From the NCBI GenBank assembly GCA_965284535.1, contig OZ260090.1, positions 1,577,916-1,641,915 on the forward strand: a stretch of DNA of 64,000 nucleotides. Reading direction: 5' to 3'. Made by a program: the position numbers and the translations under genes. Source of the DNA: Caulobacteraceae bacterium. GTDB taxonomy: Bacteria > Pseudomonadota > Alphaproteobacteria > Caulobacterales > Caulobacteraceae. The notes below the pieces were generated by a model. The model searched no databases and was not told the DNA's origin. It was given only the letters and a program-made list of their open reading frames with translations. Below, one piece after another: positions 1 to 64,000 of this stretch (positions are counted from its first letter, which is position 1; the number at the start of each line of letters is the position of its first letter).

Positions 1-1
1 C

Positions 2-520
2 CCGGGCTCGGTCATCCCGGCCCAGTTCGACAACCCCGCCAACCCGGCCATCCACCGGGTCTCGACGGCGGAGGAAATCTGGAACGACACGGCGGGCGCG
101 GTGGACATCGTCATCTCGGGCGTCGGCACCGGCGGCACCATCACCGGCGTCGGTCAGGTGCTGAAGGCGCGCAAGGCCTCGCTGCGGATGATCGCTGTCG
201 AGCCGACGGCCTCGCCGGTGCTGTCGGGTGGCGAGCCTGGTCCGCACAAGATCCAGGGCATCGGGGCGGGCTTCATCCCCTCGATCGTCGACCGCTCGGT
301 CATCGACGGGGTCGAACAGGTGTCGAACGAGGACGCCTTCGACATGGCCCGCAAGGCCGCGCGGGTGGAGGGGATTCCGGTCGGTATTTCTTCGGGTGCC
401 GCCCTGGTCGCGGCCTTCCGTCAAGCGGCGCTGGCGGAGAACGCGGGCAAGACCATCGTGGCGATCATCCCCAGTTTTGCCGAACGCTATCTGTCGACGG
501 CCTTGTTCGAGGGGTTGTAG
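2..520 (+). CDS. cysK: Cysteine synthase A, C-terminal part (5' end outside window)
   Basis: Frame open from base 2; [34 protein letters not shown] and GISSGA motifs. Confidence 0.95.
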
Positions 521-527
521 CGACCGC

Positions 528-579
528 TTGAACGGTCGTTCAAATTCTCATTGACTCCGGTTCTTGAATGAGCATTCAA
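528..579. promoter_or_regulatory. Two 16-bp palindromes TTGAAY-N4-RTTCAA (528-543, 564-579) around a TTGACT -35; probable TetR operators
   Basis: ttgaacggtcgttcaa and ttgaatgagcattcaa lie upstream of an operon encoding a TetR regulator. Confidence 0.7.
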
Positions 580-605
580 TAGGGCTCGGGAACGGGAGAC
601 GACGC

Positions 606-1163
606 ATGGCTGACCCCCAGGCCGAAGCGGCCACCATGATCGCCAATCTGGAGGCCAGGACCGGCAGGTCGCTGGACGAATGGACTGCGCTGGCGCGGGG
701 CAGCGGCCAGCCGAAGCACGGGGCCCTGGTCACCTGGCTGAAGGCCGAGCATGGACTGACCCACGGCTACGCCAATCTGGTGGCGCACAAGACCTTGGCC
801 TCGGACGCCGGGTCCAGCGACGACGCCGCCCTGATGGAGGCCATGTTCGCGGGGCCGAAGGCGGCGATGCGGCCGGCCTATGACAAGGTCGCGGCCATCG
901 TCTCGGGGCTGGAGGGCGCGCAGTTCGCACCCAAGAAGGGCTATGTCAGCTTCCGCCGCAGCAAGCAGTTCGGCCTGGCCCAGCCCTCGACGAAGGATCG
1001 GCTCGATCTCGGTCTCAACCTGAAGGGCATGGAGCCGTCGGGACGGCTGGAGGCCTCGGGATCGTGGAACGCCATGGTCACCCACCGGGTCCGCATCGCC
1101 TCGGCCGACGAGATCGACGCCGATGTCGAGGCCTGGATCAGACAGGCGTGGGCGGCGGCGTGA
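606..1163 (+). CDS. DUF4287/DUF5655-type protein
   Basis: IANLEARTGRSLDEW...WLKAEHGLTHGYANLVA N-domain and PKKGYVSFRRSKQFG...WIRQAW C-domain; ATG at 606 after GGAGA. Confidence 0.8.
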   Translation: MADPQAEAATMIANLEARTGRSLDEWTALARGSGQPKHGALVTWLKAEHGLTHGYANLVAHKTLASDAGSSDDAALMEAMFAGPKAAMRPAYDKVAAIVSGLEGAQFAPKKGYVSFRRSKQFGLAQPSTKDRLDLGLNLKGMEPSGRLEASGSWNAMVTHRVRIASADEIDADVEAWIRQAWAAA

Positions 1164-1774
1164 ACGCCCCGCCCGATGTCCGCACCCGGATCGTGATGGC
1201 CGCCATGGAGCTGTTCTGGGCCAAGGGCTACAACTCCACCTCCATCGCCGACATCCTGAGCCGGACCCAGCTGAACGCCGGCAGCCTGTACCATGTGTTT
1301 CCGGGCAAGCAGGACGTGCTGATCGCCGTTCTGGAGGCCTATCGCGACGGCCTGTACGAGAACCTGGTCGACCCGGCCTGGGAGGGCGTGGACGACCCCG
1401 TGGAGCGGATCTTCGCCCTGCTGGCGCGGTACCGCTGGCTGATCCTGGAGACCGATTGCACCTATGGCTGCCCGATCGGCAGTCTGGCGCTGGAGCTGCA
1501 TGAGGCGGACCCGGTGGTGCGCGATCTGCTGGCCGTCAACTTCACCGGCTGGGTCGGGGCGATCCTGCGGTGCCTCGACGACGCCGGCGACCGGCTGCCC
1601 GCCGATCTGGACCGGCAGGCCTTGGCCGAATTCGTGCTGACGACCATGGAGGGCGGGGTGATGCAGGCCCGGACCCACCGCGACGTCGGCTATTTCGACC
1701 GGGGCGTCAGCGCACTGCGGGACCATTTCGACATGCTGCTGGCGCGCGCCGCGCGTCGGGCCGAGACTGTCTGA
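1160..1774 (+). CDS. TetR/AcrR family transcriptional regulator
   Basis: RTRIVMAAMELFWAKGYNSTSIADIL...AGSLYHVFPGK HTH; GCPIG motif; GTGA overlap with the upstream stop. Confidence 0.92.
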   Translation: MNAPPDVRTRIVMAAMELFWAKGYNSTSIADILSRTQLNAGSLYHVFPGKQDVLIAVLEAYRDGLYENLVDPAWEGVDDPVERIFALLARYRWLILETDCTYGCPIGSLALELHEADPVVRDLLAVNFTGWVGAILRCLDDAGDRLPADLDRQALAEFVLTTMEGGVMQARTHRDVGYFDRGVSALRDHFDMLLARAARRAETV

Positions 1775-1790
1775 GCGGAGGGTTCACGCC

Positions 1791-2771
1791 ATGAGACACC
1801 GGCTGATCGCCGCCGTCGCCCTGTCGCTGCTGTTCGCGGCACCCGGCCTGTCCGCCGTCGCCCAGGTCGCAGACCTTCCGCTGCCGGGCATGGGGCGTGC
1901 AGCCTACGCTCCGTTCGAGCATCTGGTCGGCCGGACGTGGCGCGGCGTGGGCACGGGGCCCGAGGCCGTCGAGGATATCCAACGCTGGGACTGGGCCGTC
2001 GGCGGCCATGCGGTCCGCGTCGTCCATTCCGTCGGCGGCGGGGCCTATGCGGGCGAGACCCTGATCTTCCGGGACAGGATCAATGGCGGCTACATCTTCC
2101 ACTACTTCACCTCTGGCGGTTTCCACACGACGGGCACGATGCGGCCGACCGGGCCTGGCGCCTTCGAAGCCGAGGAGACGGTGCATGGCCTGGACGGCTT
2201 TCCACCCCTCCGTTCCACCCTGGTGATGGGCCCCGACGGCGTCCATCGCGCGCGCAGCTTCCAGCAGGAGGACGGGGTCTGGGTCGAAAAGGGCGGCTTC
2301 GATTATCGCGAGGACGCTTCCGCGGTACCGGTCATGCCGGTGCTGGTCCCGTTTGCGCGCGAGTCCGCCGCCTCGGTCGGTCCGCTGGATCTGACCCGGC
2401 GGATCGTGGCCAGTTCGGGGACGGCGGGCGAGGATTCGGCCGGCTATCTGCGCATCCGCAACGGCTCACCGGTGGCGGATGAACTGGTGAGCGTCAGTTG
2501 CGCCTGCGCCGAGCGGGTCGAGTTCCACCGGGTGGTGCGCACGGAAACGGGCGGCAGCATGATCGACGACCCGCGCTGGACCATCCCCGCCAACGGCGCG
2601 CTGGACGTGCGGCCCGGAACGGCCCTGCACTTCATGTTGATCAATTTCGACCCGTCCGAGGCGCGAGACGGGACGGTGGTGCTGACCCTGACGTTCCGGG
2701 ACGCGGGGGCGGTCGTGACGGACTTCGCCCTGACCGCGGACAGCCGGGCGGCCTGGGAGGCATTTGATTGA
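1791..2771 (+). CDS. Secreted protein: unknown N-terminal beta-rich domain fused to a PCu(A)C-like copper chaperone domain
   Basis: Signal peptide; C-terminal SAGYLRIRNG...DELVSVSCACAERVEFH-X10-M-X22-HFM. Confidence 0.7.
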   Translation: MRHRLIAAVALSLLFAAPGLSAVAQVADLPLPGMGRAAYAPFEHLVGRTWRGVGTGPEAVEDIQRWDWAVGGHAVRVVHSVGGGAYAGETLIFRDRINGGYIFHYFTSGGFHTTGTMRPTGPGAFEAEETVHGLDGFPPLRSTLVMGPDGVHRARSFQQEDGVWVEKGGFDYREDASAVPVMPVLVPFARESAASVGPLDLTRRIVASSGTAGEDSAGYLRIRNGSPVADELVSVSCACAERVEFHRVVRTETGGSMIDDPRWTIPANGALDVRPGTALHFMLINFDPSEARDGTVVLTLTFRDAGAVVTDFALTADSRAAWEAFD

Positions 2772-2815
2772 CTGTCACAGCCGGTTAACCGACTCGGTCC
2801 TAGGATTCGCCGGAT

Positions 2816-4033
2816 ATGTCCGAGCCTGCGACCAGCCCTGAGGAAGCCGCCCCGGAAGGGAGTTTTCGCGCGCGCCATGCGTTGCTGAAACGCCTAGCCG
2901 ACGTCGTGTCCCTGCCCGCCAGCCGGATCAATGCCTTTGAACGCGCCGTGACCGGTGATCTTCTGGTCGAGATGTTGCGTCTGGCCTCGCCGGAGGACCG
3001 GCGCCGGGTCGCCTCCCGGCTGGCTCCCCTGGCCGAACTGCCCAACGCCCTGGCGCGGATGCTGCTGCGCGACGATCCGGCGATCGCGGGATTGCTCATT
3101 GAACAATGCGCCTCGCTGTCGGATGCAGATCTGGTCGCCTGCGCCCGCGACGCGACGCCCGAGCATCGCTTCCTGATGGCCAGTCGGCGGAGCCTGTCCG
3201 AGGTCGTCACCGAGACCCTGTTGAGCTTTGGCGAGAGCCACGTCATCGAGGCGGTGCTGCGCAACGGCACGGCCCGGCTGAGCCAGACGGCGATCGAGGG
3301 CGTCGTCAGCCTGAGCCGACAGGAGCCACAGCTGTGCGGGCCGGTGCTGAAGCGTCCGGAACTGAGGCCGTCAGGGGCCTATGTCATGTTCTGGTGGTGC
3401 GGTCCCGAGGATCGCCGGACGATCCTGCAGCGGTTCGCCGTCTCGCGCGAAGTCATGCAGGAGGTGTCGGAAGACGTCTTCGCCATGGCCGCGGCCGAGA
3501 ACTGGCAGGACCCGGTATCGCGCAAGGCCTTGCAGTTCATCGAGCGGCGCCAGAGGAACCGGGCGGCCATCGACAAGAGCCCCTATGGCGGGCTGGAAGA
3601 GGCCGTGGCCGCGGCGGCGACGGGCGGGCTGAACCGCGAGGTGGCGACCGAGATCGCCTATCTGTCGGGCGTGAAGCCGGTCACCGGGGCCAAGATCATG
3701 GGCGACCCGGGTGGGGAGCCCCTGGCGATCCTGTGCAAGGCGACGGGGATGGACAAGAGCGACCTGGCCAATCTGTGGCGCTCGATGCGCCGACCCGAGA
3801 CCGCGCCGGACGGATCGGTCCATCCCGCCTGGGACCGGGTGCAGATCACCTATGACATGCTGGCGGTCGACCGGGCGCAGACGGTGCTGCGCTACTGGAA
3901 CTGGTCGCTGTCCTCGGCCCTGACGCCGGCCTTGCTCAAGGCTATCCGCGACGGCGAGGAAGGCAGTCTTGACGACTATTCGGCCCCCGAACGCGCGGCC
4001 ATGCTGGCGCTGGCGGATAATTTCGGACGTTAG
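2816..4033 (+). CDS. DUF2336 domain-containing protein
   Basis: 405-aa helical ORF; RRRVASRLA, LSDADLVACA, VIEAVLRNGTARLS segments typical of DUF2336. Confidence 0.8.
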   Translation: MSEPATSPEEAAPEGSFRARHALLKRLADVVSLPASRINAFERAVTGDLLVEMLRLASPEDRRRVASRLAPLAELPNALARMLLRDDPAIAGLLIEQCASLSDADLVACARDATPEHRFLMASRRSLSEVVTETLLSFGESHVIEAVLRNGTARLSQTAIEGVVSLSRQEPQLCGPVLKRPELRPSGAYVMFWWCGPEDRRTILQRFAVSREVMQEVSEDVFAMAAAENWQDPVSRKALQFIERRQRNRAAIDKSPYGGLEEAVAAAATGGLNREVATEIAYLSGVKPVTGAKIMGDPGGEPLAILCKATGMDKSDLANLWRSMRRPETAPDGSVHPAWDRVQITYDMLAVDRAQTVLRYWNWSLSSALTPALLKAIRDGEEGSLDDYSAPERAAMLALADNFGR

Positions 4034-4198
4034 TGGATCGCGGGTCTCCGATACCGCCGCCTATAGTGAAACCTGAAGCACTCCAGACCCGCCAATGCGA
4101 GCATGATGGGTAATGTTGCTTTCACCAAAGAACAAATCTATTGAACTCGCCAACGACTGATTCAGTCGAAAAACAAACGAACAAGGTGAGGCACGCCC

Positions 4199-4633
4199 AT
4201 GGAAGACAACGGACAACTCCTCGAGATGACCGCGGACATCGTGTCGGCCTATGTCGGCAACAACATTGTTCAAGCGGCCGAAGTGCCGGGTCTGATCTCC
4301 AGCATCCATGCGGCCCTGACCCAGGTGTCGACCGGTACCGTTGAGCCCGAACCCGAGGTCAAGGACCCCGCCGTGCCGGTGCGCAAGTCGATCACGCCCG
4401 ACTTCCTGATCTGCCTCGAAGACGGCCGCAAGTTCAAATCGCTGAAGCGCCACCTGCGCACCAAATACAATATGAGCCCCGAGGAATACCGGGCCAAATG
4501 GGGTCTGGCGAAAGACTATCCGATGGTCGCGCCGAACTATGCCAAGGCACGGTCTGAGCTGGCCAAGCAGATGGGTCTGGGCCAGGGCGGTCGCAAACCC
4601 GCCCGCGCCGCCGGTGGCCGCGCCAAGAAATAA
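4199..4633 (+). CDS. mucR: MucR/Ros family zinc-finger transcriptional regulator
   Basis: [16 protein letters not shown]; [47 protein letters not shown]...YPMVAPNYA. Confidence 0.97.
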
Positions 4634-4655
4634 CCCGGACCAACATCCGGATTCA

Positions 4656-4688
4656 GCGCCCGCTTCCAGCAATGGAGGCGGGCGTTTT
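4656..4688 (+). terminator. Intrinsic terminator after mucR (possibly bidirectional)
   Basis: cgcccgcttcca-GCAA-tggaggcgggcg stem followed by tttt, between convergent genes. Confidence 0.8.
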
Positions 4689-4700
4689 GATTTGGGGTGA

Positions 4701-5795
4701 TCAGGCCGCCGCGGCCCCGCGGCGCATGCGCCAGAAGCGCAGGGTCCTGAGGGCGGCGTCGCGGCTCAGCTCGGCATACATGCGGGCATAGGCGTGGGCC
4801 TTGGTCATGGCGTCGCCGTCGTCATTGAGCAGCACCACCGCATAGGTCAGGAACAGCGCCCGATCGAGATCTGCGGACTTGCAGACCACGGCCAGGGCAT
4901 CCAGTTCCCGGCGATCGACGATCTGGCGGGCGGTGTGGAAGTCGATGTCCGACAGCTGGGCCAGGGCGATCAGGAACGAGGTTGTCCCGCCAGACCGCAG
5001 GAACCGCGCGAGCATCTGGGGTGTCAGCTGGCCGGCGGCCTTCAGCTCTTCAACATAGGCCGAGCATTCGGCGTAGTCGGCGGGGAGGGCACCGTCGTCC
5101 GTCGCGATCCGCGCCCGACCGGCCGCAAGGGCGCTTTCCAGCAGGCTCGGATCCATCCGCGCGTTCTGTTCGAGGATGGTGGTGCGCAGCCGGGCCTCGA
5201 CCACGAAATACATCTCGTTCAGCAGGTCTGCCGGCAGGCTGGCGCGGGAAACCGTGGCCTCGTGCAGCGCCGGATTGACCCGGGCGCGTTCGACGGCGAC
5301 CTCGGATGACTTGCGCGACAGCCGCGCCCCGTCGTTGCGGAGCAGGGTGCCCAGGGTTTCGTCATCGCCGCGCTCGACAATGACCTCGGACACGGCCTCG
5401 GACACGGACGGGCGGGCCGAGACGGCGCGCAGATGGTCCTGACCGTGTTTGCGCACCACGCCCAGCAGGTCCTCGTCGGTCAGGACGGGAGAGGCGGTCA
5501 GGACAGCGCCGGCCACGGCGACCTCGTCATTGGCCAGTCGGCGGATCAGGGCATGGGGGGCGTCGGGCGCACTGGCGAACCGGGCCGACAGCTCGGCGCG
5601 GACGGCCGTTTCCATGTCCGCCGCCAGGCTGGCCAGGACGCTGCCGTAGAGCGTGTCCTCGGTCGCCGAGCGGGCCGTGGAGCCGAAGAAATGCTCGGTC
5701 AGTTCGCGCAGAAGGGCGCGGCGTTTTTCGCTCGACCCTTCTTCGGCCATGGCGATCAGCTCGGGCAGGCGGGACGGCGTCGACGCTTCAGTCAC
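4701..5795 (-). CDS. DUF2336 domain-containing protein (second paralog)
   Basis: RLANDEVAVAGAVLTASPVLTDEDLL, LRAVSARPSVSEAVSEVIVERGDDETLGTLLRNDGARLS. Confidence 0.85.
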   Translation of the reverse strand: MTEASTPSRLPELIAMAEEGSSEKRRALLRELTEHFFGSTARSATEDTLYGSVLASLAADMETAVRAELSARFASAPDAPHALIRRLANDEVAVAGAVLTASPVLTDEDLLGVVRKHGQDHLRAVSARPSVSEAVSEVIVERGDDETLGTLLRNDGARLSRKSSEVAVERARVNPALHEATVSRASLPADLLNEMYFVVEARLRTTILEQNARMDPSLLESALAAGRARIATDDGALPADYAECSAYVEELKAAGQLTPQMLARFLRSGGTTSFLIALAQLSDIDFHTARQIVDRRELDALAVVCKSADLDRALFLTYAVVLLNDDGDAMTKAHAYARMYAELSRDAALRTLRFWRMRRGAAAA

Positions 5796-6706
5796 TGATG
5801 GTCCCCGTCGGAGGCGGCGGCGGCCGGGCGAACCCGTCCCTGGGCATCGCGGATCAGGGTCGGCCCCTGTTCCGGCACGGCCAGGTCCTGGGAGGCGATG
5901 GTTTCTGGAATGGTGACGGCGAGGGCGTCGATATAGGTCGGATCCGGTATCTCGACCGCGTCGGGCCGGCGACCGTTCTGGCGGTGAACCGAGTAGTAGC
6001 GGCCGCCCTGCCGGGGCGGGCGTTCACCGGTGTTGGAGACTTCGGCGATCCGGCGCGGTTGGGGCGGGAGGGCGGCGGCCTCCACCGGAGGCGCAACCGG
6101 AGACGAGGCCGGCTGGACGGCGGGGGCAACGGCCGGGGGCGCGTCCTGCTGCATCCGGAAGATCGGCGCGTCACGGCGTGGGGCCATGGGATCGGCCGGA
6201 TCGCCCTGGACCGGAACCCTTGAAGGAACGGGAGCGGGAGGCTGGAGGATCGCGGCGGGTATGGGCTGACCGCGACCGCCGGGATCGGGCAGATAGTCCG
6301 GGGTCGCGCGAACGGCAGGCACCGCGGCCGCCGCTGCGGGCACGGCCGGAGGCGGCGGGGGCTCGGGCGGAGGCGCGACGCGGTTCATCCAGGCATTGGC
6401 GGGTGTCAGGGTCCGGCCGGAGCCGGGCGCGGGTGTCAGGCCGCGCCGCGCCGGGGCGGGGGCGGTGACGGCGAAGCCGCCGTGCGGAATGACCGTATTG
6501 GGGCGTCTGAGGTCCCGCCTGGCCGGAGCGGCCGGTGCGGCAGGGGAGGCGGGCGCGGCCTCACCACGGCTGGACCATGACAGGTAGCGCAGGCCGCGGG
6601 CCTCACTGGCCGGACCACCGGCGCTCTGGGCCGAGGCGGTTCCGGCGAACAGCACCACACCCGCGGCGGCGAGCAGGGCGGTCGTCAGGATCGGTGCGCG
6701 GCGCAA
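5792..6706 (-). CDS. Secreted Pro/Ala-rich hypothetical protein
   Basis: TTG start with GGAG RBS, signal peptide ending ASAQS, low-complexity body, RYYSVHR motif; 4-nt overlap with the DUF2336 gene. Confidence 0.7.
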   Translation of the reverse strand: MRRAPILTTALLAAAGVVLFAGTASAQSAGGPASEARGLRYLSWSSRGEAAPASPAAPAAPARRDLRRPNTVIPHGGFAVTAPAPARRGLTPAPGSGRTLTPANAWMNRVAPPPEPPPPPAVPAAAAAVPAVRATPDYLPDPGGRGQPIPAAILQPPAPVPSRVPVQGDPADPMAPRRDAPIFRMQQDAPPAVAPAVQPASSPVAPPVEAAALPPQPRRIAEVSNTGERPPRQGGRYYSVHRQNGRRPDAVEIPDPTYIDALAVTIPETIASQDLAVPEQGPTLIRDAQGRVRPAAAASDGDHQ

Positions 6707-6756
6707 GGGAGCGTCTCCGGACGCGGGAAAGGAGTCCCACGCTAGTCATGTGTCGC

Positions 6757-6772
6757 TTAACCTGCTGCTAAC
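6757..6772. promoter_or_regulatory. CtrA-like box TTAA-N7-CTAAC
   Basis: ttaa cctgctg ctaac, one mismatch from TTAA-N7-TTAAC, ~50 nt upstream of the 5792-6706 gene. Confidence 0.55.
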
Positions 6773-6797
6773 GGCCGGGACCGGTTTTGGGGGATTT

Positions 6798-7550
6798 TCA
6801 GGAGAGGCGGCGTCGAACGGCCCGCTCCAGCAGACCGATACCGGCATTGAGCAGCAGGCCCATGGCCATCAGACAGGCCAGCGCCGCCAGCATGTCGGCG
6901 GTGCGCAGCCGGTTGCCGGCCTCCAGCAGCCGCCAGGCCAGCCCCTGGGTCGCGCCTGATCCGGACACGAATTCGGCTACCACAGCCCCGATCACGGCCA
7001 GCCCTGCGGCCACCCGCAATCCCTCGAGCGCGAACGGCAGGGCAGCGGGCAGGCGCAGGCGGCGCAGTCGCTGGACCGGCGAGGCACCGTAGAGGTCAAA
7101 CAGCCGCTCCAGATCGGGATCGGCGGACTTCAGCCCGGTCAATATGCCCGAGAACACCGGGAAGAAGGCGACGGTCGCGGCCAGGGCGACGACGGCCCGG
7201 TCCGCGTGATCCAGTCCGGCCCAGATCGTCACCAGGGGCGCGATGGCGACCACCGGCGTGACCTGCAAGGCAACGGCGAGGGGCCGGACGGCCCGTTCGG
7301 CCGGCCGGCTGAGCGAGACGGCGAGTGCCAGTCCCCCGCCGATCAGGGTCGCGATCACCAACGCCTGCAGCGCCATCCAGAAGGTGGCGGCGGAGGCGGC
7401 CGCAAGGATGGGTGCGCGAGCCAGCAAGGCGGCGGCAACCGCGCTGGGCGGGGGCAGGAACCAGGGTGGGAGTTGCAGGGTGCGGCAGGCGATCTCCCAG
7501 CCCGCGAGCAGAAGGAGGGCGAGGAGCAGGGGCGGAAGGATGCGGCTCAT
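6798..7550 (-). CDS. ABC transporter permease (NitT/TauT family)
   Basis: Multiple TM segments, LQVTPVVAIAPL, DLERLFDLYGAS...LRLPAALP EAA-like loop; start at ATG 7550. Confidence 0.9.
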   Translation of the reverse strand: MSRILPPLLLALLLLAGWEIACRTLQLPPWFLPPPSAVAAALLARAPILAAASAATFWMALQALVIATLIGGGLALAVSLSRPAERAVRPLAVALQVTPVVAIAPLVTIWAGLDHADRAVVALAATVAFFPVFSGILTGLKSADPDLERLFDLYGASPVQRLRRLRLPAALPFALEGLRVAAGLAVIGAVVAEFVSGSGATQGLAWRLLEAGNRLRTADMLAALACLMAMGLLLNAGIGLLERAVRRRLS

Positions 7551-8323
7551 GCGCCTGCTCCCGCCGGGACGGACGGCATGGCGCCCGACAGTCTGGCAGC
7601 CAGCGCCTCCACCGCCGCCCGATAGCCGGCGTCGGCGCGCCATCCCTCCGGTCGCGGCAGGGAGCCCGGCGAAGCGAGCGCGGCCGCGACGCCACCCGTC
7701 GCTGCGTCCAGCACCAGGGTCCGGCCGGCGAGATAGACTGCTTCCTCGACGTCATGGGTGACGAAGACGATAGCGGGGCGCGGGCTCCGACCGGCCCACA
7801 GGCGGTGCAGATCCTCGATCAGGCGGCGGCGGGTGACGCTGTCGAGGGCGGCGAAGGGTTCGTCGAGCAGAAGCAGGTCCGGTTCGGTGACGAGGGCCCT
7901 CGCGAGGGCGGCCCGCATGGCCATGCCGCCGGACAGCTGACGCGGGCGAGCCGTCAGGCGGTCGCCCAGGCCGACGGCGGTCAGGGCCTCGGCGGCGCGG
8001 GCACGGGCTTCGGGACGGGCCACGCCGGCCAACTCCAGCGGCAGGGCGACATTGGTCAGGGCGTCGGCCCAGGGCATCAGGGTCGCGGATTGGAAGACGA
8101 AGCCGGTGCGCCCCTCCGCCCGTCCGACCGTGCCTTCGGCCGGCGACTCCAGCCCCGCGAGCAGGCGCAGGACGGTGGACTTTCCCGCGCCCGATGCGCC
8201 GACGACAGCGACGATCTCTCCCTGGGCGACGGTCAGGCTGACGGGACCGAGCGGCGGCCGGCCGGGATAGTGGACGAGCACGCCGTCCAGGGACGCCGCG
8301 GCGTCCGTCGCGGCCTCAGCCAC
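7547..8323 (-). CDS. ABC transporter ATP-binding protein
   Basis: Walker A GASGAGKST, LSGGM signature, LLLDEPFAALD. Confidence 0.95.
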   Translation of the reverse strand: MAEAATDAAASLDGVLVHYPGRPPLGPVSLTVAQGEIVAVVGASGAGKSTVLRLLAGLESPAEGTVGRAEGRTGFVFQSATLMPWADALTNVALPLELAGVARPEARARAAEALTAVGLGDRLTARPRQLSGGMAMRAALARALVTEPDLLLLDEPFAALDSVTRRRLIEDLHRLWAGRSPRPAIVFVTHDVEEAVYLAGRTLVLDAATGGVAAALASPGSLPRPEGWRADAGYRAAVEALAARLSGAMPSVPAGAGA

Positions 8324-9356
8324 GGCCGGGCAGATATTGGGTGGTGAAGGCCTGACGCCAGTCGAGGTTGGGCGGATAGACGCCGGCCCCGGACGTCACC
8401 TCGAAGAAGGCCTGCCAGCGTTCCGCGGTCATGGCACCGAGACCGTAGAGGGCGGCGTCGCCGCCGTTGACGACTCCATTGGCTCTCAACTTCGCCCGGG
8501 CCTGATCAAGCACGTCCTGGGTCATGTCGGGATTGTCCCTGCGGATCAGGGCATCGGCCGCCTTGCCGTCGCCCTGGATATAGTCGCGCCAGCCCTCGAC
8601 CGAGGCGGCAATGAAGCTGCGCAGGGCGGCGGCATTGTCGCGGGCAAAGGCATTGGGTGCCAGGACCATGGCGGCGTAGGAGGGATAGCCCTCGTCGGCC
8701 AGCAGGAAGACCTTGGGCGCGAAGCCGCCGACCTGTTCGATGGTGTAGGGCTCCGAGGTCAGATAGCCCTGCTGCACCGCCCGCTCGTCCGCGAGGAAGG
8801 GCGCGGGGTTGAAATTGTAGGTCCGCACCTGATCGTCGGTGAAGCCGTATCTGGCCTTGAGCCAGACCCAGAAGGCATCGCGCGAGGCCGTGGCCAGAAG
8901 GATGGGCCGACCGGCCAGGTCGGCGATGGTCTGAAGCGCCGGGTCGGGGTGGGCGATGAGGACCTGGGGGTCCTTCTGGAAGAAGGCGGCGACGGCCTTC
9001 ACCGGGGCCCCTTCGGCGACGAGGTTCATCGGGATGAAGCTGTTGGAGCCCATGCCCAGTTCGACGGCACCGGAGGCCAGCAACTGGGGAACGTTCACGC
9101 CCGGCCCGCCCTGCAGAATCTGGACGTTCAGCCCGCGCCGGGCATAGGCCCCCGAGGCCAGGGCCTGATAGAAGCCGCCGTGCTCGGCCTGGGCGCGCCA
9201 GTCGGTGGCGAAGCGGAGACGGACGCGGCCTTCCTCGTCGACGGGCGCTTCCGCGCGCTGGCAGCCCGCCAGCGCCGTGGCAGCCGCGAGCGCGCCGGCG
9301 CCTGCGAGGAGGGCGCGGCGGTCAGGCGATGAGGGACGATTCCCGCGCGAGGTCAT
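8316..9356 (-). CDS. ABC substrate-binding lipoprotein, NMT1/THI5-like
   Basis: Tat-like DRRALL and lipobox LAGC; TDWRAQAEHGGFYQA, QKDPQ; the ORF-track extension to 9644 runs through repeats and is not used. Confidence 0.88.
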   Translation of the reverse strand: MTSRGNRPSSPDRRALLAGAGALAAATALAGCQRAEAPVDEEGRVRLRFATDWRAQAEHGGFYQALASGAYARRGLNVQILQGGPGVNVPQLLASGAVELGMGSNSFIPMNLVAEGAPVKAVAAFFQKDPQVLIAHPDPALQTIADLAGRPILLATASRDAFWVWLKARYGFTDDQVRTYNFNPAPFLADERAVQQGYLTSEPYTIEQVGGFAPKVFLLADEGYPSYAAMVLAPNAFARDNAAALRSFIAASVEGWRDYIQGDGKAADALIRRDNPDMTQDVLDQARAKLRANGVVNGGDAALYGLGAMTAERWQAFFEVTSGAGVYPPNLDWRQAFTTQYLPGRG

Positions 9357-9411
9357 GGCCTTGGTGTACGGCTCAGGTGCGGGGAGGGGAAGGGGCAACC
9401 GGGCCTGCTTC

Positions 9412-9470
9412 GCCCCCTCCGTCACAGCGCGAAGCCGCGCCGCGCCACCTCCCCCGGGAGGGGGAGGGGA
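9412..9470. repeat. CIR/REP-like palindromic element (family A)
   Basis: gccccctccg...gccacctccccc-ggga-gggggagg; related copies at 18703, 24118, 27058 and 62751. Confidence 0.75.
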
Positions 9471-9484
9471 CGGATCGTCCTCAA

Positions 9485-9631
9485 GCCGCGAGCGACCGCG
9501 CCGCGCTCCCCCGATCAAGTCGGGGGATGACGATGAATCGCCCTCAGGCCGCGAGCGACCGCGTCGCGCTCCCCCGATCAAGTCGGGGGATGACGATGAA
9601 TCGCCCTCAGGCCGCGAGCGACCGCGTCGCG
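9485..9631. repeat. 63-bp tandem repeat, ~2.3 copies, with internal hairpin and GANTC site
   Basis: gccgcgagcgaccgcg starts at 9485, 9548 and 9611; each full unit has tcccccga-tcaag-tcggggga and gaatc. Confidence 0.92.
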
Positions 9632-9649
9632 AGCATAGGGCCAACCAGA

Positions 9650-10030
9650 ATTGAGCGAGGGGACGAAGATCCCCGGCGAACCGGTTTTCCTCGTCCCCTC
9701 GCCAAGTCCGGGTTGGACTTGGCCATTGAGGTTCAGAACCCTGGCTTCGGCATCAGCGAGGCGAACCCCGGTGATGGTCAGCTGTATCCTGTCGCGCTCC
9801 TGGTCTCCGGCGTTCCACGAGGTCGAGCCTCGCGCCGTCCATCGATCCCGATCCGGTTCCCTCCGGTCTTCTCCGGCCGAAGCCTTTGAAGGGTCCCTTG
9901 GGCCTTGATCCTGTCTCCCGTCCGTTAAGGTCGAAACCCCCCGGTGCGTTCGATCAGAGAGCCGGGCCGGTCCGCTTTGAGCCCCGGGTCTCCCCGGTTT
10001 TCCGCGCCGCCGTGTCCCTCGGCCTGATCA
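9650..10030 (-). ncRNA. Candidate large structured RNA or cis-regulatory leader (unassigned family)
   Basis: At least seven hairpins; four UUCG loops and one GAGA loop read on the minus strand, with G-U pairs valid only on that strand; no credible ORF. Confidence 0.6.
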
Positions 10031-10236
10031 AGCTCGCTCCGATCCGCGGATGTGGCAAGCGGTCCGGAATGACCGGCTGTGGATGTGCTTGGGGATAAAT
10101 CATGCAGGACGCGAAAGGGATTGTGATGATCTTCGAATTTTCTTCGATGGGTGAGGGGGTTGCGACTTCTGCACAGACTCGCGAAAAGGGCCCGGAATTC
10201 GTGGCGACCGGACCGTTCCTGAGCGTTTGAACGGGG

Positions 10237-11226
10237 TCAGACGGCGTCGAGGGCGGCCAGTCGGTGTTCGAGCCAGTCCCGGATTTCGGTCAGGCACCGG
10301 GTCGCAAGGGGGCCGCCGAAATGGATGAAGCCGTGTGGAGCCAGCGGCACCTCAAGCAGGTCTGCGTCGGCGGTCCAGGCCGCGGCCATCAGCCGACTGT
10401 CGTCACGCAGCGGATCGAGTTCGCCGGCGATGAACAGGGCGGGCGGCAGGTCGCGCAGGTCGGCGTAGAGGGGTGAGATGTCAGGGCTGCGGCGTCCGGT
10501 CTCGTCGCGGTCGGGGGTCAGGCGGCCCAGGTCCGAGGCGAGGGTCAGGCCATTGAGGATCAGGGTGTCGGGTCCGGCGGCGCGCGCTGAAGGGCTGCCC
10601 GACAGATCATAGACGCCATAGACCAGCACACAGCCGCGAAAGGCACCGAGACGGCCCTCGTCGCGCAGGGCCAGTCCGGTCAGGGTGGCGAGGTGGGCAC
10701 CCGCTGACTGGCCCGCGAGGAACAGCCGGTCCGTGCCGAAGCGGGCGACAGCGTTTTCGGCCAGCCAGCGGCCGGCGGCCATGCAATCGGACAGGGCATG
10801 TTCCATCAGCACGCCCCGCGGCTCGCTGAGCAGGCGGTAGTCGACAGAGACCACCGCCAGCCCCGCCCCGGCGGCCAGATCGGCGTTGAGGTGGTCGTTC
10901 AGGCCCGCGCTGCCGACGACCCAGCCGCCGCCATGGATGTCGAGAATGACGCCACGCGCCGGGCCGGGTGGATTGAGGATGCGGATGGAAACGTCGCCGT
11001 CTTCCGACGGGATGCGCAGGGTCTCGACCCGCACGCCGCGGCGGGACAGCTGGGCGGCGGTGACCCGTTCGGCGACGCGGCCGAACCGGCTGCTGAGCCA
11101 TTGCCCCGCCGTCAGTCGCCAGCCGTCGGCCTTGAGGCGCGGGATCAGGGCGAGTGCGGCGTTGGTCCGCTCGGCGGTGCGGCGCTCGGTGGGGGTCAGG
11201 TCCAGTCGGCGAACGCGAACGGTCAT
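10237..11226 (-). CDS. Alpha/beta hydrolase (HSL-like esterase)
   Basis: HGGGW oxyanion motif, GQSAG nucleophile, DPLRDD, HGF. Confidence 0.92.
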   Translation of the reverse strand: MTVRVRRLDLTPTERRTAERTNAALALIPRLKADGWRLTAGQWLSSRFGRVAERVTAAQLSRRGVRVETLRIPSEDGDVSIRILNPPGPARGVILDIHGGGWVVGSAGLNDHLNADLAAGAGLAVVSVDYRLLSEPRGVLMEHALSDCMAAGRWLAENAVARFGTDRLFLAGQSAGAHLATLTGLALRDEGRLGAFRGCVLVYGVYDLSGSPSARAAGPDTLILNGLTLASDLGRLTPDRDETGRRSPDISPLYADLRDLPPALFIAGELDPLRDDSRLMAAAWTADADLLEVPLAPHGFIHFGGPLATRCLTEIRDWLEHRLAALDAV

Positions 11227-11269
11227 TGAGAGATGCTAGACCGGTGACCGGCGCGCGACCATGCGGCGA

Positions 11270-13093
11270 TCAGGCGCTGCTCAGCGCTTCCCGCTTTGCC
11301 TCCAGCTCCAGCCATTCCTCCTCCGCCGCCGCCAGCAGGGCGCGGGCGCGGTCGGCGTTGGCGGAGGCCTTGTCGAAGGCCTTGCGGTCGCGGGTATAGA
11401 GGTCCGGGTCCGAGAGGGTCGCGTCGTGGCGGGCGATGTCGATGGGAAGGGTCTCGAGCAGGCCTTCCAGTTCCTTCAGGCGGTGGGCGTCCTTGAAGGT
11501 CAGCTTCTTCGGGGTCGAGGGCCGAGGGGCGAGGGGTGCCGCGGGAGCCCCGGTCGATGCCTTCTTCCACTCGTCCCGCGTCCCTCGTCCCTCGCCGCGG
11601 GTGAGGAATCCCGGGTTCTGGCGGATGAAATCGGTCCAGCCGCCGGGGGTTTCGACGATGTCGCCGCGGCCGTTCATGGCGATGGTCGAGGTGGCCAGAC
11701 GGTCGACGAAGTCGCGGTCGTGGCTGACCAGAATGAGGGTGCCGTCATAGGTCTCGAGCAGCTCTTCCAATTTGTCGAGGGTGTCCATGTCGAGGTCGTT
11801 GGTCGGCTCGTCGAGAACCAGCATGTTCGCGGGCTTGGCCAGGGCGCGGGCCAGCAGAAGGCGGTTGCGCTCTCCGCCGGACAGGGTCGAGATCGGCTGG
11901 CGCAGCTGGCCCTCCTGGAACAGGAAGTCCTTGGCGTAGGCGGCCACGTGTTTGGAGACGCCACGCACCAGCACGCTGTCGCCGCCGCCGGGGGTCAGGG
12001 CGTCCCACAGGGTCATGTCGCTGCGCAGGCCCTCACGCGACTGGTCGAGGTAGACCGGCTCGAGGTTGGCTCCCAGCTTGACCGATCCGGCATCCGGGGC
12101 GAGTTCGCCGAGCAGGATCTTGACCAGGGTGGTCTTGCCCGCGCCATTGGGGCCGACGATGGCCAGCCGATCGCCGCGGATGACGCGGGTGGTGAAGGGT
12201 TTGATGACGGCGCGGTCGCCGAAGGTCTTGGAGATCCCCTTGAGGTCCGCGACCAGCTTGCCGGAGGTCGCCCCGGAGTCGACGCCGAGGTTCAGTTCGC
12301 GCGGGACGTCCTTGAGGCGTTCAGCCCGGTCGGCGCGCAGGGCGTCCAGCGAGCGGGCGCGGCCTTCGTTGCGGGTGCGGCGGGCGGTGATGGAGCGGTA
12401 GAAGGTCTCGGTCTCGCGCTCGATGGTCTTGCTCAGCCGCTGAAGGGACTGGGCTTCCTCCTCCTGAACCTTGGTGGACCATTCGTCGAAGGCGGCGAAG
12501 CCCTTGTTCAGGGTGCGGACGCGGCGGCCTTCGAGCCAGTGGCAGGACTGGGTGACGCGGTTCAGGAAGGCACGGTCGTGGCTGACCACCAGCACGGCGA
12601 ACCGGGCCTGAAGCAGTTCGTCCTCGAGCAGTTCGATGGCCAGGATATCGAGGTGGTTGGTCGGCTCGTCGAGCAGGAGCAGGTCGGGCTCTTCGGCGAA
12701 GGCCTTGGCCAGGGCGGCGCGACGGATTTCACCGCCGGAAAGGTTGACGGCGGGCTTGGCCGCGTCGAGGCTGAAGGTGGTCAGCCAGGCCTCGGCGGTC
12801 CAGTGGTCGGCCCCGCCCGATTCCGCGTAGTCGAGCAGGGTCTCGCCGGTGATGACGGGCTCCTGTGGCACATAGGCGAAGCGGGTGCCGGCCTGGACGG
12901 ACCGGTCGCCGGCGTCGGGCTCGATGAGGCCCATGACCATCTTCATAAGGGTCGATTTTCCGGCCCCGTTGCGGCCGACGAGGGCGGCGCGGGTGCGCGG
13001 CTCGACAGCGATGTCGACCCCGTCGAACAGCGGACGCTGGCCGTCCTGCAGGCGGACATTCTTCAGGGCGACGAGGGGAGGACGGGGGGCCAT
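11270..13093 (-). CDS. uup: ABC-F family ATPase (Uup-like)
   Basis: Two ABC domains (GRNGAGKST, LSGGE, DEPTNHLD; GPNGAGKTT, LSGGERNR, DEPTNDLD) and a C-terminal coiled coil; start MAPRPP. Confidence 0.88.
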   Translation of the reverse strand: MAPRPPLVALKNVRLQDGQRPLFDGVDIAVEPRTRAALVGRNGAGKSTLMKMVMGLIEPDAGDRSVQAGTRFAYVPQEPVITGETLLDYAESGGADHWTAEAWLTTFSLDAAKPAVNLSGGEIRRAALAKAFAEEPDLLLLDEPTNHLDILAIELLEDELLQARFAVLVVSHDRAFLNRVTQSCHWLEGRRVRTLNKGFAAFDEWSTKVQEEEAQSLQRLSKTIERETETFYRSITARRTRNEGRARSLDALRADRAERLKDVPRELNLGVDSGATSGKLVADLKGISKTFGDRAVIKPFTTRVIRGDRLAIVGPNGAGKTTLVKILLGELAPDAGSVKLGANLEPVYLDQSREGLRSDMTLWDALTPGGGDSVLVRGVSKHVAAYAKDFLFQEGQLRQPISTLSGGERNRLLLARALAKPANMLVLDEPTNDLDMDTLDKLEELLETYDGTLILVSHDRDFVDRLATSTIAMNGRGDIVETPGGWTDFIRQNPGFLTRGEGRGTRDEWKKASTGAPAAPLAPRPSTPKKLTFKDAHRLKELEGLLETLPIDIARHDATLSDPDLYTRDRKAFDKASANADRARALLAAAEEEWLELEAKREALSSA

Positions 13094-13251
13094 GGAAACC
13101 TTGTGGACGCCGCGCGCGGGGCTTTGGTTATCGGGGAGGCCGCGCGGTCGAAGGCGGCCATATAGTCGGTGCGCGGCGCTGTGACCACCGGCTGTGCCTG
13201 ATACGGCCAAAGGGCGGCGACAGGCCGCGCCGATGCGGGTAAAGCCCGCCC

Positions 13252-13710
13252 ATGGATCGGCCCTTCTGGCAAACAAAGCGTCTGGAGCAGATGACCCGCG
13301 AGGAGTGGGAGAGTCTGTGTGACGGCTGTGGGCTGTGCTGTCTGGTGCGGTTCGAGGATGAGAATACCGGCGAGGTGGTGCCGACGCGGGTGCACTGCAA
13401 ACTGTTCGACAGCGCCCGCTGCACCTGCACCGACTACGCCAACCGCCGCGAGCAGGTGCCGGACTGCATCAAGCTGACACCATGGAATATCGAGCAGCTG
13501 GCGTGGATGCCGAAGTCGTGCGGCTATCGGCGGGTGCATGAGGGTCGGGGACTGGCCGACTGGCATCCGCTGATCTCGGGCGATCCGGAGAGTGTGCATG
13601 CGGCCGGGGTTTCGGTCCGGGGGCAGACGGTGTCGGAACTGGCGCTGGCGCAGGCTGAGGACGCGCTCGACTTCGAGGCACCGGAGTGGAACCTGGAGCG
13701 GGGTGGTTGA
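13252..13710 (+). CDS. ycgN: YcgN family cysteine-cluster protein (UPF0260)
   Basis: EWESLCDGCGLCCL, CTDYANRREQVPDCIKLTP, WMPKSCGYR, WHPLISG. Confidence 0.92.
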   Translation: MDRPFWQTKRLEQMTREEWESLCDGCGLCCLVRFEDENTGEVVPTRVHCKLFDSARCTCTDYANRREQVPDCIKLTPWNIEQLAWMPKSCGYRRVHEGRGLADWHPLISGDPESVHAAGVSVRGQTVSELALAQAEDALDFEAPEWNLERGG

Positions 13711-13784
13711 TGGCACCGGGCCGGTAACCATTAATTCGTCAGACTGTGACCTTCTGCCACCGGAATCCAGGACGAGGCGGCAGC

Positions 13785-16700
13785 GTGAACAAACAAGATA
13801 GTTTGGGGCTCGAAACTCCGTTCGACCACCTGACCGCCCTGCTGTGCGGTCAGTTCGACGTTCCGTTCGGGCTGGTCTCGTTCGTTCATGGCGATCACGC
13901 GGTCTTTCGTTCGGAAGTGGGTCTGGGAGAGAGCGCCCTGCCTCGCGAGGTCAGCGTCAGCAACATCCTGGTCGGCATGGGATCGGGCGCGCATCTGGTG
14001 ATCGAGGACGCCCAGGCTCACCCGGTGCTGAAGGACCACCCGATGGTCGCCGGAAAGCCATTCCTGCGGTTCTTTGCCGGCGCGACGGTCAGCAACGGCA
14101 AGGGCGAGCCCGTGGGCGCGGTCGGCATCATGGATTCGAGGCCGCGGCCGGCCCTTACGGCCTCTGAATTGGCGACGCTCGACCATATCGCCGCAATCGC
14201 CGGAAGCATGTTCGACCAGACGACGGCCCAGCGGCTCCAGGCCGAGCGTCTGGCCCTGTTGAAGCTGGCAGAACAGATGTCCGGCGTCGGCCACTGGCGG
14301 TTTGATGTGCTCTCGGGTGAAGTCACCTGGTCCGACGAGGTCTATCGAATTCACGGCTTTGAGCCGGGCGCGATCGTACCCGACTACGAGTTGGTCCTGG
14401 CCGGCTATCACCCGGATGATGCCGAGGTGCTTGCAAGCGCGGTGTCACAGGCGATCGCAACGGGCGCGGGCTACGAATTCCGGTTGAGAATCCAGCCACC
14501 CGGCCGCGAAGAACGTCTCGTCGAGACCAAGGCCACCACGGAACAGGACGAGACCGGGCGGACCGTGGCGCTGTTCGGCGTGTTCCAGGACGTAACCGAA
14601 GCCGTCCGATCACAGGAGCGTCTGGCGGAAAGCGAGAGCCTGTTCCGGCTGCTGAACGAAACGGCGACCGACATCGTCGCCCGCTTCGATACCAAGGGAC
14701 GGTTCCTGTATGTGTCGCCGGCGGTGAAGGCGCTACTGGGACGCGACCCGGCAGACATGCTGGGCAAGGATTGTTCGGGGTTCATTCCGGAAGACGATCT
14801 GAAAGTCATCCGGGCGACTCTGCGGGCCTATGTCGAGGCCGGGCCCTGCGCGCCGCCCCCGCGGTACGAATACCGCGCCATCAGGACGGACGGCAGTGTC
14901 GTATGGCTCGAGGCCATGCCGAGGGCGGTTCGCGACGCCTCGGGCGCGGTCGTCGAGTTTCACGACCACGTTCGCGATATCACGGCCCGCAAGACCGCCG
15001 AGCGTGAGCAGGCCGAGCTCGTTGAGACTCTGAAACTGGCTGAGACGATTGCGGGCGTCGGGCATTGGCAGCTGGATGTGGCGACGGGGAAGGTCTGCTG
15101 GTCCGATGAGGTCTATCGGATCCACGGCGTCTCACCCGAAGCCTTTGACCCCCAATATGACGATGCGGTGGGCTTCTACCATCCCGAGGACCAGACCAAG
15201 GTCCGCGAATGGGTGGCGCGGGCGATCGAGGTGGGCGAGGCCAGCCAGTCCCGGCTTCGTCTGATCAGGACCGACGGCGAAGAGCGGATCGTCGTCTCCC
15301 ACTGCAAGCCGGAGCGCGATCAGCGAGGCGCAACGGTCGGCCTGTTCGGCGTGTTCCAGGACGTCACCGAAAGCGTCCGCGCCCACGACCGGACTGCGGC
15401 CAGCGAGGCCCGCTACCGGCTGCTGGCCGACAATGCGACGGACATCATCGCCACCTATGGGTTGGACGGGGTGTTCGAATACGTCTCTCCGTCGATCGAG
15501 GGGGCGATGGGCTACCGGCCCGAGGAGTTGGTGGGCCGGTCCTTCTGGCAGTTCATGCATCCGGACGATGTGGAGGGCCTGAGGGCCGCATTTGCAGCCT
15601 ACCTCAAGGCAGGACCGGGCGCGTCGTCGCCGCGCGTTCCCTATCGGGGCGTGCGCAAGGACGGTCAGGCGGTCTGGCTGGAAGCGCATCCGATGGTCAT
15701 CCGGGACACCAGTGGGCGGCCGGTCGGGTTCCAGGATGTGGTCCGGGACGTGACGGAAACCAAGGCCCTGGAGGACCAGCTGATTGCCGCCCGCGACGTG
15801 GCTGAGGCGGGGGCGCAGGCGAAGTCGGAGTTCCTGGCCAATATGAGCCATGAGCTGAGGACGCCGCTGACCAGCGTGATCGGCTTCTCCGGCCTGCTGC
15901 AGGCGAGCCGCAATCTGCCCGAGGCCGAGCGCAAATATGCCGACCGGATCGCGACGGGGAGCGAGGCGCTGTTGAGCGTCATCAACGACATCCTCGACTA
16001 TTCCAAGCTGGAGGCCGATGCGGTCGATCTGGACCCGCAGGCGTTTGACCCGCGCGCCATGGCAGGCGAGGCCGTCGGCATTATGGAAAGCCAATGCCAG
16101 GCCAAGGGGTTGGTGCTGGAGACCGTGATCGACCCCGGCCTGCCCGAAGCCCTCATGGGGGATGAGGGGCGGCTTCGGCAGGTCACGCTGAACTTCCTGT
16201 CCAATGCGGCGAAATTCACCACCACCGGGACCGTGCGTCTGGAACTGACCGTGGCCGGCGACCGGCTTCGACTCGCGGTGACCGACAGCGGCATCGGCAT
16301 CGCGCCGGACAAGATAGAGGCCCTGTTCGACCGTTTCACCCAGGCCGACGCCTCGACCACGCGCGTCTATGGCGGCACCGGGCTAGGGCTGGCGATCTCG
16401 CGTCGCCTGATCGAGATGATGGGCGGCGAGATCGGGGCGGACAGCCGGCCCGGCGAGGGCTCGACCTTCTGGTTCGAGGTCCCGATGCGCGAGGCCGTCG
16501 AAGGCGTGGAGGCCGCGGGTGAGGGCGATCTTGCGGTGGACGCCGGTCTGAAGATCCTGATGGCTGACGACGCGGCTCCGAACCGGGAATTGGTGACGGC
16601 GATCCTGGGCGGACTGGGGCTGGAGCTCGACACGGTGTGCAACGGGGCCGAGGCGGTCGAAGCCGCGCGCACAGGCGCCTACGACCTGATCCTGATGGAC

Positions 16701-16964
16701 GTGCATATGCCGGTCATGGACGGGCTGGACGCGACACGGGCGATCCGCGCCATGACGGGTGCGGTCGGGCGGACGCCGATCATCGCCCTGACGGCCAATG
16801 TCCAGCCGGAACAGGTCCTGCGATGCCGGGAAGCCGGGATGGACGCCCACGTCGGCAAGCCGATCCAGATCCCCGAACTGCTGGCGGCCCTGGCCATGGC
16901 CACGACGCCGACCGGTGCCGGGGACGAAGCGACCGTGGAACCGCTGCTTCACGCCGAGGGGTAG
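13785..16964 (+). CDS. Soluble hybrid histidine kinase: GAF, four PAS, HisKA, HATPase, REC
   Basis: LRFFAGA GAF; two GVGHW...[13 protein letters not shown] modules; [13 protein letters not shown]; GGTGLGL; [12 protein letters not shown]. Confidence 0.95.
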
Positions 16965-17043
16965 CCGCTGGCCCCTGCGGGCCGTGACGCTGTGCTGGCA
17001 ATCGGTGAATCTATAGTCGGGTTCACGCGATAAGATCGCCTGA

Positions 17044-17056
17044 AATCAAAAGCTTG
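17044..17056 (+). promoter_or_regulatory. IHF binding site upstream of the GTA cluster
   Basis: aatcaa-aagc-ttg is an exact match to WATCAA-N4-TTR in an AT-rich patch. Confidence 0.75.
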
Positions 17057-17112
17057 TACTTTTGTATCTGCGATTTGCCCTCCGAGGTACGCTGGTCGGC
17101 TACTCTTTGGGC

Positions 17113-17529
17113 ATGACGGGAAATCAGGACAAGGCGGCGCGGGCGGCGGCCCGGCTCGAGCAGATCTATGACCGGCTCGACCCCATGCTGGACAGAGCAA
17201 TGGTCGCGTTGGACGACAGTCCGCTCGAGTCCGGCGATACGCTCGCGGTGCAGCGATTTGTACGTGGCGTGGAACTGGTGGCGAGAGCCGCGCGAACCAT
17301 CGCGACACTGATCAATCCGCCGGGTCGAGGCCCGGGTGCCGCGCAAACAGAGGACGATATGGACAACGATGACCGCGACGACAGCCCCGAGGCGCTGGAC
17401 CGGCTTCGGGCCGAACTCGAGTCCCGTCTCGATGGCCTCCGGACCACGATCGAGGCAAAGCGCGTGGAAGGCTGGACTGTTGTCCGAGCAACTGCGCGAG
17501 GCGATCAAGAGCACGCCGAGGCTGCATAG
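17113..17529 (+). CDS. Putative GTA small terminase (g1 position)
   Basis: First gene of the cluster, helical, DDSPEALDRLRAELESRLDGL; overlaps the large terminase. Confidence 0.65.
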   Translation: MTGNQDKAARAAARLEQIYDRLDPMLDRAMVALDDSPLESGDTLAVQRFVRGVELVARAARTIATLINPPGRGPGAAQTEDDMDNDDRDDSPEALDRLRAELESRLDGLRTTIEAKRVEGWTVVRATARGDQEHAEAA

Positions 17530-18691
17530 CCATCAGGTAATTCCTGAAGTCGACTGGCGAACCTGGCTTGTGCTCGGGGGGCGCGGATCAGGAAAGACCC
17601 ATGCGGGGGCCAACTGGGTCACAGAACTGGCGCGGGCCAGGGGCCTGAGGATAGCCCTGGTCGGGCCGACCCTGCACGATGTGCGCGAGGTCATGGTCGA
17701 GGGGCCTTCGGGCCTGAAGAATTTTGGCGAGACGGGCAACCGCCCACGCTGGGATGGTGGCCGCAAACGGCTGGTCTGGCCCAGCGGAACCGAGGCCCAC
17801 GCCTTTTCCGCGGAGGATCCCGACAGTTTGCGCGGCCCCCAATTTCACCATGCATGGGCCGACGAGTTCTGTGCCTGGAGACGGCCCGAGGCCGTGCTGG
17901 AAAATCTGCGACTGGGACTGCGGCTGGGCGAGGACCCACGCCTCATGGTGACGACGACCCCTCGCCCCCTTCCAGCGCTGAGACGGCTGCTGACCCAGGA
18001 CGGCACCTGTATCGACCGGGCCGGGACGCAGGCCAATGCGGCCAATCTGTCGCCCGGATTTCTGGGCCATCTGCGGACGCTTTACGCCGGGACGCGGCTG
18101 GAGGCGCAGGAGCTGGAGGGGCTGGTGGTCGAGGCCGAGGGGGCCCTGTTCCGGGCCGAGGATCTGGCGCGGGCGCGCGGCAACCGGCCGGCAACGCTGG
18201 AGAGGATCGTGGTGGCGGTGGATCCGCCGGCGAGCGCGGGCGGGGATGCCTGTGGGATCGTGGTCGTCGGGCGCAGGGACGACCGGGCCTATGTACTGGC
18301 GGACCAGTCAGCAGGCGGGCTGTCGCCCCAGGGCTGGGCGACGCGAGTGGCTGAGGTCGCGCGCGAGTTCGGGGCGCTGGAGATCGTGGCCGAGAAGAAC
18401 CAGGGCGGGGAGATGGTGCGGACGGTGCTGGCGCATGGCGGCTGCGAGGTTCCGATCAGACTGGTGCACGCCAGCCGGGGCAAGGCGGCCCGGGCCGAGC
18501 CGGTGGCGGCGCTGTATGAACAGGGACGGGTCGTTCACTGTGGGGCGTTTCCGGCGCTGGAGGAGGAACTGATGGCGCTGGGAGCGGTCGATGTCGGCGG
18601 GCGCAGTCCCGACCGGGCGGATGCCCTGGTCTGGGCGGTGACGCATCTGCTGCCGGCGCCCAGGGCGGGGCCGAGCCTAAGGGTGTTGTGA
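17480..18691 (+). CDS. GTA large terminase (start uncertain; TTG 17480 proposed)
   Basis: WLVLGGRGSGKT Walker A, LRGPQFHHAWADEFCAW, VVAVDPP, SPDRADALVWA. Confidence 0.92.
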   Translation: MSEQLREAIKSTPRLHSHQVIPEVDWRTWLVLGGRGSGKTHAGANWVTELARARGLRIALVGPTLHDVREVMVEGPSGLKNFGETGNRPRWDGGRKRLVWPSGTEAHAFSAEDPDSLRGPQFHHAWADEFCAWRRPEAVLENLRLGLRLGEDPRLMVTTTPRPLPALRRLLTQDGTCIDRAGTQANAANLSPGFLGHLRTLYAGTRLEAQELEGLVVEAEGALFRAEDLARARGNRPATLERIVVAVDPPASAGGDACGIVVVGRRDDRAYVLADQSAGGLSPQGWATRVAEVAREFGALEIVAEKNQGGEMVRTVLAHGGCEVPIRLVHASRGKAARAEPVAALYEQGRVVHCGAFPALEEELMALGAVDVGGRSPDRADALVWAVTHLLPAPRAGPSLRVL

Positions 18692-18702
18692 AGCCGGGCG
18701 TA

Positions 18703-18848
18703 TCCCTCCCCCGAAGTGGGGAGGGACGGCGGAGCGAAGCGGAGCCCGGGTGGGGAACGACAGTCCCGCACTGACGGCTGCCGGCTTCGGAATTCCCCAC
18801 CCTGTCGTCGCTTCGCGCCGACATCCCTCCCCATGAAGGGGAGGGAGA
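18703..18848. repeat. Composite CIR-like element: two inverted family-A arms between terminase and portal
   Basis: tccctcccc-gaagt-ggggaggga...ggggtgggg / ccccaccc...tccctcccc-atgaa-ggggaggga. Confidence 0.8.
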
Positions 18849-20024
18849 ATGATGGAGATTGGCATGATCAACTGGCGACGGCCCTTTGCGGGCCGGCGGC
18901 GCATTTCTGCGCCTGAAACCAAGGACAGCCGGGCGGGCCCGCTGATCGCCCTGACCAGTGGCGGGCGGGCGCGGTGGACACCGAGGGACTATGCGCATCT
19001 GGCCGAGGAGGGGTTCGCGAAGAACGCCGTGGCCTATCGCTGTGTGCGGATGATCGCCGAGGCGGCGGCGTCGACGCCGCTGGTGGTTTTCGCCAAGGGG
19101 GTTCGACGGGACGATCATCCGCTGGCGGCGCTGCTGGGGCGGCCGAACCCGGAGCAGTCCGGGGCGGAGTGGCTGGAGGCGCTGTACGGCGCGCTGCAGA
19201 CGGCGGGGAACGCCTATGCGGAAGCGGTCGGGGAGGGCGCGCCCGAGGAACTTTGGACGCTGCGGCCGGACCGGGTGAAGGTGGTTCCCGGCCGCGACGG
19301 ATGGCCCGAGGCCTGGGAGTATTCCGTCGACGGACGATCGGTCCGGATCGGGCGGGCGACGGACGGATGGTCTCCGGTGATGCAGCTGAAACTGTTTCAT
19401 CCGACCGACGATCACTACGGCTTTTCGCCGCTGGAGGCGGCGGCGTTCGCGATTGATGTTCACAACGCCTCGGGAGCCTGGAACAAGGCGCTGCTGGACA
19501 ATGCGGCGCGGCCGTCGGGGGCGCTGGTCTATGGGGCCAAGGATGGCGAACGGCTGACGGCCGAACAGTTCGAAGGCCTGCGGGCGCAGGTCGAGGACAG
19601 TCACGCCGGGACGATGAACGCCGGGCGGCCGATGATCCTGGAAGGCGGGCTGGACTGGAAGCCGATGAGCTGGACGCCCGCCGACATGGACTTCATCGCG
19701 GGCAAGCATGCGGCGGCGCGGGAGATCGCCTTGGCCTTCGGGGTGCCGCCGCAGCTGCTGGGGATTCCGGGGGACGCCACCTACGCCAACTATCGCGAGG
19801 CCAATGCCGCCTTCTGGCGCGGGACGGTGGTGCCACTGGTGCGCAAGACCGCGGCGGCGCTGACGGGGTGGCTGGGCGGGCGGTTCGCCGGGGTCAGGAT
19901 CGAGGCGGACCTGGACGGGTTGCCCGCGTTGCAGCCCGAGCGCGATGCGCTTTGGGCGCGGCTGAACGCGGCGACCTTCCTGACCGATGATGAGCGACGG
20001 CGGATGGCGGGGGTGGGGGCGTGA
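18849..20024 (+). CDS. GTA portal protein (HK97 family)
   Basis: NAVAYRCVRMIAEAAAS, LRPDRVKVV, FHPTDDHYGFSP, NAARPSGAL, FGVPPQLLGIPGDATYANY. Confidence 0.95.
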   Translation: MMEIGMINWRRPFAGRRRISAPETKDSRAGPLIALTSGGRARWTPRDYAHLAEEGFAKNAVAYRCVRMIAEAAASTPLVVFAKGVRRDDHPLAALLGRPNPEQSGAEWLEALYGALQTAGNAYAEAVGEGAPEELWTLRPDRVKVVPGRDGWPEAWEYSVDGRSVRIGRATDGWSPVMQLKLFHPTDDHYGFSPLEAAAFAIDVHNASGAWNKALLDNAARPSGALVYGAKDGERLTAEQFEGLRAQVEDSHAGTMNAGRPMILEGGLDWKPMSWTPADMDFIAGKHAAAREIALAFGVPPQLLGIPGDATYANYREANAAFWRGTVVPLVRKTAAALTGWLGGRFAGVRIEADLDGLPALQPERDALWARLNAATFLTDDERRRMAGVGA

Positions 20025-20251
20025 TGGAGACGATGCGGAGAATCCCCGTCGCGGTCATCGTGGCACTGGCGGTGCAAACCGTCGGCGGGCTGGTGTGGGC
20101 CGGTGGGGCGGCGGCGCGGATCGCCACGCTGGAGGAACGGGTCGGCGAGCAGCGGCTGGTCGCCGAGCGGCTGGCCCGCCTGGAGGAACAAAGCCTGGCG
20201 ACGCGGGCGGCGGTGGAGCGGATGGAACGGCGGCTGGAGGGCGGAGAGTGA
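20021..20251 (+). CDS. Small GTA protein between portal and protease (g3.5 position)
   Basis: Hydrophobic N-terminus plus coiled coil ERLARLEEQ; overlapping start/stop on both sides. Confidence 0.7.
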   Translation: MMETMRRIPVAVIVALAVQTVGGLVWAGGAAARIATLEERVGEQRLVAERLARLEEQSLATRAAVERMERRLEGGE

Positions 20252-20724
20252 GGGGCGAGAGTCCCGGGGCGAGGGTCGAGGAAGGCGATAGCGGGGTTTC
20301 GACCCGCAACCCTCGACCCGCGACCCTCCGGATCCACGGCTACGCCTCGCTATGGGGTGTCGCGGACCTGAACGGGGATGTGGTGGCGAAGGGCGCGTTC
20401 GCGGCGAGTCTGGCGAGGACCGGGCCCGGGGGCGTGCGGATGCTGCATCAGCATGAGGGTCGGGCGGCGGTCGGGGTCTGGGACCGGATGGTCGAGGACG
20501 AGCGCGGACTGTTTGTCGAGGGCCGGGTCATGGACTGGTCAGCGGAGGCGCGGTTTGCCCAGGCGCTGTCGCGGGCGGGGGCGCTGGACGGGCTGTCGAT
20601 CGGCTTCCGCAGCAGCCGGGCGCGGCGCGAGGGCCGGCTGAGGGTGCTGGTCGAGGTCGAGCTTTGGGAGGTGTCGCTGGTGACGTTTCCGATGCTGCCG
20701 GGGGCCAGGTTCCGGGTGGCCTGA
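20248..20724 (+). CDS. GTA prohead protease (HK97 family)
   Basis: IHGYASLWGVADLNGDVVAKGAF, MLHQH, GLFVEG, DGLSIGF, LWEVSLVTFPM. Confidence 0.92.
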   Translation: MRGESPGARVEEGDSGVSTRNPRPATLRIHGYASLWGVADLNGDVVAKGAFAASLARTGPGGVRMLHQHEGRAAVGVWDRMVEDERGLFVEGRVMDWSAEARFAQALSRAGALDGLSIGFRSSRARREGRLRVLVEVELWEVSLVTFPMLPGARFRVA

Positions 20725-20740
20725 TGTTCGGCGGGGCTCG

Positions 20741-21298
20741 TCAGTCCACCGGAGGCAGGTAGTCCGCCGGCAGCGGTATGGCCGGGGTTTCGCCCTGCCA
20801 GTAGATGCTGAGGATCCACCAGCGGGTGCCGTCGTGAAACAGCTGGATGCTGTTGATACCGCGGGCGAAGGGCTCGGGGTCGGAGGCGGCACGGCGGCTG
20901 TCATAGGTCGAAAAGACATGGGCCATGTGGCCGAAACGTTCGAAGCGCCGTGCGATCTCGCGCTCGTGGAAGCCGCGCATCAGGAAGGGTTCGGCGCGAG
21001 CGATATATTCGTCGGGCGTGAGCGGCGTCAGGGTGGCCGGGTCACCGGGCCGACCTGCGACCGGCGTCAGGAGGGCGGCCGGATGGAACAGGCTGCGGAA
21101 GCGGTCCCAGTCGCGGGCCACGCCGGCGTCGCCGGATATGGACTCATAGAGCGCCGCGACAATGGCCTCGGGCGTGGCGACATCGGCGGGGGCGGCGACG
21201 AGGGCCGATGCCGCTGTCACCGGTGAGGGGACCGATTGGGCGAGGACCGGGGTCGCGAACGCGAGGATCGCGGCGGCGGCAAATACCAAAAAACGCAT
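20741..21298 (-). CDS. Secreted NTF2/SnoaL-like protein (cargo)
   Basis: Signal peptide; RDWDRFRSLFHP, FHEREIARRFERFGHMAHVFSTY, GINSIQL...RWWILSIYW. Confidence 0.75.
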   Translation of the reverse strand: MRFLVFAAAAILAFATPVLAQSVPSPVTAASALVAAPADVATPEAIVAALYESISGDAGVARDWDRFRSLFHPAALLTPVAGRPGDPATLTPLTPDEYIARAEPFLMRGFHEREIARRFERFGHMAHVFSTYDSRRAASDPEPFARGINSIQLFHDGTRWWILSIYWQGETPAIPLPADYLPPVD

Positions 21299-21477
21299 CG
21301 AGTTTCCTCTCCGTGTCGGCGGAGTATGACGGGCGGGGCGGGCAACCGCCAGTGCGTAGCGGTCGTGGATTTTGCGATCGCAAACCCGTGTCATGTGACC
21401 CTGTCCGGGTCGGCGGGTTTCGCGCAGGGGGCCGCATGGTATGATTCCCGGAAACCGAAATCTGGTGGAGTCGCTGA

Positions 21478-22356
21478 ATGAAGCGCTGTCTTCTGATCGT
21501 CCTGGGCCTGATGGCCGGGCTGGCCGGGCCGGTCGCGGCGCAGACCCCGGTCGGCGTAAATGCCGAGGTCGAGAACAGCGTCCGGACGCGCAGCCTCGGC
21601 GAGGGTGACTGGCGGGCTTCGGTTGTCGACGGGATCGTTCGCCAAGCCGACGCCATCGTCACGGGCGATCAGGCCCGGCTGCTGATCCGGTTGAGGGATC
21701 AGTCTGAGCTGACCGTCGGGGCCAATGCGTCGCTGAACGTCGACCGGTTCCTGATCGACGCGGAGCCCGATCCGGCCGGTGTGCTGTTCTCGCTGGTGCG
21801 CGGTGCCTTCCGATTTGTGTCTGGAAGTCGGGGGGCGGAACGCGACCGGGTCGCCTTCCGCACGCCCACGGCGACAGTCGGGATCCGCGGAACGATCATC
21901 GAGGCCGCGGTCGGGGCCGATGCGGTGGAACTGCTGCGCGGCGAGACCGTGGATGTCGAGCCGGGGGATGATCCGGAGCAGGCAGCAGTAATCGTGCTGG
22001 TCGAAGGCGAGATCGAGATCGAGGTCGACGGAGTGCGACGCATCGTGCGGGAACCCGGACAGGCGGTGGCCGTGACGGGGCGGCGGGTGTCGCAGCCCTT
22101 CCGCCTGTCGCCGGAGGCCGGACGGCGTCTGGCGGACCGGCTGCCTCCGCGAGAACTGGGCGGACCGGGAGCGGTCACACAGGGGCAGGGGCCGAATCCC
22201 CAGGGTCAGGCTCCGCAAGCTCAGCCGCCGCAAGGTCAGCCGCTTCAGGGGCAAACTCCCCAGGGTCAGGGCAACCAGGCCGGACCATCAGGGCGCGCGC
22301 CTGGCGGGCCGAGCGGGCGGCCGCCCGGGGGCGGGGGCGGCCGACAGCCGGGATAG
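21478..22356 (+). CDS. Secreted FecR-domain protein with Gln/Pro/Gly-rich tail (cargo)
   Basis: Signal peptide; DAIVTGDQARLLIRLRDQSELTVGANASL, GAFRFVSG, TPTATVGIRGT. Confidence 0.8.
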   Translation: MKRCLLIVLGLMAGLAGPVAAQTPVGVNAEVENSVRTRSLGEGDWRASVVDGIVRQADAIVTGDQARLLIRLRDQSELTVGANASLNVDRFLIDAEPDPAGVLFSLVRGAFRFVSGSRGAERDRVAFRTPTATVGIRGTIIEAAVGADAVELLRGETVDVEPGDDPEQAAVIVLVEGEIEIEVDGVRRIVREPGQAVAVTGRRVSQPFRLSPEAGRRLADRLPPRELGGPGAVTQGQGPNPQGQAPQAQPPQGQPLQGQTPQGQGNQAGPSGRAPGGPSGRPPGGGGGRQPG

Positions 22357-22364
22357 GCCAGCCG

Positions 22365-22910
22365 TCAGGTCCGGGCCGAACCCCGGCAGTCGATCCAGTT
22401 CAGGGCGGCGGTCATGCCGTTGAGCGAGAAATAGGCTTCGGCCGGTCCGTCGGTGGAGGGGTAGTTCCAGCGCGCGATGCGCTGGCGGCGCAGGCCCGAG
22501 ACGAGGGAGCGGGTCAGGATCGGGTCACTGACGCGGAACTCGTTCGAACCCGGTGAGGTCGGCACCATCCATGGACCGGGATCAACGGTCTGACCGGGCG
22601 TGGTGAAACTCATGGGGCCGGTGACAGGCATGGGGTCGGCCGCGGCGAGCTCGACGAGGTGGTCGGCGCCGGGGCTGGGGCGGGCGACACGCAGTTGTTG
22701 ACGCCAGGCGGCCTGACCCGTCGGATCGGGCAGGGCGACGACGGCGGAGCAATAGCCGTCCGGTCGGCAGGCGGCGAGGGTGTCGCCGAAATAGGCCCGG
22801 GTCTCGCCGAAACGCATGTGGGTTTCAGCCCCGCAGCGATCCGTGGCCTGGACGGCACCGGCGGACAGCAGGACGAAGGCGGTGGTCGCCGTGGCGAGCA
22901 GTCTGGACAT
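22365..22910 (-). CDS. Secreted hypothetical protein (cargo)
   Basis: Signal peptide AVQA-TD; FGDTLAACRPDGYCSA; FSLNGMTAALNWID. Confidence 0.65.
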   Translation of the reverse strand: MSRLLATATTAFVLLSAGAVQATDRCGAETHMRFGETRAYFGDTLAACRPDGYCSAVVALPDPTGQAAWRQQLRVARPSPGADHLVELAAADPMPVTGPMSFTTPGQTVDPGPWMVPTSPGSNEFRVSDPILTRSLVSGLRRQRIARWNYPSTDGPAEAYFSLNGMTAALNWIDCRGSART

Positions 22911-22990
22911 CGGCGCAATCCCAAGCTTGACCATGGTTAACGCTGATCACGCCGTTCGGTGAGTGTCAATCATGCGCAACTTCAAGGACA

Positions 22991-23797
22991 TCATCGCTGA
23001 GGCGGGCGATACTCGTACCTGCCCAGCCCGCGGGTCGCCCGTGTGAGGGCGGCGAGGATCTTCGGCTTGTGCAGCATCCGTCCAAGGAAGATGGCGAGGA
23101 AGACGGCGAAGAACAGCGAGAAGCGGAAGATCACCACGGCGAGGAATGAGACGACGGCGATGATGACCCAGAGGCCGATGATGACGGATGTCTGGTCTTC
23201 CTGGTCTGGCTCGCCCTCGACTTCTGTCTGTTCGGAGACGGGAGTGACCTTGCCGAACAGGACGTCGACCAGGGTCTGGGCCCCGGGGTCCTGGACCTTC
23301 TGAAGGGGGCCGACATTGGCCAGGCGCGGTTCGACCGGAAGGTCCGGCTCGTGATCGGTGTGCCGGTGGAGGTCCAGCAGGGGGCTGGGCTGCATCAGGG
23401 CGGCGGGGTCGAAGGCGATGGAGTCGCCGTGTTTGTCGATGGTGAAGACCTGATCGTAGGGGACCCGGGCGAAGTCGATGGCGCGGGTGTCCTGACCATA
23501 GGCGTCGCCGTGCAGGAACAGCAGCCGGCCCTGTCGAAGTTCGGCCTGGAAGGCGACCGGGTCCGGCAGATCACCGACCATGGCGTGGACCGTGCCGAAG
23601 CGGCCGGTCGGGCTGGTCAGGGGCGGCGGGCGGTCGCGGTCGACGATCAGTTCGGTCAACAGGCCGGAGCCGGTATTGCGGCGGGAGCCGGGCAGGGACT
23701 CCGCGAACTGGCCCGCGAGGTCCGGCGCGATGTCGCGCAGGTCCCAGGCGAGGGCGTCGAGGACGTCGGATTCGAGGGGGGTGAAGCGGGTGCTCAC
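22991..23797 (-). CDS. Hypothetical membrane protein (cargo)
   Basis: 268-aa ORF with host-like codon use and two C-terminal TM helices. Confidence 0.7.
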   Translation of the reverse strand: MSTRFTPLESDVLDALAWDLRDIAPDLAGQFAESLPGSRRNTGSGLLTELIVDRDRPPPLTSPTGRFGTVHAMVGDLPDPVAFQAELRQGRLLFLHGDAYGQDTRAIDFARVPYDQVFTIDKHGDSIAFDPAALMQPSPLLDLHRHTDHEPDLPVEPRLANVGPLQKVQDPGAQTLVDVLFGKVTPVSEQTEVEGEPDQEDQTSVIIGLWVIIAVVSFLAVVIFRFSLFFAVFLAIFLGRMLHKPKILAALTRATRGLGRYEYRPPQR

Positions 23798-23883
23798 CCC
23801 TTGGCTCGCGGCGATAATTTTTCAAGGAGGCGGTTCACGCCTCGACCCTAACCGCGATCCGCGGTTCTTCAACCGGAGATACC

Positions 23884-25119
23884 ATGAAAGAGACCAAAAC
23901 CGTCTCGGGCACGCCCGAGGCGCGCGCCGCCATGCATGAAATGATGGCGGCGTTCGAGGCGTTCAAAGGGGCCAATGACGCCCGGCTGGACGAGATCGAG
24001 CGCAAGAGCTCGGTGGACGCGTTGCTGGAGGAGAAGGTGGCGCGGATCGATCAGGCGGTCGGGGCGGCGCAGGCGCGGCTGGACCGGGTGGTGAGCGAGG
24101 GCAGGCGGCCGGAACTGGCCCCCTCCGGCGGCTTCGCCGCCACCTCCCCCATGAAGGGGGAGGAGAAGTCGGCGTTCGACGGCTATCTGAAGACCGGCGC
24201 TTCGTTCGGGTTGGAGCTGAAGGCGGGGCTTTCGACGGCGTCGAACTCGGCCGGCTATGTGGTGCCGGAACAGACCGAGCGGGCCATCGAGAGACGCTTG
24301 ATGGCGGGGTCGCCGATGCGCGAGATCGCCACGGTGCGGACGGTCGGCGCGGGGGTGTTCAGAAAGCCGGTGTCGACGGCGGGCGTGGCCTCGGGCTGGG
24401 TGGCCGAGACGGCGGCGCGGCCGGAGACGGATCCGGCGACCCTGGCCTTGCTGGAGTTTCCGTCGGCCGATCTCTACGCCAATCCGGCGGCGACCCAGTC
24501 GCTGCTGGACGACGCCCTGATCGATCTGGACGAATGGCTGGCGGCCGAGGTCGAGGACGCCTTCGCGGCGCAGGAGACCCAGGCCTTCGTCACCGGCGAC
24601 GGGGTCAACAAGCCGAAGGGCTTCCTGGACTATGACATCGTCGCCGAGGCGGACCATGCGTGGGGCGAGATCGGCTATGTCGCCTCGGGCGCGGCAGGTG
24701 CGTTCGCCTCTACCAGCCCGACCGATCGGCTGATCGACCTGGTCTATGCGCCCAAGGCCCAGTACCGGCCGAACGGGCGGTTCGTGATGAACCGCAAGAC
24801 GGTCTCGGCGGTGCGGAAGTTCAAGGACGCCGACGGCAACTACATCTGGCAGCCGGCGCAGCGGGCGGGCGAGACGGCCAGCCTGCTGGGCTATCGCGTG
24901 ACCGAGATCGAGACCATGCCGGACATCGCCGCCGACAGCGCGGCCATCGCCTTCGGCGACTTCCAGCGCGGCTATCTGATCGTGGATCGCGCGGGGGTGC
25001 GGGTGTTGAGGGACCCGTATTCGGCCAAGCCCTATGTGCTGTTCTACACGACCAAGCGCGTGGGCGGCGGGGTGCAGAACTTTGATGCGATCAAGGTGAT
25101 GAAGTTCAGCGCGACGTAG
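23884..25119 (+). CDS. GTA major capsid protein (HK97 fold)
   Basis: AGYVVPEQTER, SPMREIATV, WVAETAARPET, DGVNKPKGFL, RDPYSAKPYVLFYTTKRVGG. Confidence 0.97.
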   Translation: MKETKTVSGTPEARAAMHEMMAAFEAFKGANDARLDEIERKSSVDALLEEKVARIDQAVGAAQARLDRVVSEGRRPELAPSGGFAATSPMKGEEKSAFDGYLKTGASFGLELKAGLSTASNSAGYVVPEQTERAIERRLMAGSPMREIATVRTVGAGVFRKPVSTAGVASGWVAETAARPETDPATLALLEFPSADLYANPAATQSLLDDALIDLDEWLAAEVEDAFAAQETQAFVTGDGVNKPKGFLDYDIVAEADHAWGEIGYVASGAAGAFASTSPTDRLIDLVYAPKAQYRPNGRFVMNRKTVSAVRKFKDADGNYIWQPAQRAGETASLLGYRVTEIETMPDIAADSAAIAFGDFQRGYLIVDRAGVRVLRDPYSAKPYVLFYTTKRVGGGVQNFDAIKVMKFSAT

Positions 25120-25122
25120 TCG

Positions 25123-25250
25123 CGCAGTGGCGAGTGGTTAGTGGCGAGTGGCGGGTAATGCCGCTCGCCGCTGACTTCGATGTGAAACGGCGACGGACGA
25201 AGACTGGCCCGGCGATCACTCGCCGCTCGCCACTCGTCACCCGCCACTAC
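25123..25250. repeat. Heptamer-based palindromic repeat (family B) after the capsid gene
   Basis: agtggcgagtggttagtggcgagtggcggg ... cactcgccgctcgccactcgtcacccgccactac. Confidence 0.75.
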
Positions 25251-25269
25251 CGAGCATAGCGAGGTTCCC

Positions 25270-25536
25270 ATGACCGCACCCGTCTCACTGGCGGAAGCGA
25301 AACTGTTCCTGCGCGTCGAGCATGACGTCGAGGACGGGCTGATCCAGACGTTGATCGATGCGGCCCGGGCGCGGGTCGAGGGGGAGGTGGGGCTGAGCCT
25401 GGCCTCGACCTCACCGGCCCCGTTGCGGCTGGCGATCCTGATGCTGGCCTTGCGGGCCTATGAGCGCGGCGATCCGGAGATGCCCGTGGTGCCGGTCGAG
25501 GCCTGGATCGCGCCCTATCGCGTGGTGCGGCTGTGA
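25270..25536 (+). CDS. GTA head-tail connector/adaptor (gp6-like), short form
   Basis: VSLAEAKLFLRVEHDVEDGLIQTLIDAAR...APLRLAILMLALRAYERG...IAPYRVVRL. Confidence 0.88.
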   Translation: MTAPVSLAEAKLFLRVEHDVEDGLIQTLIDAARARVEGEVGLSLASTSPAPLRLAILMLALRAYERGDPEMPVVPVEAWIAPYRVVRL

Positions 25537-25835
25537 GCGGGATGAAGGCGCTCGCGGCGCTGTTCGAGGGAATCGAGACCGAGACACCCTACGGTGGTCG
25601 GGCGGTCAGCTGGGAGCCGCTGGGTTCGGCCTGGCTGAAGCTGGGCGCGCGGCGACGACGCGAGAGGCGGGAACCGGGCGGCGTGCGGTCGGTCGAGACG
25701 GTGACGGCGGAGACGCGATCGGACGTGCGGCTGACGGTTGGTCGAGTGCTGCGCTTTGGCGGCGGCGACTGGCGGATCGTTTCGGGCGAGACGGTCGGCG
25801 GGCGGGCCATCCTGAACCTGGAGCGGAGCCGATGA
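25533..25835 (+). CDS. GTA head closure/stopper protein
   Basis: Position, ETPYGGRAVSWEPLGSAW motif, overlapping start/stop. Confidence 0.75.
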   Translation: MSGMKALAALFEGIETETPYGGRAVSWEPLGSAWLKLGARRRRERREPGGVRSVETVTAETRSDVRLTVGRVLRFGGGDWRIVSGETVGGRAILNLERSR

Positions 25836-26239
25836 GCGCGCATGAGCTGGCCTTGCAGAAGGCGCTGATCGCGCATCTGAGGGCGGATGTGGCGTTGCAG
25901 GCGCTGCTGGGCGATCCGGCGCGGGTGTGGGATGCGGCACCGCCGGATCCGGTGTTTCCGCATCTGCTGACCGGTCGCTGCGAGAGCCGGTCGGTGGGTG
26001 CCGATGGAGGCGGGATTGAGCAGGCGCTGACCCTGACCGTCGTGTCGCGCTTTCGCGGAACCGAGGAGGCCAGGGCGGTGCTGGCGGCGGTTCGGTTGAG
26101 CCTGAATGACGCCGAGCTGGAGGCTGACGGGGTGCGGGCGGTGAGCCTGAGGGTCTCGTTCGCGGACGTGTTTCCGAGCGCCGACGGGGCGCGGACGTTT
26201 GCGGTGCTGCGGGTGCGCGCCGTGACGGAAGAGGGGTGA
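25832..26239 (+). CDS. GTA tail terminator (DUF3168)
   Basis: ELALQKALIAHLRAD...RVWDAAP...EARAVLAAVRLSL...VLRVRAVTE; ATGA overlap. Confidence 0.88.
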   Translation: MSAHELALQKALIAHLRADVALQALLGDPARVWDAAPPDPVFPHLLTGRCESRSVGADGGGIEQALTLTVVSRFRGTEEARAVLAAVRLSLNDAELEADGVRAVSLRVSFADVFPSADGARTFAVLRVRAVTEEG

Positions 26240-26302
26240 TTGGTGGTTGGTAGTTGGTCGGGGCGTGTTCGGCGATCACCATCCACCAATCACCAGCCAC
26301 CC
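26235..26302. repeat. Heptamer-based palindromic repeat (family B) before the major tail gene
   Basis: ggtgattggtggttggtagttgg ... ccatccaccaatcaccagccacc. Confidence 0.7.
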
Positions 26303-26333
26303 ATTTCCGACAAAACAGACAGAGGACAGGGTC

Positions 26334-26744
26334 ATGGCAGCACAACGGGGCAAGGACATACTGCTGAAGATCGAGGGCGCGCCGGGCGTGTTCACGACGG
26401 TCGCGGGTCTCAGGGCGCGGACAATTTCGCTGAACGCCCGGACAGTCGATGCGACCGATGGCGACAGCGTCGGGCGGTGGCGCGAGCTGCTGGGCGGGGC
26501 GGGGGTGAAGTCCGCGGCGGTGGCCGGGCAGGGGATATTCCGCGACGCGGCATCCGACGCACTGATCCGTGAGGCCTTCTTCGATCAGGCGGCGCGGGTG
26601 TGGCGGTTGATCGTGCCGGACTTCGGGACACTGGAGGGGCCGTTCCTGGTCAGCGCGTTGGAGTATGCCGGCGAGCATGAGGGCGAGGCGACGTTCGCGA
26701 TCAGCCTGGCGAGCGCGGGTGAAATCTCGTTCGAGGCACTGTGA
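26334..26744 (+). CDS. GTA major tail (tube) protein, TP901-1 family
   Basis: MAAQRGKDILLKI, VAGLRARTISLNARTVDAT, WRELLGGAGVKSAAVAGQGIF, IVPDFGTLEGPF. Confidence 0.95.
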   Translation: MAAQRGKDILLKIEGAPGVFTTVAGLRARTISLNARTVDATDGDSVGRWRELLGGAGVKSAAVAGQGIFRDAASDALIREAFFDQAARVWRLIVPDFGTLEGPFLVSALEYAGEHEGEATFAISLASAGEISFEAL

Positions 26745-27040
26745 TGGCGCCCAATGGCGCGCGGGGCGAGGTGGTCGCCATGCTGGCGGGAGCCGAGCGG
26801 CGGCTGTGCCTGACGCTCGGAGCACTGGCGGAGATCGAGACGGGGCTGGGGCTGGAGGGATTGGCCGGGCTGGCGGAGCGGATGCGGGCGTTGTCGGCGC
26901 GGGATCTGACGGTGGTGCTGGCGGCCCTTCTTCGGGGCGGGGGCGAGCGGGGGCTGGCGGCTGAGCTGGCCACGGCGGCTGTCGATCCGCGCGAGGCGGC
27001 GGAGGCAATGGCCAGGGCGTTTGCGGCGGCGGCGGGGTGA
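26741..27040 (+). CDS. GTA-gp10 tail assembly chaperone
   Basis: NGARGEV, LCLTLGALAEIE. Confidence 0.88.
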   Translation: MMAPNGARGEVVAMLAGAERRLCLTLGALAEIETGLGLEGLAGLAERMRALSARDLTVVLAALLRGGGERGLAAELATAAVDPREAAEAMARAFAAAAG

Positions 27041-27282
27041 GGGTGGAGATGGGGGATGCGCCCCTCCACCACACTTCGTGCGGTCCTCCTCCCCATTCCA
27101 TGGGGAGGAGACTGGTTTGGGGCGAGATGCTGCGGACGGCGGCGAGGCTGGGCGTGGGGCCGGAGGGGTTCTGGCGGCTGTCGTTGCGGGAGTGGCGGAT
27201 GCTGACGGAACGGCCGGACGGTGTGGCACCGTTGCGGCGATCTGAGTTTGAGCGGATGGCGGAGGCGTGGCCGGATGACTGA
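27037..27282 (+). CDS. GTA tail assembly chaperone 2 (g10.1) with a repeat in its 5' part
   Basis: WGEMLRTAARLGVGPEGFWRLSLREWRML...MAEAWPD. Confidence 0.8.
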   Translation: MRVEMGDAPLHHTSCGPPPHSMGRRLVWGEMLRTAARLGVGPEGFWRLSLREWRMLTERPDGVAPLRRSEFERMAEAWPDD

Positions 27283-27802
27283 CAGCTTTGAGCCGACCGG
27301 CCTGGACGGCGTGCCGCGCAAGGCGGCGGAGGCGGCGGCGGCGCTGGAAGCGCTGCGGGAGCCGGCGGAGCGGGCGGCGGCCTCGATCGAGGATGCATTC
27401 GGCAAGGCGGGCGAAGGGCTGGTCCGGTCGCTGGCGCGGGCGGCGGCGGACGGAGAAATCAGCCTGGCCGAGCTGGCGCGGGCGGTGCTGGCGGCGGTGA
27501 ACGCGGCGTCAGGATCGGGCGGCGGCGGGCTGGGGAATGCGATCGCCCAGGCGGTGCAGACCGCCTTTTCAGGCTCGCGCGCGGACGGCGGGACGGTGCT
27601 GGGCGGTGGAACCTATCTGGTCGGGGAGCGAGGGCCGGAGGTGTTCCGGCCCGCCGGCGCGGGCGCGATCGAACCGGCAGGGGGTGGCGGCGTCACCGTC
27701 AATGTGCGGGTGGACGGCGGGGCGCAGGGACTGCTGCGCTCGGAAGCCCAGATCGCCCAGATGCTGGCGCGCGCCGTATCGCTGGGCGCGCGCCGGCTCT
27801 GA
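27275..27802 (+). CDS. GTA tape measure protein (short)
   Basis: Ala-rich helix, FSGSRADGGTVLGG, YLVGERGPEVFRP, RSEAQIAQML. Confidence 0.88.
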   Translation: MTDSFEPTGLDGVPRKAAEAAAALEALREPAERAAASIEDAFGKAGEGLVRSLARAAADGEISLAELARAVLAAVNAASGSGGGGLGNAIAQAVQTAFSGSRADGGTVLGGGTYLVGERGPEVFRPAGAGAIEPAGGGGVTVNVRVDGGAQGLLRSEAQIAQMLARAVSLGARRL

Positions 27803-27808
27803 GCCGTG

Positions 27809-28471
27809 TCAGCTGAAGATTTCGGCGGTCGTTCGGCCGGATGAGCCGGGAACGGGGCCGTGGGTGTTGGGCCGCTCCTGGGACGGCAGGACACTGATGA
27901 CCAGGGTGATCAGGGGGCCGAGGTATGGAATGGCGTTCAACAGAACCAGCCAGCCGGAGAGACCGACGTCGTGGAAGCGGCGGATCATGGCGCACAGGGC
28001 GGGCAGAATGGTGCCGAGATAGGCCAGGCCGCCGAGGATCATGAAGCCGAGGCCGACCGGAGAGGCATCGTCACCCGGCTCGGTCCAGACTCCGGAAATG
28101 ACACCGCCGATCAGGATCGGGACGGCGACGATCAGGGCGCGGAACAGGACGAAGTACCAGTATTCGCGACGGCGCGCGCGACCATAGCCGTCGACGTATT
28201 TGCTCATGCAACGCCGGAAATATCCCCAGGGAGAGGTCTCGCCGGCGTCCGGGCGCGCCGAATCGCCGAGCGCATGGCCCGACGACGTGGTGCCGGACGA
28301 GAGAAGGACGATCTGGGTCGCGACGCCTTCGACCGGCTCGAAGCCGATGCGATCGCCGCGGTGCACGATGAAACCCCGAACGTCTCGGGTAGAAAAGGCG
28401 TAGCGGATGCCGTCGTCGCCGCTGACCAGGGCATCGCCGTCCCCGCTGACCTCAAGCACCTCACCCCGCAT
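27809..28471 (-). CDS. DUF805 membrane protein with N-terminal OB/cold-shock-like domain (cargo)
   Basis: KYVDGYGRARRREYWYF, IRRFHDVGLSGW, PSQERPNTHGP; N-terminal MRGEVL...LVSGDDGIRYAF. Confidence 0.85.
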   Translation of the reverse strand: MRGEVLEVSGDGDALVSGDDGIRYAFSTRDVRGFIVHRGDRIGFEPVEGVATQIVLLSSGTTSSGHALGDSARPDAGETSPWGYFRRCMSKYVDGYGRARRREYWYFVLFRALIVAVPILIGGVISGVWTEPGDDASPVGLGFMILGGLAYLGTILPALCAMIRRFHDVGLSGWLVLLNAIPYLGPLITLVISVLPSQERPNTHGPVPGSSGRTTAEIFS

Positions 28472-28597
28472 ATCCCGCCCCTTCGTTGATCCCGACCCGA
28501 GCTGGCGGGTCGGCGGCGAAGCTTGGCCGAAGATGGGGAGCCGGACAACCGGAAGATGACGGACAGGGCCGGAACCGCCGTTCGCGGCCCTGTCGGA

Positions 28598-29104
28598 TCA
28601 GCTGAAGGTGCTCGCGGGCGTCGGGTCCTTTGGATTTGAACCGAAGCGATTGGATCCCGCCTGTCCTTCGGAAAGGCCGATCCACAGCAGGAAGCCGAGA
28701 TTGACCAGGGTCAACACGGCGAAGAGACCAATCGCAGGACCGATCAGGGCGAAGATGGCCGCCGGGTCTTCCTGCTCAAGGGCGGCAGCGTTTGCGAAGA
28801 CCGACAGGCCGATCATGCTGACCGCGACGATGCCGCCTACGATGCTGACAACCCACGGGATGAGGACAAGCCAGCCGCTCTTGCCCATGTCGTGTAGCCG
28901 CTTCACCGAGATGGCCAGGTTGGGCCAGATCAGGGCCAGCGAGATAAAGCCGCCGAGAATGGGAATCCATCCGGCGACAACCCCCACGCCCAGACAGATC
29001 AGCCAGCCAATCCAGAAATGCGAGCGGCGGGTGCGCCCCTCGAACGAAAACAACAGCTTCTGCCAGTCGAATCCTTGAATCTGGTTTGAGGTCTCAACGC
29101 TCAT
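28598..29104 (-). CDS. DUF805 membrane protein (cargo)
   Basis: LFSFEGRTRRSHFW, VKRLHDMGKSGW, EGQAGSNRFG; start MSVETS. Confidence 0.88.
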   Translation of the reverse strand: MSVETSNQIQGFDWQKLLFSFEGRTRRSHFWIGWLICLGVGVVAGWIPILGGFISLALIWPNLAISVKRLHDMGKSGWLVLIPWVVSIVGGIVAVSMIGLSVFANAAALEQEDPAAIFALIGPAIGLFAVLTLVNLGFLLWIGLSEGQAGSNRFGSNPKDPTPASTFS

Positions 29105-29214
29105 CGTGCCCTCCGGTTGGCTGCGGGCCTGACGCCCGATGCGCGAGAATGGCGTAACGGCGCTCGCTCGACAAGCGAAAGCGGGGCCGTGGATGTACCG
29201 AACAGGAGAGCAGG

Positions 29215-29847
29215 GTGATGTCCTTTCACGAGGTGAGGCTGCCCGCGCGGCTGGCGTTCGGATCGACCGGCGGGGTCGAGCGGCGGACGGAGATCGTGAC
29301 CTTGGGGTCGGGGTTCGAGCGGCGTTCGACGCCCTGGGCCGAGGGGCGACGGCGCTATCTGATCGGGGCCAATCTGCGGTCGCTGGACGATATGGCGGCG
29401 CTGACCGGATTCTTCGAGGCGCGTCGTGGGCGGTTGTACGGGTTCCGGTTCCGGGACTTCGCGGACTGGAAATCCTGTGCGCCCGGAGGGGCGGTCGGGC
29501 CGCTGGATCAGGGGTTGGGCGACGGTGACGGGGCACGGGCCGCCTTCCCGCTGTTGAAGCGATACGGCGAGGGCGAGGATGCGCTGGATCGCCGGATCAC
29601 CAAGCCGGTCGCGGGCACAGTGCGGGTCGCCGTCGACGGTGAGGAACTGTCCACGGAGGCGTTCGCGGTTGATGCGGCGACCGGGCTGGTGACGCTGGTG
29701 GACCCGCCGGACGAGGCCACGGCGGTGACGGCAGGGTTCGAGTTCGACACGCCGGTGCGGTTCGACGCCGACCGGATCGAGGTCACGCTCGAGAGTTTTG
29801 ACGCCGGACGGATGGCGGCCGTGCCGCTGATCGAGATCAGGGTCTGA
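29215..29847 (+). CDS. GTA distal tail protein (DUF2460, g12)
   Basis: FHEVRLPARLAFGSTGGVERRTEIVTLGSGFERR, FFEARRGRLYGFRFRDFADWKS, AGFEFDTPVRFD. Confidence 0.95.
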   Translation: MMSFHEVRLPARLAFGSTGGVERRTEIVTLGSGFERRSTPWAEGRRRYLIGANLRSLDDMAALTGFFEARRGRLYGFRFRDFADWKSCAPGGAVGPLDQGLGDGDGARAAFPLLKRYGEGEDALDRRITKPVAGTVRVAVDGEELSTEAFAVDAATGLVTLVDPPDEATAVTAGFEFDTPVRFDADRIEVTLESFDAGRMAAVPLIEIRV

Positions 29848-29850
29848 GCC

Positions 29851-30504
29851 ATGCGAGCGATACCGGAAGAAATGGTTGCCCGTATCGAGAGCGGGGCGGC
29901 GTCGCTGTGTCATGCCTGGGTGCTGCGGCGAGCGGACGGGGCCGAGTTGGGCTTTACGGACCATGACCGTGATCTGGTGGTCGAAGGCGTGATCTGCCGG
30001 GCGGCGAGCGGCTGGACCGCGGGGGCGACGGACGGCGCCGTGGGCCTGAGCGCCGGGTCGGCGGCGGTTGCGGGCGGGCTGGATGATGTCGCGATCACCG
30101 ACGCGGACATTGAGGCGGGGTTGTATGACGCGGCATCGGTCGCGCTGTGGAGGGTGGCCTGGAGTGAGCCAGATCTGAGGGCGCGACTCTGGACGGCGAC
30201 GCTGGCGCGTATCCGGCGTGAGGGCGCGGGCTTCGTCGCGGAGATGGAAGGGCCGCTGGCGAAGCTGGAGCGGGTGGTCGGGCGGACCTTTGGGCGGGAC
30301 TGCGATGCGGTGTTGGGTGACGGGCGCTGTGGTGTCGACCTTGAGACGTTTCCGGGGGCGGTCTGCGACAAGCGCTGGTCCACCTGTGTCGGGACGTTCG
30401 CGAACGGCGGCAATTTCCAGGGCTTTCCGGACATCCCGGGCGACGATTTCCTGACCGCGGTGCCGGTCGAAGGCGGGCGCAACGACGGCGGGAGCCGGCG
30501 ATGA
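29851..30504 (+). CDS. GTA baseplate hub (DUF2163, g13), compact form
   Basis: GFTDHDRDL, CDAVLGDGRCGVDL, CDKRWSTC...NFQGFPDIPGDDFL. Confidence 0.9.
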   Translation: MRAIPEEMVARIESGAASLCHAWVLRRADGAELGFTDHDRDLVVEGVICRAASGWTAGATDGAVGLSAGSAAVAGGLDDVAITDADIEAGLYDAASVALWRVAWSEPDLRARLWTATLARIRREGAGFVAEMEGPLAKLERVVGRTFGRDCDAVLGDGRCGVDLETFPGAVCDKRWSTCVGTFANGGNFQGFPDIPGDDFLTAVPVEGGRNDGGSRR

Positions 30505-30953
30505 GGGCCGCTGTGGTGGCGGCCGCGCGCGGCTGGCTTGGGACGCCCTATCGGCATCAGGCCAGTGTGAAGGGCGAGGGGGCGGATTGCCTGGGCCTGG
30601 TCAGGGGCGTGTGGCGTGAGCTGATCGGGGCCGAGCCGGAGCCGCCGCCGCCCTATCGGCCGGACTGGGCCGAGGCAGGGGGCGAGGAGACGCTGCTGGC
30701 GGCGGCGCGGCGCTGGCTGACGGAGGTACCGGTGACGGGTGCAACGGCCGGCGATGTGGTGCTGTTCCGCATGGCCCCGGGCTGTCCGGCCAAACACTGC
30801 GCCATCCTGAGCGACATGACCGGCACGGAGCCGAGAATGATCCACGCCTATTGGGGCCGGTCGGTCGTGGAGAGCTGGATGGGGTCGTGGTGGCGAACCC
30901 GGCTGGTGGCGGCGTTCCGCTGGCCCGGCAGTGAACAGGTCAGAGGAGGCTGA
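30501..30953 (+). CDS. GTA NlpC/P60 peptidoglycan peptidase (g14)
   Basis: ARGWLGTPYRHQASVKGEGADCLGLVRGVW, AKHCAIL, MIHAY. Confidence 0.95.
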   Translation: MRAAVVAAARGWLGTPYRHQASVKGEGADCLGLVRGVWRELIGAEPEPPPPYRPDWAEAGGEETLLAAARRWLTEVPVTGATAGDVVLFRMAPGCPAKHCAILSDMTGTEPRMIHAYWGRSVVESWMGSWWRTRLVAAFRWPGSEQVRGG

Positions 30954-30955
30954 AC

Positions 30956-33900
30956 ATGGCGCAGATGATCCTGAGCAGCGTCGGCCAGGCGGTTGGCGGC
31001 CCGATCGGATCGGTGATCGGGGCGACGATCGGGCGGGCGATCGACCAGCGGGTAGTCTCCGGCCTGGAGCCGGCGCGGCAGAAGGGGCCGCGACTGGAAA
31101 TGCTGAAGGTACAGGGGACGGCGGAGGGCGCGCCCATGGCCTGTGTGTTCGGGCGCGCCCGGGTGACGGGGCAGGTGATCTGGGCCGCGCGATTCCTCGA
31201 GGGGCGACACACATCGTCTGGCGGCAAGGGCGGGCCGAGGACGGTGGAATATGACTATTCGCTGAGCTTCGCCGTGGCCCTGTGCGAGGGCGAAATCGAC
31301 GGTATCGGGCGGGTCTGGGCCGACGGGGGGTTGATGGACCTGTCCGGTGTGACGATGCGGGTGCATCGGGGCGGCGTCGAACAGATGCCCGATCCGCTGA
31401 TCGAGGCGGTGGAGGGGTTGGCTCCGGCGTATCGGGGCACCGCCTATGTGGTGTTCGAGGACCTGCCGTTGGGGCCGTACGGCAACCGGCCGCCGCAACT
31501 GGGGTTCGAGGTCTTTCGACGGGCGCGCGGCGACGCGCCGCGACTGGAGGACCGGCTGGAGGGCGTCTGCCTGATCCCCGGTGCCGGGGAGTTCGTTCTG
31601 GCGACTGATGGCGTGATGCGGCGCGAGGGACTGACCCGGACGACGTCAGAGAATTTGCATGCGGCCGGCGGGCTCGCGGATCTGGTTGTGTCGCTGGACC
31701 AGCTGCAGGCGCAGTGTCCGAACCTGAAGCGGGTCAGTCTGGTGCTCGGCTGGTTCGGCGACGACCTGAGGGCGGGACATTGCACGATCCGGCCGGGCGT
31801 GGAGGCGGTGGACAAGGCGACGGAGCCATTGACCTGGTCGGTGGCCGGTCTGGAGCGGGGCGGGGCCCATCAGATCTCGCAGGTCCCCTCCGGTGGCCCC
31901 GCCTACGGCGGGACGCCGTCGGACGAGAGCGTGCGGCAGGCGGTGGCGGCCCTGAAGGCGCGGGGCCTGGAGGTGACGCTATATCCGTTCGTGCTGATGG
32001 ATGTGCCGGCGGGGAACGCGTTGCCGGACCCCTATGGCGGCACAGAACAGGCCGCCTATCCCTGGCGTGGGCGGGTGAAGGGCGAGGACGGCGCGGGCGT
32101 GGCTGCGGAGGTCGCAGCGATGTTCGGGACGGCGGAGGGCTGGGGGCTGCGAAGGCTGGCGTTGCACTATGCAGCGTTGGCGGCGGAGACCGGGGCGGAC
32201 GGGCTGTTGATCGGCTCGGAGATGCGCGGGCTGACGACGACGCGGGATGTCGGCGGAGGGTTTCCGGCGGTCGATGAGCTCAGGGCGCTGGCGAACGAGT
32301 GTCGGGCGGTGGTCGGGCCGGGGGTGGCGATCAGCTATGCGGCGGACTGGTCGGAATATGCGGGGGTGCGGGATGGGGACGAGGTGGCGTTTCACCTTGA
32401 TCCGCTGTGGGCCGATGCGGCCATCGATTACGTCGGGATCGACTGGTATCCGCCGCTGGGTGACTGGCGGGCGGGCGACGGCGGCATGGACAGCGCGGAG
32501 TTTGCCGGGCCCGAGGATGCCGCCTATCTGGCGGCCCAGGTCGCGGGCGGGGAGGGGTTCGACTGGTTCTATGCCTCGGACGCCGACCGGGCAACGCAGG
32601 CGCGGACGCCGATCTCTGACACCGCCCACGGCGAGGACTGGGTGTTCCGGGTCAAGGACCTGATGGGGTGGTGGTCGAACGCACACCATGACCGGCCCGC
32701 CGGGGTGCGCAGCGCGACACCGACGGCCTGGGGCGCCAGGATGAAGCCGATCCGGCTGACGGAGTTCGGCTGCGCGGCGGTGGACCGGGGCGGCAATGCG
32801 CCGAACCTGTTTCAGGATCCAAAGAGTGCCGAGAGCGCACTGCCGCCGTTCTCGACCGGCGCGCGGGACGACCGTATCCAGCGGCGGGCGCTTGAGGCGG
32901 TACTGGAGCACTTCGCGACAGCGGAGAACAATGCGGTCTCGTCGGCATACGGCGGGCCGATGGTGGAGGGGGCCGACGTCTGGTGCTGGGACGCGCGGCC
33001 GTATCCGGCGTTTCCAGCGCGGGGCGATGTCTGGACGGATGCGGGTGGCTGGCGGACCGGACACTGGTTGAACGGACGGCTGGCCGGCGAGACGCGTGAT
33101 CTGATCGCGGCGGTGCTGCGACGCGGCGGACTGGCGGAGGACGAGTTCGAAATCGGCAGCTTTGCGGGCGAGGTGCGGGGCTATGTGATCGATCGGCCCA
33201 TGCGGACCCGGGATGCGCTGGAGCCCTTGCTGGCGGGTCCTGGTCTGATTGCGGCCGAGCGGAATGGCCGGGTGGCGGTGATCGGGGATGAAGCCGCGAC
33301 GGCGACGCTGACGCATGAGTCGATGGCGCTGCCGGACGAGGGCGCGAGCCTTAAGGCGGAGCGGGTGCTGGAGCTGAGGCCCGGTACGGCGCGGGTCCGC
33401 TATATCGACGGGGAGGCCGGGTATCAGACCGGATCGGCGGTTGTCAGGTCGGCGGGCCTGGGCGGCGGGGTCGATCTGGACCTCCCGGCGGTCTGCTCCG
33501 GTGCCCTGGCGCGGGCGGCGGCCGAGCGGGTACTTGAGGCCGGCGGGGCCGATCGGCTGACGGTGATGCTGGGGCCGGTCGAGGCCCTGGCGCTGGAACC
33601 CGGAGACACGGTGACGATCGAGGGCCGGAACGGCGGCTGGCGGGTGATGCGGGTCGACATGGACGAGACGCCGTCGGCGGTGGTGGAGCCGGTCTCGATG
33701 GTCGTTATCGGCGAGGATGACGGTCGGCCCATGCCGGGTGAGCCATCGGACGTCTCCGGTGCCCCCTTCTTTCGCATGATGGAACTGCCACCGCTGATCG
33801 GCAGCGAGGACGACGCGCGACCGATCGCGATCGTGGCGACCGAGCCCTGGCGGCCCATGCGGGTGTTCGCCGGAGCCGACGTGGCGTCGTTGATGGCGCG

Positions 33901-34678
33901 GGGCGATGTAGCGCAGCCGGCGACGGTCGGGGTGCTGGTTGAGGCCCTGGAGCCGGGCGCGCGACATCGCTGGGACGAAGTGAACGCCATGCTGGTCCGG
34001 ATCGAGGGACGGGCGCCGGAAAGCCGGTCCGGGGCAGCTGTGTTCGCAGGCGGCAACGCGGTGGCCGTCGACACCGGACAAGGCTGGGAGTTGGTGCAGT
34101 TCCGGTCGGCGACGCTGGTCGGCGACGGCGTGTGGCGGCTGACGGGTCTGTTGCGGGGGCAGCAAGGGACAGAGGCTGTCGGAGCGACAGGCGGGGCGGT
34201 GGTCGTGTTTCTGGATCAGGCCCCGGTTCGGGCGGAGTCGCCGCGCGCCGAGCGGGGGCTGCCGCTGATATGGCGGGCCGGGCCGGCGGGTGGACCGGCT
34301 GGGGGCGCGGGGGTGAGCGAGGTGGGCTTCACAACACATGGCGTCCACGAGCGCCCCTGGTCGCCGGCACATTTGAAGGCTGCCGCGCGGGCGGACGGCG
34401 GGTTCGACCTGTCCTGGATTCCGCGGCTGAGTATCGATGGCGACCGATGGGACAGGGAGGCGGCCGTCTCCGACGCATCGCGCTTCCGCGTGCGGTTGCT
34501 GGACGGCGCGGAAGAGGTGCGGGTGTTCGAGGTCGAGGTGGAGACGTCAATCTATGCAGCGGCGGATCTGGCGGATGATTTTCCCGTCGAGCTGGATGCG
34601 GACTCGCGCGTCGCCGTGGCGCAGTGGGGCGACGGATACGGCTGGGGCGTGGAGGCCGTGGCGGGACTGATCGGGTGA
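30956..34678 (+). CDS. GTA baseplate/host-specificity protein (g15, TIM-barrel plus phage tail domains)
   Basis: GRARVTGQVIWA, AYRGTAYVVFEDLPL...NRPPQL, IPGAGEFVLA, SYAADWSEY, WCWDARPYP, LLRGQQGTE. Confidence 0.95.
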   Translation: MAQMILSSVGQAVGGPIGSVIGATIGRAIDQRVVSGLEPARQKGPRLEMLKVQGTAEGAPMACVFGRARVTGQVIWAARFLEGRHTSSGGKGGPRTVEYDYSLSFAVALCEGEIDGIGRVWADGGLMDLSGVTMRVHRGGVEQMPDPLIEAVEGLAPAYRGTAYVVFEDLPLGPYGNRPPQLGFEVFRRARGDAPRLEDRLEGVCLIPGAGEFVLATDGVMRREGLTRTTSENLHAAGGLADLVVSLDQLQAQCPNLKRVSLVLGWFGDDLRAGHCTIRPGVEAVDKATEPLTWSVAGLERGGAHQISQVPSGGPAYGGTPSDESVRQAVAALKARGLEVTLYPFVLMDVPAGNALPDPYGGTEQAAYPWRGRVKGEDGAGVAAEVAAMFGTAEGWGLRRLALHYAALAAETGADGLLIGSEMRGLTTTRDVGGGFPAVDELRALANECRAVVGPGVAISYAADWSEYAGVRDGDEVAFHLDPLWADAAIDYVGIDWYPPLGDWRAGDGGMDSAEFAGPEDAAYLAAQVAGGEGFDWFYASDADRATQARTPISDTAHGEDWVFRVKDLMGWWSNAHHDRPAGVRSATPTAWGARMKPIRLTEFGCAAVDRGGNAPNLFQDPKSAESALPPFSTGARDDRIQRRALEAVLEHFATAENNAVSSAYGGPMVEGADVWCWDARPYPAFPARGDVWTDAGGWRTGHWLNGRLAGETRDLIAAVLRRGGLAEDEFEIGSFAGEVRGYVIDRPMRTRDALEPLLAGPGLIAAERNGRVAVIGDEAATATLTHESMALPDEGASLKAERVLELRPGTARVRYIDGEAGYQTGSAVVRSAGLGGGVDLDLPAVCSGALARAAAERVLEAGGADRLTVMLGPVEALALEPGDTVTIEGRNGGWRVMRVDMDETPSAVVEPVSMVVIGEDDGRPMPGEPSDVSGAPFFRMMELPPLIGSEDDARPIAIVATEPWRPMRVFAGADVASLMARGDVAQPATVGVLVEALEPGARHRWDEVNAMLVRIEGRAPESRSGAAVFAGGNAVAVDTGQGWELVQFRSATLVGDGVWRLTGLLRGQQGTEAVGATGGAVVVFLDQAPVRAESPRAERGLPLIWRAGPAGGPAGGAGVSEVGFTTHGVHERPWSPAHLKAAARADGGFDLSWIPRLSIDGDRWDREAAVSDASRFRVRLLDGAEEVRVFEVEVETSIYAAADLADDFPVELDADSRVAVAQWGDGYGWGVEAVAGLIG

Positions 34679-34755
34679 TTTGTCACGCGTCCCTTTGCGC
34701 GGCGCGCGCGATGCCCTAACTGACGCTTTCGGCATTTGATGGAGCGGCATTCGAC

Positions 34756-35676
34756 GTGGCGGGCGATCCCTACAAGGAACTGGGCGTTTCGAGGGGCGCG
34801 AGCGCGGACGAAATCAAGAAGGCGTTCCGCAAGCTCGCCAAGGAACTGCATCCCGACAAGAACCCCGGCAACACTGTCGCCGACGAGCGGTTCAAGCGGA
34901 TCACCGCCGCCTTCGATCTGCTGGGTGACAAGGACAAGCGGGCCAGGTTCGACCGGGGCGAGATTGATGCCGATGGACGCGAACAGTTTCGCGGCTTCGG
35001 CGGAGGCGGTGGCGCGCGAGGCGGTCCGGGCGGGAATCCGTTCGGTCAGGGCGGAGCCCGCCAGCAAGGCTTCGAGAACATCGATCTGGACGAACTGTTC
35101 GGAGGGATGTTCGGCGGTGGCGCGCGACCGGGCGGTGCAAGGGCCGGCGGCTTCGCGGCCAAGGGACAGGACGTCAAGGCGACGCTGGAAATCACGCTCG
35201 AGGATTCGATTTCCGGGGCGACGCGACGCATCCAGTTTTCGGACGGGCGGATGCTGGACGTGGCCATCCCCAAGGGTGCCAGCGACGGCCAGACGATCCG
35301 GCTGAAGGGTCAGGGCGCGCCGGGGCGTGGCGGACCCGCAGGCGATGCCCTGATCGAGCTGAAGGTGGCGAAGCATCCGGTCTTCACCCGCGACGGGGCG
35401 GATTTGATGATGGATCAGCCGGTGGCGCTGTACGATGCGGTACTGGGCGGCAAGATTCCCGTGCGGACGCCTGAAGGCACCGTCAGCATGACCATTCCGG
35501 CCGGCTCCGGCTCGGGCAAGGTGCTGAGGCTCAAGGGCCGGGGGGCGTTCGCCGACGGCAGGCGCGGCGATCTGCTGGCCAAGCTGATGATCACCCTGCC
35601 CGACGACAGCGCCGAGCTGACGAAGCTGGCGCAAGCGGTGCGTGACAAGGGGCCGATGCGGCCGTTTCGCGATTGA
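34756..35676 (+). CDS. DnaJ-class chaperone (CbpA-like, no zinc finger)
   Basis: J domain with HPD (LHPDKNPG), G/F-rich linker, DnaJ C-terminal domain. Confidence 0.92.
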   Translation: MAGDPYKELGVSRGASADEIKKAFRKLAKELHPDKNPGNTVADERFKRITAAFDLLGDKDKRARFDRGEIDADGREQFRGFGGGGGARGGPGGNPFGQGGARQQGFENIDLDELFGGMFGGGARPGGARAGGFAAKGQDVKATLEITLEDSISGATRRIQFSDGRMLDVAIPKGASDGQTIRLKGQGAPGRGGPAGDALIELKVAKHPVFTRDGADLMMDQPVALYDAVLGGKIPVRTPEGTVSMTIPAGSGSGKVLRLKGRGAFADGRRGDLLAKLMITLPDDSAELTKLAQAVRDKGPMRPFRD

Positions 35677-36827
35677 TGGCGAACCGACCGAACGTCAAAC
35701 CGCAGCGACCGTGGTTTTCGTCCGGTCCGACGGCGAAGCGTCCGGGCTGGTCGTCGCAGGCCATTCCGCATGCACTGTTGGGACGCGGCATCCGCGCGCC
35801 CGAGGTGGTGGAGCGGTTTGCCCACGGTCTGCGGCTGACGCGGGACCTGCTGCAGGTCCCGGCGGACTGGGTGCTGGTCTATGTGCCGGGCTCCGACACC
35901 GGAGCCGTCGAGGCGGCCATGTGGTCGATGCTGGGCGAACGGCCGGTACAGGTGCTGGCGTTCGAGAATTTCGGCAAGGTCTGGGCGACCGATGCGGTCG
36001 GACATTTGAAGTTGGAGCCCGAGGTCATTGCGGCACCCTGGGGCTGCTGGCCGGATACGTCGAAGGTCGATCCGAAGAAGGATCTGGTGTTTCCCTGGAA
36101 CGGGACGACCTCGGGCGTCCGGGCACCGAACGCCGACTTCATCGCGGATGATCGCGAGGGCATAGTGATCTGCGACGCGACCTCGGCCGCCTTCGCCATG
36201 CCATTGCCGTGGACGAAGCTGGATGTGGTGACCTTCAGTTTCCAGAAGGCGCTGGGCGGCGAGGCGGGTCTGGGCGTGGCGGCGCTGTCGCCGCGCGCGG
36301 TCGAGCGGCTGGATCGATATTCGCCGCCGAGGCCGGTTCCCAAGGTGCTGAGGCTGCGCGACGGCAAGGGCTTTGACCGGATGTTGGCCAGTGGGTCGAT
36401 GCTGAATACGTTCTCGGTCTGGACGATCGAGGACTGGATCGACGGAGTCGAATGGGGGCTGGCGGTCGGGGGGCTGAACGCCCTGATCGCGCGGACGGAT
36501 GCGAACGCCTCAGTGCTGGACGAATGGGTGCGACGGACCGACTGGATCGACTACCTGGCCGAGGACCCGGCGACGCGGTCGACGACCTCGGTCTGCCTGA
36601 AGATTGTTGATCCGCGCGTGACGACGATGGCCGATGCGGCGCGACAGGCGCTGGTCACGCGGATGAAGGCGCTGGTCGAGGCCGAGGGTGCGGCGTTCGA
36701 TATCGAGAGCCACAGGAATGCGCCTGCGGGCCTGCGCATCTGGTGCGGCTGCACCGTCGAAACGGCGGATATCGAGGCGCTGACGCCCTGGCTGGACTGG
36801 GCGTTCGAGACGGCGTTGGCGGAATAA
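35676..36827 (+). CDS. serC: Phosphoserine aminotransferase-like PLP enzyme (alphaproteobacterial type), divergent
   Basis: FSSGPTAKRPGW, PGSDTGAVE, WNGTTSGV, DATSAAF, FSFQK (PLP Lys), GLRIWCG. Confidence 0.8.
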   Translation: MANRPNVKPQRPWFSSGPTAKRPGWSSQAIPHALLGRGIRAPEVVERFAHGLRLTRDLLQVPADWVLVYVPGSDTGAVEAAMWSMLGERPVQVLAFENFGKVWATDAVGHLKLEPEVIAAPWGCWPDTSKVDPKKDLVFPWNGTTSGVRAPNADFIADDREGIVICDATSAAFAMPLPWTKLDVVTFSFQKALGGEAGLGVAALSPRAVERLDRYSPPRPVPKVLRLRDGKGFDRMLASGSMLNTFSVWTIEDWIDGVEWGLAVGGLNALIARTDANASVLDEWVRRTDWIDYLAEDPATRSTTSVCLKIVDPRVTTMADAARQALVTRMKALVEAEGAAFDIESHRNAPAGLRIWCGCTVETADIEALTPWLDWAFETALAE

Positions 36828-36909
36828 TCGTCCGATCGCGGGACACCCGCCGATTCCCCGGCTATAGGCTGCGCCCGCATTCTGAAATCCCGGACAGCGG
36901 AGAAGAGTC

Positions 36910-38205
<1,296 letters not shown>

Positions 38206-38249
38206 ATCCGGTTTAGGCCGAGCGCTGAAAATCCAGCGTTCAAGGGGCC

Positions 38250-38267
38250 TTAACCGGTCCCGGTTAA
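38250..38267. promoter_or_regulatory. Palindrome TTAACCGG-TC-CCGGTTAA (two CtrA-like half sites) upstream of the Cle gene
   Basis: 8-bp inverted repeat ~30 nt before the proposed TTG start. Confidence 0.45.
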
Positions 38268-38296
38268 ACACGATCCTCGAGTTGGAGGTCCGAGCC

Positions 38297-39103
38297 TTGT
38301 TTGCAGTCGATCGTCGTGTGCTGGCGAAGCTGGAACCCGTGGTCAAACGGGTGCTTATCGTCGATCCGAATCCCCATGCCGGGCGCCTGCTTACCGACAT
38401 CATGAAGGGGCTGGGCGCTCGCGATATCGTGGTCCAGACGGACGAGAAGCGAGCGTTGAAGGCTGCGGAAGAGCTGGAGCCGGGCATCGTCTTTACGGAA
38501 CGCACGGGCACCGGACTGGATGGAGAGGCATTGGCGAGGGCGCTGCGGCGCTCGCACATGGCCTGCCGCCGGGCTCCGATCATTATGGTGACGGCCGATG
38601 CGACCGCGCGCACCATCCTCGGTGCCCGGGATTCCGGCATTCACGAATTCCTGCGCAAACCCTTCACCAGTGCCGACCTGTTCAGGCGGGTCGAGAACGT
38701 GGCTCTGAAGCCGCGCGACTGGGTGGAGGCGGTGGGTTATGTCGGACCTGATCGTCGACGGTTCAACTCGGGTGAATTTTCCGGACCCGGCAAGCGCCGG
38801 GCGGACCGCTCATCGACGGGGGCGGACGGTCACGCCGCGGCCAAGGATCAGGCCATGCGTATTCTCGGTTCGGCGCTGGACCAGTTCGACAGTGATCCGA
38901 TGCAGGCGGTACGCGCCATCCGCGAGCAGGCGGTAAACCTGAAGGCCCTGGCCATGAAGGTGTCGGATTCGCGTCTCGCGGTCGCGGTCGGTGCCCTGGA
39001 GGTGTCGATGGCGGCAGGACCCCCGACCAAGGCGACGCTGGCGGCCCCGATCGGCACCCTGCTGGCCATGCACCAGGCCATGCCCGTCGCCAAGGCGGGC
39101 TGA
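38297..39103 (+). CDS. Cle-type CheY-like c-di-GMP effector (CleD-like)
   Basis: Receiver fold with Glu at the phosphoacceptor position (VFTERTG) followed by YVGPDRRR; GGAGG RBS before TTG 38297. Confidence 0.75.
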   Translation: MFAVDRRVLAKLEPVVKRVLIVDPNPHAGRLLTDIMKGLGARDIVVQTDEKRALKAAEELEPGIVFTERTGTGLDGEALARALRRSHMACRRAPIIMVTADATARTILGARDSGIHEFLRKPFTSADLFRRVENVALKPRDWVEAVGYVGPDRRRFNSGEFSGPGKRRADRSSTGADGHAAAKDQAMRILGSALDQFDSDPMQAVRAIREQAVNLKALAMKVSDSRLAVAVGALEVSMAAGPPTKATLAAPIGTLLAMHQAMPVAKAG

Positions 39104-39108
39104 GACCG

Positions 39109-40047
39109 TCAGCGTAACAGGCCGTCGAAGGCTTCCACGACCGCGGGCCAGACGGCAGACGTCGGGTCGATAAGCTCGAAATGTCCAGCGCCTTCAAGCA
39201 CAACAGATCGAGCGTGGTCGCTGCTGGCGGAGGCTGCGTCGGCATAGTCCTGACCGAAACGGACCGGGACAATCGGGTCGAGCGATCCCGAAATCACCAC
39301 CTGGCGATCCCCCAACGGCAGCAGGTGCGGCAAGGAGGTGTCGGCGAAGACGTCTCGACCGTCGGGCAGCTGGACCCCGACCAGACCGTCGATGGTTGAG
39401 GGTCCACCGCAGGCGTCGGGGCCCTCACGGCGGTAGGCCTCGAGGTCCGGGATACCGGCGAGGGAGACCACGCCCCGGATCGGCATGGGATCAGCGGACC
39501 GCAAGGCGCTTGTGGAGGGCAGACGGTCCCGCGCGGCTGCCCAGAGCGCCAGATGGCCGCCCGCGGAATGGCCCGAGACGGCGACCCGGCGCAGGTCGAG
39601 GCCGTACCGTGGTGCCAGTTGGCGCAGGTGATCGAGTCCGGCGGCGATGTCCTGGAACGTCCCCGGATAGCCGCCGCCGGGGTGGCCGATGCGGCGATAT
39701 TCGATATTCCAGACGGCATAGCCGCGGTCACGCAGATCGGCGGCCATATAATCCATCAACTCGGTGCCGGGCAGGTCGGCCCGCCAGCAGCCGCCGTGGA
39801 TCAGGACGATGACCGGATGGCTGCCTTGTCCGGATGGCAGCCAAAGCTCGCCAAATTGAAGCGCATCGGCGCCATAGGCGATGCGGTGGTCGGCGGTCGC
39901 ACGCGGCCGGGCCAGAAGCTGGCTGAAGGTGATGGGTGCCCTGACCTCGACAGGCGCGAGGATCGGCGGCGGCATTGATGCACCGTTGTTCGGGGCGCAG
40001 GCCGTCAGTGCCAGCAGGCCGGCCAGGGTCGCGGTCACCAGACGCAT
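39109..40047 (-). CDS. Alpha/beta hydrolase lipoprotein
   Basis: Lipobox LTAC, YGADALQFGEL, HGGCW, GHSAGGHLA, AGHFELI; start MRLVTA. Confidence 0.88.
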   Translation of the reverse strand: MRLVTATLAGLLALTACAPNNGASMPPPILAPVEVRAPITFSQLLARPRATADHRIAYGADALQFGELWLPSGQGSHPVIVLIHGGCWRADLPGTELMDYMAADLRDRGYAVWNIEYRRIGHPGGGYPGTFQDIAAGLDHLRQLAPRYGLDLRRVAVSGHSAGGHLALWAAARDRLPSTSALRSADPMPIRGVVSLAGIPDLEAYRREGPDACGGPSTIDGLVGVQLPDGRDVFADTSLPHLLPLGDRQVVISGSLDPIVPVRFGQDYADAASASSDHARSVVLEGAGHFELIDPTSAVWPAVVEAFDGLLR

Positions 40048-40134
40048 CGGAGGGTCCTGTCGAAGTCGCCGTTTCACCGGCGCGGCGGCACACTGTAGAG
40101 AGCAGGGGCCGCCCGGCAACCGGAGCCCGATAGA

Positions 40135-41367
40135 ATGACCACCCGACAGGACTGTCTCGACCGGGACGCCGCCGATCCGCTGGAAGCGGTTCGGGACAGG
40201 TTCAGCCTGCCGGACGGGGTGATCTATCTGGACGGCAATTCCCTGGGAGCCTTGCCGCGTGGTGCCGCGAATGCGGTGCGCGAGGCGGTTGAGCGGGAGT
40301 GGGGCGGCGATCTGATTTCCAGCTGGAACAAGCATGGCTGGATCGGGCTGCCGCAGAAGGTCGGGGGCAAGATCGCGCGCCTGATCGGGGCCGGAGCCGA
40401 CGAGGTCGTGGCAACGGACTCGGTGTCCGTGAACCTGTTCAAGCTGGCGGCCGCGGCGGTGAATGCCCGGAAAGGTCGGCGGGTTGTGCTGACCGAGAGC
40501 GGCGATTTTCCGACAGACCTCTACATCCTGCAGGGGCTGGCCGGAATGATGCCGGACGTCGAATTGCGCGTCGTCGGGCCGGGCGAGATCGAGTCGGCAC
40601 TGGACGAGCGTGTGGCGGCGGTTCTGTTGAGCCATGTCCACTATCGCAGCGGAGCGGTCCGGGACATGGCGGCCCTGAGTACCGCGATCCGGGCGGTGGG
40701 GGCCATGAGCCTGTGGGACCTGAGCCATAGCGCCGGAGTTCTGGACGTCGACCTGAACCGCGACGGTGCCGACCTCGCGGCAGGTTGCGGCTACAAATAT
40801 CTGAATGGGGGGCCGGGAGCCCCGGCCTGGCTGTTTGTCGCCAGGCGGCATCAGGCCGGGTTGCGTAACCCGTTGTCGGGATGGATGGGGCACGCCCGGC
40901 CGTTTGACTTCGTCGATGACTATACGCCGGCACCCGGGATCGACCGCTGGCTCTGCGGGACACCGCCGATCCTGAGTCTGACCGCGTTGGATGCTGCGCT
41001 GGACGTTTTCGGCGGCGTGGACATGGCTGCGGTGCGCGCCAGGGCCGGGGCGCTCGGCGACCTGTTCATTGAGCAGGTCGAGGCGCGCTGTGCCGGCAAG
41101 GGGCTGGCGTTGGCCAGTCCGCGCGATGCGGCGTTGCGCGGCGGGCAGGTTTCATTCCGCCATCCGCAGGGCTGGGCGGTAATGCAGAACCTGATCGCGC
41201 GCGGGGTGGTCGGGGATTTCCGCAGTCCGGACGTGATCCGGTTCGGGTTCGCGCCCCTGTATGTGCGGCGGGTCGACGTCTGGGATGCTGTTGAGGTGCT
41301 GGGCGAGATTCTCGACAGCGAAAGCTGGCGGGACGCGCGCTACCAGACGATCGCGGCGGTGACCTGA
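40135..41367 (+). CDS. kynU: Kynureninase
   Basis: YLDGNSLGALP, DSVSVNLFK, WDLSHSAG, GCGYKYLNGGPG, GVVGDFR...RFGFAPLY. Confidence 0.95.
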   Translation: MTTRQDCLDRDAADPLEAVRDRFSLPDGVIYLDGNSLGALPRGAANAVREAVEREWGGDLISSWNKHGWIGLPQKVGGKIARLIGAGADEVVATDSVSVNLFKLAAAAVNARKGRRVVLTESGDFPTDLYILQGLAGMMPDVELRVVGPGEIESALDERVAAVLLSHVHYRSGAVRDMAALSTAIRAVGAMSLWDLSHSAGVLDVDLNRDGADLAAGCGYKYLNGGPGAPAWLFVARRHQAGLRNPLSGWMGHARPFDFVDDYTPAPGIDRWLCGTPPILSLTALDAALDVFGGVDMAAVRARAGALGDLFIEQVEARCAGKGLALASPRDAALRGGQVSFRHPQGWAVMQNLIARGVVGDFRSPDVIRFGFAPLYVRRVDVWDAVEVLGEILDSESWRDARYQTIAAVT

Positions 41368-41369
41368 AA

Positions 41370-41395
41370 CCGGGCGACCCGGAAGGGCCGCCCGG
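41370..41395. terminator. Hairpin between convergent kynU and rpoH
   Basis: ccgggcgaccc-GGAA-gggccgcccgg. Confidence 0.65.
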
Positions 41396-41403
41396 CGTCC
41401 TGA

Positions 41404-42291
41404 TCAGGCGTCGACGAGGTTCCGCTCTTCGGCGGCGGCGCGCATGGCTTTCTGAAGCTTCTCGAAGGCGCGGACCTCGATCTGGCGCACGCGTTCGCGC
41501 GACACGCCATACTGGCCGGCGAGTTCCTCGAGCGTGACCGGGTCATCCTTGAGCCGGCGTTCCGTCAGGATGTGTTTCTCGCGGTCGGTCAGCTCGTGCA
41601 TCGCCTCTTCGAGCAGACCCCGGCGGATCGACTTTTCCTCGTCCTCAGCCAGCTGGGTTTCCTGCGAGACCGCGGTGTCATCGGCCAACCAGTCCTGCCA
41701 CTCGCTTTCGCCATCGGCGCGCAGGGGCGCGTTCAGCGAGGCATCGCCGCCGAGGCGGCGGTTCATGTTGGTGACCTCTTCCTCGGACACGCCCAGCTTG
41801 GTGGCGATGGCGGCGAGGTGTTCAGGACGCAGATCGCCTTCCTCGAAAGCCGAGATCTGGCTCTTTGCCTTGCGCAGGTTGAAGAACAGCTTCTTCTGCG
41901 CGGCGGTGGTACCCATCTTCACGAGAGACCAGCTGCGCAGGATGTACTCCTGGATCGAGGCGCGAATCCACCACATGGCGTAGGTCGCCAGGCGGAAGCC
42001 CTTGTCCGGATCGAATTTCTTGACGGCCTGCATCAGGCCGACGTTGCCTTCGGAAATCACCTCACCGATCGGCAGGCCGTAGCCGCGATAGCCCATGGCG
42101 ATCTTGGCCACGAGGCGCAGGTGAGATGTGACGAGGCGGTGGGCGCTTTCGGCGTCCTGGTGCTCGGTCCAGCGCTTGGCGAGCATGAATTCTTCGTCTT
42201 TCGCAAGCATCGGAAACTTGCGGATTTCAGTGAGATAACGCGACAGTCCCTGTTCAGGCGACATCACCGCGAGTGATCTGGCTACAGCCAT
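41404..42291 (-). CDS. rpoH: RNA polymerase sigma-32 factor
   Basis: LVTSHLRLVAKIAMGYRGYGLP, RpoH box QKKLFFNLRK, VSRERVRQIE. Confidence 0.97.
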   Translation of the reverse strand: MAVARSLAVMSPEQGLSRYLTEIRKFPMLAKDEEFMLAKRWTEHQDAESAHRLVTSHLRLVAKIAMGYRGYGLPIGEVISEGNVGLMQAVKKFDPDKGFRLATYAMWWIRASIQEYILRSWSLVKMGTTAAQKKLFFNLRKAKSQISAFEEGDLRPEHLAAIATKLGVSEEEVTNMNRRLGGDASLNAPLRADGESEWQDWLADDTAVSQETQLAEDEEKSIRRGLLEEAMHELTDREKHILTERRLKDDPVTLEELAGQYGVSRERVRQIEVRAFEKLQKAMRAAAEERNLVDA

Positions 42292-42488
42292 AAGTCTGGT
42301 CCCTCCGACCGTATGAACGAGCGGGCTCTTCGGAGGCGGCCACCCAATGTGCACCGTCGCCTCACCCCTCAACCGATGAAATAGGGTCGGGTTTCGCCAC
42401 TTGTCAGTGGCGGATGGTCACACGAAAGCGTGACCGTTGCCCCGGCGCCACGGCACCGACTGAGGAGTGTCTATCAGACAGTGCGTCC

Positions 42489-43187
42489 TTAATCAAGACG
42501 GACTGCTGCGGCCTGCCTGGTCGGCGGCAGGCAGGGCTCGGCTCCGGCCGATCGCTCGTCAGGTCTGAACAGCACCGACCAGGTCATTTGGCATCGTGTC
42601 GCGCTGCGAGTTCCCGGCGGCGTGCAACTCCATTCCGCCCGCAGATCGACAGATTCCCGACCAGCCTGCTCCAGCCGCCAGGTCCGCCGAGCCGGATTCC
42701 GGCTGATCAGCTCCTGGTAGTAGCGCTCTGACTCTGGCGGCGAATATGCGGGCGTGGGCACATTCTCCGTCAGGGTCGCGCGGACCCCGCGCTCGGCCAG
42801 TGCCACGATGACATCGGAGTCTCCGAGCCAGATGTCACTGACTGTGAGGGTCATCAGCCCCACTTGATCCGCGTCGCCACATACCGCGACATCGCCCGTA
42901 CGGCCGTTCACGCTGAGCCAGCCAGTACGCTGATGCACCCCTTCCGGCAGGGGCCGCCGACGATAGGGTCGGGGCGGGTTAAGGTGCCAGGAGACGCCGC
43001 GCCCGACCCGTGTGCCGAAGGCGCTCCAGTTCAGAGACCAGTCGTTGGCGACATCGGGCATGGCGTTCGCCACCGCGCGGCCGATGGCCTGTTCGACGGT
43101 CTCGGGCGCTCCGCTGACCTGCGGCGCCGTGGCCGGCGCAACGTCGGCCAGGGTCAGCAGGGCAATGGCGAACAGACTTGCAGACAT
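42489..43187 (-). CDS. Secreted hypothetical protein
   Basis: Signal-like N-terminus, 232-aa ORF with Cys residues, fills the rluD-rpoH gap. Confidence 0.6.
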   Translation of the reverse strand: MSASLFAIALLTLADVAPATAPQVSGAPETVEQAIGRAVANAMPDVANDWSLNWSAFGTRVGRGVSWHLNPPRPYRRRPLPEGVHQRTGWLSVNGRTGDVAVCGDADQVGLMTLTVSDIWLGDSDVIVALAERGVRATLTENVPTPAYSPPESERYYQELISRNPARRTWRLEQAGRESVDLRAEWSCTPPGTRSATRCQMTWSVLFRPDERSAGAEPCLPPTRQAAAVRLD

Positions 43188-43259
43188 GATTTCCCCTTAT
43201 GGGGCATTGATGCACGTCCGGGCGGAGCGCGTCCGCTGGCGAAACCTGACTCCAGTCCG

Positions 43260-44300
43260 TCACAGCGCCGCCAGCAGGGCCTCCAGCGACCGCATATCCG
43301 TGGGTGGAGGCGTTTCGAAGCGGAGGGCCTCGCCCGTGACCGGATGGACGAAGCCCAGCACTGTCGCGTGCAGCGCTTGCCGGGCGAGCCCCGACCCGGC
43401 GATGGCGGCGCGGACAGGGTTGGCCGGGCTGCCGGTGCCGTAGACCGGATCCCCCAGCAGGGGCGAGCCCTTCGAGGCCATGTGGACGCGGATCTGGTGA
43501 GTGCGGCCCGTGTGCAGCGTACAGATGACGCGGGCCGCCATGGGTGGGGCGGCGGGGCGGCTGCCTTTGCGGACGACGGCACCGAAGGTTTGTTCGACGG
43601 TATAGTCGGTGATGGCCTCGCGACCGCCGTGGCTGAGCACCGCCATCTTCTTGCGGTCGCCGGTCGAGCGGCCGAGGTTGGAGACGATGCGGCCCTTTTC
43701 CGGCTGGGGCGCTCCCCGGACCAGCGCGATGTAGGTGCGTTCGATGTCGTGGGTGGCGAACAGGACCGAGAGGCCGGCGTGGGCCGCGTCCGACTTGGCC
43801 GCCACCATGACGCCCGAGGTGTGCTTGTCCAGCCGGTGGACGATGCCAGGACGGGCGACGCCCCCGATGCCGGAGAGGGAGGCCGCGCAGTGATGGAGCA
43901 GGGCGTTGACCAGGGTCCCGGTCTCGCTGCCGGGCGCAGGATGCACCGCCATTCCGGCCGGCTTGTCGATCACGATCAGGTCGGCGTCCTCGAACAGGAC
44001 TGTCAGGGGGATGTTTTCGGGTTGGGGGATGGCCGAGACGATGGCCGGCAGGGCCACGGCGTAGAGGCCGGGCAGGGCCCTGGCCGAAGCGGTCGACACG
44101 GGCTGGCCGTCGCGGGTGACGACACCGTCGGCCAGCAGGGCCTGAAGGCGGGCGCGGGACAGGGTCGGGAAGATGTCGGACAGCGCCTTGTCGAGACGGG
44201 CACCACCGGTGACCAGGCTGGCTTCCAGCACCGGGGAAGCGTCCTCGTCGGAGGCAAGATCTTCGGTCAGCGGTTCGTCGGGCAAGGTTTTGTCGGGCAC
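43260..44300 (-). CDS. rluD: RluA-family pseudouridine synthase
   Basis: S4 domain ARLDKAL, KPAGMAVHP, GIVHRLDKHTSG, TGRTHQIRVH, RQALHA. Confidence 0.92.
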   Translation of the reverse strand: MPDKTLPDEPLTEDLASDEDASPVLEASLVTGGARLDKALSDIFPTLSRARLQALLADGVVTRDGQPVSTASARALPGLYAVALPAIVSAIPQPENIPLTVLFEDADLIVIDKPAGMAVHPAPGSETGTLVNALLHHCAASLSGIGGVARPGIVHRLDKHTSGVMVAAKSDAAHAGLSVLFATHDIERTYIALVRGAPQPEKGRIVSNLGRSTGDRKKMAVLSHGGREAITDYTVEQTFGAVVRKGSRPAAPPMAARVICTLHTGRTHQIRVHMASKGSPLLGDPVYGTGSPANPVRAAIAGSGLARQALHATVLGFVHPVTGEALRFETPPPTDMRSLEALLAAL

Positions 44301-44434
44301 GGGGCACTCCACCGCCCAGGTCAGGCGGCAGGGCGATCTAGCACGTCGCGCCGCCGGGCGGGCAAGGCGCGAATTTGGCCTTACGGCCAAGCTGGGGCAT
44401 CATCCAGCCGGGCTGTGAGGGGAGATAAGGGGCC

Positions 44435-45073
44435 ATGAGACTGTTGATTGTCGCTGCCGCCGCGGGCGGTGCCGTACTGGCTCTGGCCAGTTGCGCCACC
44501 ATGAGCGCGGAACAGTGCATGGCCGGTGACTGGTCGGGGCAGGGTTATTCGGACGGCGCGTCGGGCATGAGCATGAGCCGGCTGGACGAACATGCCCAGG
44601 CCTGCGCCGAGCATGGCGTCACGCCGGACAGATCGGCCTACGCGGCCGGACGGGATCAGGGGCTGGTGCGCTATTGCACGCCGTCGAACGGATTTCGGGT
44701 AGGGCGTACCGGTTCCGGCTACGGCGGTGTCTGCCCGTCGTATCTCGCGGCGGACTTCATGCCAGCCTATCGCGACGGACAGGTCGTTCACGAGGTCGAA
44801 CAGGCGCTGACCAATGCCCGCAGCAGTGTCAACAGCCTGGGCGCTCGGCTGGAAGAGCTGGATGACAAGATCGCGGGCAAGCAGCGCGAGCTACGTGCCG
44901 AAGGCCTGACCGATCCGCAGAAGGAGCAGATTCGCGGTCGCATCCAAGAGCTTCGCCGCGAACGCGCCGACACTGAACGCGACTGGCGGCGCGCCCAGAA
45001 CGCCATCGACGATGCCGAGCGCGACGTTCGCAATGTGCAGCGGCGGTTCCGGGGCCAGTACGGCTCCTGGTGA
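44435..45073 (+). CDS. DUF2799 lipoprotein with coiled-coil tail
   Basis: Lipobox LASC, CMAGDWSGQGYSDG, GLVRYCTPSNGFRVG. Confidence 0.85.
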   Translation: MRLLIVAAAAGGAVLALASCATMSAEQCMAGDWSGQGYSDGASGMSMSRLDEHAQACAEHGVTPDRSAYAAGRDQGLVRYCTPSNGFRVGRTGSGYGGVCPSYLAADFMPAYRDGQVVHEVEQALTNARSSVNSLGARLEELDDKIAGKQRELRAEGLTDPQKEQIRGRIQELRRERADTERDWRRAQNAIDDAERDVRNVQRRFRGQYGSW

Positions 45074-45081
45074 ATCAGGGC

Positions 45082-45103
45082 GGGCGGCCAGCAAGGGCCG
45101 CCC
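45082..45103. terminator. Hairpin between convergent DUF2799 gene and fba
   Basis: gggcggcc-agcaag-ggccgccc. Confidence 0.6.
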
Positions 45104-45115
45104 CTTCCCGCTGTA

Positions 45116-46201
45116 TCAGGCCGCCTTTGAGGCCGAAGCGCCGAAATGCGGATCCAGTTCGCCCGAGGCGTAGCGTTTGGCCATCTGGGCGACCGCCAGC
45201 GGCTTGATCTTTGACGCCTGGCCTTCACAGCCGAACTGCAGGTACCGCTCCTGACACAGTTTGCGCATCGCCTCCTTGGCGGGCTTCAAATAGGCGCGCG
45301 GGTCGAACTCGCCGGGCTTTTCGGACAGGATTTTCCGGATCGCGCCGGTCATGGCCATGCGGTTGTCGGTGTCGATGTTGATCTTGCGCACGCCGTGTTT
45401 GATGCCGCGCTGGATCTCCTCGACCGGCACGCCCCAGGTCTGGGGCATCTTGCCGCCATAGGCGTTGATGATGTCCTGAAGATCCTGCGGCACCGACGAT
45501 GAGCCATGCATGACCAGATGGGTATCGGGCAGGCGGCGGTGGATTTCCTCGATCACATTCATGGCGAGGACTTCGCCGTCCGGCTGGCGGCTGAATTTGT
45601 AGGCGCCGTGGCTGGTGCCCATGGCGATGGCCAGCGCATCCACCCTGGTCTCGCGCACGAAGTCGACGGCCTGGTCCGGGTCGGTCAGCAGGGCCGAGTG
45701 GTCCAGCTTGCCTTCGAAGCCGTGGCCATCCTCGGCCTCGCCCATGCCGGTTTCCAGCGAGCCCAGCACGCCCAGTTCGCCCTCGACCGAGACGCCGCAG
45801 GAGTGAGCCATCTGGACGACGCGACGGGTGACGTCGACGTTGTACTCGTAGCTGGCGGGGGTCTTGGCGTCCTCTTCCAGCGAACCGTCCATCATCACCG
45901 AGGTGAAGCCGTACTGGATGGCGGTGGCGCAGGTCGCGGGGCCGTTGCCGTGGTCCTGATGCATGCAGACCGGGATGTGCGGATAGAGTTCGGCGAGGGC
46001 GTCGATCAGCTTGGCCAGGACGACGTCATTGGCGTAGCTGCGCGCGCCGCGGCTGGCCTGGATGATGACGGGGGCGTTGACCGCCTCGGCCGCCTCCATG
46101 ATCGCCAGCCCCTGCTCCATATTGTTGATGTTGTAGGCCGGCAGGCCGTAGTCGTTCTCTGCCGCGTGATCGAGCAGTTGTCGCAGCGTGATGCGCGCCA
46201 T
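45116..46201 (-). CDS. fba: Fructose-bisphosphate aldolase class II
   Basis: [43 protein letters not shown]. Confidence 0.97.
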
Positions 46202-46322
46202 GGGGTGTCTCCTGAGACCATCGAATTTGCCATTGGTCTAGCGTCCCAGGCGGGTGAAGTCACGCAGTGTTACAGGCGGATGGCACCGGCGAGCGCGCCC
46301 GGCCGACAGGGGCACCGGGCGG

Positions 46323-48488
46323 CTATCGGCCCCCGGCCGATCGAAGGGCCTGCCGCGCGAGCACCGTGAACCGCCAGGCCAGACTGCCGTCCGGTTTGCG
46401 ACCGATCATGTCCCTGACCCGCCAGCCGGTGGTGGTTTCGACCAGTTCATAGGTGATGTCCCTCGGTTCGCCGACATTGAGGAAACGCACCCGGACGGCG
46501 GCCCCGTCATAGTCGACGCGGGTCTCGTAACGGGCCTCGGTCACATAGATGTAATTGCTGCCCATGGAGGGATCGAAACCGACCCCGTGGCCTTCGGTTG
46601 CGGCGTCCAGCGCGATGACGACCCTTGCAAGATCGGGCGTCAGCCAGCGACGCAGGGCGGCGGGCGAGCCTCCCGTGGCCTCCCAGTTCTCATCCTCATG
46701 CAGGGCCCGGACGAAGGCCTCGGCGGCGGCGAGCCGGGCGGCTTCGCGCTTCTCGTTCTCGGCGGGCGTGGCGGCCGGCACCGTCACCGGAACGACAGGC
46801 TGCATGGCTTGTGCGGGGGAGACCGCTCCGGAGGGGGCGCGCCGGGTCGGGGTGTCGACCGGGGGGCTCCCTTGATCCCCGGATATCGATTCAGCTGTCG
46901 GCGCCCCGGGCTGATGGGTGCGGCCGAACAGGCTGGCGGTCGTTGAGGCCAGGACCTCGGTCGCCGGGGCGAGGGGGCCGCGGGTCAACAGGGTATCGGC
47001 ACCGATCCCGTAGGCGACAAATGCCGCCAACCACAGGCTGAGCACGCTCTTGATCCCCGCCATCACCCAGCCGCTGCGCCCGGACCAGACATTGACACCG
47101 GCCACGACCGCCGCGCCCGTGAAAATAGCGAGCAATCCCCATTCGAGATCGCCGTTGCCGCCCTGCCTCAGGGTCTCGCTGAGAGCGAGGAACAGGGCAC
47201 CAAGGATCAGCAAACCCGCGGCCCAGACGGCCAGCACCAGCCGGGGGTCGAACCGTGACGGTTGCACCGCGCTGATCGGCTGGTCCCGCCAGTCGTGCAG
47301 CAGACTTTCCAGCGACTCGTGCGCCGCCAGATGTTCCGCCTCGGTCGGGGCTTCGGATGCGTGGGCCAGATCCTCGCGCAGATTGTGCCGCGCCTGAGCG
47401 ACGATCCGCTCCCGGTCTTCCGGGGTCCGCGCGGGGTGGGCCGCGATGGCGCGTGAGAGGGCTGCCGCGGGGCTGGCCCGCTGCGGTTTCACGGCCGGTG
47501 TCCCTCCGCCCCGAGCGCGATCCAGCTCCTGCTGGATGCGGAAGGCGGCCAGGGCCGCAAAGGCCCGCGCCCGATGGGCCTTCGGGTCCAGGCTGGCGAA
47601 AAAGTCGCTCCAGCCGTCCGTGGGGGAGTCGATGACACCACCCTCCTCGAGCAGGGTCTCGACGCCGTCCCGGGTCGCGTCGTCCAGGGTGATCCCGTGG
47701 CCGGCTGTCAGGCGGGTCTCGCCGGTCGAGGCAGACAGGGCCGAGACCAGGGCCGGGCTCACCCGACTGGGCACGGAGAACACCAGAGACTGCCCGTCCG
47801 CCAGGGCAATCCGAACGAAGGCGGCCTTGATGTCCTGGGTCGAGCGGGTGCCGAACGCCGTGTCCAGCGCCCATGAGGCCAGACCATGGATGACCGCCCG
47901 CCCGAACGCGCCCTTGCGCAGATCCTCGGCGGTCAGGGCCTCAACCGATACCGAGGTCACCTCGCCGAAGGGGATCGCGAAATCCATGATCCGGGCCAGG
48001 CCGTTCGGCGCATAGGCGTTGATGAACTGGCCGAGCAACAGGGCCCGGAAGGAGTCGAGATGCTCGGTATTGTGAAAATGCCGCATCAGCTGAAACCGGT
48101 CACGGCCGACGGCCAGCAGGTATTTGCCTTCCAGCTTGCCGGCGGCGGCGGGCCCGTTCAGCAATTGTCCGACGGGAATGGCGCGGCCGGTGAACCCCGG
48201 CAGTCGCATCTGCAGCTCGGACCGCAACTGGCGACGGGTGTTCCAGCGGAAGGCCCAGCCTGCCCCCCAGATCGCGAGACAGGCGCTGGCAAGGGTCAGG
48301 AACGCGCCGCGAACGACGGCACGATCATCCTCGCCGGTCATCAGATCGATGCCGTGGACCAGCGGGAATATCAGCAGGATCAGTCCAAGCCCGGTCGCGG
48401 CGGCGACGCCCAGTGCGACCAGACACCCGGGGGCGTTTGAAGGCGCTTCAGCTCCGTTGGATCCGCCTGCCCGGTCTTGATCGCTCAT
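46323..48488 (-). CDS. Mosaic membrane protein with C-terminal DUF3828-like domain
   Basis: 721-aa ORF with two TM clusters, Pro/Ala linker and GFDP...VRVRFLNVGEP...YELVETTTGWRVRDM. Confidence 0.65.
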   Translation of the reverse strand: MSDQDRAGGSNGAEAPSNAPGCLVALGVAAATGLGLILLIFPLVHGIDLMTGEDDRAVVRGAFLTLASACLAIWGAGWAFRWNTRRQLRSELQMRLPGFTGRAIPVGQLLNGPAAAGKLEGKYLLAVGRDRFQLMRHFHNTEHLDSFRALLLGQFINAYAPNGLARIMDFAIPFGEVTSVSVEALTAEDLRKGAFGRAVIHGLASWALDTAFGTRSTQDIKAAFVRIALADGQSLVFSVPSRVSPALVSALSASTGETRLTAGHGITLDDATRDGVETLLEEGGVIDSPTDGWSDFFASLDPKAHRARAFAALAAFRIQQELDRARGGGTPAVKPQRASPAAALSRAIAAHPARTPEDRERIVAQARHNLREDLAHASEAPTEAEHLAAHESLESLLHDWRDQPISAVQPSRFDPRLVLAVWAAGLLILGALFLALSETLRQGGNGDLEWGLLAIFTGAAVVAGVNVWSGRSGWVMAGIKSVLSLWLAAFVAYGIGADTLLTRGPLAPATEVLASTTASLFGRTHQPGAPTAESISGDQGSPPVDTPTRRAPSGAVSPAQAMQPVVPVTVPAATPAENEKREAARLAAAEAFVRALHEDENWEATGGSPAALRRWLTPDLARVVIALDAATEGHGVGFDPSMGSNYIYVTEARYETRVDYDGAAVRVRFLNVGEPRDITYELVETTTGWRVRDMIGRKPDGSLAWRFTVLARQALRSAGGR

Positions 48489-48569
48489 GCCCTCGCCCCC
48501 CGTATCCTGGGCTCAGGGTAACGGCAGGGGCGGGTGGAACAAGGGTTTGCGGGACTCAGCGGCTCCGGA

Positions 48570-49766
48570 TCAGGCCTTCAGCGCCTCGACACCGGGCAGG
48601 GGTTTGCCCTCCATCCACTCCAGGAAGGCACCGCCGGCGGTGGAGACGAAGGTCATGTCGTCGGCCGCTCCGGCATGGTGCAGGGCCGCCACGGTGTCGC
48701 CGCCGCCACCAACCGCAACCAGCGCGCCGCTCCTGGCGAGCTGCCCCGCCGCCTGCGCCGCCTTGACGGTGGCCGCATCGAACGGCGGCACCTCGAACAC
48801 GCCCAGCGGGCCGTTCCAGATCAGGGTGCGCGACAGGGCCATGGCCTTGACCAGCGCCTCGACGGTCAGGGGGCCGGCATCGAGAATCTTCTCGTCCTCG
48901 CCGATGTCTTCACGGGCCAGCACGGTACGGGTCTCGACCCCCAGCTTGACCTCGGTCGCCACCACGACGTCGCGCGGCAACAGGATTTCACAGCCCCTGG
49001 CCTCGGCCTCGGCGAGGATTTCGCGGGCAGTGTCGGCCATGTCCCGCTCGGCCAGAGAACCGCCGATGTCGACGCCCTGGGCAAACAGGAAGGTGTTGGC
49101 CATGCCGCCGCCGATGGCGAGGCGGTCCAGCTTGCCGACCAGGTTCTTCAGCAGGTCCAGCTTGGTCGAGACCTTGGCCCCGCCGACGATGCCCAGCACC
49201 GGCTTGACCGGATTGCCCAGGGCCGCGTCCAGCGCATCCAGCTCGCGCCGCATGGATTCGCCGGCATAGGCGGGCAGGAGCCGGGCGAGGCCCTCGGTCG
49301 AGGCATGGGCGCGGTGGGCGGCGGAGAAGGCGTCGTTGACGTAGATGTCACCCAGTTCGGCCAGCTGCGCGGCGAAGGCGGGATCGTTCTTTTCCTCACC
49401 GGCGTGGAAGCGGACGTTTTCAAGCAGGACCACGCCGCCGGCGTCGAGGTCGGCGATGACCGATTTTGCCTCATCCCCCACGCAGTCGTCCGCGAACCGT
49501 ACTGGCGCGCCGAGCAGCCGTTCCAGATCATCCACGACCGGCTGCAGGCTCATGGAGAGCACGCGCTGGCCCTTGGGCCGGTCGAAATGGGCCAGCAGCG
49601 CCACCTTCGCGCCGGCGTCACGCAGCCTGTTGATTGTCGGCAGGGCGACGCGCAGCCGGGTGTCTTCGGTGACCTTGCCGTCCTCCATCGGAACGTTGAA
49701 GTCCACGCGGACGAGGGCGGTCTTGCCGGCGAGGTTCTTGACGTTGTCGAGGGTGCGGAAGGTCAT
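48570..49766 (-). CDS. pgk: Phosphoglycerate kinase
   Basis: [51 protein letters not shown]. Confidence 0.98.
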
Positions 49767-49804
49767 CGGATTTCTCAAAGTTCGTCCGGCGGTGCCGGTG
49801 TCAG

Positions 49805-50199
49805 TCAGAAGGCATTGCAGACGGGATAGGCCATCAGCCAGTTCTGCCATGATAGCCAGACAGAGGCGGCGCCAATCAGCGACCCTGAGACCCAGGTGAA
49901 GGGCGACCGAGGTTCACGGCGCACGAACGACACGAAGGCCCAGATCCAGATCAGCATCAGCAGGGCGAAGACAACCGTCATCGCCATGTCGAACATACCC
50001 GTGCCCGGCATGTGTCCATGCAGCGCCGAGCGGGAGCCGGCCGGGGCCGAGGCGCCGAAATTGTGCGCATACTCCGTCGGCCAAAGGATCATGTTGCGGA
50101 TCAGGCAGCCGAACGTGACTCCCATGCTCGCAACAAGGCCGGCCATCGCAAGAATGACGGCCTCGAGAACGCGTCGGCCATTCGGGCCGATGCGGACCA

Positions 50200-50200
<1 letters not shown>
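49805..50200 (-). CDS. Small membrane protein inserted between gap and pgk
   Basis: Three hydrophobic segments; ATG overlaps the gap stop (TGATG). Confidence 0.65.
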
Positions 50201-51207
<1,007 letters not shown>

Positions 51208-51258
51208 GGGGCGGTCTCCGAAGAAGCGGTGTCAGGGTTGGCGCTTCAATGAAGCCGG

Positions 51259-51285
51259 CGGGCGCGGGGATCAACCCCGCGCCCG
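51259..51285. terminator. 11-bp GC hairpin between the S41 peptidase gene and gap
   Basis: cgggcgcgggg-atcaa-ccccgcgcccg. Confidence 0.55.
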
Positions 51286-51345
51286 TAACAAGGCGTGATG
51301 AACTGTAACGCCTTCCCCCCAAGCGGAGCACCGGGGGAGGAATAC

Positions 51346-52686
51346 TCAGTCCGTGCGGCGTGAACGCGGGCCGGGGCCGCCCAGGCCGAATGAATCCATG
51401 ATTGTGACCCGGCCGGCCTCGTCGCGGCTGAACTGCACCCTCCGCGAGGGGTCGCCGACAACGGTGAACAGATCCGGTCCCAGCGCCGACAGCACCACGG
51501 GGGGACGACGACCGCGCATGATCTGCAACTGGTCCCCGGCCACCGAGACAACCTGCTCGCCATAGGTGCCGGCATAGGCCGACAGGTCGCCGGTGGAGGC
51601 GGTCGCGTTCAGGGCCTCCAGAGCCCAGGCAGCGTCGGTCCTGCCGGCGTCTCCGGCAACGATGGCTTCAAGCGCCAGGGTCCGGGCGCGGGTCAGGGCC
51701 TGATCCCATGGCACGGCCACGTCGGGGATGACGCCCGTCCCTTCCCAGTTGCGGCCGGTGTTGGGATTGCGCGGCGAGCCTTGCGAAATGAACACTGCAA
51801 AGCCGCCGCCGACCGGAACCATGCCGCCGGGGTTGGCGGCCCCGCCCGAGGCGTCGCCGACGATGGTCCCCCGCCCCGCGCCCTGAAGCGTGTAGGGGAA
51901 GGCCTCGGCGGCCGAGCCGGTGCGGGCGCTGATCAGGACGTAGACGGGCACGGTCAGCCGCGGGTTCGGATGAAACACCGCCGGGGCCTCGCTCTGCGTC
52001 CCCTGACGGCTGTGGAAGATATTGTAGATCGGGGCATCAGCGGGCGTGAAGGCGCTGGTCAGATAGCCGACCATGGACGGCGCGCCGCCGCCGTTGTCGC
52101 GCAGGTCGAAGATCACCGCGTCCGTCTCGGCGACGAATTCGAGGGCGGCGTCGGCGGCCCGGCGGGCCGGGTCGTCGGGATTGTCGAAATCGATATTCGA
52201 GAACTGGCGCAGGTCGATGTAGCCGATATTGCCCGGCAGGATCTCGACCTTGCGGAAGCCGAAATGGCCGCGGACCTCGATGGGGTTCACCAGTCTCGGG
52301 CCCTGACCGCCGCCCGGAGTCCCGGCGGGGGCGGGGCCTCGCACGACGCGAACCGGCGGCGGGCCGGCCGGTGCGTTTGGATCGAAGGCGACGTTGAAGT
52401 GGGCGTCCAGCGGTCGCAGACGACGGCTTAACGTCGCGGCCAGGTCGCGTCCGTCGGTGAGGCCGTCGAAGGCCCCCGCCGCACCTTCGGCTTCAAGATC
52501 CGTCGCGATGCGTGCGCCCATGGCTGGATCGAAATACAGGTCGCGAATGCGGGCGGCGACGGCGGACACGGTCTGGCGTGGTGTCGGCCTTTCGGAAATA
52601 CGTCCGGCGGTTTCGGCCGACGGTGAGGTCTGGGCCAGGGCCGGCGTGGCCGCCAACAGGACGGTGGCGAGGATCAAGGCGCGCAT
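51346..52686 (-). CDS. S41 family peptidase (IRBP/tricorn-like), secreted
   Basis: Signal peptide, DAHF, NIGYIDL, IFDLRDNGGG, TGSAAEAF, WEGTGVIPD. Confidence 0.92.
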   Translation of the reverse strand: MRALILATVLLAATPALAQTSPSAETAGRISERPTPRQTVSAVAARIRDLYFDPAMGARIATDLEAEGAAGAFDGLTDGRDLAATLSRRLRPLDAHFNVAFDPNAPAGPPPVRVVRGPAPAGTPGGGQGPRLVNPIEVRGHFGFRKVEILPGNIGYIDLRQFSNIDFDNPDDPARRAADAALEFVAETDAVIFDLRDNGGGAPSMVGYLTSAFTPADAPIYNIFHSRQGTQSEAPAVFHPNPRLTVPVYVLISARTGSAAEAFPYTLQGAGRGTIVGDASGGAANPGGMVPVGGGFAVFISQGSPRNPNTGRNWEGTGVIPDVAVPWDQALTRARTLALEAIVAGDAGRTDAAWALEALNATASTGDLSAYAGTYGEQVVSVAGDQLQIMRGRRPPVVLSALGPDLFTVVGDPSRRVQFSRDEAGRVTIMDSFGLGGPGPRSRRTD

Positions 52687-54299
52687 CAGGGCGTCTCCGT
52701 CTTCGATGAAAGGGGCAGTTCGAGCCGGGCCAGAAGCCCGCCTTCGCTCCGGTTGGTCAGGATGACGTCACCGCCGAAGGCGCGGGCCGCCTGCCGTGCG
52801 ACGGTCAGGCCGAGGCCCGCCCCGCCGGTCTCACGGCTGCGCGAGCGCTCGGCGCGATGGAAGGGTTCGAACACGGCCTCGAGCTCGTCTTCGGGGAGCC
52901 CCGGCCCATCGTCCTCGATCATCACTAACGCGCGACCGTCCCGGGCAAAGGCCTTCACCCGAGCCGCGCCGCTGTATTTGACGGCATTGGCGATCAGATT
53001 GCCAAGCGCCCGGCGCAGGGCAGCCGGATCCGCGTTGACCGTCAGTTCGCCGCCGCCGTCGAAGGTCACGGCCTCGCCCGTCTCGGAAAATCCGTGCGCG
53101 CAGTCGGAGGCCAGGGCGTCCAGATCGAGGATTTCGCGCCGGTCCGGGGTCGCCTCGCCGCGCACATAGGCCATGGCCTGGGCGATCAGGGCGTCCATCT
53201 CCTCGATGTCGGCGGCCATGCGATCGCGGACCGCCTCGGGGACCTGTTCGGCCCGGAAGCGAAGACGGGTCAGGGGGGTGCGCAGGTCGTGGGCGATGGC
53301 GGCGACCGTCTGGGTGCGCCGGCGTATGTGGTCGCGCAGGGACGCCTGCATGTCGTTGAAGGCGTGAATGGCCGTTCGCACCTCGCTGGGTCCGGATGGT
53401 GCCAAGGGCTCCGCCTCGGGGTTGGCCCCCAGCCGTTCCGCCGCCTCGGCGAAGACCCGGATGGGTCGTGTCAGTCGTCGCGCCATCCACCAGACCAGCG
53501 GTGCCAGCAGCAGCATGGAGATGCCCAGCGCCAGCAGCACCCGCTGTTGCCAGGGCGACAACAGTCCGTGCGGCGGTTCAACCGTGGCCCATCGTCCGTC
53601 CGGCTGGCGCACCGCGGCGGAAAAGGGCGCGAAGGTCAGCCTGTCAGCCCGAATGGTGAATCGTTGCGTCTCGTGATCGACAGCGAACGCCCCGCCTTCC
53701 GGGCTGCCCTGTTCGGGATGATGGATGTTCATTTCGGCCGTGACCTCGGTACCGTTCCGGATGACGACCGTCTCGCTGGATTGCCAGCGGACCCCCAGTT
53801 CCGGTGTCGGTTCACCGGGAGGATGGGGCGGAAGGGGAGGAGCGGGCGGCGGCGGCGGGCGCGGAATGGCTTGATCCGGCACCGCATCGGGCCGGACGAA
53901 GACGAAATCGACGCGCTCGCGAGGACCGGAGCCGTCGCCCGGTCCGGAGAGCTGGTGCCGGCGCGAGCCATGGTCGACCGTGACCCGGACGGTATCCATT
54001 TCGACCCCGAGCCTTTGGGCCAGCCCGGCGCGGATCGCCATGGCCATCGGGTCGATCTGGATGTCGGGCTCCGGCCCGGGCGGGCGGTCCACGATGCGAC
54101 GGCGCAGGGCGCGGCCATCCGCCGTTTCCGCGGGTTCGCCCTTCAGGGCGGCGGCCGCGGTCTCGATACTGAAGCCCGCCGGCCCGGGTTCGGGAGCCAG
54201 GATCACGACGCCGAACGCCACCGCCTGGGACATGACCACCGCCAGCGCCGCGAGCGCCGCGACCTGGACCAGGACGGGAAAGGATGACGGCCGCCTCAT
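52686..54299 (-). CDS. Membrane sensor histidine kinase (HAMP-HisKA-HATPase)
   Basis: Two TM helices around a Pro-rich periplasmic loop; AIAHDLRTPL; NAVKYS; GGAGLGL. Confidence 0.93.
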   Translation of the reverse strand: MRRPSSFPVLVQVAALAALAVVMSQAVAFGVVILAPEPGPAGFSIETAAAALKGEPAETADGRALRRRIVDRPPGPEPDIQIDPMAMAIRAGLAQRLGVEMDTVRVTVDHGSRRHQLSGPGDGSGPRERVDFVFVRPDAVPDQAIPRPPPPPAPPLPPHPPGEPTPELGVRWQSSETVVIRNGTEVTAEMNIHHPEQGSPEGGAFAVDHETQRFTIRADRLTFAPFSAAVRQPDGRWATVEPPHGLLSPWQQRVLLALGISMLLLAPLVWWMARRLTRPIRVFAEAAERLGANPEAEPLAPSGPSEVRTAIHAFNDMQASLRDHIRRRTQTVAAIAHDLRTPLTRLRFRAEQVPEAVRDRMAADIEEMDALIAQAMAYVRGEATPDRREILDLDALASDCAHGFSETGEAVTFDGGGELTVNADPAALRRALGNLIANAVKYSGAARVKAFARDGRALVMIEDDGPGLPEDELEAVFEPFHRAERSRSRETGGAGLGLTVARQAARAFGGDVILTNRSEGGLLARLELPLSSKTETP

Positions 54300-55027
54300 G
54301 CCGCGCCCCGGGTCGCACCTTTGTGGCGCTCGACCCTGACGTCGAACATATAGCCCTCGCCACGCAGGGTCTGGATCATCTCCAGTCCCGATCCGTCGTC
54401 GAGCTTCTTTCTCAGGCGGCTGATCTGCACGTCCATGGCGCGGTCGAAGACGTCGGCGTCGGCACCCCGGGCCTGCTCCAGCAACTGGTCGCGAGTCAGG
54501 ACACGGCCGGGCCGTTCGGCGAAGGCGCGCAACAGGGCGAACTCTCCGGCGGACAGGGCGACATCACGACCATCCGGCCGGGTCAGTTCGCGACGCAGCA
54601 GGTCCAGCCGCCATCCCGCGAACCCCAGGGCAGGTCCTTCGGCGATGGATTCCTCGCGCGGGCGGCGCAGGACGGCCCGGACGCGGGCCAGAAGTTCGCG
54701 GGGATTGCAGGGTTTGGCCAGATAGTCGTCGGCCCCCAGCTCCAGTCCGATGATCCGGTCTGTGTCCTCGCCCATCGCCGACAGCATGACGATCGGTGGC
54801 CCCTTGCCGGCCAGACGGCGGCACACCGACAGCCCGTCCTCGCCCGGCATCATCAGATCCAGCACGATCAGGTCCGGCGTGTGCTGAGCCACGGCGCGAT
54901 CCATTTCTGCGGCGGAGGCGGCACCGACGGCTTCATAGCCATGCTGGACCAGATAGTCGCACAGCACCTCGCGAATGCCGGGGTCATCATCGACGACGAG
55001 AATACGGGGGGCGGCGTCGGCTGACAT
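54296..55027 (-). CDS. OmpR-family response regulator
   Basis: ILVVDDD, IVLDLMMPGEDG, GADDYLAKP, DRAMDVQISRLRKKL, TLRGEGY. Confidence 0.95.
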   Translation of the reverse strand: MSADAAPRILVVDDDPGIREVLCDYLVQHGYEAVGAASAAEMDRAVAQHTPDLIVLDLMMPGEDGLSVCRRLAGKGPPIVMLSAMGEDTDRIIGLELGADDYLAKPCNPRELLARVRAVLRRPREESIAEGPALGFAGWRLDLLRRELTRPDGRDVALSAGEFALLRAFAERPGRVLTRDQLLEQARGADADVFDRAMDVQISRLRKKLDDGSGLEMIQTLRGEGYMFDVRVERHKGATRGAA

Positions 55028-55157
55028 GGGGGCCATTGTGGCGAACCTCACGCTCGCCGTCATTTCAGCATTGAAACATTCGGCACCGGTGCTGAAATAC
55101 TGTCGCAAGCGCGGCGTGGTCGAACAAGGTCCGCACAACAACGGGAGCCCACCGCTC

Positions 55158-55964
55158 ATGCTGACCCTGATCGCCCTCTCCGCCGCCCTGATGCAACAGG
55201 CTCCGACGCCGCCCGTTCCGCCGACGCCACCCGCCCGGTTTATGTTTATGAGCGCCGAAGGCCCCGGGGGCCTGGACAAGGACGGCGACGGCCAGATCAC
55301 GCGTGAAGAGTTTGCCGCGCCGATGAATGACCATTTCGCCCGCATGGACACGAACAGCGACGGCCGCCTGTCGACCGATGAGATGTCGGCCGGCCACGGC
55401 GCGATGGCCGGGGGCGACCATGATGTCCGGATCATTCGCCGTTCCGATGGTCCCGGTGGACCCGGTGTTCGGCATTTTGAACTGAGCCGGAACGGAGGGG
55501 GCGGCGAACACGAGGTGCGGGTCATCGCCGGACCCGGCGGTCACGGCGGGCCGGGTGTCCACCATTTCGAATTTCGTCGTGAAGGCAGCGAAACGGCCGG
55601 ATCGGGTGAAGGCCGGACCATGGTCTTCATCGGTGGCGAACCCGGTGCCGGTGGCGAACGCGAGATCATCATTCATGGCGAGTCGGATGGTGCTCCTGTC
55701 GAATGGATGAGTGCCCGTGGCGAGGGCGGCCCCGCCGAGCGGATCGAGATCCGGCGCATCGGCGGTCCGGGCGGCGAGAATGATCTGGACACCGACAACG
55801 ACGGCAAGATCAGCGAGGCCGAGTTCAGTGCCCCGTTGCGAGAGGCCTTCGCCCGGATGGATGCCGACCACTCCGGCTTCATCGAGCCCGGCGAGCATGG
55901 TGCCGGCCACGGTTCCGAGGTCTTCGTCCACCGTATCGAGACGCGGTCGGGTGACGCGGACTGA
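55158..55964 (+). CDS. Secreted EF-hand protein (four EF-hand loops around a Gly/His-rich linker)
   Basis: DKDGDGQITREE, DTNSDGRLSTDE, DTDNDGKISEAE, DADHSGFIEPGE. Confidence 0.88.
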   Translation: MLTLIALSAALMQQAPTPPVPPTPPARFMFMSAEGPGGLDKDGDGQITREEFAAPMNDHFARMDTNSDGRLSTDEMSAGHGAMAGGDHDVRIIRRSDGPGGPGVRHFELSRNGGGGEHEVRVIAGPGGHGGPGVHHFEFRREGSETAGSGEGRTMVFIGGEPGAGGEREIIIHGESDGAPVEWMSARGEGGPAERIEIRRIGGPGGENDLDTDNDGKISEAEFSAPLREAFARMDADHSGFIEPGEHGAGHGSEVFVHRIETRSGDAD

Positions 55965-56018
55965 TCTGTCCGCGACTTCGTGATTTGAAAGGCGGTCCCG
56001 GCGCCCTCTAATGGAGTC

Positions 56019-57305
56019 ATGAGTTTCCGCCGTCTTCTGACGATCGTGACCGCTTCGACGGCGATGGGCCTTGCGCTCATCGCCGTTCCGGCGTTTGCGG
56101 CCGATCCCGCACTGGTGGACGTCGCACCGGCCGTGGCACCCGCCCCGCCCGGCCCCGAGAGGGCGCGGATGAACCAGCGGGTCTTCGACCGGGTCTGGAA
56201 CGAGGTTCGCAGCCAATACTATGACCCGGGCCTGCATGGGGTGGACTGGAACGCCGCGCGCCGGACCTGGCGGCCCAGGGCGCTGAGCGCTCCGGACGAC
56301 CGGACGCTTTACCGCGCCCTGGGCGAGATGCTCGACCTTCTGGACGACGACCACGCCGGGGCGGCACCACCCGCCGTCGCGCGCCGTCAGGATACGCTGC
56401 GCCAGCGCCGGCCCGCGATCGGCGTGTCGCTACGGCCCGAACCGTCCGGCGACGCCTGGCTGATCGAAAGGGTCAGGGCGGGATCGCCCGCCGCCGATGC
56501 CGGAGTGGCCGTGGGCTGGCGGCTCGTCACCAGCGAGGAAGCCCTCTGGACGCCGGAGCAGGATATTTCCGAGGGCCTGCCCGTGACCCTTTCTCTGGTT
56601 GATGGCGAAGGTATTTCCCGACCTCTGACCCTGACCCCGCGCATGATGGATCCGACCCCGGCCTTCGTCGCCGACCGCTCGCGACCGGGCGTGCTGGTGC
56701 TGACCGTCGACGGCTTCGAACCAGGGCTGGGCCGCTGGATGGGCGAGCAGCTGGAGAATCTGCCGTCCGAGATCGATGTCGTCATCGATCTACGGGGCAA
56801 TTCCGGCGGGCGGCTGGCCGAGGCCGATGCGGTGCTCAGCTGTTTTTTGCCGCGCGACCGGCTGTGGGCGGCGCGTACCGGCCGGTCGGGTCGGCGCGTG
56901 GAACTCAGGACGGCCGGCGGCTGCGGCGATCTGGCCCGACCCGTCGACAATGAGGTCGCCGTCCTCGTCGACGCCAACAGCCGAAGCGCCGCCGAACTGA
57001 CACCCGCGGCTCTCCAGGAGGCCCGCCGCGCGGTGGTGGTCGGGGGACCCACGGCGGGCTCGGTGCTGATCTCCCAGGAGACGAGTCTCCCAGACGGCGG
57101 CCGACTGAACCTCAGCCGGTCTGACTTCATCACCTCGGGCGGCGTGCGGCTCGAAAAGCGCGGCGTGACGCCGGACATCGTCGCCCCGCTGACACTGGAA
57201 GACCGGCGGGCCGGTCGCGATCCGGGGCTGGATGCCGCCCTGGCCGCCCTGGCGGGGCCGGCCGTGGAGCCGGCGATGGCGATTCAGGTCGCGCCGGCGC
57301 TCTAG
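56019..57305 (+). CDS. S41 family peptidase with PDZ-like domain, secreted
   Basis: DDDHAG, RVRAGSPAADAG, IDLRGNSGG, SRSAAEL, LEKRGVTPD. Confidence 0.9.
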   Translation: MSFRRLLTIVTASTAMGLALIAVPAFAADPALVDVAPAVAPAPPGPERARMNQRVFDRVWNEVRSQYYDPGLHGVDWNAARRTWRPRALSAPDDRTLYRALGEMLDLLDDDHAGAAPPAVARRQDTLRQRRPAIGVSLRPEPSGDAWLIERVRAGSPAADAGVAVGWRLVTSEEALWTPEQDISEGLPVTLSLVDGEGISRPLTLTPRMMDPTPAFVADRSRPGVLVLTVDGFEPGLGRWMGEQLENLPSEIDVVIDLRGNSGGRLAEADAVLSCFLPRDRLWAARTGRSGRRVELRTAGGCGDLARPVDNEVAVLVDANSRSAAELTPAALQEARRAVVVGGPTAGSVLISQETSLPDGGRLNLSRSDFITSGGVRLEKRGVTPDIVAPLTLEDRRAGRDPGLDAALAALAGPAVEPAMAIQVAPAL

Positions 57306-57317
57306 CCGTCCTTCGCT

Positions 57318-58511
57318 TCAGCCGGGGACCACACGAACCTTCGACGCCGCCTCGCGGGCCCGCTCGCGCGCCTGATCCACGGTTTCGCCGCGTGCGGTGG
57401 CCACGCCCATGCGGCGGCTGACATAGCTCTCGGGCTTGCCGAACAGGCGCAGGTCGGCGGTGGGCACGGACAGGGCCTCGGCCACCCCTTCGAAGGCGAC
57501 CCCGACGGCGTCCATGCCGCCGTAGATGACCGCGCTGGCACCGATGTCGCGCTGGCTGACATCGACCGGCAGGCCGAGGATGGCCCGGGCGTGCAGGGCG
57601 AACTCACTCATCGTCTGGGTGGCCAGGGTGACCAGCCCGGTGTCATGCGGGCGCGGCGAGACCTCCGAGAACCAGACCTGGTCGCCCTTCACGAACAGCT
57701 CGACCCCGAAGACGCCGAGACCGCCCAGCGCGTCAGTGACCTTTCGGGCGATATCCTGCGACGCGGCCAAGGCGGCGGCAGACATGGCCTGCGGCTGCCA
57801 GCTCTCGACATAGTCGCCCTTGACCTGACGGTGGCCGATGGGGGCGCAGAAGTCGGTGCGGACGGTGCCGTCCTGAATCGAGCGCACGGTCAGCAGGGTG
57901 ATTTCGAAGTCGAAATCGATCCGGCCCTCGACGATCACCGTCGCAGTCTCGACCCGTCCCCCGGACTGGGCGTAGGCCCAGGCGTTCGCGGCGTCCTCGA
58001 TGGCGTCGATCATCGACTGGCCCTTCCCGGACGAGGACATCACCGGCTTGATGAAGACCGGCAGGCCGATCCGATGCGCGGCCCCGGCCAGTTCGGCGGC
58101 CGATCTGGCGAAGGCATAGGGGCTGGTCGGCAGGCCCAGATCCTCGGCCGCCAGCCGGCGGATGCCCTCGCGGTTCATGGTCAGCTGGGTCGCCCGCGCG
58201 GTGGGGATGACCGTCGCCAGTCCGGCCGCCTCGATCTGCGCCAGCACATCGGTGGCGATGGCCTCGATCTCCGGCACGATGATGTGCGGGGCCTCGGCCA
58301 TGATGACGCCGTTCAGCACCTGCGGATCGGTCATCGGGATGACGTGGCTGCGGTGCGCAACCTGCATGGCCGGGGCGTTGGGATAGCGGTCGACGGCGAT
58401 GACCTCCGCGCCCAGTCGCTGCAGTTCGATGGCGACTTCCTTGCCCAGTTCGCCGGCGCCCAGAAGCATGACGCGGACAGCGGTGTCGGAGAGGGGAGTG
58501 CCGAGTTTCAT
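57318..58511 (-). CDS. purT: Formate-dependent phosphoribosylglycinamide formyltransferase
   Basis: [55 protein letters not shown]. Confidence 0.97.
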
Positions 58512-58515
58512 GATT

Positions 58516-60510
58516 CTAGAGCCGCGCCTTTACCGCCGCGAGCACGGCTGCCGTGGTGATCCCGAATTTCTCGTACAGGACCTCGGCCGGGGCGCTCGCC
58601 CCGAAACCGGTCATGCCGACGAAGCCTCCGTCCTCGCCGATGAACCGTTCCCAGCCTTGCTGGATGGCGGCCTCGACGGCGACGCGGACCGTGCCCCGGC
58701 CGATGACCGAGGCCTGGTATTTCGCATCCTGCTGGAAGAAAAGTTCGAAACAGGGGACCGAGACGACGCGCGTCGGCGTGCCTTCGGCCTCCAGAGCGTC
58801 GGCGGCGGCCAGGGCCAGCGCCAGCTCGGTGCCGGTTCCGAACAGGGTGACTTTCGCTTCCCCCTTGGCGGCGCGGATTTCATAGGCGCCCCGGGCCGAC
58901 AGGTTGGCGTCCGAGGCGACCGTGCGCACCGCCGGTGTCTTCTGGCGCGACAGGGCCAGGGCCGAGGGCGCCGTCTTGTGCTCCAGCGCCGCCTGCCAGC
59001 ATTCCATCGCCTCGACCGTGTCGGCGGGGCGGAATACCAGCAGGTTCGGGATGGCGCGCAGGGCGGCCAGATGCTCGACCGGCTGGTGCGTCGGGCCGTC
59101 CTCGCCCAGACCGATGCTGTCGTGGGTCAGGACGTGGATCGCCCGCACGCCCATCAGGGCACCGAGACGGATGGCCGGACGGCTGTAGTCCGAGAACACC
59201 ATGAAGGTGCCGCCGTAGGGGATGACCCCGCCGTGCAGGGCCATGCCGTTCATGGCCGCGGCCATGCCAAACTCGCGGATGCCCCAGTTGACGTAGCGAC
59301 CCTCATAGGTCGGCGCGTCGAGGATCGGGGTTCCCTTGACGAAGGTGTTGTTCGACCCGGTCAGGTCCGCCGAGCCGCCGATCAGTTCGGGAACGGCGGC
59401 GAACAGTTCGTCCAGCGCCGCGCCCGACGACTGGCGCGTGGCCTGGGCGGGTCGGGTCTCGACCAGTTCGGCGATCTTCGCATTCAGCTTGTCGAAGGCC
59501 CCGGCGGGCAGATCGCCTTTCATGGCACGGGTGAAGTCCGCCGCCTGGGACGACGCGTTCAGCCGGGCTTCCCAGGCCTTGCGGTGTTTCGCGCCCTGTT
59601 TGCCGACCTTCTTCCACGCCTTGTCGACGGCCTCGGGCAGATCGAAGGGCTCGTGGGTCCAGGACAGGCCCAGACGGGTGGCGGCGATCTCGGCCGCGCC
59701 CAGCGCCGCGCCATGCGTCTTGTGGCTGCCTTCCATGGTGGCGGCACCGCGACCGATTCTGGTCTTGCAGGCGATCAGGGTCGGTTTGTCCTGACGCGTC
59801 GCCCACTGCAGAGCCGACTTGATGGCCTTCATGTCGTGACCGTCGATGGCCTTCACGGCCCAACCGGCGGCCTTGAAGCGCGCCTTCTGGTCGGTGGCGT
59901 CCGAAAGGGACACGGCCCCGTCGATGGTGATGCTGTTGTCGTCCCACAGCACCGTCAGCTTGTTCAGGCGGTAGCGGCCGGCGAGGGCGATGGCTTCCTG
60001 CGACACCCCCTCCATCAGACAGCCGTCCCCGGCGATGACCCAGGTGCGGTGGTCGACCAACTCGCTCCCGTACTTCGCCGCCAGATGGCGTTCGGCCATG
60101 GCGAAGCCGACGGAGTTGGCCAGACCCTGACCCAGAGGGCCGGTGGTGGTCTCGACGCCGGGCATGTGGCCGAACTCGGGGTGACCCGCGGTCTTCGAAC
60201 CCCACTGACGGAAATTCGACAGTTCTTCCTTCGTCGCGGCCTTGTAGCCGGTCAGGTGCAACAGGCTGTAGATCAGCATCGATCCGTGGCCGGCCGACAG
60301 GATGAAGCGGTCGCGATCGGCCCAGTCCGGGCGGCTCGCATCGAACTTCAGGAATTTCGAGAACAACACCGTCGCCACGTCCGCCATACCCATCGGCATG
60401 CCCGGGTGGCCGCTCTTCGCCTTCTCTACACCGTCCATGGACAGTACCCTGATGGCGTCGGCCATCTGCCTGGGAGTGGCCTTTGCGGATACGGTTCGGG
60501 CGTCGGTCAC
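58516..60510 (-). CDS. tkt: Transketolase
   Basis: [46 protein letters not shown]. Confidence 0.98.
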
Positions 60511-60607
60511 GGGGGGACCTTTCGTCGGGAGGCGGAAAAAGGGAGGCGCGCCGCTTTACCCCGACGCGTCGGCGGGTTCTATACGGATTCTGGAGGAAGT
60601 GACCCGA

Positions 60608-60865
60608 ATGGACGCTGCATCGGCCGCAAAGGACCGGGTTGACCGCGCGCTGGCGCTGCTGGAGCGCCGCCTGCTGGACATCAAGAGCCGCGCGGCCGGG
60701 ACCAGCCGCGTACCGGACGACGACCTGTTCGCGCCGGAACCCTCGACCGAGACAGACCGCGCGCGCATCCATGAACTGGAAGCTGCCGGCCGTGACGCCG
60801 CCGAAGCCCTGTCCCACGCCGCCGATGCGATTCGCGACAGCCTGGCCGAACAGGAGGCCCGCTGA
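60608..60865 (+). CDS. zauP: ZapA-associated coiled-coil protein (ZauP-like)
   Basis: Short coiled-coil ORF whose stop overlaps the zapA start. Confidence 0.6.
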   Translation: MDAASAAKDRVDRALALLERRLLDIKSRAAGTSRVPDDDLFAPEPSTETDRARIHELEAAGRDAAEALSHAADAIRDSLAEQEAR

Positions 60866-61173
60866 TGGCGACGGTGACCGTCGAGATCAACGGCCGTCCG
60901 TATGCCGTCGGTTGCGCCGACGGCCAGGAAGAGCGCGTCCGCATCCTGGCCAAACAGTTCGATGGCCACGTCCGTCAGGTTGCGGGCGAGGTCGGCCACG
61001 TCGGTGACATCCGCCTGTTCCTCATGGCCGGCCTGATGCTGGCCGATGAACTGCATGAGGTCCGCCTGGGCAACCCTGTGCCGCCGTCGGCGGGTGCTGC
61101 CTCGACGGATGGCGTGGCCGAGGCGCTGAACGCGGTCGCCGCCCGCCTCGAGAAAATCGCCCAGGGACTGTGA
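60865..61173 (+). CDS. zapA: Cell division protein ZapA
   Basis: VTVEINGRPYAVGCADGQEERV...RLFLMAGLMLADEL. Confidence 0.93.
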   Translation: MATVTVEINGRPYAVGCADGQEERVRILAKQFDGHVRQVAGEVGHVGDIRLFLMAGLMLADELHEVRLGNPVPPSAGAASTDGVAEALNAVAARLEKIAQGL

Positions 61174-61221
61174 CCGCCCGCCGCAGGCGAGCCGGCTTGA
61201 CCTGAGATCTTTTTGATCTGA

Positions 61222-61243
61222 TATTTCTGTCATGACAGAAATA
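61222..61243. promoter_or_regulatory. Perfect 22-bp palindrome centred on the GbsR start codon; probable auto-operator
   Basis: tatttctgtca|tgacagaaata. Confidence 0.7.
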
Positions 61244-61774
61244 ACGAAACTCCCTGTCGCCCTCGAACGCTTCGTCCTGCACTGGGGCGAGATGGGCGGC
61301 TTCTGGGGGGTCAACCGGTCCGTCGCCCAGATCCACGCCCTTCTGCTGACCGCCGAGACGCCGATGACGGCGGAGGAGATCGCCGGGTCGCTGGAGATGG
61401 CGCGCTCGAACGTGTCGAACTCGCTCAAGGAACTGCAGAACTGGACCTTGATCCGGCGCGTACCGATCCGGGGCGATCGCCGCGACCACTATGAGGCCGA
61501 GACCGATGTCTGGGAGGTCGCCTCGCGGATCGCCGCCGGCCGCAAGGCCAAGGAGATCGACCCGGCGCTGATCACCCTGCGCGCCTGTGTCGCCGAGGCG
61601 GAAGTGGATCCAACCGTCTCCCCCACGGCGCTGAAGCGGTTGAAGGAGATGCTGGAGTTCACCGAGACGATCGACCGCTGGTACGATCAGATTACGACAG
61701 TGGCGCGGCCCAAGCTGATGGTGTTGCTGAAACTGGGTGCCCGCATCGCGGCCCTCATTCCCGCCGGGAAATAG
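61232..61774 (+). CDS. GbsR/MarR family transcriptional regulator
   Basis: FVLHWGEMGGFWGVNRSVAQIHALL, ARSNVSNSLKELQNW, GDRRDHY. Confidence 0.93.
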   Translation: MTEITKLPVALERFVLHWGEMGGFWGVNRSVAQIHALLLTAETPMTAEEIAGSLEMARSNVSNSLKELQNWTLIRRVPIRGDRRDHYEAETDVWEVASRIAAGRKAKEIDPALITLRACVAEAEVDPTVSPTALKRLKEMLEFTETIDRWYDQITTVARPKLMVLLKLGARIAALIPAGK

Positions 61775-61789
61775 CGAAGGGAAGGCGCC

Positions 61790-62458
61790 ATGGGTGCTGC
61801 GGCCGCGATCACGAGGCCCCCTGGACCGGCCCCCGCCCGACCGGTCCCCGCCGCCGATCTCGCCGACCTGCGTTTCCGGGCCCTGCTGACCCCCGGGGCC
61901 TGGGCGACCCTGCCGCCCGCCGTGCGCCGCCGGTTCTCGAAACGCCTGACCGGTGGAGCGACGGTGACCTATTGCGGCGAAGTGACGGCTGTGCGGGCCA
62001 ATACCGCGGGCCGACTGCTGGCCTGGGCGGCGCGGCTGATCGGCGGTCCCCTGCCGCTGGTGTTCCAGCCCGGTGCGGCCGTCGTGACCGTCACCGAGGA
62101 CCATGTCGGACAGGGCCAGGTCTGGACCCGTCTCTATGCCCGCCGCACCGGCTTTCCACAGGTCATCCATTCCGCCAAACGCTTCGCCGGCCCGACCGGA
62201 CTGGAGGAATATGTCGGCGCGGGTTTCGGCATGGCCCTGACCGTGGCCGTCGAGGACGAGGCCCTGGTGTTTCGCAGTGCCTTCTATTTTCTCACCGTGC
62301 GGGGCCTTCGGCTGCGCCTGCCTTGCTGGGCCGAGCCGGGTCGGCTGACCATTGTTCACCGCGACCTCGGTGAGGGCACCTTCGCCTTCAGCCTGGCCCT
62401 CGATCATCCGTGGCTGGGCCGGCTGATGGGTCAGGACGCGATCTTCGGGGACGCCTGA
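61790..62458 (+). CDS. DUF4166 domain-containing protein
   Basis: WATLPPAVRRRF, WTRLY, LEEYVGAGFGMALTV, FSLALDHPWLG. Confidence 0.85.
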   Translation: MGAAAAITRPPGPAPARPVPAADLADLRFRALLTPGAWATLPPAVRRRFSKRLTGGATVTYCGEVTAVRANTAGRLLAWAARLIGGPLPLVFQPGAAVVTVTEDHVGQGQVWTRLYARRTGFPQVIHSAKRFAGPTGLEEYVGAGFGMALTVAVEDEALVFRSAFYFLTVRGLRLRLPCWAEPGRLTIVHRDLGEGTFAFSLALDHPWLGRLMGQDAIFGDA

Positions 62459-62523
62459 CAATGGGGCGATGAAGGCTTCCGCCGGGCCTCTGGCGCAAGC
62501 GCTCGCAAACGACTATCTTGCTC

Positions 62524-62692
62524 GGCGGCGGGTCCTGCTGCGGCTCTCGTCGAAGGCAACATTTCCTTGCGACCTTAATTCACTCAAAGGGATCTGTCCC
62601 TGTTTGGGCTCGAGGGCCCGGGCACACGGAGCCCACCTGGCTACCCAGGTCGAGAGGATTTAAACGCCCTTCACGGTTCTTGCGGCGCCGCC
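62524..62692 (+). ncRNA. ssrS: 6S RNA (ends approximate)
   Basis: Between zapA and ygfA as in many proteobacteria; ggcggcg/cgccgcc termini; internal aaagggatctgtccctg...cccgggcacacggagcccacc resembles alphaproteobacterial 6S. Confidence 0.65.
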
Positions 62693-62750
62693 AACCTTTC
62701 TCCCTTTTGCGCTATCCGGCTAGTGGAGCCTCGCCGCCTGGGCGCGGGCG

Positions 62751-62802
62751 TCTCCTCCCCGCGTGTGGGGAGGGGGACCATCGGAAGGATGGTGGAGGGG
62801 CG
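62751..62802. repeat. Family A palindromic repeat between ssrS and ygfA
   Basis: Reverse complement cgcccctccacca...ggtccccctcccca...ggggaggaga closely matches the 27058 copy. Confidence 0.78.
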
Positions 62803-62848
62803 AAACGGCGTGCTCGCTGCCCTTGTTTCAATAGGCTAGGTCTCTCCC

Positions 62849-63394
62849 ATGACCGACAAGCATCAGCTTCGGGCCGCCATGCGGGCCACGCGCAAGCGTC
62901 TGGCAGGGCTGGACGCGAGCGCGGCCGAACGCGCGGCGGATCAGGCTGGTGCCCTGCCGCCGGGGCGAATCGTCGCCGTCTATCGCGCCATCGGTTCCGA
63001 ACTGGATGCCGACGCCCTGTCGCTGGCGCTCAGCCGCGCCGACCGGGATTTGTGTCTGCCCGTGGTTGTCGAACGCGATGCGCCCATGATCTTCCGTCGC
63101 TGGTCGCCGGGCGAGCCCCTGGAACTCGACGAGGCCGGCGTCCCCGCGCCCTTTCCGCTCGCCGGGACGGTCGAGCCCGACCTGATCCTGACCCCGCTTC
63201 TGGCCTTCGACGCTCATGGCGGACGGCTGGGGCAGGGCGGCGGCTACTACGACCGGACCTTCGCGGCCCGGCCCGAGGTGACCCGGATCGGCTTCGCCTA
63301 TGCGGGTCAGGAGGTCGATGACCTGCCGGTCGAGCCCCATGACATCCGCCTGCATGGCGTTCTGACCGAGACCGGCTATAGACCCTTCGCATGA
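62849..63394 (+). CDS. ygfA: 5-formyltetrahydrofolate cyclo-ligase
   Basis: DKHQLRAAM, PDLILTPLLAFD, RLGQGGGYYDRT, PHDIRLHGVLTE. Confidence 0.95.
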   Translation: MTDKHQLRAAMRATRKRLAGLDASAAERAADQAGALPPGRIVAVYRAIGSELDADALSLALSRADRDLCLPVVVERDAPMIFRRWSPGEPLELDEAGVPAPFPLAGTVEPDLILTPLLAFDAHGGRLGQGGGYYDRTFAARPEVTRIGFAYAGQEVDDLPVEPHDIRLHGVLTETGYRPFA

Positions 63395-64000
63395 GACTGG
63401 CTTTTTTCGGTGATGTCGTCGGCAAGTCCGGCCGGGACGGCCTGAGTGATCACCTGCCCGGCCTGAAGCGCGACCTGAAACTCGACTTCGTGGTGGTCAA
63501 TGCCGAGAACGCCGCGGGCGGGTTCGGCATCACCGAGAACACCGCGCGCGAACTGTTCATGGCCGGCGCAGACTGTCTGACCCTGGGCAATCACAGCTGG
63601 GACCAGCGCGAGGCCCTGACCTACATCGTGCGCGAGCCGCGCCTGATCCGCCCCGCCAACTATCCGCGCCTGATGGACGCGCCGGGAGCGGGGGCCAATC
63701 TGTTCGAGACCCAGAGCGGCAAGACCGTCCTGGTCATGAATGTGCTGGGCCGCATCCACATGGACCCGATGGACTGCCCGTTCAGCGCGGTCGAGAAGGA
63801 ACTGGCCGCCTGTCCGATGGGTGCCGTGGCCGACGCGATCATCGTCGACATGCATTGCGAAGCCACGTCCGAGAAAATGGCCATGGGCCATTTCTGTGAT
63901 GGCCGCGCCTCTCTGGTCGTTGGCACCCACACCCACGTCCCCACCGCGGACTGCCAGATCCTGCCCGGCGGCACGGCCTATCAGACTGACGCCGGCGGCT
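63391..64000 (+). CDS. ymdB: YmdB-like metallophosphoesterase (TIGR00282), runs off the window end
   Basis: Not in the ORF track; MRLAFFGDVVGKSGR...VNAENAAGGFG...TLGNHSWD...DMHCEATSEK...GTHTHVPTAD; ATGA overlap with ygfA. Confidence 0.93.
   Translation, partial: MRLAFFGDVVGKSGRDGLSDHLPGLKRDLKLDFVVVNAENAAGGFGITENTARELFMAGADCLTLGNHSWDQREALTYIVREPRLIRPANYPRLMDAPGAGANLFETQSGKTVLVMNVLGRIHMDPMDCPFSAVEKELAACPMGAVADAIIVDMHCEATSEKMAMGHFCDGRASLVVGTHTHVPTADCQILPGGTAYQTDAGG

Follow-up and report, generated by a model that had tools for sequence, protein, structure and literature searches.

The raiA motif RNA of Firmicutes and Actinobacteria is an orphan, highly structured and very abundant RNA of unknown function, whose cellular abundance in Clostridioides difficile is reported as comparable to that of rRNA and tRNA (PMC12968392). 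The large ornate RNAs OLE, ROOL and GOLLD are intricately folded, have unknown or only recently glimpsed functions and form RNA-only homo-oligomers (PMC12286853), and 6S RNA and Ms1 RNA are RNA-polymerase-sequestering RNAs. Large bacterial RNAs (over 300 nt) with many conserved helices are rare and have historically turned out to be ribozymes, ribonucleoprotein cores or, more recently, RNA-only cages. We analysed a region of a Caulobacteraceae bacterium (contig OZ260090.1, assembly GCA_965284535.1) lying within a window of 64,000 nucleotides, the whole stretch of DNA examined. An initial annotation had proposed that its minus strand carries a novel large structured RNA without a credible ORF, which does not resemble RNase P, tmRNA, SRP, 6S or TPP and is either a stand-alone sRNA or a riboswitch/attenuator for the downstream ABC importer.

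Conserved block, homologs and covariation

All hairpins proposed in the initial annotation are present in the sequence (Table 1). Hairpins of at least 3 bp closing a UUCG loop number 16 on the whole 64-kb minus strand (0.25 per kb), and four of them lie in this 380-nt stretch, where about 0.1 is expected, whereas none lies there on the plus strand. The folding energy of the single sequence is not informative, with z = -2.0 for the minus strand and -2.4 for the plus strand. Rfam 15 was searched at gathering thresholds, and the only match in the window is a 6S RNA. Permissive scans (E up to 10) of positions 9300-10400 and of the divergent B. vesicularis homolog gave only hairpin-level noise, with E of 0.01 or higher and mostly on the wrong strand, and ARAGORN found no tRNA or tmRNA. 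No plasmid or phage record matched, only one truncated hit was obtained in viral contigs, and the element occurs in one copy in the window. Full-text literature searches for the core sequence and related keywords found no description of it.

Table 1. Coordinates of the RNA gene, its predicted helices and the surrounding features in the window. RNA position p corresponds to window coordinate 10027 minus p.
Feature	Window coordinates	Strand	RNA positions	Description
Conserved block (RNA gene)	9649-10026	minus		Mature RNA about 365 nt; 5' end between 10016 (observed cDNA ends) and about 10024; 3' end at about 9650-9656, after the terminal hairpin
P1 and P2	9960-10024	minus	P1, 3-17 with 57-67; P2, 21-54	P1 closes the 5' domain; P2 is a hairpin (10006-9973) with GAGA loop (9992-9989), including ccggg-GAGA-cccgg (9997-9984)
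P3	9911-9957	minus	70-116	Variable peripheral hairpin including ggggu-UUCG-accuu (loop 9935-9932)
P4 domain	9850-9910	minus	117-177	Inner ggc-UUCG-gcc hairpin (loop 9881-9878)
P5	9802-9849	minus	178-225	Long irregular hairpin with cgagg/ccucg tip (9832-9818)
Conserved stretch	9783-9801	minus	226-244	AGGAGCGCGACAGGAUACA, no assigned pairing, just 5' of P6a
18-mer used for scans	9776-9793			Overlaps the conserved stretch
P6a and P6	9744-9782	minus	245-283 (P6a, 245-247 with 281-283)	P6 is the hairpin cauca..gggg-UUCG-ccuc..ugaug (9776-9751, loop 9765-9762)
P7	9701-9723	minus	304-326	9-bp hairpin gccaagucc/ggacuuggc with AACCC loop
P8 and tail	9649-9700	minus	P8, 327-370	Terminal hairpin (12 bp, internal loop, 4 bp, UUCG; 9700-9657) plus the tail GCUCAAUU; long terminal stem capped by ccgg-UUCG-ccgg placed at 9702-9655 in the initial annotation
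Inferred -10 region	10037-10026	minus		GCGAGC/GCTTGATC
-35-like hexamer	10053-10058	minus		TTGCCA, conserved as CGCTTGCC
DnaA-box-like motifs	10078-10098	minus		TTATCCCCA (10098-10090) and ACATCCACA (10086-10078), about 60-80 nt upstream of the RNA start
Further conserved upstream blocks	10131-10176	minus		CTGTGCAGAAGTCGCAA (10176-10160) and CGAAGAAAATTCGAAG (10146-10131), probably regulatory sites
Tandem repeat	9474-9631			63 nt, 2.5 copies, between the RNA and the SBP gene
ABC-F ATPase	11270-13120	minus		Upstream
Abhydrolase_3 esterase	10237-11226	minus		Upstream
NMT1/THI5-like substrate-binding protein (SBP)	8316-9356	minus		Downstream
ABC ATPase	7547-8323	minus		Downstream
Permease	6798-7550	minus		Downstream
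Protein without domains		minus		Downstream
DUF2336	4701-5795	minus		Downstream
6S RNA	62532-62692	plus		Rfam match (RF00013)

Homologs were searched with an 18-mer from the region, which hit 25 genomes out of 185,579 species, all Brevundimonas or Caulobacteraceae MAGs, in addition to 8 chance matches in unrelated taxa. The same 18-mer hit 34 metagenome contigs, 29 of which were confirmed as homologs by BLAST. Four named species missed by the 18-mer (B. lenta, B. basaltis, B. kwangchunensis and strain BR2-1) were reached through their SBP proteins, and all carry the RNA at the same place with changes inside the 18-mer, including AGCGGAU in B. kwangchunensis and CAGCCG in the adjoining P6a strand of three others. 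The apparent invariance of this core, although it is nearly invariant, was thus due to the way it was searched. In total, 51 homologs with 75-99% identity to the window were found, 47 of them full-length and distinct, all in Brevundimonas or Brevundimonas-like Caulobacteraceae, although beyond Brevundimonas the distribution was assessed only at the syntenic site of three sister-genus loci and by exact 18-mer scans.

The conserved block ends sharply on both sides, and the RNA evolves much more slowly than its neighbours. In one relative it has 2 differences in 378 nt, whereas the adjacent contig, mostly the esterase gene, is about 4% diverged, and in a metagenome contig the RNA is about 98% identical while the next 77 nt upstream are about 74% identical. 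Homologs differ by 1- and 2-nt indels at several places, and the only internal AUG that opens a 30-codon frame (9842) is ACG or AAG in many species, in agreement with the absence of a credible ORF.

The helices were defined by combining RNAalifold output with inspection. In the 47-sequence alignment, 98.7% of 4820 cells form standard pairs, and 22 of 103 pairs show changes on both sides, against 7.5±1.7 in 500 shuffles, none of which reached the observed value, and 6-10 when the partners were slid by 1-3 columns. The covariation score is 0.089 against 0.052. Read as the opposite strand, only 92.9% of cells pair, owing to conserved G-U pairs and A-U to G-U changes. P1 and P2 pair in 99-100% of cells, with double changes at 15:60 (C-G to U-A) and 32:41 (G-C to A-U), and the GAGA loop is invariant in 47 of 47 sequences. 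Double changes occur at seven of the 14 pairs of P3 and at six pairs of P4. The P3 stem is wholly replaced, with UUCG kept, in four lineages (L001, L004, L010 and L012 in the alignment), and its distal part is deleted in another (L058). P5 shows G-U to G-C and G-C to A-U changes with 97-100% pairing, and its tip is replaced by other sequence in L012 with pairing kept. Changes at 255:272 (A-U to G-C) and 247:281 (U-A to C-G) were found in P6 and P6a, and L012 has a different 7-bp P6 stem with the same UUCG loop. P7 is essentially invariant, the only change being A-U to G-U in five sequences, which is tolerated only on this strand. The lower stem of P8 is invariant, whereas its tip alternates between CCGG-UUCG-CCGG, CCG-CUUG-CGG and CGGG-UCCG-CCCG. 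The lack or near lack of variation in P1, P2, P7 and the lower stem of P8 says nothing for or against their pairing, but shows unusually tight constraint. All-against-all column covariation, performed to find pseudoknots, was dominated by lineage effects, and only P6a gained support. A potential antiterminator pairing between the P6 3' strand (CCUCGC) and the P8 5' strand (GCGAGG) was regarded as a coincidence, as the P6 strand varies without compensation by inspection of the alignment.

About 150 nt upstream of the RNA are partly conserved. The -35-like hexamer noted in the initial annotation is conserved in all homologs examined, with TTGC invariant in all 27 upstream regions aligned, and is followed by a GCGAGC/GCTTGATC or GCGAAC/GTCAAC region before the start. 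However, a scan with an E. coli-type consensus found no complete promoter, and the -10 element could not be assigned with confidence. The two DnaA-box-like motifs, also noted initially, are conserved in position as TTATCC(C/A)C and TCCACA in nearly all homologs, and two homologs carry the perfect TTATCCACA. The two further upstream blocks are conserved in most homologs although the surrounding intergenic sequence diverges. At the 3' end, the terminal hairpin is not followed by a U-tract, and no intrinsic terminator was found in 9200-10400.

Expression in environmental RNA surveys

At least fourteen metatranscriptomes, from soil, sediment, wastewater and water, contain the RNA, with 61-77% of the region's 31-mers. 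In all eight metatranscriptomes in which coverage was examined, it is confined to about 9663-10016, with nothing on the flanks. Contigs joined to sequencing adapters always carry the read-1 adapter on the low-coordinate side and the read-2 adapter on the high side, whereas the plus-strand 6S RNA shows the opposite arrangement in the same run. The libraries are therefore stranded and the RNA is on the minus strand. The high-coordinate junction is at 10014-10016 in five runs (X17, X26, X27, X30 and X37) and at 10010 in a sixth (X36). As the 6S control ends within 3 nt of its Rfam boundaries, the 5' end is at about 10016-10019, or further upstream, within the limit given in Table 1, if a few nucleotides are lost. 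The 3' end was not captured directly, as coverage falls steeply over the very stable P7 and P8 hairpins, and was inferred from the end of conservation.

Summed contig depth peaks at 3.8 million in X17 and 1.0 million in X30, whereas the 6S RNA of the same genus reaches 100-1000 in X17 and 10.7 in X30 and was not detected in X26 or X36. Over 20 kb, the bin containing the RNA averages 2.6x10^5 to 1.5x10^6 in three runs, while every other bin is at most about 100. The depth of the RNA is 10^3-10^5 times that of 6S RNA and of every other bin. All expression evidence comes from assembled contigs of metatranscriptomes, whose depth is a crude measure of abundance, and the conservation of the RNA lets it gather reads from the whole genus, whereas 6S RNA and mRNAs gather only those of close relatives, which inflates the ratio, perhaps 10-100 fold. 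The ratio to mRNA (about 10^6) is more than a cell could plausibly hold, and the true excess is therefore smaller, or part of the signal comes from selective survival of the RNA. The runs of unstated type (X2, X9 and X38) are DNA with flat depth. With these reservations, the RNA appears to be among the most abundant non-ribosomal transcripts of a widespread environmental and opportunistic genus, and is a strong confounder and a possible marker in metatranscriptomes, where it can take up a large share of the reads.

Genomic context and possible modes of action

The RNA lies upstream of the SBP gene, on the same strand, in every homolog in which the downstream gene is on the contig. However, the distance to the SBP start codon varies from 61 to 1599 nt, and in 11 of the loci examined the gap contains a DUF1963 gene on the same strand, a conserved ORF of 163-170 aa on the opposite strand (in at least five genomes) or, in B. 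vesicularis, an Abi-like ORF on the opposite strand, without loss of RNA conservation. B. basaltis keeps the RNA and the SBP gene but has no ATPase or permease genes there. A direct search for SBP homologs returned only Brevundimonas among the top 120, and sister genera were therefore reached through a 50%-cluster representative. In three sister Caulobacteraceae loci, whose SBP is about 62% identical, the neighbourhood CxxCxxCC-PBP-ABCF-SBP-ATPase-permease-x-DUF2336 is kept, but ABCF and SBP are only 62-87 nt apart, with a normal Shine-Dalgarno sequence, and nhmmer found no RNA in the 11-kb loci. The RNA, and in many genomes the esterase gene, is thus an insertion of the Brevundimonas lineage into a conserved operon junction, which provides a natural comparison of genomes with and without it.

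Of the two alternatives put forward initially, the stand-alone RNA ending at the terminal stem is therefore favoured, and it is likely that the RNA acts in trans as a stable molecule rather than as a leader of the importer. Nearly every nucleotide is constrained, including whole helices and an unpaired stretch, the GAGA loop is an invariant GNRA loop suited to a tertiary contact, and only the peripheral hairpins (P3 and the tips of P5, P6 and P8) are free to covary. From this we infer a compact tertiary fold, perhaps bound by one or more proteins, and tentatively suggest a scaffold or sequestering role in the manner of 6S, Ms1 or raiA-type RNAs, although no protein partner was identified and no sequence feature points to one. 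It is also possible, although unlikely, that the RNA is the core of a new kind of housekeeping-level ribonucleoprotein or RNA-only assembly that arose recently in the Brevundimonas lineage, for example a homo-oligomeric or unusually nuclease-resistant particle, possibly extracellular.

An alternative, considered unlikely, is that the RNA is real but that its extreme abundance is an artefact, due to reagent or water-borne Brevundimonas, to selective survival of a very stable RNA through rRNA depletion and library preparation, or to extracellular persistence. The implausible ratio to mRNAs, the fact that most runs share one library type and the likely occurrence of Brevundimonas as a common reagent and water contaminant are in favour of this view. 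However, several sequence variants coexist at intermediate frequencies in X17 and X27 and the mix differs in X30 and X37, which fits natural populations better than a single contaminant strain. Moreover, 6S RNA and some mRNAs of the genus are also present, and runs with other library types (X25 and X36) contain the RNA too.

Less likely still is a cis-acting leader, a riboswitch or attenuator of the importer of which the abundant species would be the terminated product. Besides the constant order and orientation, the SBP start codon is only 61-96 nt downstream in 14 loci, without an evident separate promoter, and binding proteins of the NMT1/THI5 type may often be riboswitch-controlled. In addition to the variable gaps, the inserted genes, the B. 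basaltis locus and the sister-genus operons, this view is disfavoured by the lack of a U-tract, of a conserved alternative pairing and of any TPP or other riboswitch match, by conservation along the whole length rather than in a core, and by a downstream depth of about 0-3 against up to 10^6 on the RNA. No read-through was seen, but in about a third of genomes the start codon is only 61-76 nt downstream with no obvious promoter of its own, and some read-through regulation there cannot be excluded.

A divergent housekeeping RNA (two-piece alphaproteobacterial tmRNA, RNase P RNA, SRP RNA or a second 6S RNA) is very unlikely, although the size (about 370 nt) and abundance may resemble those of a permuted ssrA gene or rnpB. 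In addition to the negative Rfam and ARAGORN searches and the normal 6S gene elsewhere in the window, the six-frame translation shows no ANDN-type tag frame, and by inspection alone there is no T-arm plus CCA, no alanine G3:U70 acceptor pair (the only long hairpin next to a CCA-like string has A3:U70) and no RNase P P4 motif. Finally, a protein-coding or DNA-level function, or a repeat or mobile element, is highly improbable despite long plus-strand ORFs overlapping the region (9329-9889 and others) and the abutting tandem repeat, given the indels, the non-conserved AUG, the strand-specific tolerance of G-U pairs, the single copy in the window, the lack of plasmid and phage matches and the position of the repeat outside the conserved block.

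Comparison with known systems

CsrB/RsmZ-type sponge RNAs have a similar length and multiple hairpins, and the new RNA contains 22 GGA triplets, including two ACAGGAU motifs. However, GGA is not enriched over dinucleotide shuffles (22 against 18.3±2.6, p=0.1), most GGA triplets lie in stems, and one ACAGGAU is changed in B. kwangchunensis, so that a CsrB-like sponge is not supported. UpsM of Rhodobacter, derived from a 5' UTR, is probably also a very abundant alphaproteobacterial RNA directly upstream of, and on the same strand as, an operon and ending at a hairpin, but it shares no sequence similarity with the new RNA, which in several genomes is separated from the downstream operon by unrelated or antisense genes.

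6S RNA and Ms1 RNA are stand-alone, stable and abundant RNAs with their own promoters, conserved mainly within lineages, and protein sequestration is a plausible functional analogy, but 6S is a single long hairpin with a central bubble, whereas the structure supported here by covariation is multi-branched. OLE, ROOL and GOLLD share no homology with the new RNA, which is smaller (365 nt against 580-800) and is not associated with phages or tRNA clusters, and the self-complementary CAGCUG noticed in it is not conserved, so that a conserved dimerisation palindrome is not supported. Like raiA motif RNA, it is an orphan, highly structured and very abundant RNA of unknown function, but there is no sequence or model similarity between them, and it differs in its length (about 365 nt rather than about 200 nt), its helix layout, its phylum and its confinement, as far as found here, to one genus.

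Control RNA, upstream elements and more distant expressed relatives

To provide a control for strand and abundance, a 6S RNA gene lying in the same window (RF00013, 52.6 bits) was used. This gene is transcribed in soil and wastewater metatranscriptomes, and the ends of its transcript lie within 3 nt of the Rfam boundaries. Upstream of the structured RNA, conserved DnaA-box-like motifs and two further conserved blocks were found, which suggest regulated transcription, possibly linked to the cell cycle or to nutrients. More distant expressed relatives exist among the metatranscriptome contigs (record 14 of run X36 and record 2 of run X25). One of them shares only the 5' domain and P5 (about 83% identity), with unrelated sequence in place of P3, P4 and the core, and the family may therefore be broader than the exact-word scans show.

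Features of the window and of homologous sequences
Feature	Coordinates	Strand
6S RNA gene	window 62532-62692	+
DnaA-box-like motifs and two further conserved blocks	window 10078-10098 and 10131-10176	-
Distant expressed relatives (X36 record 14, X25 record 2)	placed on window 9690-10011
63-nt tandem repeat	window 9474-9631
Recurring element (roughly 41 nt)	window 9411-9456 (element 9414-9454)
C/U-rich stretch and small hairpin before the SBP gene	window 9357-9400, and the last ~45 nt before the SBP start codon in the homologous loci
SBP, hypothetical and DUF2336 genes of B. basaltis	locus L073, 4001-7164
Large terminase and portal protein genes	window 17336-20024 and onward	+

The SBP gene and the terminase and portal gene cluster

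The Brevundimonas SBP gene is preceded by a conserved C/U-rich stretch (CCCUUCCCCUU) and by a small covarying hairpin (GGCCG-UAAACCA-CGGCC) that ends at the AUG, with no Shine-Dalgarno sequence, whereas the sister-genus orthologs have a plain GGAGG before the start. In B. basaltis the SBP gene is followed directly by the hypothetical and DUF2336 genes, and the ABC ATPase and permease genes are missing, yet the RNA upstream is intact. About 7 kb from the RNA, genes for a large terminase (Terminase_6N/6C) and a portal protein are followed by what looks, by eye, like a prohead protease gene; this is a gene-transfer-agent-like or prophage head-module cluster.

Repeats and insertions 3' of the RNA

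The tandem repeat (2.5 copies, 96% matches) lies directly 3' of the RNA. Relatives carry related repeats at the same place in different numbers, one of them (sequencing run X38) having a copy fewer, and no other copy was found elsewhere in the window. The roughly 41-nt element recurs in other contigs of the same genomes and metagenomes with unrelated flanks, and looks like a short dispersed (REP-like) repeat. The DNA immediately after the 3' end of the RNA is a hot spot for small insertions (0.06-1.6 kb) of unrelated genes and repeats. Among the homologous loci, these include an antisense ORF in L054, L028, L033, L044 and L010, a DUF1963 gene in L056, L022 and L048, and an Abi-like ORF in L012; the gap of L001 is a further case. 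Although no integrase was seen, this arrangement is reminiscent of island insertion next to tRNA and tmRNA genes.

Follow-up and report, generated by a model that had tools for sequence, protein, structure and literature searches.

Gene content and organization of the cluster

The window, that is, the whole 64-kb stretch of DNA analysed, carries between positions 17113 and 34678 all 17 of the 17 RcGTA-type head-tail genes (g1 to g15), on the + strand and in the RcGTA order, as the Pfam, NCBIfam and PDB searches agree (features below lie on the + strand unless stated otherwise). A gene transfer agent (GTA) is a domesticated phage-like particle by which random host DNA is ferried from cell to cell. 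Families specific to GTAs were found with NCBIfam, namely the Rcc01695 family, the hub family TIGR02218, the NlpC peptidase family TIGR02219 and GTA_megatron, and the best PDB matches of the portal, the major capsid protein (MCP), the tail tube, g12, g13 and g15 are RcGTA chains. An earlier note on this DNA had described the core genes as complete and in RcGTA order, which these searches bear out. Its catalytic motifs can indeed be read in the large terminase (TerL), the protease and the NlpC peptidase, and the claimed absence of frameshifts holds as well: in most genes with a matching relative, the alignment covers 80% or more of the length and no internal stop occurs.

On the other hand, the picture of a tight, uninterrupted operon proved wrong, since two gene islands and several hairpin elements lie inside the cluster. 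Start/stop overlaps of 4-8 nt are present at seven junctions (portal/g3.5, g3.5/protease, g6/g7, g7/g8, g9/g10, g10.1/g11 and g13/g14), so that tight packing is real locally but does not extend to the cluster as a single block. The cluster spans 17.6 kb, 4.4 kb of which consists of mostly antisense inserted genes; five of the six are antisense to the operon, and they abut GTA genes within 6-16 nt, so that convergent transcription could interfere. Clusters of this kind are well known, and what sets the present copy apart is only the presence of unrelated host genes and hairpin elements inside it.

The host was correctly described as Brevundimonas-like, the MCP being 80-95% identical to that of Brevundimonas genomes. 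The GC fraction is 0.66-0.71 in the cluster and 0.66-0.69 in its flanks. When the likely ORFs of the whole 64 kb were scanned with Pfam, no integrase, replication or lysis genes were found, in line with the earlier note, and the window contained neither a tRNA nor an att-like flanking repeat. The gafYZ and rogA regulators and the lysis, head-spike and tail-fibre genes are likewise absent from it.

The promoter-like block, g1 and the terminase

Upstream of g1, a promoter-like block (16990-17112) is conserved in nucleotide sequence among about 15 Brevundimonas loci, in contrast to its diverging flanks. It contains CTATAG (17012-17017), an IHF-consensus site AATCAAAAGCTTG (17045-17057), GCCC..CGCTGG (17077-17095) and a -10-like TACTCTT (17101-17107). 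The PgtaT promoter of C. crescentus comprises the YBE ACTATG, an IHF site, a ZBE palindrome and the -10 TATCTTT (PMC11150451). Judged by these short motifs, the block seems to resemble this Caulobacter GafY/IHF/GafZ promoter, which would account for read-through of the insertions via anti-termination.

The ORF at the g1 position (17113-17529, 138 aa) is a possible small terminase. This assignment is positional because no HMM library recognises g1: no match was obtained in Pfam, NCBIfam or PHROG, homology to any small terminase was not detected, and an hhalign comparison with the ORF that precedes TerL in a different GTA contig gave a 21-column motif match only. Most loci with TerL have an ORF of about 99-154 aa that starts with M[TA]GNQD and contains the motif RDDSPExLxRxRxEL. 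The median dN/dS of g1 is 0.55. With its ATG 6 nt past the -10-like element, g1 may be translated from a leaderless mRNA.

The next gene, g2, encodes TerL (17369-18691; Pfam Terminase_6N 1.6e-30, Terminase_6C 8e-27), with the Walker A motif GGRGSGKT, the Walker B motif AWADE and the nuclease motif VVAVDP. Where it starts is uncertain: from ATG 17369 the protein has 440 aa and the gene overlaps g1 by 161 nt, from TTG 17480 the values are 403 aa and 50 nt, and gene callers disagree on the length (about 408 aa vs about 440 aa). A start 68-69 codons ahead of Walker A, either GTG or a compensating ATG, is kept in nearly all relatives.

The TerL-portal gap (18692-18848) is filled by a long imperfect, hairpin-forming palindrome of 157 nt, whose 3' arm contains the portal Shine-Dalgarno sequence. 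The predicted RNA fold has an energy of -98.2 kcal/mol (z = -5.7), and none of 200 shuffles folded as well. In relatives this junction holds hairpins of 40-165 nt whose sequences differ. The terGTA terminator repeats of C. crescentus occupy the same position (PMC11150451).

Portal, protease and island A

The portal protein g3 (18849-20024; Phage_portal 3.6e-89 in Pfam) has as its best PDB match the RcGTA portal Rcc01684 (E 2e-122, 55% identity over 372 aa). Between portal and protease, overlapping each by 4 nt, lies g3.5 (20021-20251), a small membrane/coiled-coil protein of 76 aa that is 57-89% identical in relatives, has a dN/dS of 0.22 and matches PHROG 19911, a family of unknown function. 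The HK97-family prohead protease g4 (20248-20724; Peptidase_S78 4.4e-23, TIGR01543 2.2e-27) carries the motifs MLHQHE and GLSIGF and is 158 aa long, compared to 179-228 aa in other GTA clusters.

The gap between protease and capsid gene is occupied by island A (20741-23797, 3.1 kb, mixed strands), which consists of four non-GTA ORFs: a 217-aa protein with a signal peptide (20741-21394, - strand), a 292-aa protein with a FecR domain (21478-22356, + strand), a 189-aa protein with a signal peptide (22365-22934, - strand) and a 268-aa protein of an orphan family with C-terminal membrane helices (22991-23797, - strand). In Pfam the FecR domain (2e-09) is the only match in the island, and NCBIfam and PADLOC give none; the sole PHROG match is that of the FecR-like ORF to one family of unknown function. 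For the 268-aa protein 416 homologues were found, and the source names shown are all 'hypothetical protein'. Across relatives the protease-MCP gap ranges from 46 to 4009 nt, and the order and orientation of island A recur in the related locus L085.

Capsid, tail tube and tape measure

The capsid gene is preceded by a leader element (23810-23883) made up of an AT-rich stretch, two short hairpins, GGCGgttcaCGCC and AACCGCgatccGCGGTT, and a ribosome-binding site. It is followed by g5 (23884-25119), an HK97-fold major capsid protein of 411 aa (Pfam Phage_capsid 3e-90) that matches the RcGTA MCP Rcc01687 in the PDB (E 9e-87) and has 80-95% identity among the 80 loci. Only a weak hint of expression comes from metatranscriptome contigs of environmental origin that span the capsid gene and are 90-97% similar to the window.

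Downstream, g6 (25270-25536, 88 aa; Phage_connect_1 2.4e-10) is a head-tail connector/adaptor with the N-terminal domain only, aligning to TIGR02215 at profile positions 12-54 of 188 alone. The head completion/stopper protein g7 (25533-25835, 100 aa) is assigned by its position, its 4-nt overlaps and its conservation (dN/dS 0.30), the Phage_HCP match being weak (E 0.0011, under the curated cut-off). The tail completion/terminator protein g8 (25832-26239; Tail_completion_gp17 2.9e-27) is separated from g9 by a 94-nt palindromic insertion (26240-26333), in which an inverted repeat (26235-26251 / 26278-26294, 94% complementary) gives a fold energy of -33 kcal/mol. The same junction measures 1-2 nt in most relatives and holds palindromes of 86-162 nt in about a dozen.

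The tail tube protein g9 (26334-26744; Phage_tail_2 1.2e-43) matches the RcGTA tube Rcc01691 (E 3e-41). The tail assembly chaperone pair consists of g10 (26741-27040) and g10.1 (27100-27282, in a frame that is open from 26965 and overlaps the end of g10), with matches to Phage_TAC_11 'GTA-gp10' (1.5e-14) and Phage_TAC_6 (1.6e-11) and a weak match to the rcc01693 family. Finally, g11 (27275-27802), with weak tape-measure matches, encodes a short tape measure protein of 175 aa; its counterparts are 176-181 aa long in other GTA clusters and about 700 aa in the nearest true phages.

Island B and the distal tail genes

Island B (27809-29104, - strand, 1.3 kb) lies in the g11-g12 gap and contains two genes for DUF805 inner-membrane proteins (27809-28471 and 28598-29104; DUF805 9e-26 and 1.1e-15), both of which match a PHROG 'moron' membrane protein family. 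In relatives this gap ranges from 3 to 2388 nt.

After the island, the distal tail protein g12 (29218-29847) matches DUF2460 (1.7e-79), TIGR02217 'Rcc01695 family' (248 bits) and RcGTA 6TBA_6B (E 8e-68). The baseplate hub g13 (29851-30504, 217 aa vs 296 aa in RcGTA) matches PF09931 (4.7e-49) and TIGR02218 (224 bits); it covers only the last 28 positions of PF09356, and its four C-terminal Cys residues are kept. Almost all relatives with a match align over nearly equal length, and the L085 protein is also 217 aa. The NlpC/P60 cell-wall peptidase g14 (30501-30953; TIGR02219, 196 bits) retains the catalytic motifs GADCLG (Cys) and AKHCAI (His). The last gene, g15 (30956-34678), encodes the megatron, a baseplate multidomain protein of 1240 aa (NF048004 GTA_megatron, 1413 bits; GTA_TIM 3.5e-129), which matches RcGTA Rcc01698 in the PDB (E 7e-231).

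Inheritance and selection across relatives

The cluster was compared with 80 related loci, mostly from Brevundimonas, in which gene order and chromosomal place are identical. A DnaJ-like gene lies at most 400 nt downstream of g15 in 54 of 58 loci, and the identity of the GTA genes follows that of this flanking host gene (rho 0.79-0.89). The median NG86 dN/dS is 0.12-0.35 in 15 of the 17 genes and 0.16-0.25 in flanking host genes. Relaxed selection, named earlier as an outcome that would speak against a GTA, was thus not what was found; the selection is purifying and comparable to that on the neighbouring host genes.

These results bear directly on whether the locus is a defective or cryptic prophage remnant, a siphophage head-tail module whose other modules were lost. 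All genes have phage homologues, and the nearest phages, which are 42-49% identical in TerL, portal and MCP, have the full module order in common with the cluster. However, the locus and its flanking genes are constant across the genus, the genes diverge in step with a host gene, all are under purifying selection, the GC content is host-like, the tape measure protein is GTA-sized, and integrase, att site and tRNA are missing from the 64-kb window. The prophage reading is therefore largely refuted and is, in our estimate, highly improbable. The GTA-specific tail genes, the RcGTA matches in the PDB, the fixed locus and the host-like divergence instead support the reading as an RcGTA-like GTA, as do the purifying selection, the lack of phage lifestyle genes, and TerL, portal and MCP sequences that are closer to GTA clusters and RcGTA than to phages. 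Based on these results, the region is very probably an alphaproteobacterial, RcGTA-type GTA head-tail cluster that has been vertically inherited in the Brevundimonas lineage.

Whether it still works is a separate question. The islands, hairpins and short genes might reflect decay or repurposing of a GTA-derived locus that is now silent or gives incomplete particles. In this respect, the operon is broken by the mostly antisense genes, strong hairpins lie within it, and g6 (compared to its 188-aa profile), g13 and the protease are all shorter than their RcGTA-type counterparts. In addition, TerL was not found near the portal in about 16 related loci, and the single such locus examined, L005, lacks the sensor kinase, g1, TerL and the promoter; the loss of the TerL and promoter segment in sister lineages implies that the cluster is not retained whole in every lineage. 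Yet all ORFs here are intact, the dN/dS values resemble those of flanking host genes, the relatives checked also have a short g6 and a short g13, which are thus not lesions of recent origin, and the functional CcGTA likewise contains an antisense gene and an internal terminator. The variable insertions of the relatives also occupy the junctions that are interrupted here. We consider loss of function doubtful, and it is plausible, with the balance tipping slightly in favour, that the strain studied makes working particles.

Proposed expression and function

With two islands and hairpins inside the cluster, its expression would require either read-through or promoters within it. On the model of R. 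capsulatus and C. crescentus, the conserved promoter just upstream of g1 may be fired by a GafY/GafZ-like regulator that acts together with IHF and whose gene lies elsewhere. A processive anti-termination complex would then take RNA polymerase past the TerL-portal hairpin, island A, the g8-g9 palindrome and island B, and tolerance of insertions would follow from such anti-termination. Small capsids would assemble with tails whose short length is dictated by the 175-aa tape measure protein, the terminase would pack the capsids headful with random host DNA, and the particles would be released by lysis genes at another locus. We rate the odds of a single anti-terminated transcript as about even.

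Alternatively, the distal segments might be served by promoters located inside the cluster, in the divergent gaps ahead of g5 and g12. In its full form, this alternative assumes three or more transcription units (g1-g4, g5-g11 and g12-g15), each with its own promoter, in place of one anti-terminated operon. Next to the gaps ahead of g5 (86 nt) and of g12 (113 nt), the first gene of the respective island points the opposite way, and both gaps could hold bidirectional promoters; the AT-rich hairpin element ahead of g5, which could be an internal promoter or an RNA-stabilising leader, is conserved in most species, whether the gap upstream is 114 nt or 4 kb. However, the leader is equally conserved in island-free species (gap 114-140 nt) and is thus not a product of insertion; without island B the g11-g12 gap is 3-80 nt, which leaves no room for a promoter; a sigma-70 consensus scan gave no promoter in 16500-35500; and no motif is held in common with the g1 promoter. 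Separate units are accordingly judged unlikely.

Comparison with known systems

A homologous head-tail module is present in RcGTA-like siphophages (Caudoviricetes sp. MW202777, Desulfofustis phage OP947159, Dinoroseobacter phage R4C and Rhodobacter phage RcCronus), whose genomes are 36-46 kb and whose megatron-like tail protein is 35-39% identical. The two examined, MW202777 and OP947159, have a small terminase (TerS, about 190 aa), a tape measure protein (about 700 aa) and helicases; an N-acetylmuramidase (lysin) is additionally present in MW202777. TerL, portal and MCP of the nearest true phages are only 42-49% identical to those described here, whereas the values are 45-56% for two chromosomal GTA clusters filed as phage, MW091529.1 and MW462191.1, which rank first among the matches from the phage collection (TerL 45-47%, portal 52-53%, MCP 53-56%, g15 39-40%). 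These two clusters have the same gene order and a tape measure protein of 176-181 aa, but they are uninterrupted, encode longer proteins (g6 186-188 aa, g13 291 aa, protease 179-228 aa) and have unrelated host genes as neighbours (ccm, a PBP and efflux genes).

RcGTA of Rhodobacter capsulatus (rcc01682-rcc01698; 6TBA, 6TB9, 6TE8) has the same 17 genes in an identical order and shares with the present cluster the short tape measure protein and the lack of lifestyle genes in the cluster. It is contiguous over about 14 kb, in contrast to the 17.6 kb found here with the islands and hairpins. Compared to RcGTA, g13 is 80 aa shorter here, g6 is reduced to the N-terminal domain and g1 is not recognisably homologous. 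The RcGTA activator is the fused GafA, whereas the upstream sequence here rather resembles the Caulobacter type.

CcGTA of Caulobacter crescentus (CCNA_02880-02861; PMC9632790, PMC11150451), from a host of the same order, was compared by its published description. In this experimentally active GTA, the antisense non-GTA gene CCNA_02873 adjoins the capsid gene (PMC9632790), a position equal to the island A junction, although CcGTA has one inserted gene there and the present cluster has the four genes of island A plus a second island. Similarly, a structured terminator that is bypassed by GafZ lies directly after TerL in CcGTA (PMC11150451), where the 157-nt hairpin is found here; the former consists of three 150-bp direct repeats and the latter of one palindrome. 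The promoter layouts seem to be parallel: that of CcGTA combines an upstream activator site with an IHF site, a -10 of the TATCTTT type and an element lying between it and the -35. In CcGTA the stretch from the transcription start to the start codon of TerL can be dispensed with, whereas a conserved g1-like ORF occupies it here. The regulators and lysis genes of CcGTA are located at other loci. Since the active CcGTA contains both an antisense gene and a bypassed terminator, the interruptions in the present cluster would, by analogy, be compatible with function.

Gene content and order of the cluster

With the G+C content of the window at about 68% and its raw ORF lists crowded with spurious frames, likely genes were chosen by codon-position GC and then checked by profile searches. 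Read along the plus strand, the gene transfer agent (GTA) cluster comprises an ORF at the g1 position (17113-17529), the large terminase TerL (g2, starting at either 17369 or 17480 and ending at 18691), the portal (g3, 18849-20024), g3.5 (20021-20251), an HK97-type prohead protease (g4, 20248-20724), the major capsid protein MCP (g5, 23884-25119), g6 (25270-25536), g7 (25533-25835), g8 (25832-26239), the tail tube (g9, 26334-26744), the chaperones g10 and g10.1 (26741-27040 and 27100-27282), a short tape measure (g11, 27275-27802), g12 (29218-29847), the hub (g13, 29851-30504), the NlpC peptidase (g14, 30501-30953) and the 1240-aa megatron (g15, 30956-34678). HMM or PDB searches identified sixteen of these genes, and g1 was assigned from its position; the assignments are backed by Pfam and NCBIfam, mostly above the curated cut-offs, the match of g7 being below its cut-off. 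The top scores belong to GTA-typical models, namely TIGR02217 (the Rcc01695 family, 248 bits), TIGR02218 (hub, 224 bits), TIGR02219 (phage NlpC peptidase, 196 bits) and NF048004 (GTA_megatron, 1413 bits), all above their curated cut-offs. The g12-g15 set is thus present, including a megatron with the GTA TIM-barrel domain, which is characteristic of GTAs and not exclusive to them, as some phages carry these genes. [quoted passage not shown]

The order is collinear with RcGTA g1-g15, with every gene on the plus strand, and it is unchanged by two interruptions by foreign genes. This bears out the earlier note, made from the sequence alone, which had reported all core genes in RcGTA order; the catalytic motifs that it had named as intact are also all present. 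Its description of tight start-stop overlaps holds inside each segment, where overlaps of 4-8 nt are found, and fails for the cluster as a whole, which is not contiguous. The definition used with GTA-Hunter and by Shakya et al. asks for at least 6 RcGTA head-tail homologues with neighbour gaps of at most 8 kb, and its stricter version for at least 9 homologues with gaps of at most 5 kb (PMC6821227). The present cluster, whose widest neighbour gap is 3.16 kb, falls within the operational definition of an RcGTA-like cluster.

Distinction from phages

Among the likely ORFs of the 64-kb window, Pfam searches found no integrase, recombinase, replication, lysis, repressor, excision or lysogeny-control genes, as the earlier note had claimed for integrase, replication and lysis genes. 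Accessory structural, lysis and regulator genes of the GTA are likewise not found in the window, nor is any tRNA. The note had also held that linked att sites or phage replication genes would speak against a GTA; both were looked for in the window and not found, the direct repeats flanking the cluster being short chance matches that were rejected as att sites. The GC content of the cluster is near that of its flanks. The rest of the window encodes PurA, aldolase, PGK, GAPDH, transketolase, PurT, an RpoH-like sigma factor, MucR, two-component systems, transporters and a few ORFs with no domain match. The MucR/Ros-family regulator (4190-4633) is flanked by divergent DUF2336 genes (2804-4033, plus strand; 4701-6023, minus strand). 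A 729-aa ORF without a Pfam match (46323-48512, minus strand) lies between the aldolase and phosphoglycerate kinase genes; it was considered as a GTA tail fibre and rejected, being a multi-pass membrane protein without phage features.

The best two matches in the phage collection for TerL, portal, MCP and g15 are MW091529.1 and MW462191.1, which are filed as 'Bacteriophage sp.' and are, by their annotation, bacterial contigs. Their GTA clusters are uninterrupted and have ccm (cytochrome c maturation) genes, efflux genes and a penicillin-binding protein as neighbours. The presence of two GTA-bearing bacterial contigs in a widely used collection matters wherever such collections serve as 'phage' references. 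The portal is 55% identical to that of RcGTA and 52-53% identical to those of chromosomal GTA clusters, compared with 43-49% for the next-best phages; MCP shows 53-56% identity to chromosomal GTA clusters and at most 46% to phages; and TerL shows 45-47% and at most 43%, respectively, save for that of one Microcystis phage (45.7% identity, with 85% of the query aligned). As a comparison of identities alone, this suggests a margin over phages that is consistent in direction and small, and the Microcystis phage TerL falls inside it. In the TerL homologue search, all of the matches listed, at least 120, are close, and the displayed sources are Brevundimonas or soil metagenomes. Of the genuine phages, the nearest ones examined are MW202777 and Desulfofustis phage OP947159, whose TerL, portal and MCP proteins are 42-49% identical to those of the window. 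They differ in carrying a 190-aa small terminase, helicases and, in MW202777, a muramidase, and their tape measure protein has 700 aa, whereas that of the window has 175 aa, as in GTA clusters.

Conservation and selection

A capsid-protein scan with one genome per species yielded 80 loci, nearly all from Brevundimonas, with capsid identities of 80-95%, and every protein of the window was run against these loci by tblastn. The order of the GTA genes is identical throughout the relatives, and in 54 of 58 loci a DnaJ-like gene lies no more than 400 nt downstream of g15. The more similar the flanking host gene, the more similar the GTA genes (Spearman rho 0.79-0.89 between the two identities). In the loci compared, the shared site and co-divergence are the signature of vertical inheritance, as opposed to an integrating phage. 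The same GTA locus is carried by a complete genome labelled Aquidulcibacter paucihalophilus (CP127384.1), with a capsid protein 93% identical and the same four-gene island between protease and capsid; this genome is therefore as near to the window as many Brevundimonas genomes. The GC skew is strongly positive (0.15-0.25) over most of the cluster (18001-36000), compared with roughly 0-0.14 over most of the remaining window, in line with the published finding that peaks of GC skew on the leading strand are where GTA clusters lie (PMC9836097).

Selection was assessed by median pairwise dN/dS (Nei-Gojobori, NG86) against orthologues; at a GC3 of about 0.85 the synonymous sites are in part saturated, which makes the absolute values rough. 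For 15 of the 17 structural genes the median is 0.12-0.35, including the tube (0.12), portal (0.18), MCP (0.21), g12-g15 (0.22-0.25), TerL (0.34) and g8 (0.35), while g10.1 gives 0.42 and g1 0.55. The flanking DnaJ-like, aminotransferase and sensor kinase genes give 0.16-0.25. The dN/dS check proposed earlier thus finds purifying selection on the structural genes, with 15 of the 17 near the range of the flanking host genes; on these estimates, the comparison with host genes being fair despite saturation, the structural genes are shown to be maintained. Three proteins are short: of g6 only the N-terminal connector domain remains, with 88 aa where the profile has 188; g13 has about 80 residues fewer than the RcGTA hub but keeps its four C-terminal cysteines; and the protease is also short. 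The short forms of g6 and g13 are shared by the relatives checked and evolve under selection, and so they are lineage traits and not lesions.

Judged from its sequence, the cluster is a genuine RcGTA-type GTA cluster, complete in gene content and maintained by selection. The earlier reading of an RcGTA-like GTA is upheld by gene content, fixed locus, co-divergence, selection and the lack of phage lifestyle genes, and this interpretation stands; the description needs correction for two gene islands and hairpin elements.

The g1 position and the start of TerL

In most loci TerL is preceded by an ORF of about 99-154 aa that starts with M[TA]GNQD and contains a conserved RDDSPExLxRxRxEL motif. In the window this ORF, g1, has no Pfam, NCBIfam or PHROG match, and hhalign gives E = 0.37 against phage TerS and E = 0.021 over 21 columns against the upstream ORF of another GTA. 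Assignment as a small terminase by homology was rejected, there being neither an HMM match nor a meaningful profile match. The putative assignment of g1 is made on position, size and the conserved ORF only.

The g1 ORF overlaps the TerL frame, in which a start codon 68-69 codons before Walker A is retained in nearly all relatives, either as GTG in a rare CGT-GAC codon pair of g1 or, where this GTG is lost, as ATG one codon upstream. The retention of this codon argues for a conserved g1/TerL overlap of about 160 nt; gene callers often pick a later TerL start, giving about 408 aa. In four loci (L049, L017, L031 and L079) the g1 frame continues into TerL with no stop in the stretch examined. In L049, from the complete genome of B. 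sanguinis, g1 shares the frame of TerL and continues without a break into the region of Walker A, which suggests a g1-TerL fusion; in the closely related L072, g1 and TerL are separate, overlapping ORFs.

About 16 loci (L005, L010, L013, L014, L020, L021, L024, L026, L034, L037, L038, L052, L063, L067, L074 and L080) have the portal and all downstream GTA genes, and TerL was not found in the fetched flank upstream of the portal; for the three loci inspected, this flank spans nearly 8 kb. The portal of L005 (e.g. 1-8000) comes directly after the CxxCxxCC and ABC-F genes, whose place in the window is upstream of the sensor kinase; the sensor kinase, g1, TerL and promoter are therefore absent from that locus. 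Over the flanks fetched, TerL is lost or moved in some lineages.

Gene islands and junction elements

The first interruption, island A (20741-23797), separates the end of the protease gene (20724) from the start of the capsid gene (23884). Its four ORFs have normal coding statistics and no phage relatives: a 217-aa exported protein (minus strand), a 292-aa FecR-domain protein (plus), a 189-aa exported protein (minus) and a 268-aa protein with C-terminal membrane helices (minus). The second, island B (27809-29104), lies between the g11 stop (27802) and the g12 start (29218) and holds two DUF805 membrane-protein genes, both on the minus strand. The nearest antisense gene ends 16 nt from the protease stop in island A and 6 nt from the g11 stop in island B. 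None of the six island genes matches a defence-system model in PADLOC, and a role as defence systems was rejected on this result. DUF805 belongs to a PHROG classed as a 'moron' membrane protein. The gene for the 268-aa protein, which lies beside the capsid gene, is found in 45 of the 80 loci. Only 416 members of its family were detected, every displayed source name being 'hypothetical protein', and a structure prediction from a 28-sequence alignment was unusable (mean pLDDT 43.6). The median dN/dS is 0.52 for this gene and 0.69 for the first DUF805 gene.

The junctions also carry strong secondary structures. The 157-nt TerL/portal gap folds as a single long hairpin (-98 kcal/mol, z = -5.7) with the ribosome-binding site of the portal gene in its 3' arm; the g8/g9 gap is occupied by a 94-nt palindrome; and a CCTCCCC...GGGGAGG hairpin of a similar kind overlaps the start of g10.1. 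Hairpins of the form CCCTCCCC-loop-GGGGAGGG occur at 18703-18723, 18825-18845 and 27082-27106, and also at GTA junctions in L002, L018, L036 and other related loci; the 3' arm often provides the Shine-Dalgarno sequence or start codon of the next gene. These hairpins look like a REP/MITE-like family colonising intergenic junctions. Upstream of g12 in six related loci (L004, L016, L017, L018, L031 and L079), about 20 nt of the g12 start (ATGGCCTTTCACGAGGTG...) are duplicated around a small CCCCGCTTTCGCGGGGATGACA element, which looks like a target-site duplication from a small mobile element.

Across the genus, the TerL/portal junction ranges from a few nt to 3.4 kb, the protease/MCP junction from 46 nt to 4.0 kb and the g11/g12 junction from 3 nt to 2.4 kb, and the g8/g9 junction has either 1-2 nt or palindromes of about 86-162 nt. 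Compact RcGTA-like versions exist (e.g. in L068, L005 and L024), so the interrupted state of the window looks derived; island A keeps its order and orientation in the closest relatives.

Probable transcription of the interrupted cluster

Over the 120 nt that precede g1 the nucleotide sequence is conserved, unlike the sequence next to it. This block contains the motif CTATAG, the sequence AATCAAAAGCTTG, which matches the IHF consensus perfectly, a GCCC...CGCTGG element and TACTCTT, which ends 6 nt before the g1 ATG. The PgtaT promoter of C. crescentus combines sites for GafY (ACTATG) and IHF with a palindrome for GafZ (GCGCCCG-CTGGCGC), located between -35 and -10, and with the -10 element TATCTTT (PMC11150451). 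The motifs of the block, conserved genus-wide, resemble YBE, ZBE and the -10 element, a likeness of short motifs only. No gafY/gafZ or gafA-type activator gene was found by Pfam among the likely ORFs of the window. Immediately upstream of the promoter-like block lies a gene for a 1072-aa hybrid sensor kinase (13746-16964) with several PAS domains, HisKA, HATPase and a receiver domain, and such a kinase precedes TerL in 20 of the 47 loci with TerL. A search for RNA-seq runs of the organism itself found none. The capsid gene, the part of the cluster compared with metatranscriptome contigs, is covered by contigs with 90-97% similarity to the window; they indicate that close relatives are present in RNA libraries, no more, and hint only weakly at expression in nature.

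Internal promoters ahead of g5 and g12 are possible, but the evidence leans against them: the conserved leader before g5 is also found in species without the island, and species lacking island B have no room for a promoter before g12. A sigma-70 consensus scan gave no promoter, a terminator scan gave terminator-like sites at chance level, and no promoter motif common to the upstream regions of g1, g5 and g12 was seen.

By its functional definition, a GTA particle packs random host DNA, in pieces that cannot hold the cluster itself, and delivers it to recipient cells. A GTA of Caulobacter has been shown to work. RcGTA-like clusters are predicted in about 78% of Caulobacterales lineages (PMC6821227). 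On both counts another cluster in Brevundimonas is expected and unsurprising, and the insertion hot spots at genus-variable junctions are its only mildly unusual aspect. Its modest value is that of a natural test case, a seemingly selected GTA operon with several strong hairpins and 4.4 kb of foreign genes, most of them antisense. Should the strain produce particles, this would reveal the extent to which anti-termination allows an operon of domesticated phage origin to take up insertions, and it would also point to candidate accessory genes. We consider it improbable that Brevundimonas GTA operons are insertion-tolerant platforms whose 268-aa and DUF805 residents are co-regulated accessory or 'moron' functions and not neutral cargo. 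If they were, GafZ-like processive anti-termination would let the TerL/portal, protease/MCP, g8/g9 and g11/g12 junctions take insertions repeatedly, hairpin elements and whole gene islands would be accepted without loss of function, and the passengers might, for example, change the envelope of producer or recipient cells.

In C. crescentus, GafZ-dependent anti-termination takes RNA polymerase past a structured terminator directly after TerL (PMC11150451), and the functional C. crescentus GTA has an antisense non-GTA gene beside its capsid gene (PMC9632790). The window shows these features in the same places, with promoter-like motifs, a hairpin after TerL and an antisense gene by the capsid gene. 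Given this match, the most economical model is a single activator-dependent, anti-terminated transcript, which would read through the hairpins and both islands.

Follow-up and report, generated by a model that had tools for sequence, protein, structure and literature searches.

A two-hairpin repeat unit is read in frame in the GTA major capsid gene

The open reading frame at 23884..25119 on the plus strand of the window (the whole 64,000-nucleotide stretch of DNA that was analysed) encodes a 411-residue GTA major capsid protein of the HK97 fold, a homologue of RcGTA g5. It matches Rcc01687 of PDB 6TB9 with E=1.2e-88 (phmmer), and the Pfam Phage_capsid domain (PF05065) covers residues 124-408, after an N-terminal extension of ~100 residues. 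The surrounding genes encode a portal, an S78 prohead protease, a connector, a tail tube and a TAC_6 tail chaperone, and there is a weak, sub-threshold tape-measure match. This head-tail cluster is homologous to RcGTA g3-g11 and is conserved genus-wide; 123 of 151 genomes have an orthologue of the capsid gene. The capsid gene is of the RcGTA type, and the cluster would encode an RcGTA-like gene transfer agent. The Caudovirus prohead serine protease S78 domain (PF04586, E=1.6e-22) spans only residues 114-242 of a 245-residue open frame at 19987..20724 (plus strand), so that the true start of the protease gene lies well downstream of 19987.

The capsid protein resembles HK97 gp5 and RcGTA g5 in having an N-terminal scaffolding domain of ~100 residues, a junction between Lys and a small residue, the capsid fold, and a prohead protease gene in the cluster. 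Its ELK-AGLSTASNSAGYVVP segment (K113/A114) aligns with EGK-ALNSAVAAEGGYLV of RcGTA. By analogy with the maturation cleavage of HK97 at K103|S104, cleavage is predicted at ELK|AGL. The predicted delta (scaffolding) domain would then comprise residues 1-113, encoded at 23884..24222 on the plus strand up to K113 (24220-24222), N-terminal of the Pfam domain. The S78 prohead protease would be expected to remove this domain, including any peptide contributed by a repeat, before the mature capsid forms. The mature N-terminus of the RcGTA capsid was not found in the literature searched, and the RcGTA structure paper gives no cleavage site.

Capsid residues 1-76 form a conserved N-terminal region, which is followed by a linker. 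Here, residues A79-K95 (APSGGFAATSPMKGEEK; A79-PSGGFAATSPMKGEE-K95) are encoded by a solo unit of a two-hairpin repeat at 24118..24168 on the plus strand. Since the unit lies upstream of both the Pfam domain and ELK|AGL, it falls in the tail of the predicted delta domain, in agreement with the original prediction of a tolerant site in the N-terminal scaffold-like region. Also as described there, the translation of 24118-24165 is APSGGFAATSPMKGE, flanked by RRPEL and EKSAFDGY and in frame with ORF 23884..25119.

The 51 bases of the unit read GCCCCCTCC / GGCGGC-TTC-GCCGCC / A / CCTCCCCC-ATGAA-GGGGGAGG / AGAAG. All parts lie on the plus strand. The 5' C-rich box (24118..24126) is GCCCCCTCC, against a family consensus of GCCCCTCC, and its CCCCTCC columns are invariant in the alignment of copies. 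Hairpin 1 (24127..24141), identified from folds and from the table of variants, has a stem that differs by species yet stays complementary. Hairpin 2 (24143..24163), identified from folds and from the pattern census, has a Shine-Dalgarno-like 3' arm (GGAGG) and an anti-Shine-Dalgarno-like 5' arm (CCTCC), and the conserved tail AGAAG extends to 24168. Folded as RNA, the copy forms exactly these two hairpins (-32.2 kcal/mol, z=-2.5); folded as DNA, it forms the same two (-17.7 kcal/mol, z=-2.7). The ATG in the loop of hairpin 2 (M89) was considered as an internal start of a delta-less capsid and rejected: the loop and its ATG differ among variants, and no Shine-Dalgarno motif was seen just upstream.

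The capsid unit belongs to a dispersed family of structured repeats

The host genome is complete, a single contig of 2.915 Mb with 67.4% GC. It has ~80% nucleotide identity to Brevundimonas loci over most of 8 kb, and therefore lies in or next to Brevundimonas. To define the repeat family, copies were collected with regular expressions and 20 of them were aligned. The unit is ~52 nt (48-57 nt) and consists of GCCCCTCC / ACCAYGC-TTCG-GCRTGGT / CCCCCTCCCC / loop / GGGGAGGAGAC, with no stop codon in any of the six frames of the consensus. Across the 20 canonical copies the boxes are invariant and the changes in hairpin 1 are compensatory (ACCACGC, ACCATGC, ACCACCC, ACCATCC, ACCGC).

To score membership, we used a covariance model, R1, made from 20 other genomic copies with the capsid copy left out. 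R1 matches the capsid copy at 24117-24169 with 39.1 bits (E=2.1e-7) over all 57 model positions and both hairpins; only the copies at 27058-27114 and 62748-62803 score higher in the window. The capsid segment is a true member of the dispersed repeat family, and the palindromic family read in frame that had been proposed for it is confirmed by a model to which it did not contribute. In place of the canonical hairpin 1 (ACCAYGC-TTCG-GCRTGGT) it carries GGCGGC-TTC-GCCGCC, and it represents a sub-type with a ACCTCCCCC arm that is intergenic in relatives (GTCGGC/GCCGAC stems) and, in the window, at 9410..9473. This intergenic relative (plus strand; R1, 21.2 bits) has the same box and CCACCTCCCCC arm with a longer hairpin 1, and both strings said to be common to the two copies are present in it, gccccctccg at 9412 and gccacctccccc at 9444. 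The pattern CTCCCC-N2-10-GGGGAG is present at six places in the window, where 0.26 would be expected, and the capsid copy is significantly similar to intergenic copies.

Several further copies lie in the window. A canonical unit of 73.7 bits (27058..27114, plus strand; R1) is placed between the end of the tail-chaperone gene (27040) and the Phage_TAC_6 domain of ORF 27037..27282; it is open in the frame of that ORF (PLHHTSCGPPPHSMGRR), in which the TAC_6 domain starts from residue 28. Another canonical unit, of 68.5 bits, lies just downstream of the 6S RNA gene (62748..62803, minus strand; R1 and Rfam). Just before the portal gene, in the gap previously described as the terminase/portal junction, R1 and the sequence itself define a composite of two inverted related units (18698..18851). 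The original prediction had linked the capsid hairpin to a ctcccc-atgaa-ggggag copy at 18703; this hairpin is real, and it lies at 18827-18843, as the right arm of the 18703-18848 composite, and not at 18703. The GGAGG of the right unit of the composite stands just before the portal ATG at 18849. A role as ribosome-binding site suits the portal gene and a few others. As a general function, portable ribosome-binding sites were rejected, a good ORF start being found 2-16 nt past GGAGG in 6 of 71 cases against 2 of 71 in the control.

The genome as a whole holds ~43 solid copies (nhmmer) and 56 matches with R1. Most genomes of the genus have 20-85 R1 matches, and a few go down to 1-3. The units are often arranged as inverted pairs, the paired form being ~145 bp and ending in GTCTCCTCCCC...GGGGAGGAGAC; inverted ends are a property of the paired form only. 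The repeats are dynamic: around one paired copy, the orthologous intergenic region is as short as ~150 bp and as long as 1.6 kb among eight close relatives. A second, related family (GCCGAGCCCTCCCCACCC / hairpin / CCCTCCCCC-GGA-GGGGGAGGGAGAA) forms pairs ~120 bp apart, like the composite at 18698-18851. Among the matches listed, the exact core CCCCTCCACC-N3-11-GGTCCCCCTCCCC is found in many Sphingomonadales, Caulobacterales and Hyphomicrobiales. An Rfam scan of the window returned 6S RNA only and no family for the repeat. The literature that was searched, both for the core and for palindromic repeats read in frame in Caulobacter or Alphaproteobacteria, has no description of the family.

The capsid linker is a hot spot of repeat alleles across the genus

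The sample for comparison was 117 capsid genes of the genus, one genome per species. The linker is empty in 53, carries an intact two-hairpin unit in 47 and has decayed remnants in 17, these classes including a few uncertain assignments. The empty sites looked for in relatives therefore exist, and their linker (RRPxIGG-EPxEPASAP-EAKAA, similar in other families of the order) is different and shorter, and does not align residue for residue with the occupied one. We take the empty linker as ancestral, because the short ...AP-EAKAA is present in other families of the order as well as in the 53 congeners. R1 scores 21-68 bits on the capsid copies of ~50 species, and in some of these the copy at the same site is canonical (60-68 bits); at the main linker site of 45 empty alleles it finds no match. 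These observations bear on whether a GC-rich, Pro/Gly-rich hypervariable linker could resemble the repeat by chance, as might be thought in a genome of 67% GC where runs of C and G are common, or whether the copy could be an assembly artefact. Both are effectively refuted: the R1 match is full-length with both hairpins, canonical copies occupy the same site in other species, shuffled controls expect 0.04-0.26 matches, R1 is silent on empty linkers, and the genome is a single complete contig.

Intact units are diverse in sequence. The stem of hairpin 1, self-complementary and 4-7 bp long, comes in about a dozen variants, including ACCGC, GGCGGC, ACCAC, ACCCC, CCCGGCC, TCGGCC, CTCGGCC, CGGCGC, CGGCC and CGGC, and hairpin 2 has 24 arm-and-loop variants. 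The encoded peptides vary greatly by species (for example PSGGFAATSPMKGE, PSTASRSPSPFHGE and PSVSAFGRSTSPDGGG). Decay has occurred by deletion, with loss of hairpin 2 in G023, G132 and G084, and by substitution, in G021 and G014; the existence of 17 decayed alleles indicates that the unit is not essential. The term 'domesticated', which the original prediction applied to the repeat, is not supported for a unit that is missing from 53 of the 117 congeners, has decayed in 17 and encodes such varied peptides.

The position of insertion can be read from alleles in which the flanks are kept. Species G009 has the full 11-residue upstream spacer followed by an AP-S...GE unit, and in G129 and G060 EAKAA is intact directly after the unit. 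The junction is therefore placed at AP|EAK, and the insertion point in the linker would be AP|E. The junction DNA, GCGCCC|GAGGCGAAG, appears to resemble both ends of the unit. No target-site duplication was seen at the capsid site. In most other unit-bearing alleles part of the upstream spacer is gone, and the linker measures 57-105 nt with a unit against ~45-51 nt when empty. In many species, the unit replaces most of the ancestral spacer, and simple insertion does not cover every allele.

Units are confined to the delta tail within the capsid gene. In 64 element-bearing capsid genes, every in-gene R1 match falls within the delta tail, and the ~900 nt of the mature body have none. In 45 empty-site genes there are only three second-site matches and one weak match (12.5 bits, E=0.36). 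The second site, which lies 20 residues downstream and directly before LEVK|AGL, is occupied in the basal species G068, G137 and G121, all three of which are empty at the main site. The sister species G137 and G121 carry different variants there within identical flanks.

Variants turn over rapidly and the unit is conserved at synonymous sites

On a maximum-likelihood tree of the capsid gene with the linker masked, empty or element status requires at least 13 changes, where shuffled labels average 38, and hairpin-1 type requires at least 33, where shuffled labels average 42.6, the tree being of the same gene as the alleles, so that recombination may affect it. By this measure, hairpin-1 type hardly follows the phylogeny. 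Sister pairs supported at 97-100% bootstrap have unlike hairpin-1 types (G005/G078, G042/G163, G047/G075 and G051/G129), and other well-supported groupings are unlike in occupancy (G001/G069; G018 with G134 and G113). The linker of G163 reads as a hybrid, with an upstream spacer and loop that match one type and a hairpin 1 that matches another. The capsid linker is a genus-wide, fast-turning-over hot spot and not the site of a single insertion.

Within the unit, synonymous third positions of same-type species are 94.7% identical for the ACCGC type and 96.7% for the GGCGGC type. Outside the unit, the same genes reach 70.4% and 76.4%, respectively. This difference, 95-97% against 70-76%, indicates that the unit is either constrained at the level of DNA or RNA or repeatedly re-homogenised. 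Such strong conservation could also reflect a function of the hairpins in the mRNA or DNA of the capsid gene. In its fullest form, this would be a domesticated cis-acting module, in which the hairpins and the sequestered GGAGG act in the capsid mRNA as a pause between delta and body, as an RNase or stability site, or by binding a factor, and are selected for GTA production. Consistent with such a module, most variants keep a perfectly complementary hairpin 1, the RNA fold is stable, units recur at two sites in the delta tail, and G019 and G053 have one or two in-frame units in a putative GTA g15-like gene (named from its flanking peptide). However, the capsid ORFs are intact in the 53 species without a unit at the main site and in the 17 with decayed ones, intergenic copies are equally conserved, so that the conservation need not concern the capsid, and G107 lost its hairpins through synonymous change. 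We regard a cis-acting role selected for GTA production as unlikely.

The case of G107 also bears on the encoded peptide. Compared with G049, its unit has nine synonymous codon changes and one non-synonymous change; both hairpins are erased and SPSAASRSPSPFHGEEK is kept, in a pair whose gene-wide dN/dS is 0.067. This one case hints at constraint at the peptide level once the peptide is resident. An exaptation at the protein level would make the Ser/Pro/Gly-rich peptide a spacer that tunes the function of the delta domain or how readily the protease reaches the cleavage site nearby. The retention of SPSAASRSPSPFHGEEK in G107 would fit this, as would the use of the same frame, CCC TCC read as Pro-Ser, in 42 of 44 intact copies, the loss of most of the upstream spacer in unit alleles, which holds the linker within 57-105 nt, and the second site, which abuts the predicted cleavage site. 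Against it, peptide sequences are very different between species, empty and deleted alleles are common, and the common frame may be just the least harmful of the three. Taken together, we consider selection on the peptide itself to be very unlikely as the general explanation of the unit.

The family resembles, and differs from, known palindromic repeats

Rickettsia palindromic elements (RPEs) are ~105-146 bp long and were described in Rickettsia (Ogata et al., 2000, cited in PMC3184786). They are, like the present units, small alphaproteobacterial palindromic repeats that occur between genes and in frame within intact genes, add a peptide at a tolerant place and have no transposase in the element. 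The capsid-family unit differs in size, at 48-57 nt against ~105-146 bp, the two being compared by description. Two further differences are that the core of the capsid-family repeat is exact in three free-living orders, among the matches listed, and that the capsid site shows many swapped variants together with synonymous-site conservation.

REP and REPIN sequences are similar in being short GC-rich imperfect palindromes, present in tens of copies that lie mostly between genes and frequently form inverted pairs, with stems kept by compensatory change. The capsid-family unit differs in having two hairpins and conserved single-stranded boxes. REPs are mobilised by RAYT (Y1), whereas this genome has no such gene: the Y1_Tnp/RAYT transposase model (PF01797) found no match in the complete genome and did match control genomes. 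Mobility driven by RAYT was rejected on this ground. Coding copies are unusual for REPs. Insertions of repeats or MITEs in frame are known for BRE of Bordetella, RUP/SPRITE of pneumococcus and the QMITEs of Coxiella (PMC3184786, PMC5896051). These too are non-autonomous repeats fused inside ORFs without breaking them. MITEs are marked by terminal inverted repeats, a target-site duplication and a related autonomous insertion sequence; in the present family, inverted ends occur in the paired form only, and the capsid site shows no duplication.

The Caulobacter intergenic repeats (CIR; Chen and Shapiro, 2003, listed in PMC3184786) are structured intergenic repeats common to Caulobacter and other Alphaproteobacteria. 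By description, the ~145-bp paired form of the present family is similar to them in size. A CIR is a structured repeat of roughly 110 bp with a GANTC methylation site in the loop; no GANTC was noticed by eye in the capsid-family units inspected. To our knowledge, no repeat element has been reported in the delta domains of HK97 gp5 or RcGTA g5.

A probable passenger repeat in a predicted disposable linker

We conclude that the capsid unit is probably a passenger repeat of the REP/RPE kind, which a disposable linker tolerates and which a process acting on the whole family keeps uniform. On this reading, a solo unit of a structured DNA repeat that is old and dispersed would have integrated in frame at AP|EAK, in the flexible tail of the delta domain. 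It would survive in the capsid because the family consensus is free of stop codons in all six frames, because the frame used gives a Ser/Pro/Gly/Glu-rich peptide, because the linker has no fold to disrupt, and because the S78 protease is predicted to remove the region before the capsid matures. Once there, the unit would act like the intergenic copies, with its synonymous sites kept or re-homogenised, and hairpin-1 variants would be swapped between close relatives. As to the mechanism at the capsid site, we infer that units are most likely replaced either by other copies in the genome or through allelic recombination over short tracts. The uniform sequence of the unit, together with the swapping of variants, argues for a family-wide copying process. 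A more elaborate possibility is that the family is an ancient structured module across several alphaproteobacterial orders, with a putative conserved host factor that installs, overwrites and homogenises copies, coding DNA included, and for which the delta tail is a preferred docking site, tuning capsid translation or processing; we think this improbable.

The phenomenon of repeats read in frame is known; what recommends the present case for study is its host gene, its two hot spots, the density of its natural alleles and the conservation at synonymous sites. Rickettsia is the best-known source of 'selfish' palindromic repeats read in frame; the present ones are found in free-living Caulobacterales, inside a GTA virion gene and with far denser comparative data. 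A protein linker that is probably disposable serves as a repeated landing and swapping site for repeats, some version of which is present at the same position in about half of the species of the genus. The alleles amount to a natural experiment on an HK97-type capsid precursor, in which extra peptide is tolerated in the delta tail only, and they can be used to study how REP-like repeats spread and remain uniform where RAYT is lacking. They are also a warning for the annotation and phylogenetics of GTA capsids, since the linker is non-homologous between close relatives.

Other coding copies lie at or past domain boundaries

A genome-wide census of coding copies, as had been suggested with the original prediction, found that 3 of the ~43 copies are read through in a well-scoring coding frame and that ~40 are not. 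The three lie in the capsid gene, in a DnaE2-like polymerase and in an Lhr-like helicase, all at or past a domain boundary. The polymerase copy encodes VSSPRSGEGD, inside the C-terminal end of the Pfam PHP match. The helicase copy encodes GPSTASRSPYPLHGEET, is accompanied by an inverted second unit, and is located between the two RecA-like domains.

In-frame units in the capsid gene and in other genes

In three of the genomes compared (G068, G137 and G121; loci L252-L254), the tail of the delta (scaffolding) domain holds a second in-frame insertion site, at about nt 300-350 of the GTA major capsid gene. This site is immediately upstream of, and adjoins, the cleavage motif LEVK|AGL, predicted by analogy with HK97. 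Comparison of the sister species G137 and G121 showed that the flanks of the site are identical and that the unit variants differ. In the capsid gene of G107 (L175), nine synonymous changes relative to G049 remove the hairpins of the unit, while the 17-residue peptide is retained with one non-synonymous change; dS is 1.7 in the unit, above the gene-wide value of 0.48.

In-frame units of the GTCGGC sub-type, i.e., those with a GTCGGC/GCCGAC hairpin-1 stem, were observed as a tandem pair in G019 (L162, G019:C4 around 78443-78521) and as one unit in G053 (L153), in the peptide context ...EVSR-APSVGFAATSPTGGGL-APSVGSADTSPSGGGS-APAYGGTPSDE.... From this flanking peptide only, the host gene is taken to be a putative GTA g15-like gene. 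These units are read in the Pro-Ser frame, as in the capsid copies. Outside the window, the source genome (G000) carries in-frame copies in two genes on the minus strand: the copy in a DnaE2-like polymerase gene (G000:C1:401604-405155) consists of hairpin 2 only, encoding VSSPRSGEGD, and that in an Lhr-like helicase gene (G000:C1:523025-525694) consists of two units placed head-to-head between the DEAD and Helicase_C domains.

Units at gene boundaries and turnover at intergenic loci

Two related units, inverted relative to each other (window 18698-18851), occupy the gap that precedes the portal gene, and the portal ATG (18849) is directly preceded by GGGGAGGGAGA of the right unit. The right unit therefore probably supplies the portal ribosome-binding site, sequestered in a hairpin. 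Just six of the 71 units genome-wide have this placement. A canonical unit at 27058-27114 (73.7 bits in covariance model R1) follows the tail-chaperone gene, whose stop is at 27040, and precedes the Phage_TAC_6 domain, which begins at residue 28 of the putative ORF 27037..27282; the frame of this ORF stays open across the unit, reading PLHHTSCGPPPHSMGRR, and an ATG is located within the hairpin-2 loop. Another canonical unit (62748-62803) lies ~55 nt downstream of the 6S RNA gene (62532-62692; Rfam RF00013, 52.6 bits), on the opposite strand.

An intergenic region with a paired copy (G000:C1 about 2362730-2362875) was compared with the orthologous regions in eight relatives. It is about 150 bp in the source genome and in G124, and its length ranges over about 430-1640 bp in a further seven close relatives, a spread indicating that intergenic loci gain or lose repeats rapidly.

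The head module is interrupted by four ORFs on mixed strands (20741-23797), which separate the GTA prohead protease gene from the capsid gene; one of them is FecR-like and the other three have no Pfam match. A repeat of a different type, located between the capsid and connector genes (25126-25248), has 34-nt inverted arms, 55 nt apart, built of tandem heptamer-like units (AGTGGCG...), and a second, similar repeat is present at 26235-26294.

Follow-up and report, generated by a model that had tools for sequence, protein, structure and literature searches.

A sensor kinase and its response regulator, a four-EF-hand protein and two S41-family proteins are encoded side by side in the 64,000-nt stretch of Caulobacteraceae DNA analysed here (the window), and the question is whether these five genes work as one circuit or whether only some of them belong together. 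The first-pass annotation had proposed an envelope-stress circuit in which the S41 proteins process the EF-hand protein or the sensor loop, possibly gated by Ca2+. Gene coordinates and domain matches confirmed all five genes in the proposed order. As described below, the locus splits in two: a core of the regulator, the kinase and the divergent EF-hand gene, and the S41 add-ons. The features are the following:

51258-51282, no strand assigned: GC-rich hairpin GGGCGCGGGG-atcaa-CCCCGCGCCC between S41a and gap, read from the sequence
51346-52686, minus strand: S41a (Peptidase_S41, 79.9 bits)
52686-54299, minus strand: EnvZ-type sensor histidine kinase (Pfam HAMP, HisKA and HATPase_c)
54296-55036, minus strand: OmpR-family response regulator, OmpR1 type (Response_reg, 98.5 bits; Trans_reg_C, 84.1 bits)
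55059-55099, no strand assigned: conserved cis-element of the divergent promoter (palindrome and third box)
55158-55964, plus strand: EF-hand protein of 268 aa (EF-hand_1, 64.7 bits; EF-hand_5, 64.3 bits)
56019-57305, plus strand: S41b (Peptidase_S41, 98.3 bits; Tricorn_C1, 38.6 bits)

The coordinates confirm that the regulator, kinase and S41a genes are translationally coupled on the minus strand: the regulator stop and the kinase start overlap by 4 nt (ATGA), and the kinase stop and the S41a start have 1 nt in common. The regulator itself may begin at the ATG at 55036 (MAPMSADAAPRILVVDDD) or at 55027. The hairpin at 51258-51282 is probably the end of the regulator-kinase-S41a transcript, and it went unscored as a terminator in the consensus scan because it has no T-run. 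On the plus strand, 54 nt separate the EF-hand gene from S41b, an interval in which no terminator-like site was seen, and the spacing in relatives is short and conserved (~55-70 nt). Judging from this layout, S41b is probably co-transcribed with the EF-hand gene, and the S41a-kinase coupling together with the short conserved EF-hand-S41b spacing suggests co-expression and hence a possible functional tie of the S41 genes in this lineage.

The best NCBIfam models for the regulator and the kinase are OmpR (243.9 bits, under the model cut-off of 331) and EnvZ (196 bits against a cut-off of 415), respectively. EnvZ1 and EnvZ2 of alphaproteobacteria differ in paralogue-specific specificity residues (bioRxiv 10.1101/2022.02.11.480122), and in Caulobacteraceae these DHp residues are F-R-A-E in EnvZ1 and L-E-L-A in EnvZ2. 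The kinase, with the H-box HDLRTPLTRLRFRAEQ, carries F-R-A-E, whereas the second EnvZ paralogue in the same genome carries L-E-L-A, and the kinase is therefore assigned to the alphaproteobacterial EnvZ1 paralogue. From these signatures and the family-wide synteny, we infer that the regulator-kinase pair is the Brevundimonas copy of EnvZ1-OmpR1, orthologous to Caulobacter CC1181-CC1182. The kinase has its first transmembrane segment at about aa 7-34, and its periplasmic domain is followed by the second transmembrane segment, HAMP, HisKA and HATPase. In the conservation profile, the periplasmic domain consists of two conserved pieces (aa 36-110 and 215-250; AF2 pLDDT 86-97) with a variable Pro-rich insert between them (aa 111-215; pLDDT <50). 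Homologues of the sensor domain were found in 23 of the 27 genera of Caulobacteraceae.

The four EF-hands of the divergently encoded protein were confirmed, all with canonical loops, and 33 orthologues show little or no variation at ligand positions 1, 3, 5, 6 and 12. Behind an N-terminal hydrophobic leader, two EF-hand pairs (aa 38-80 and 209-246; AF2 pLDDT 82-92) flank a variable Gly/Pro-rich linker (aa 84-206; pLDDT <50); the total length of the orthologues ranges from 192 to 324 aa. The protein is likely exported and periplasmic. Orthologues of other genera have classical signal peptides, while for the Brevundimonas protein we only infer export, because its N-terminus is a short hydrophobic stretch with no basic residue (no basic n-region). 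The first-pass annotation had likened the EF-hand linker to the periplasmic loop of the kinase; the Gly/Pro-rich linker and the Pro-rich loop are both present, but their mutual likeness is one of composition only, and BLASTP found no sequence similarity between them. Linker and insert would be fast-evolving, probably disordered spacers.

Joint presence, joint absence, cross-genus layout and a shared box indicate that the regulator-kinase pair and the divergent EF-hand gene behave as a unit. Regulator and kinase adjoin the EF-hand gene in 12 of 12 congeners, and the three genes occur together in every evaluable locus among 46 species-level Brevundimonas loci. Wherever a Brevundimonas locus has the EF-hand gene, its regulator orthologue is 71-94% identical, whereas the best regulator match reaches only 40-43% identity in seven congeners without an EF-hand orthologue; four further congeners without one have intermediate matches (48-63%). 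Adjacency within Brevundimonas is weak evidence alone because the whole gap-to-tkt region is syntenic in the genus. In other Caulobacteraceae genera, the EF-hand gene is divergent beside a homologous system in 10 of 16 loci, and in an eleventh (L130) it is co-directional and of a different subfamily. The gap/tkt synteny is kept as in Brevundimonas at L131 and L132, and no third conserved gene was found in the 16 other-genus loci, where the neighbours are LigD and an amino-acid permease. Outside the family, an EF-loop ORF lies ≤1.5 kb away in only 2 of 28 OmpR-like loci, and the pairing is therefore no general EnvZ/OmpR property. A search for the orthologue of Caulobacter CC_1180 retrieved other EF-hand paralogues, located away from any sensor gene. 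A link between a Ca2+/EF-hand protein and the sensor is plausible, and apparently new to the literature.

The intergenic region contains, as first reported, the exact inverted repeat ATTTCAGCA/TGCTGAAAT (55062-55070 and 55090-55098), whose arms are the sole exact copies within the window, and TGAAAY repeats 21 bp apart (TGAAAC at 55072-55077 and TGAAAT at 55093-55098). Relatives keep only ATTTCA/TGAAAY of the 9-nt arms. The better-conserved element is a short palindrome, ATTTCA (55062-55067)-N4-TGAAACA (55072-55078), with a third box, TGAAATA (55093-55099; TGAAAYA in relatives), 21 bp downstream of the palindrome box; palindrome and third box are the top-conserved intergenic columns among 13 Brevundimonas sequences. 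Beyond Brevundimonas, too, the palindrome precedes the regulator gene, in loci that have the EF-hand gene and in loci that lack it, and TTTCA-N4-TGAAA occurs in 3 copies in the 2.9-Mb genome against 0.17 expected. Direct repeats are the usual targets of OmpR-family regulators, so the palindrome could instead be bound by a different dimeric regulator. The palindrome half TGAAACA matches the OmpR consensus core TG(A/T)AACA, a consensus from E. coli (cited in PMC5559549), and the element at 55059-55099 is probably a response regulator binding site.

The reading that we favor, with moderate confidence, is that this EnvZ1-OmpR1 copy is paired with the divergent, probably periplasmic four-EF-hand protein, regulating it through the shared boxes and receiving feedback from it. 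Phosphorylated OmpR1 would bind the ATTTCA-N4-TGAAACA and TGAAAYA boxes between the regulator and EF-hand genes and from these control its own operon as well as the EF-hand gene, along with S41b, which is probably co-transcribed in most Brevundimonas. The EF-hand protein would bind Ca2+ (or a similar cation) in the periplasm, making Ca2+ a candidate signal. As an obligate partner of the sensor, it would most likely be a regulated target that exerts CpxP-like feedback through a putative contact with the small periplasmic domain of the kinase.

A simpler account, possible though less convincing, is that the EF-hand protein is a mere target of OmpR1 (e.g. a periplasmic cation buffer or an envelope protein) that takes no part in sensing. 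The OmpR-type boxes precede the EF-hand start codon by ~60-95 nt, which is a normal activator position, and the same palindrome precedes the regulator gene where the EF-hand gene is missing (L127 and L125). Elsewhere in the genome, a similar palindrome stands before a TonB-dependent receptor gene, in keeping with an ordinary envelope regulon of the OmpR-like kind, and no acidic cluster or obvious docking motif was seen among the conserved sensor residues of the kinase. However, the joint presence and absence and the adjacency across most genera of the family are tighter than is usual for a regulon member, and the length of the EF-hand protein correlates, if weakly, with that of the kinase (Spearman 0.46, p 0.018, n=26; kinship ignored).

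As to the two 'S41 peptidases', their S41 family membership and nucleophile serine hold, but the lysine of the classical dyad is missing in both. S41a is a secreted protein whose best solved relatives are the RBP3/IRBP modules (E 6.5e-68; PDB 9frx, 7jti, 1j7x), with ~300 residues aligning with each of the four RBP3 modules; unlike IRBP, it carries a signal peptide and, at the C-terminus, an additional domain of ~100 aa. Its nucleophile Ser258 is kept in TGSAAE, GSAAE being common to both proteins, and the lysine, missing in both, corresponds in S41a to Ala in VGDASGGAAN, a segment aligned by hand to the CtpA motif. S41a thus appears IRBP-like, and its catalytic activity is doubtful. S41b, also secreted, is composed of Tricorn_C1, PDZ-like and S41 segments, and in alignment with CtpA it keeps the nucleophile Ser323 and has Ser in place of the catalytic Lys. 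Among 50 homologues, which include paralogues of 30-35% identity, ≥97% retain H112, D110, S321, S323 and E326, and S41b is likely a Ser/His-type peptidase. The nisin-resistance protein NSR uses His/Ser catalysis. S41b resembles the tricorn core and NSR (PDB 4y68) in its Tricorn_C1 domain, invariant His, invariant Ser in SxSAAE and lack of Lys; it is much smaller than tricorn, and its catalytic dyad is a prediction from conservation.

The distribution of these genes bears on whether S41b and/or S41a cleave the EF-hand linker or the kinase insert, in a Ca2+-gated proteolytic circuit that resets the kinase in a DegP/CpxP-like manner, which we consider improbable. Besides the translational S41a-kinase coupling and the terminator-free 54-nt spacing of S41b, alike in relatives, such a circuit could draw on S41a matches in relatives that abut the kinase gene or come close to it (~2 nt at L030, 5 nt at L059 and 18 nt at L042), on the conserved Ser323/His112 pair and PDZ-like segment of S41b, on the long low-confidence, probably disordered segments of both proposed substrates, and on an additional S41b paralogue at that position in several loci. 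Against it, the complete five-gene set is present at just 8 of 36 evaluable loci, and the proposals that they co-occur and that the S41 genes are integral were not borne out. At 9 of 37 evaluable loci an S41a orthologue (65-81% identity) comes directly after the kinase gene, and the kinase+regulator tree requires a minimum of six gains or losses of S41a, through which the sensor and EF-hand gene were retained; S41a is an accessory gene of a minority of Brevundimonas species, and its nearest relatives are the non-catalytic IRBP modules. S41b is adjacent in ~34 of 42 evaluable loci, but two clades with similar EF-hand linkers lack it. Moreover, S41b (62% identity; L107 and L109) and an S41a-like gene (52%) remain at this chromosomal position in genomes where the sensor and EF-hand gene are missing, and none of the 16 loci of other genera has an S41 gene beside the homologous sensor/EF-hand pair. 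S41b would be a lineage-specific add-on, and S41a and S41b are probably not core parts. In the EnvZ1-OmpR1/EF-hand reading, S41b (a Ser/His-type PDZ protease) and S41a (IRBP-like, possibly non-catalytic) would be Brevundimonas-specific passengers under the same transcriptional control, dispensable for the core circuit.

Least of all do we credit the five genes being functionally unrelated occupants of a variable hot spot between gap and purT, an idea already disfavoured for the sensor/EF-hand pair: the cargo there does vary among congeners (CstA alone, S41b with CstA, or an S41a-like gene) between housekeeping genes syntenic throughout the genus, but other genera have the pair too, in different chromosomal surroundings, the shared cis-element is conserved and the start/stop overlaps are those of an operon.

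CC1181-CC1182 of Caulobacter crescentus are EnvZ1-OmpR1, one of the two EnvZ/OmpR paralogues of alphaproteobacteria (Skerker et al. 2005, PMC1233412; Nocedal & Laub, bioRxiv 10.1101/2022.02.11.480122), and as in our locus an OmpR-type regulator is followed by an EnvZ-type kinase in one operon. CC_1180, listed as a signal-peptide EF-hand protein (PMC13171946), is numbered next to CC1181-CC1182, resembling the EF-hand neighbour here. Our literature search found no published report of a signal, regulon or partner for CC1181-CC1182, and this EF-hand neighbour is undiscussed in the EnvZ1-OmpR1 literature searched. A small periplasmic accessory protein encoded beside a two-component system is also found in CpxP-CpxRA of Escherichia coli, DbfQ-DbfRS of Vibrio cholerae and MzrA-EnvZ, and cpxP, like the EF-hand gene, is divergent from its system. 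By analogy with CpxP-CpxRA, the accessory gene here is probably under its own regulator and may feed back on the kinase; the accessory is an EF-hand protein rather than a member of the LTXXQ/CpxP family, and its kinase binding is putative. CpxP is cleared by DegP, of the S1 family, whereas the candidates here are S41 proteins. We know of no kinase pairing for EfhP (PA4107) of Pseudomonas aeruginosa. EfhP and CaBP (CCNA_02838) of Caulobacter vibrioides are exported multi-EF-hand Ca2+ sensors implicated in Ca2+-dependent regulation, and CaBP is paired with an ECF sigma factor and no two-component system (PMC13171946). Unlike the protein described here, EfhP and CaBP have their EF-hands without a long Gly/Pro linker between the pairs.

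The five genes lie on the chromosome of a Brevundimonas (G+C ~69%; nearest named relative, B. denitrificans), and their order and strands, as claimed by the first-pass annotation, are borne out by domain matches and coordinates:

51258-51282, between S41a and gap: strong GC-rich hairpin, GGGCGCGGGG-atcaa-CCCCGCGCCC, without a T-run
51346-52686, minus strand: S41a, an S41-family protein (domain matches)
52686-54299, minus strand: EnvZ-type kinase (Pfam and NCBIfam domain matches)
54296-55036, minus strand: OmpR-family regulator (Pfam and NCBIfam domain matches)
55158-55964, plus strand: EF-hand protein of 268 aa with four canonical EF-hand loops (domain matches)
56019-57305, plus strand: S41b, a second S41-family protein (domain matches)

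The minus-strand genes overlap at their starts and stops, by 4 nt (ATGA) for regulator and kinase and by 1 nt for kinase and S41a. On the plus strand, 54 nt separate the EF-hand gene from S41b, and a search between these two found no terminator-like structure. The locus is flanked by gap and pgk on one side and by purT and tkt on the other, and a weaker second hairpin, also without a T-run, lies at ~51316-51338 in the S41a-gap interval.

By its Pfam matches and the ATGA overlap the pair fits the EnvZ/OmpR plan: the kinase is TM-periplasmic-TM-HAMP-HisKA-HATPase_c, the regulator is a receiver with an OmpR/PhoB winged helix, and the two share an operon in which the regulator gene comes first. 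The best NCBIfam models are those of the E. coli equivalogs, EnvZ (196 bits vs a cut-off of 415) and OmpR (243.9 vs 331), and because both scores fall below the cut-off we regard the two proteins as members of the EnvZ/OmpR family and not as equivalogs of the E. coli proteins. According to a preprint (bioRxiv 10.1101/2022.02.11.480122), Alphaproteobacteria have two EnvZ/OmpR paralogues, which in Caulobacter are EnvZ1-OmpR1 (CC1181-CC1182) and EnvZ2-OmpR2 (CC2932-CC2931); the DHp residues are Arg27 and Glu/Asp29, with Phe26 in Caulobacteraceae, for EnvZ1, and Gln/Glu/Ser27 and Ala29 for EnvZ2. After its H-box the kinase of the locus reads ...TRLR-F-R-A-E, in agreement with the EnvZ1 residues given there, whereas the kinase (C1:1801628-1802398) of the genome's one other close paralogue (G000:C1:1801628-1803659 on the host chromosome; kinase 39% and regulator 42% identical) reads ...TRLR-L-E-L-A, the EnvZ2 signature. 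With positions 26-29 placed, as we infer, on the H-box helix of the kinase, this difference points to the sensor system as the EnvZ1-OmpR1 orthologue.

EnvZ1-OmpR1 (CC1181-CC1182) has for twenty years been a model of how phosphotransfer stays specific and how paralogues are kept insulated. The pair was termed 'of unknown function' by Skerker et al. (PMC1233412), and the literature we searched contained no report of its signal or targets. CC_1180/CCNA_01238 is given as a signal-peptide EF-hand protein in PMC13171946, the one paper found in that literature to name CC_1180. Sequence searches did not retrieve the CC_1180 locus: with the kinase sensor as query, the best 120 matches came only from Brevundimonas, and the EF-hand ORF of L130, a locus from the genus Caulobacter, retrieved a different EF-hand subfamily, members of which adjoin a nucleoside transporter and not a sensor in two complete genomes. 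What ties the locus to Caulobacter is thus the adjacency of published locus tags together with family-wide synteny, by which the EF-hand/sensor pairing seems to be present, and undiscussed, in the Caulobacter model organism.

To follow the neighbourhood across the genus, the locus was sampled from 12 congeners and from 46 species-level Brevundimonas records. The regulator and kinase adjoin the EF-hand gene in every Brevundimonas locus whose contig permits judgement, and S41b directly follows the EF-hand gene in ~34 of the 42 evaluable loci, being missing from two clades (L044/L049/L063 and L050/L052/L054). S41a was seen in 0/11 loci of the first sample, suggesting that it was unique to the host genome; this was ruled out by the wider sample, in which 9 of 37 evaluable loci carry it directly after the kinase gene. 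Conservation of the neighbourhood thus holds for regulator, kinase and EF-hand gene and fails for the five genes as a set, which occur together in only 8/36 evaluable loci. The presence of S41a requires at least six changes on a maximum-likelihood tree of kinase and regulator, and its orthologues are 65-81% identical and occupy the same chromosomal position, a pattern that looks like repeated loss with the sensor and EF-hand gene kept.

An EF-hand orthologue is absent from half of the sampled congeners. The best regulator match is 40-43% identical in seven EF-hand-negative congeners vs 71-94% in EF-hand-positive ones, and intermediate (48-63%) in four other EF-hand-negative congeners. The sensor thus comes and goes together with the EF-hand gene. 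Among EF-hand-negative loci, the gap-purT interval holds a CstA-type transporter alone (L111, L113) or S41b at 62% identity with CstA (L107, L109), and in L108 an S41a-like gene at 52% identity adjoins gap. S41 genes therefore exist at this spot without the sensor, and the sensor/EF-hand pair likewise exists without S41 genes.

The gap-purT interval (51200-57320 of the window) is variable in Brevundimonas, carrying, by species, the sensor/EF-hand module, a CstA-type carbon-starvation transporter, S41b with CstA, or an S41a-like gene. In several congeners among L015, L021, L025, L030, L035, L047 and L056 an S41a paralogue (37-41% identical) lies 1-2 kb past tkt, and a second S41b paralogue (31-38%) often directly follows S41b, so that S41-family genes cluster around the region in this genus. 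The EF-hand gene seems damaged in L068/L024, L058/L019 and L064, where the sensor genes seem intact: it is split across two frames in B. abyssalis TAR-001 (L068/L024), it has an in-frame TGA in a MAG of this set, and in L064 the 3' part of the EF-hand gene abuts the 3' end of the kinase gene through an apparent deletion. Such damage could reflect assembly errors or real decay.

Beyond Brevundimonas, homologues of the kinase periplasmic domain occur in 23 of the 27 genera of Caulobacteraceae, and 16 loci with such a homologue were taken from other genera. An EF-hand gene with two to four loops is divergent from the regulator in ten of the 16, and in an eleventh, L130, the EF-hand gene is co-directional and of a different subfamily. 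The gap/tkt synteny is kept in two. None of the 16 loci contains an S41 gene, and a search of them for a third conserved gene returned none, the only other recurrent neighbours being LigD and an amino-acid permease. The conserved unit is thus the regulator-kinase pair plus the EF-hand gene. Across the class, an EF-loop ORF lies at most 1.5 kb away in only 2 of 28 OmpR-like loci outside Caulobacteraceae. The unit is in essence confined to Caulobacteraceae and recurs only sporadically elsewhere. Outside the family, L088 (a Sphingomonas MAG), L151 and L163 are independent cases in which an EF-loop ORF adjoins the genes of an OmpR-like regulator and a kinase.

The divergent promoter region contains the 9-nt inverted repeat that had been claimed, exact at 55062-55070 / 55090-55098 and with no other exact copies in the window, and the TGAAAY boxes are indeed 21 bp apart. 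Across 13 Brevundimonas intergenic regions the invariant columns read GTCATTTCA-N4-TGAAACA-N14-TGAAAYA, and the palindrome ATTTCA-N4-TGAAAC(A) lies upstream of the regulator in other genera, in EF-hand-positive loci (L117, L118, L120, L122, L123, L128) and also in EF-hand-negative ones (L127, L125). An RNA-hairpin reading of the 9-nt repeat was ruled out, since relatives keep only 6 nt of the arms, without compensatory changes, and the shorter palindrome is the cross-genus element; that the arms are conserved in sequence and do not co-vary favours a protein-binding site. TGAAACA agrees with the core of the OmpR consensus in E. coli, TTTTACTTTTTG(A/T)AACATAT, which PMC5559549 cites, and we infer that the palindrome is bound by the OmpR1-type regulator. 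Since OmpR-family sites are not usually palindromes, another dimeric regulator is possible. TTTCA-N4-TGAAA has three copies in the 2.9-Mb genome vs 0.17 expected; the two outside this promoter are:

G000:C1:628656: copy ~175 nt upstream of the minus-strand gene for a TonB-dependent receptor (626154-628481)
G000:C1:1799440: copy between lgt-like and YbjN-like genes

Both are possible further targets of the regulator; a regulon prediction was dropped because three genomic sites are too few. After the copy at 628656 comes another GTGAAAC, and the receptor gene has a tryptophan-halogenase-like gene divergent to it. Between palindrome and EF-hand gene, the intergenic regions of L120, L121, L123 and L118, from several other genera, share another conserved word, AAACCG(T/G)TGCAA(C/T)A; it could correspond to the third TGAAAYA box of Brevundimonas or be a promoter element.

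The EF-hand protein (Pfam EF-hand_1, 64.7 bits) has four paired 12-residue loops (DKDGDGQITREE, DTNSDGRLSTDE, DTDNDGKISEAE and DADHSGFIEPGE) whose ligands occupy positions 1, 3, 5 and 12, with Gly at position 6; across 33 orthologues every ligand column of the four is either invariant or conserved in at least 90%. By these loop features it is predicted to be of the Ca2+-binding type. In its AF2 model both EF-hand pairs have pLDDT 82-92 and the 120-aa Gly/Pro linker <50, and orthologues range from 192 to 324 aa in length. The periplasmic domain of the kinase consists of conserved pieces (aa 36-110 and 215-250) and a variable, indel-rich insert (aa 111-215), and is modelled by AF2 as a small core (pLDDT 86-97) interrupted by a low-confidence insert. 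A fold search of this model against the PDB gave no match at E <= 0.001, and no acidic cluster was found among the invariant sensor residues. The lengths of EF-hand linker and kinase insert are weakly correlated (Spearman 0.46, p 0.018, n=26, not corrected for phylogeny). Homology of linker and insert was rejected (BLASTP E 0.84), composition alone being common to both. The first ~20 residues of the EF-hand protein (window 55158-55225; MLTLIALSA.L.Q.PP.PP) are among its most conserved in Brevundimonas and contain no Lys or Arg, which is unusual for a signal peptide; the orthologues of other genera have ordinary K-containing leaders. Three further EF-hand ORFs of the genome all lie outside the locus (G000:C1:1902508-1902741, 420282-420344 and 267889-268152).

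Both S41 proteins keep the nucleophile Ser (Ser258 in TGSAAE of S41a, Ser323 in SRSAAE of S41b), which is conserved in their relatives, and both have replaced the general-base Lys (T-x-G-K-G) that completes the Ser-Lys dyad of the classical, PDZ-bearing C-terminal processing peptidases. S41b has PTAGSVL vs KTFGKGS in CtpA, a change of Lys to Ser; S41a has GDASGGAAN, with Lys to Ala as in IRBP, by a hand alignment to the CtpA motif with which the IRBP alignment agrees. S41b matches Tricorn_C1, an N-terminal helical domain that would supply the conserved His, at 38.6 bits (cut-off 24) and, weakly, NSR (4y68, E 1.3e-4). In a set of 50 homologues with identities as low as 30%, at least 97% keep its H112 and S323. 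The Tricorn_C1 match, the conserved Ser323/His112 and the Ser in place of Lys make a Ser/His mechanism plausible, and by domain and residues S41b is a putative member of the Ser/His-type S41 proteins, such as the tricorn core and NSR. The best relatives of S41a by far are IRBP/RBP3: its aa 36-340 align with all four RBP3 modules (9frx, E 6.5e-68) and with the single modules 7jti and 1j7x, a likeness over the full ~300-aa module including the N-terminal subdomain. Of the two S41 proteins, one is probably no classical peptidase.

The first-pass annotation had proposed a possibly Ca2+-gated envelope-stress circuit in which S41 proteases process the EF-hand protein or the sensor loop. Sequence comparison supports its regulatory idea well: a sensor paired with a periplasmic EF-hand accessory that is encoded divergently, a shared candidate operator and possibly a Ca2+ input. 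For a system that is well known yet a functional orphan, this appears to be undescribed. The comparison does not support the proteolytic half, the S41 genes being, on the comparative evidence, variable, lineage-specific neighbours under the same transcription units in some Brevundimonas. This negative outcome is of value as well: neither of the two 'S41 peptidases' should be taken for a part of the circuit.

We consider it rather unlikely that EnvZ1-OmpR1 in the Caulobacter family is a periplasmic sensor of Ca2+ or another cation, with the EF-hand protein as co-receptor and S41b as a reset in Brevundimonas. The secreted EF-hand protein would act as a ligand-binding co-receptor of EnvZ1, its metal-loaded EF-hand pairs would dock on the small conserved periplasmic domain of the kinase, the fast-evolving disordered spacers of the two proteins would change length together, and in Brevundimonas the co-transcribed Ser/His S41b would trim the co-receptor and reset the system. 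EnvZ1-OmpR1 is an old, widespread alphaproteobacterial system. A conserved, probably exported EF-hand partner, together with the conserved candidate operator, yields a concrete and cheap hypothesis of cation/Ca2+ input, autoregulation and EF-hand output.

Among described EF-hand families, membership in lanmodulin and in XopAW was rejected, LanM scoring 36.9 bits vs a curated NCBIfam cut-off of 135 and XopAW 39.5 vs 120. Pro at loop position 2 is typical of LanM, and the loops of the EF-hand protein lack it. Pfam and NCBIfam give only EF-hand families for the divergent gene, and the LTXXQ family of CpxP/Spy was not found there. In a Cpx-type system the accessory, CpxP, belongs to the LTXXQ family, whereas the putative accessory of the present system is an EF-hand protein.
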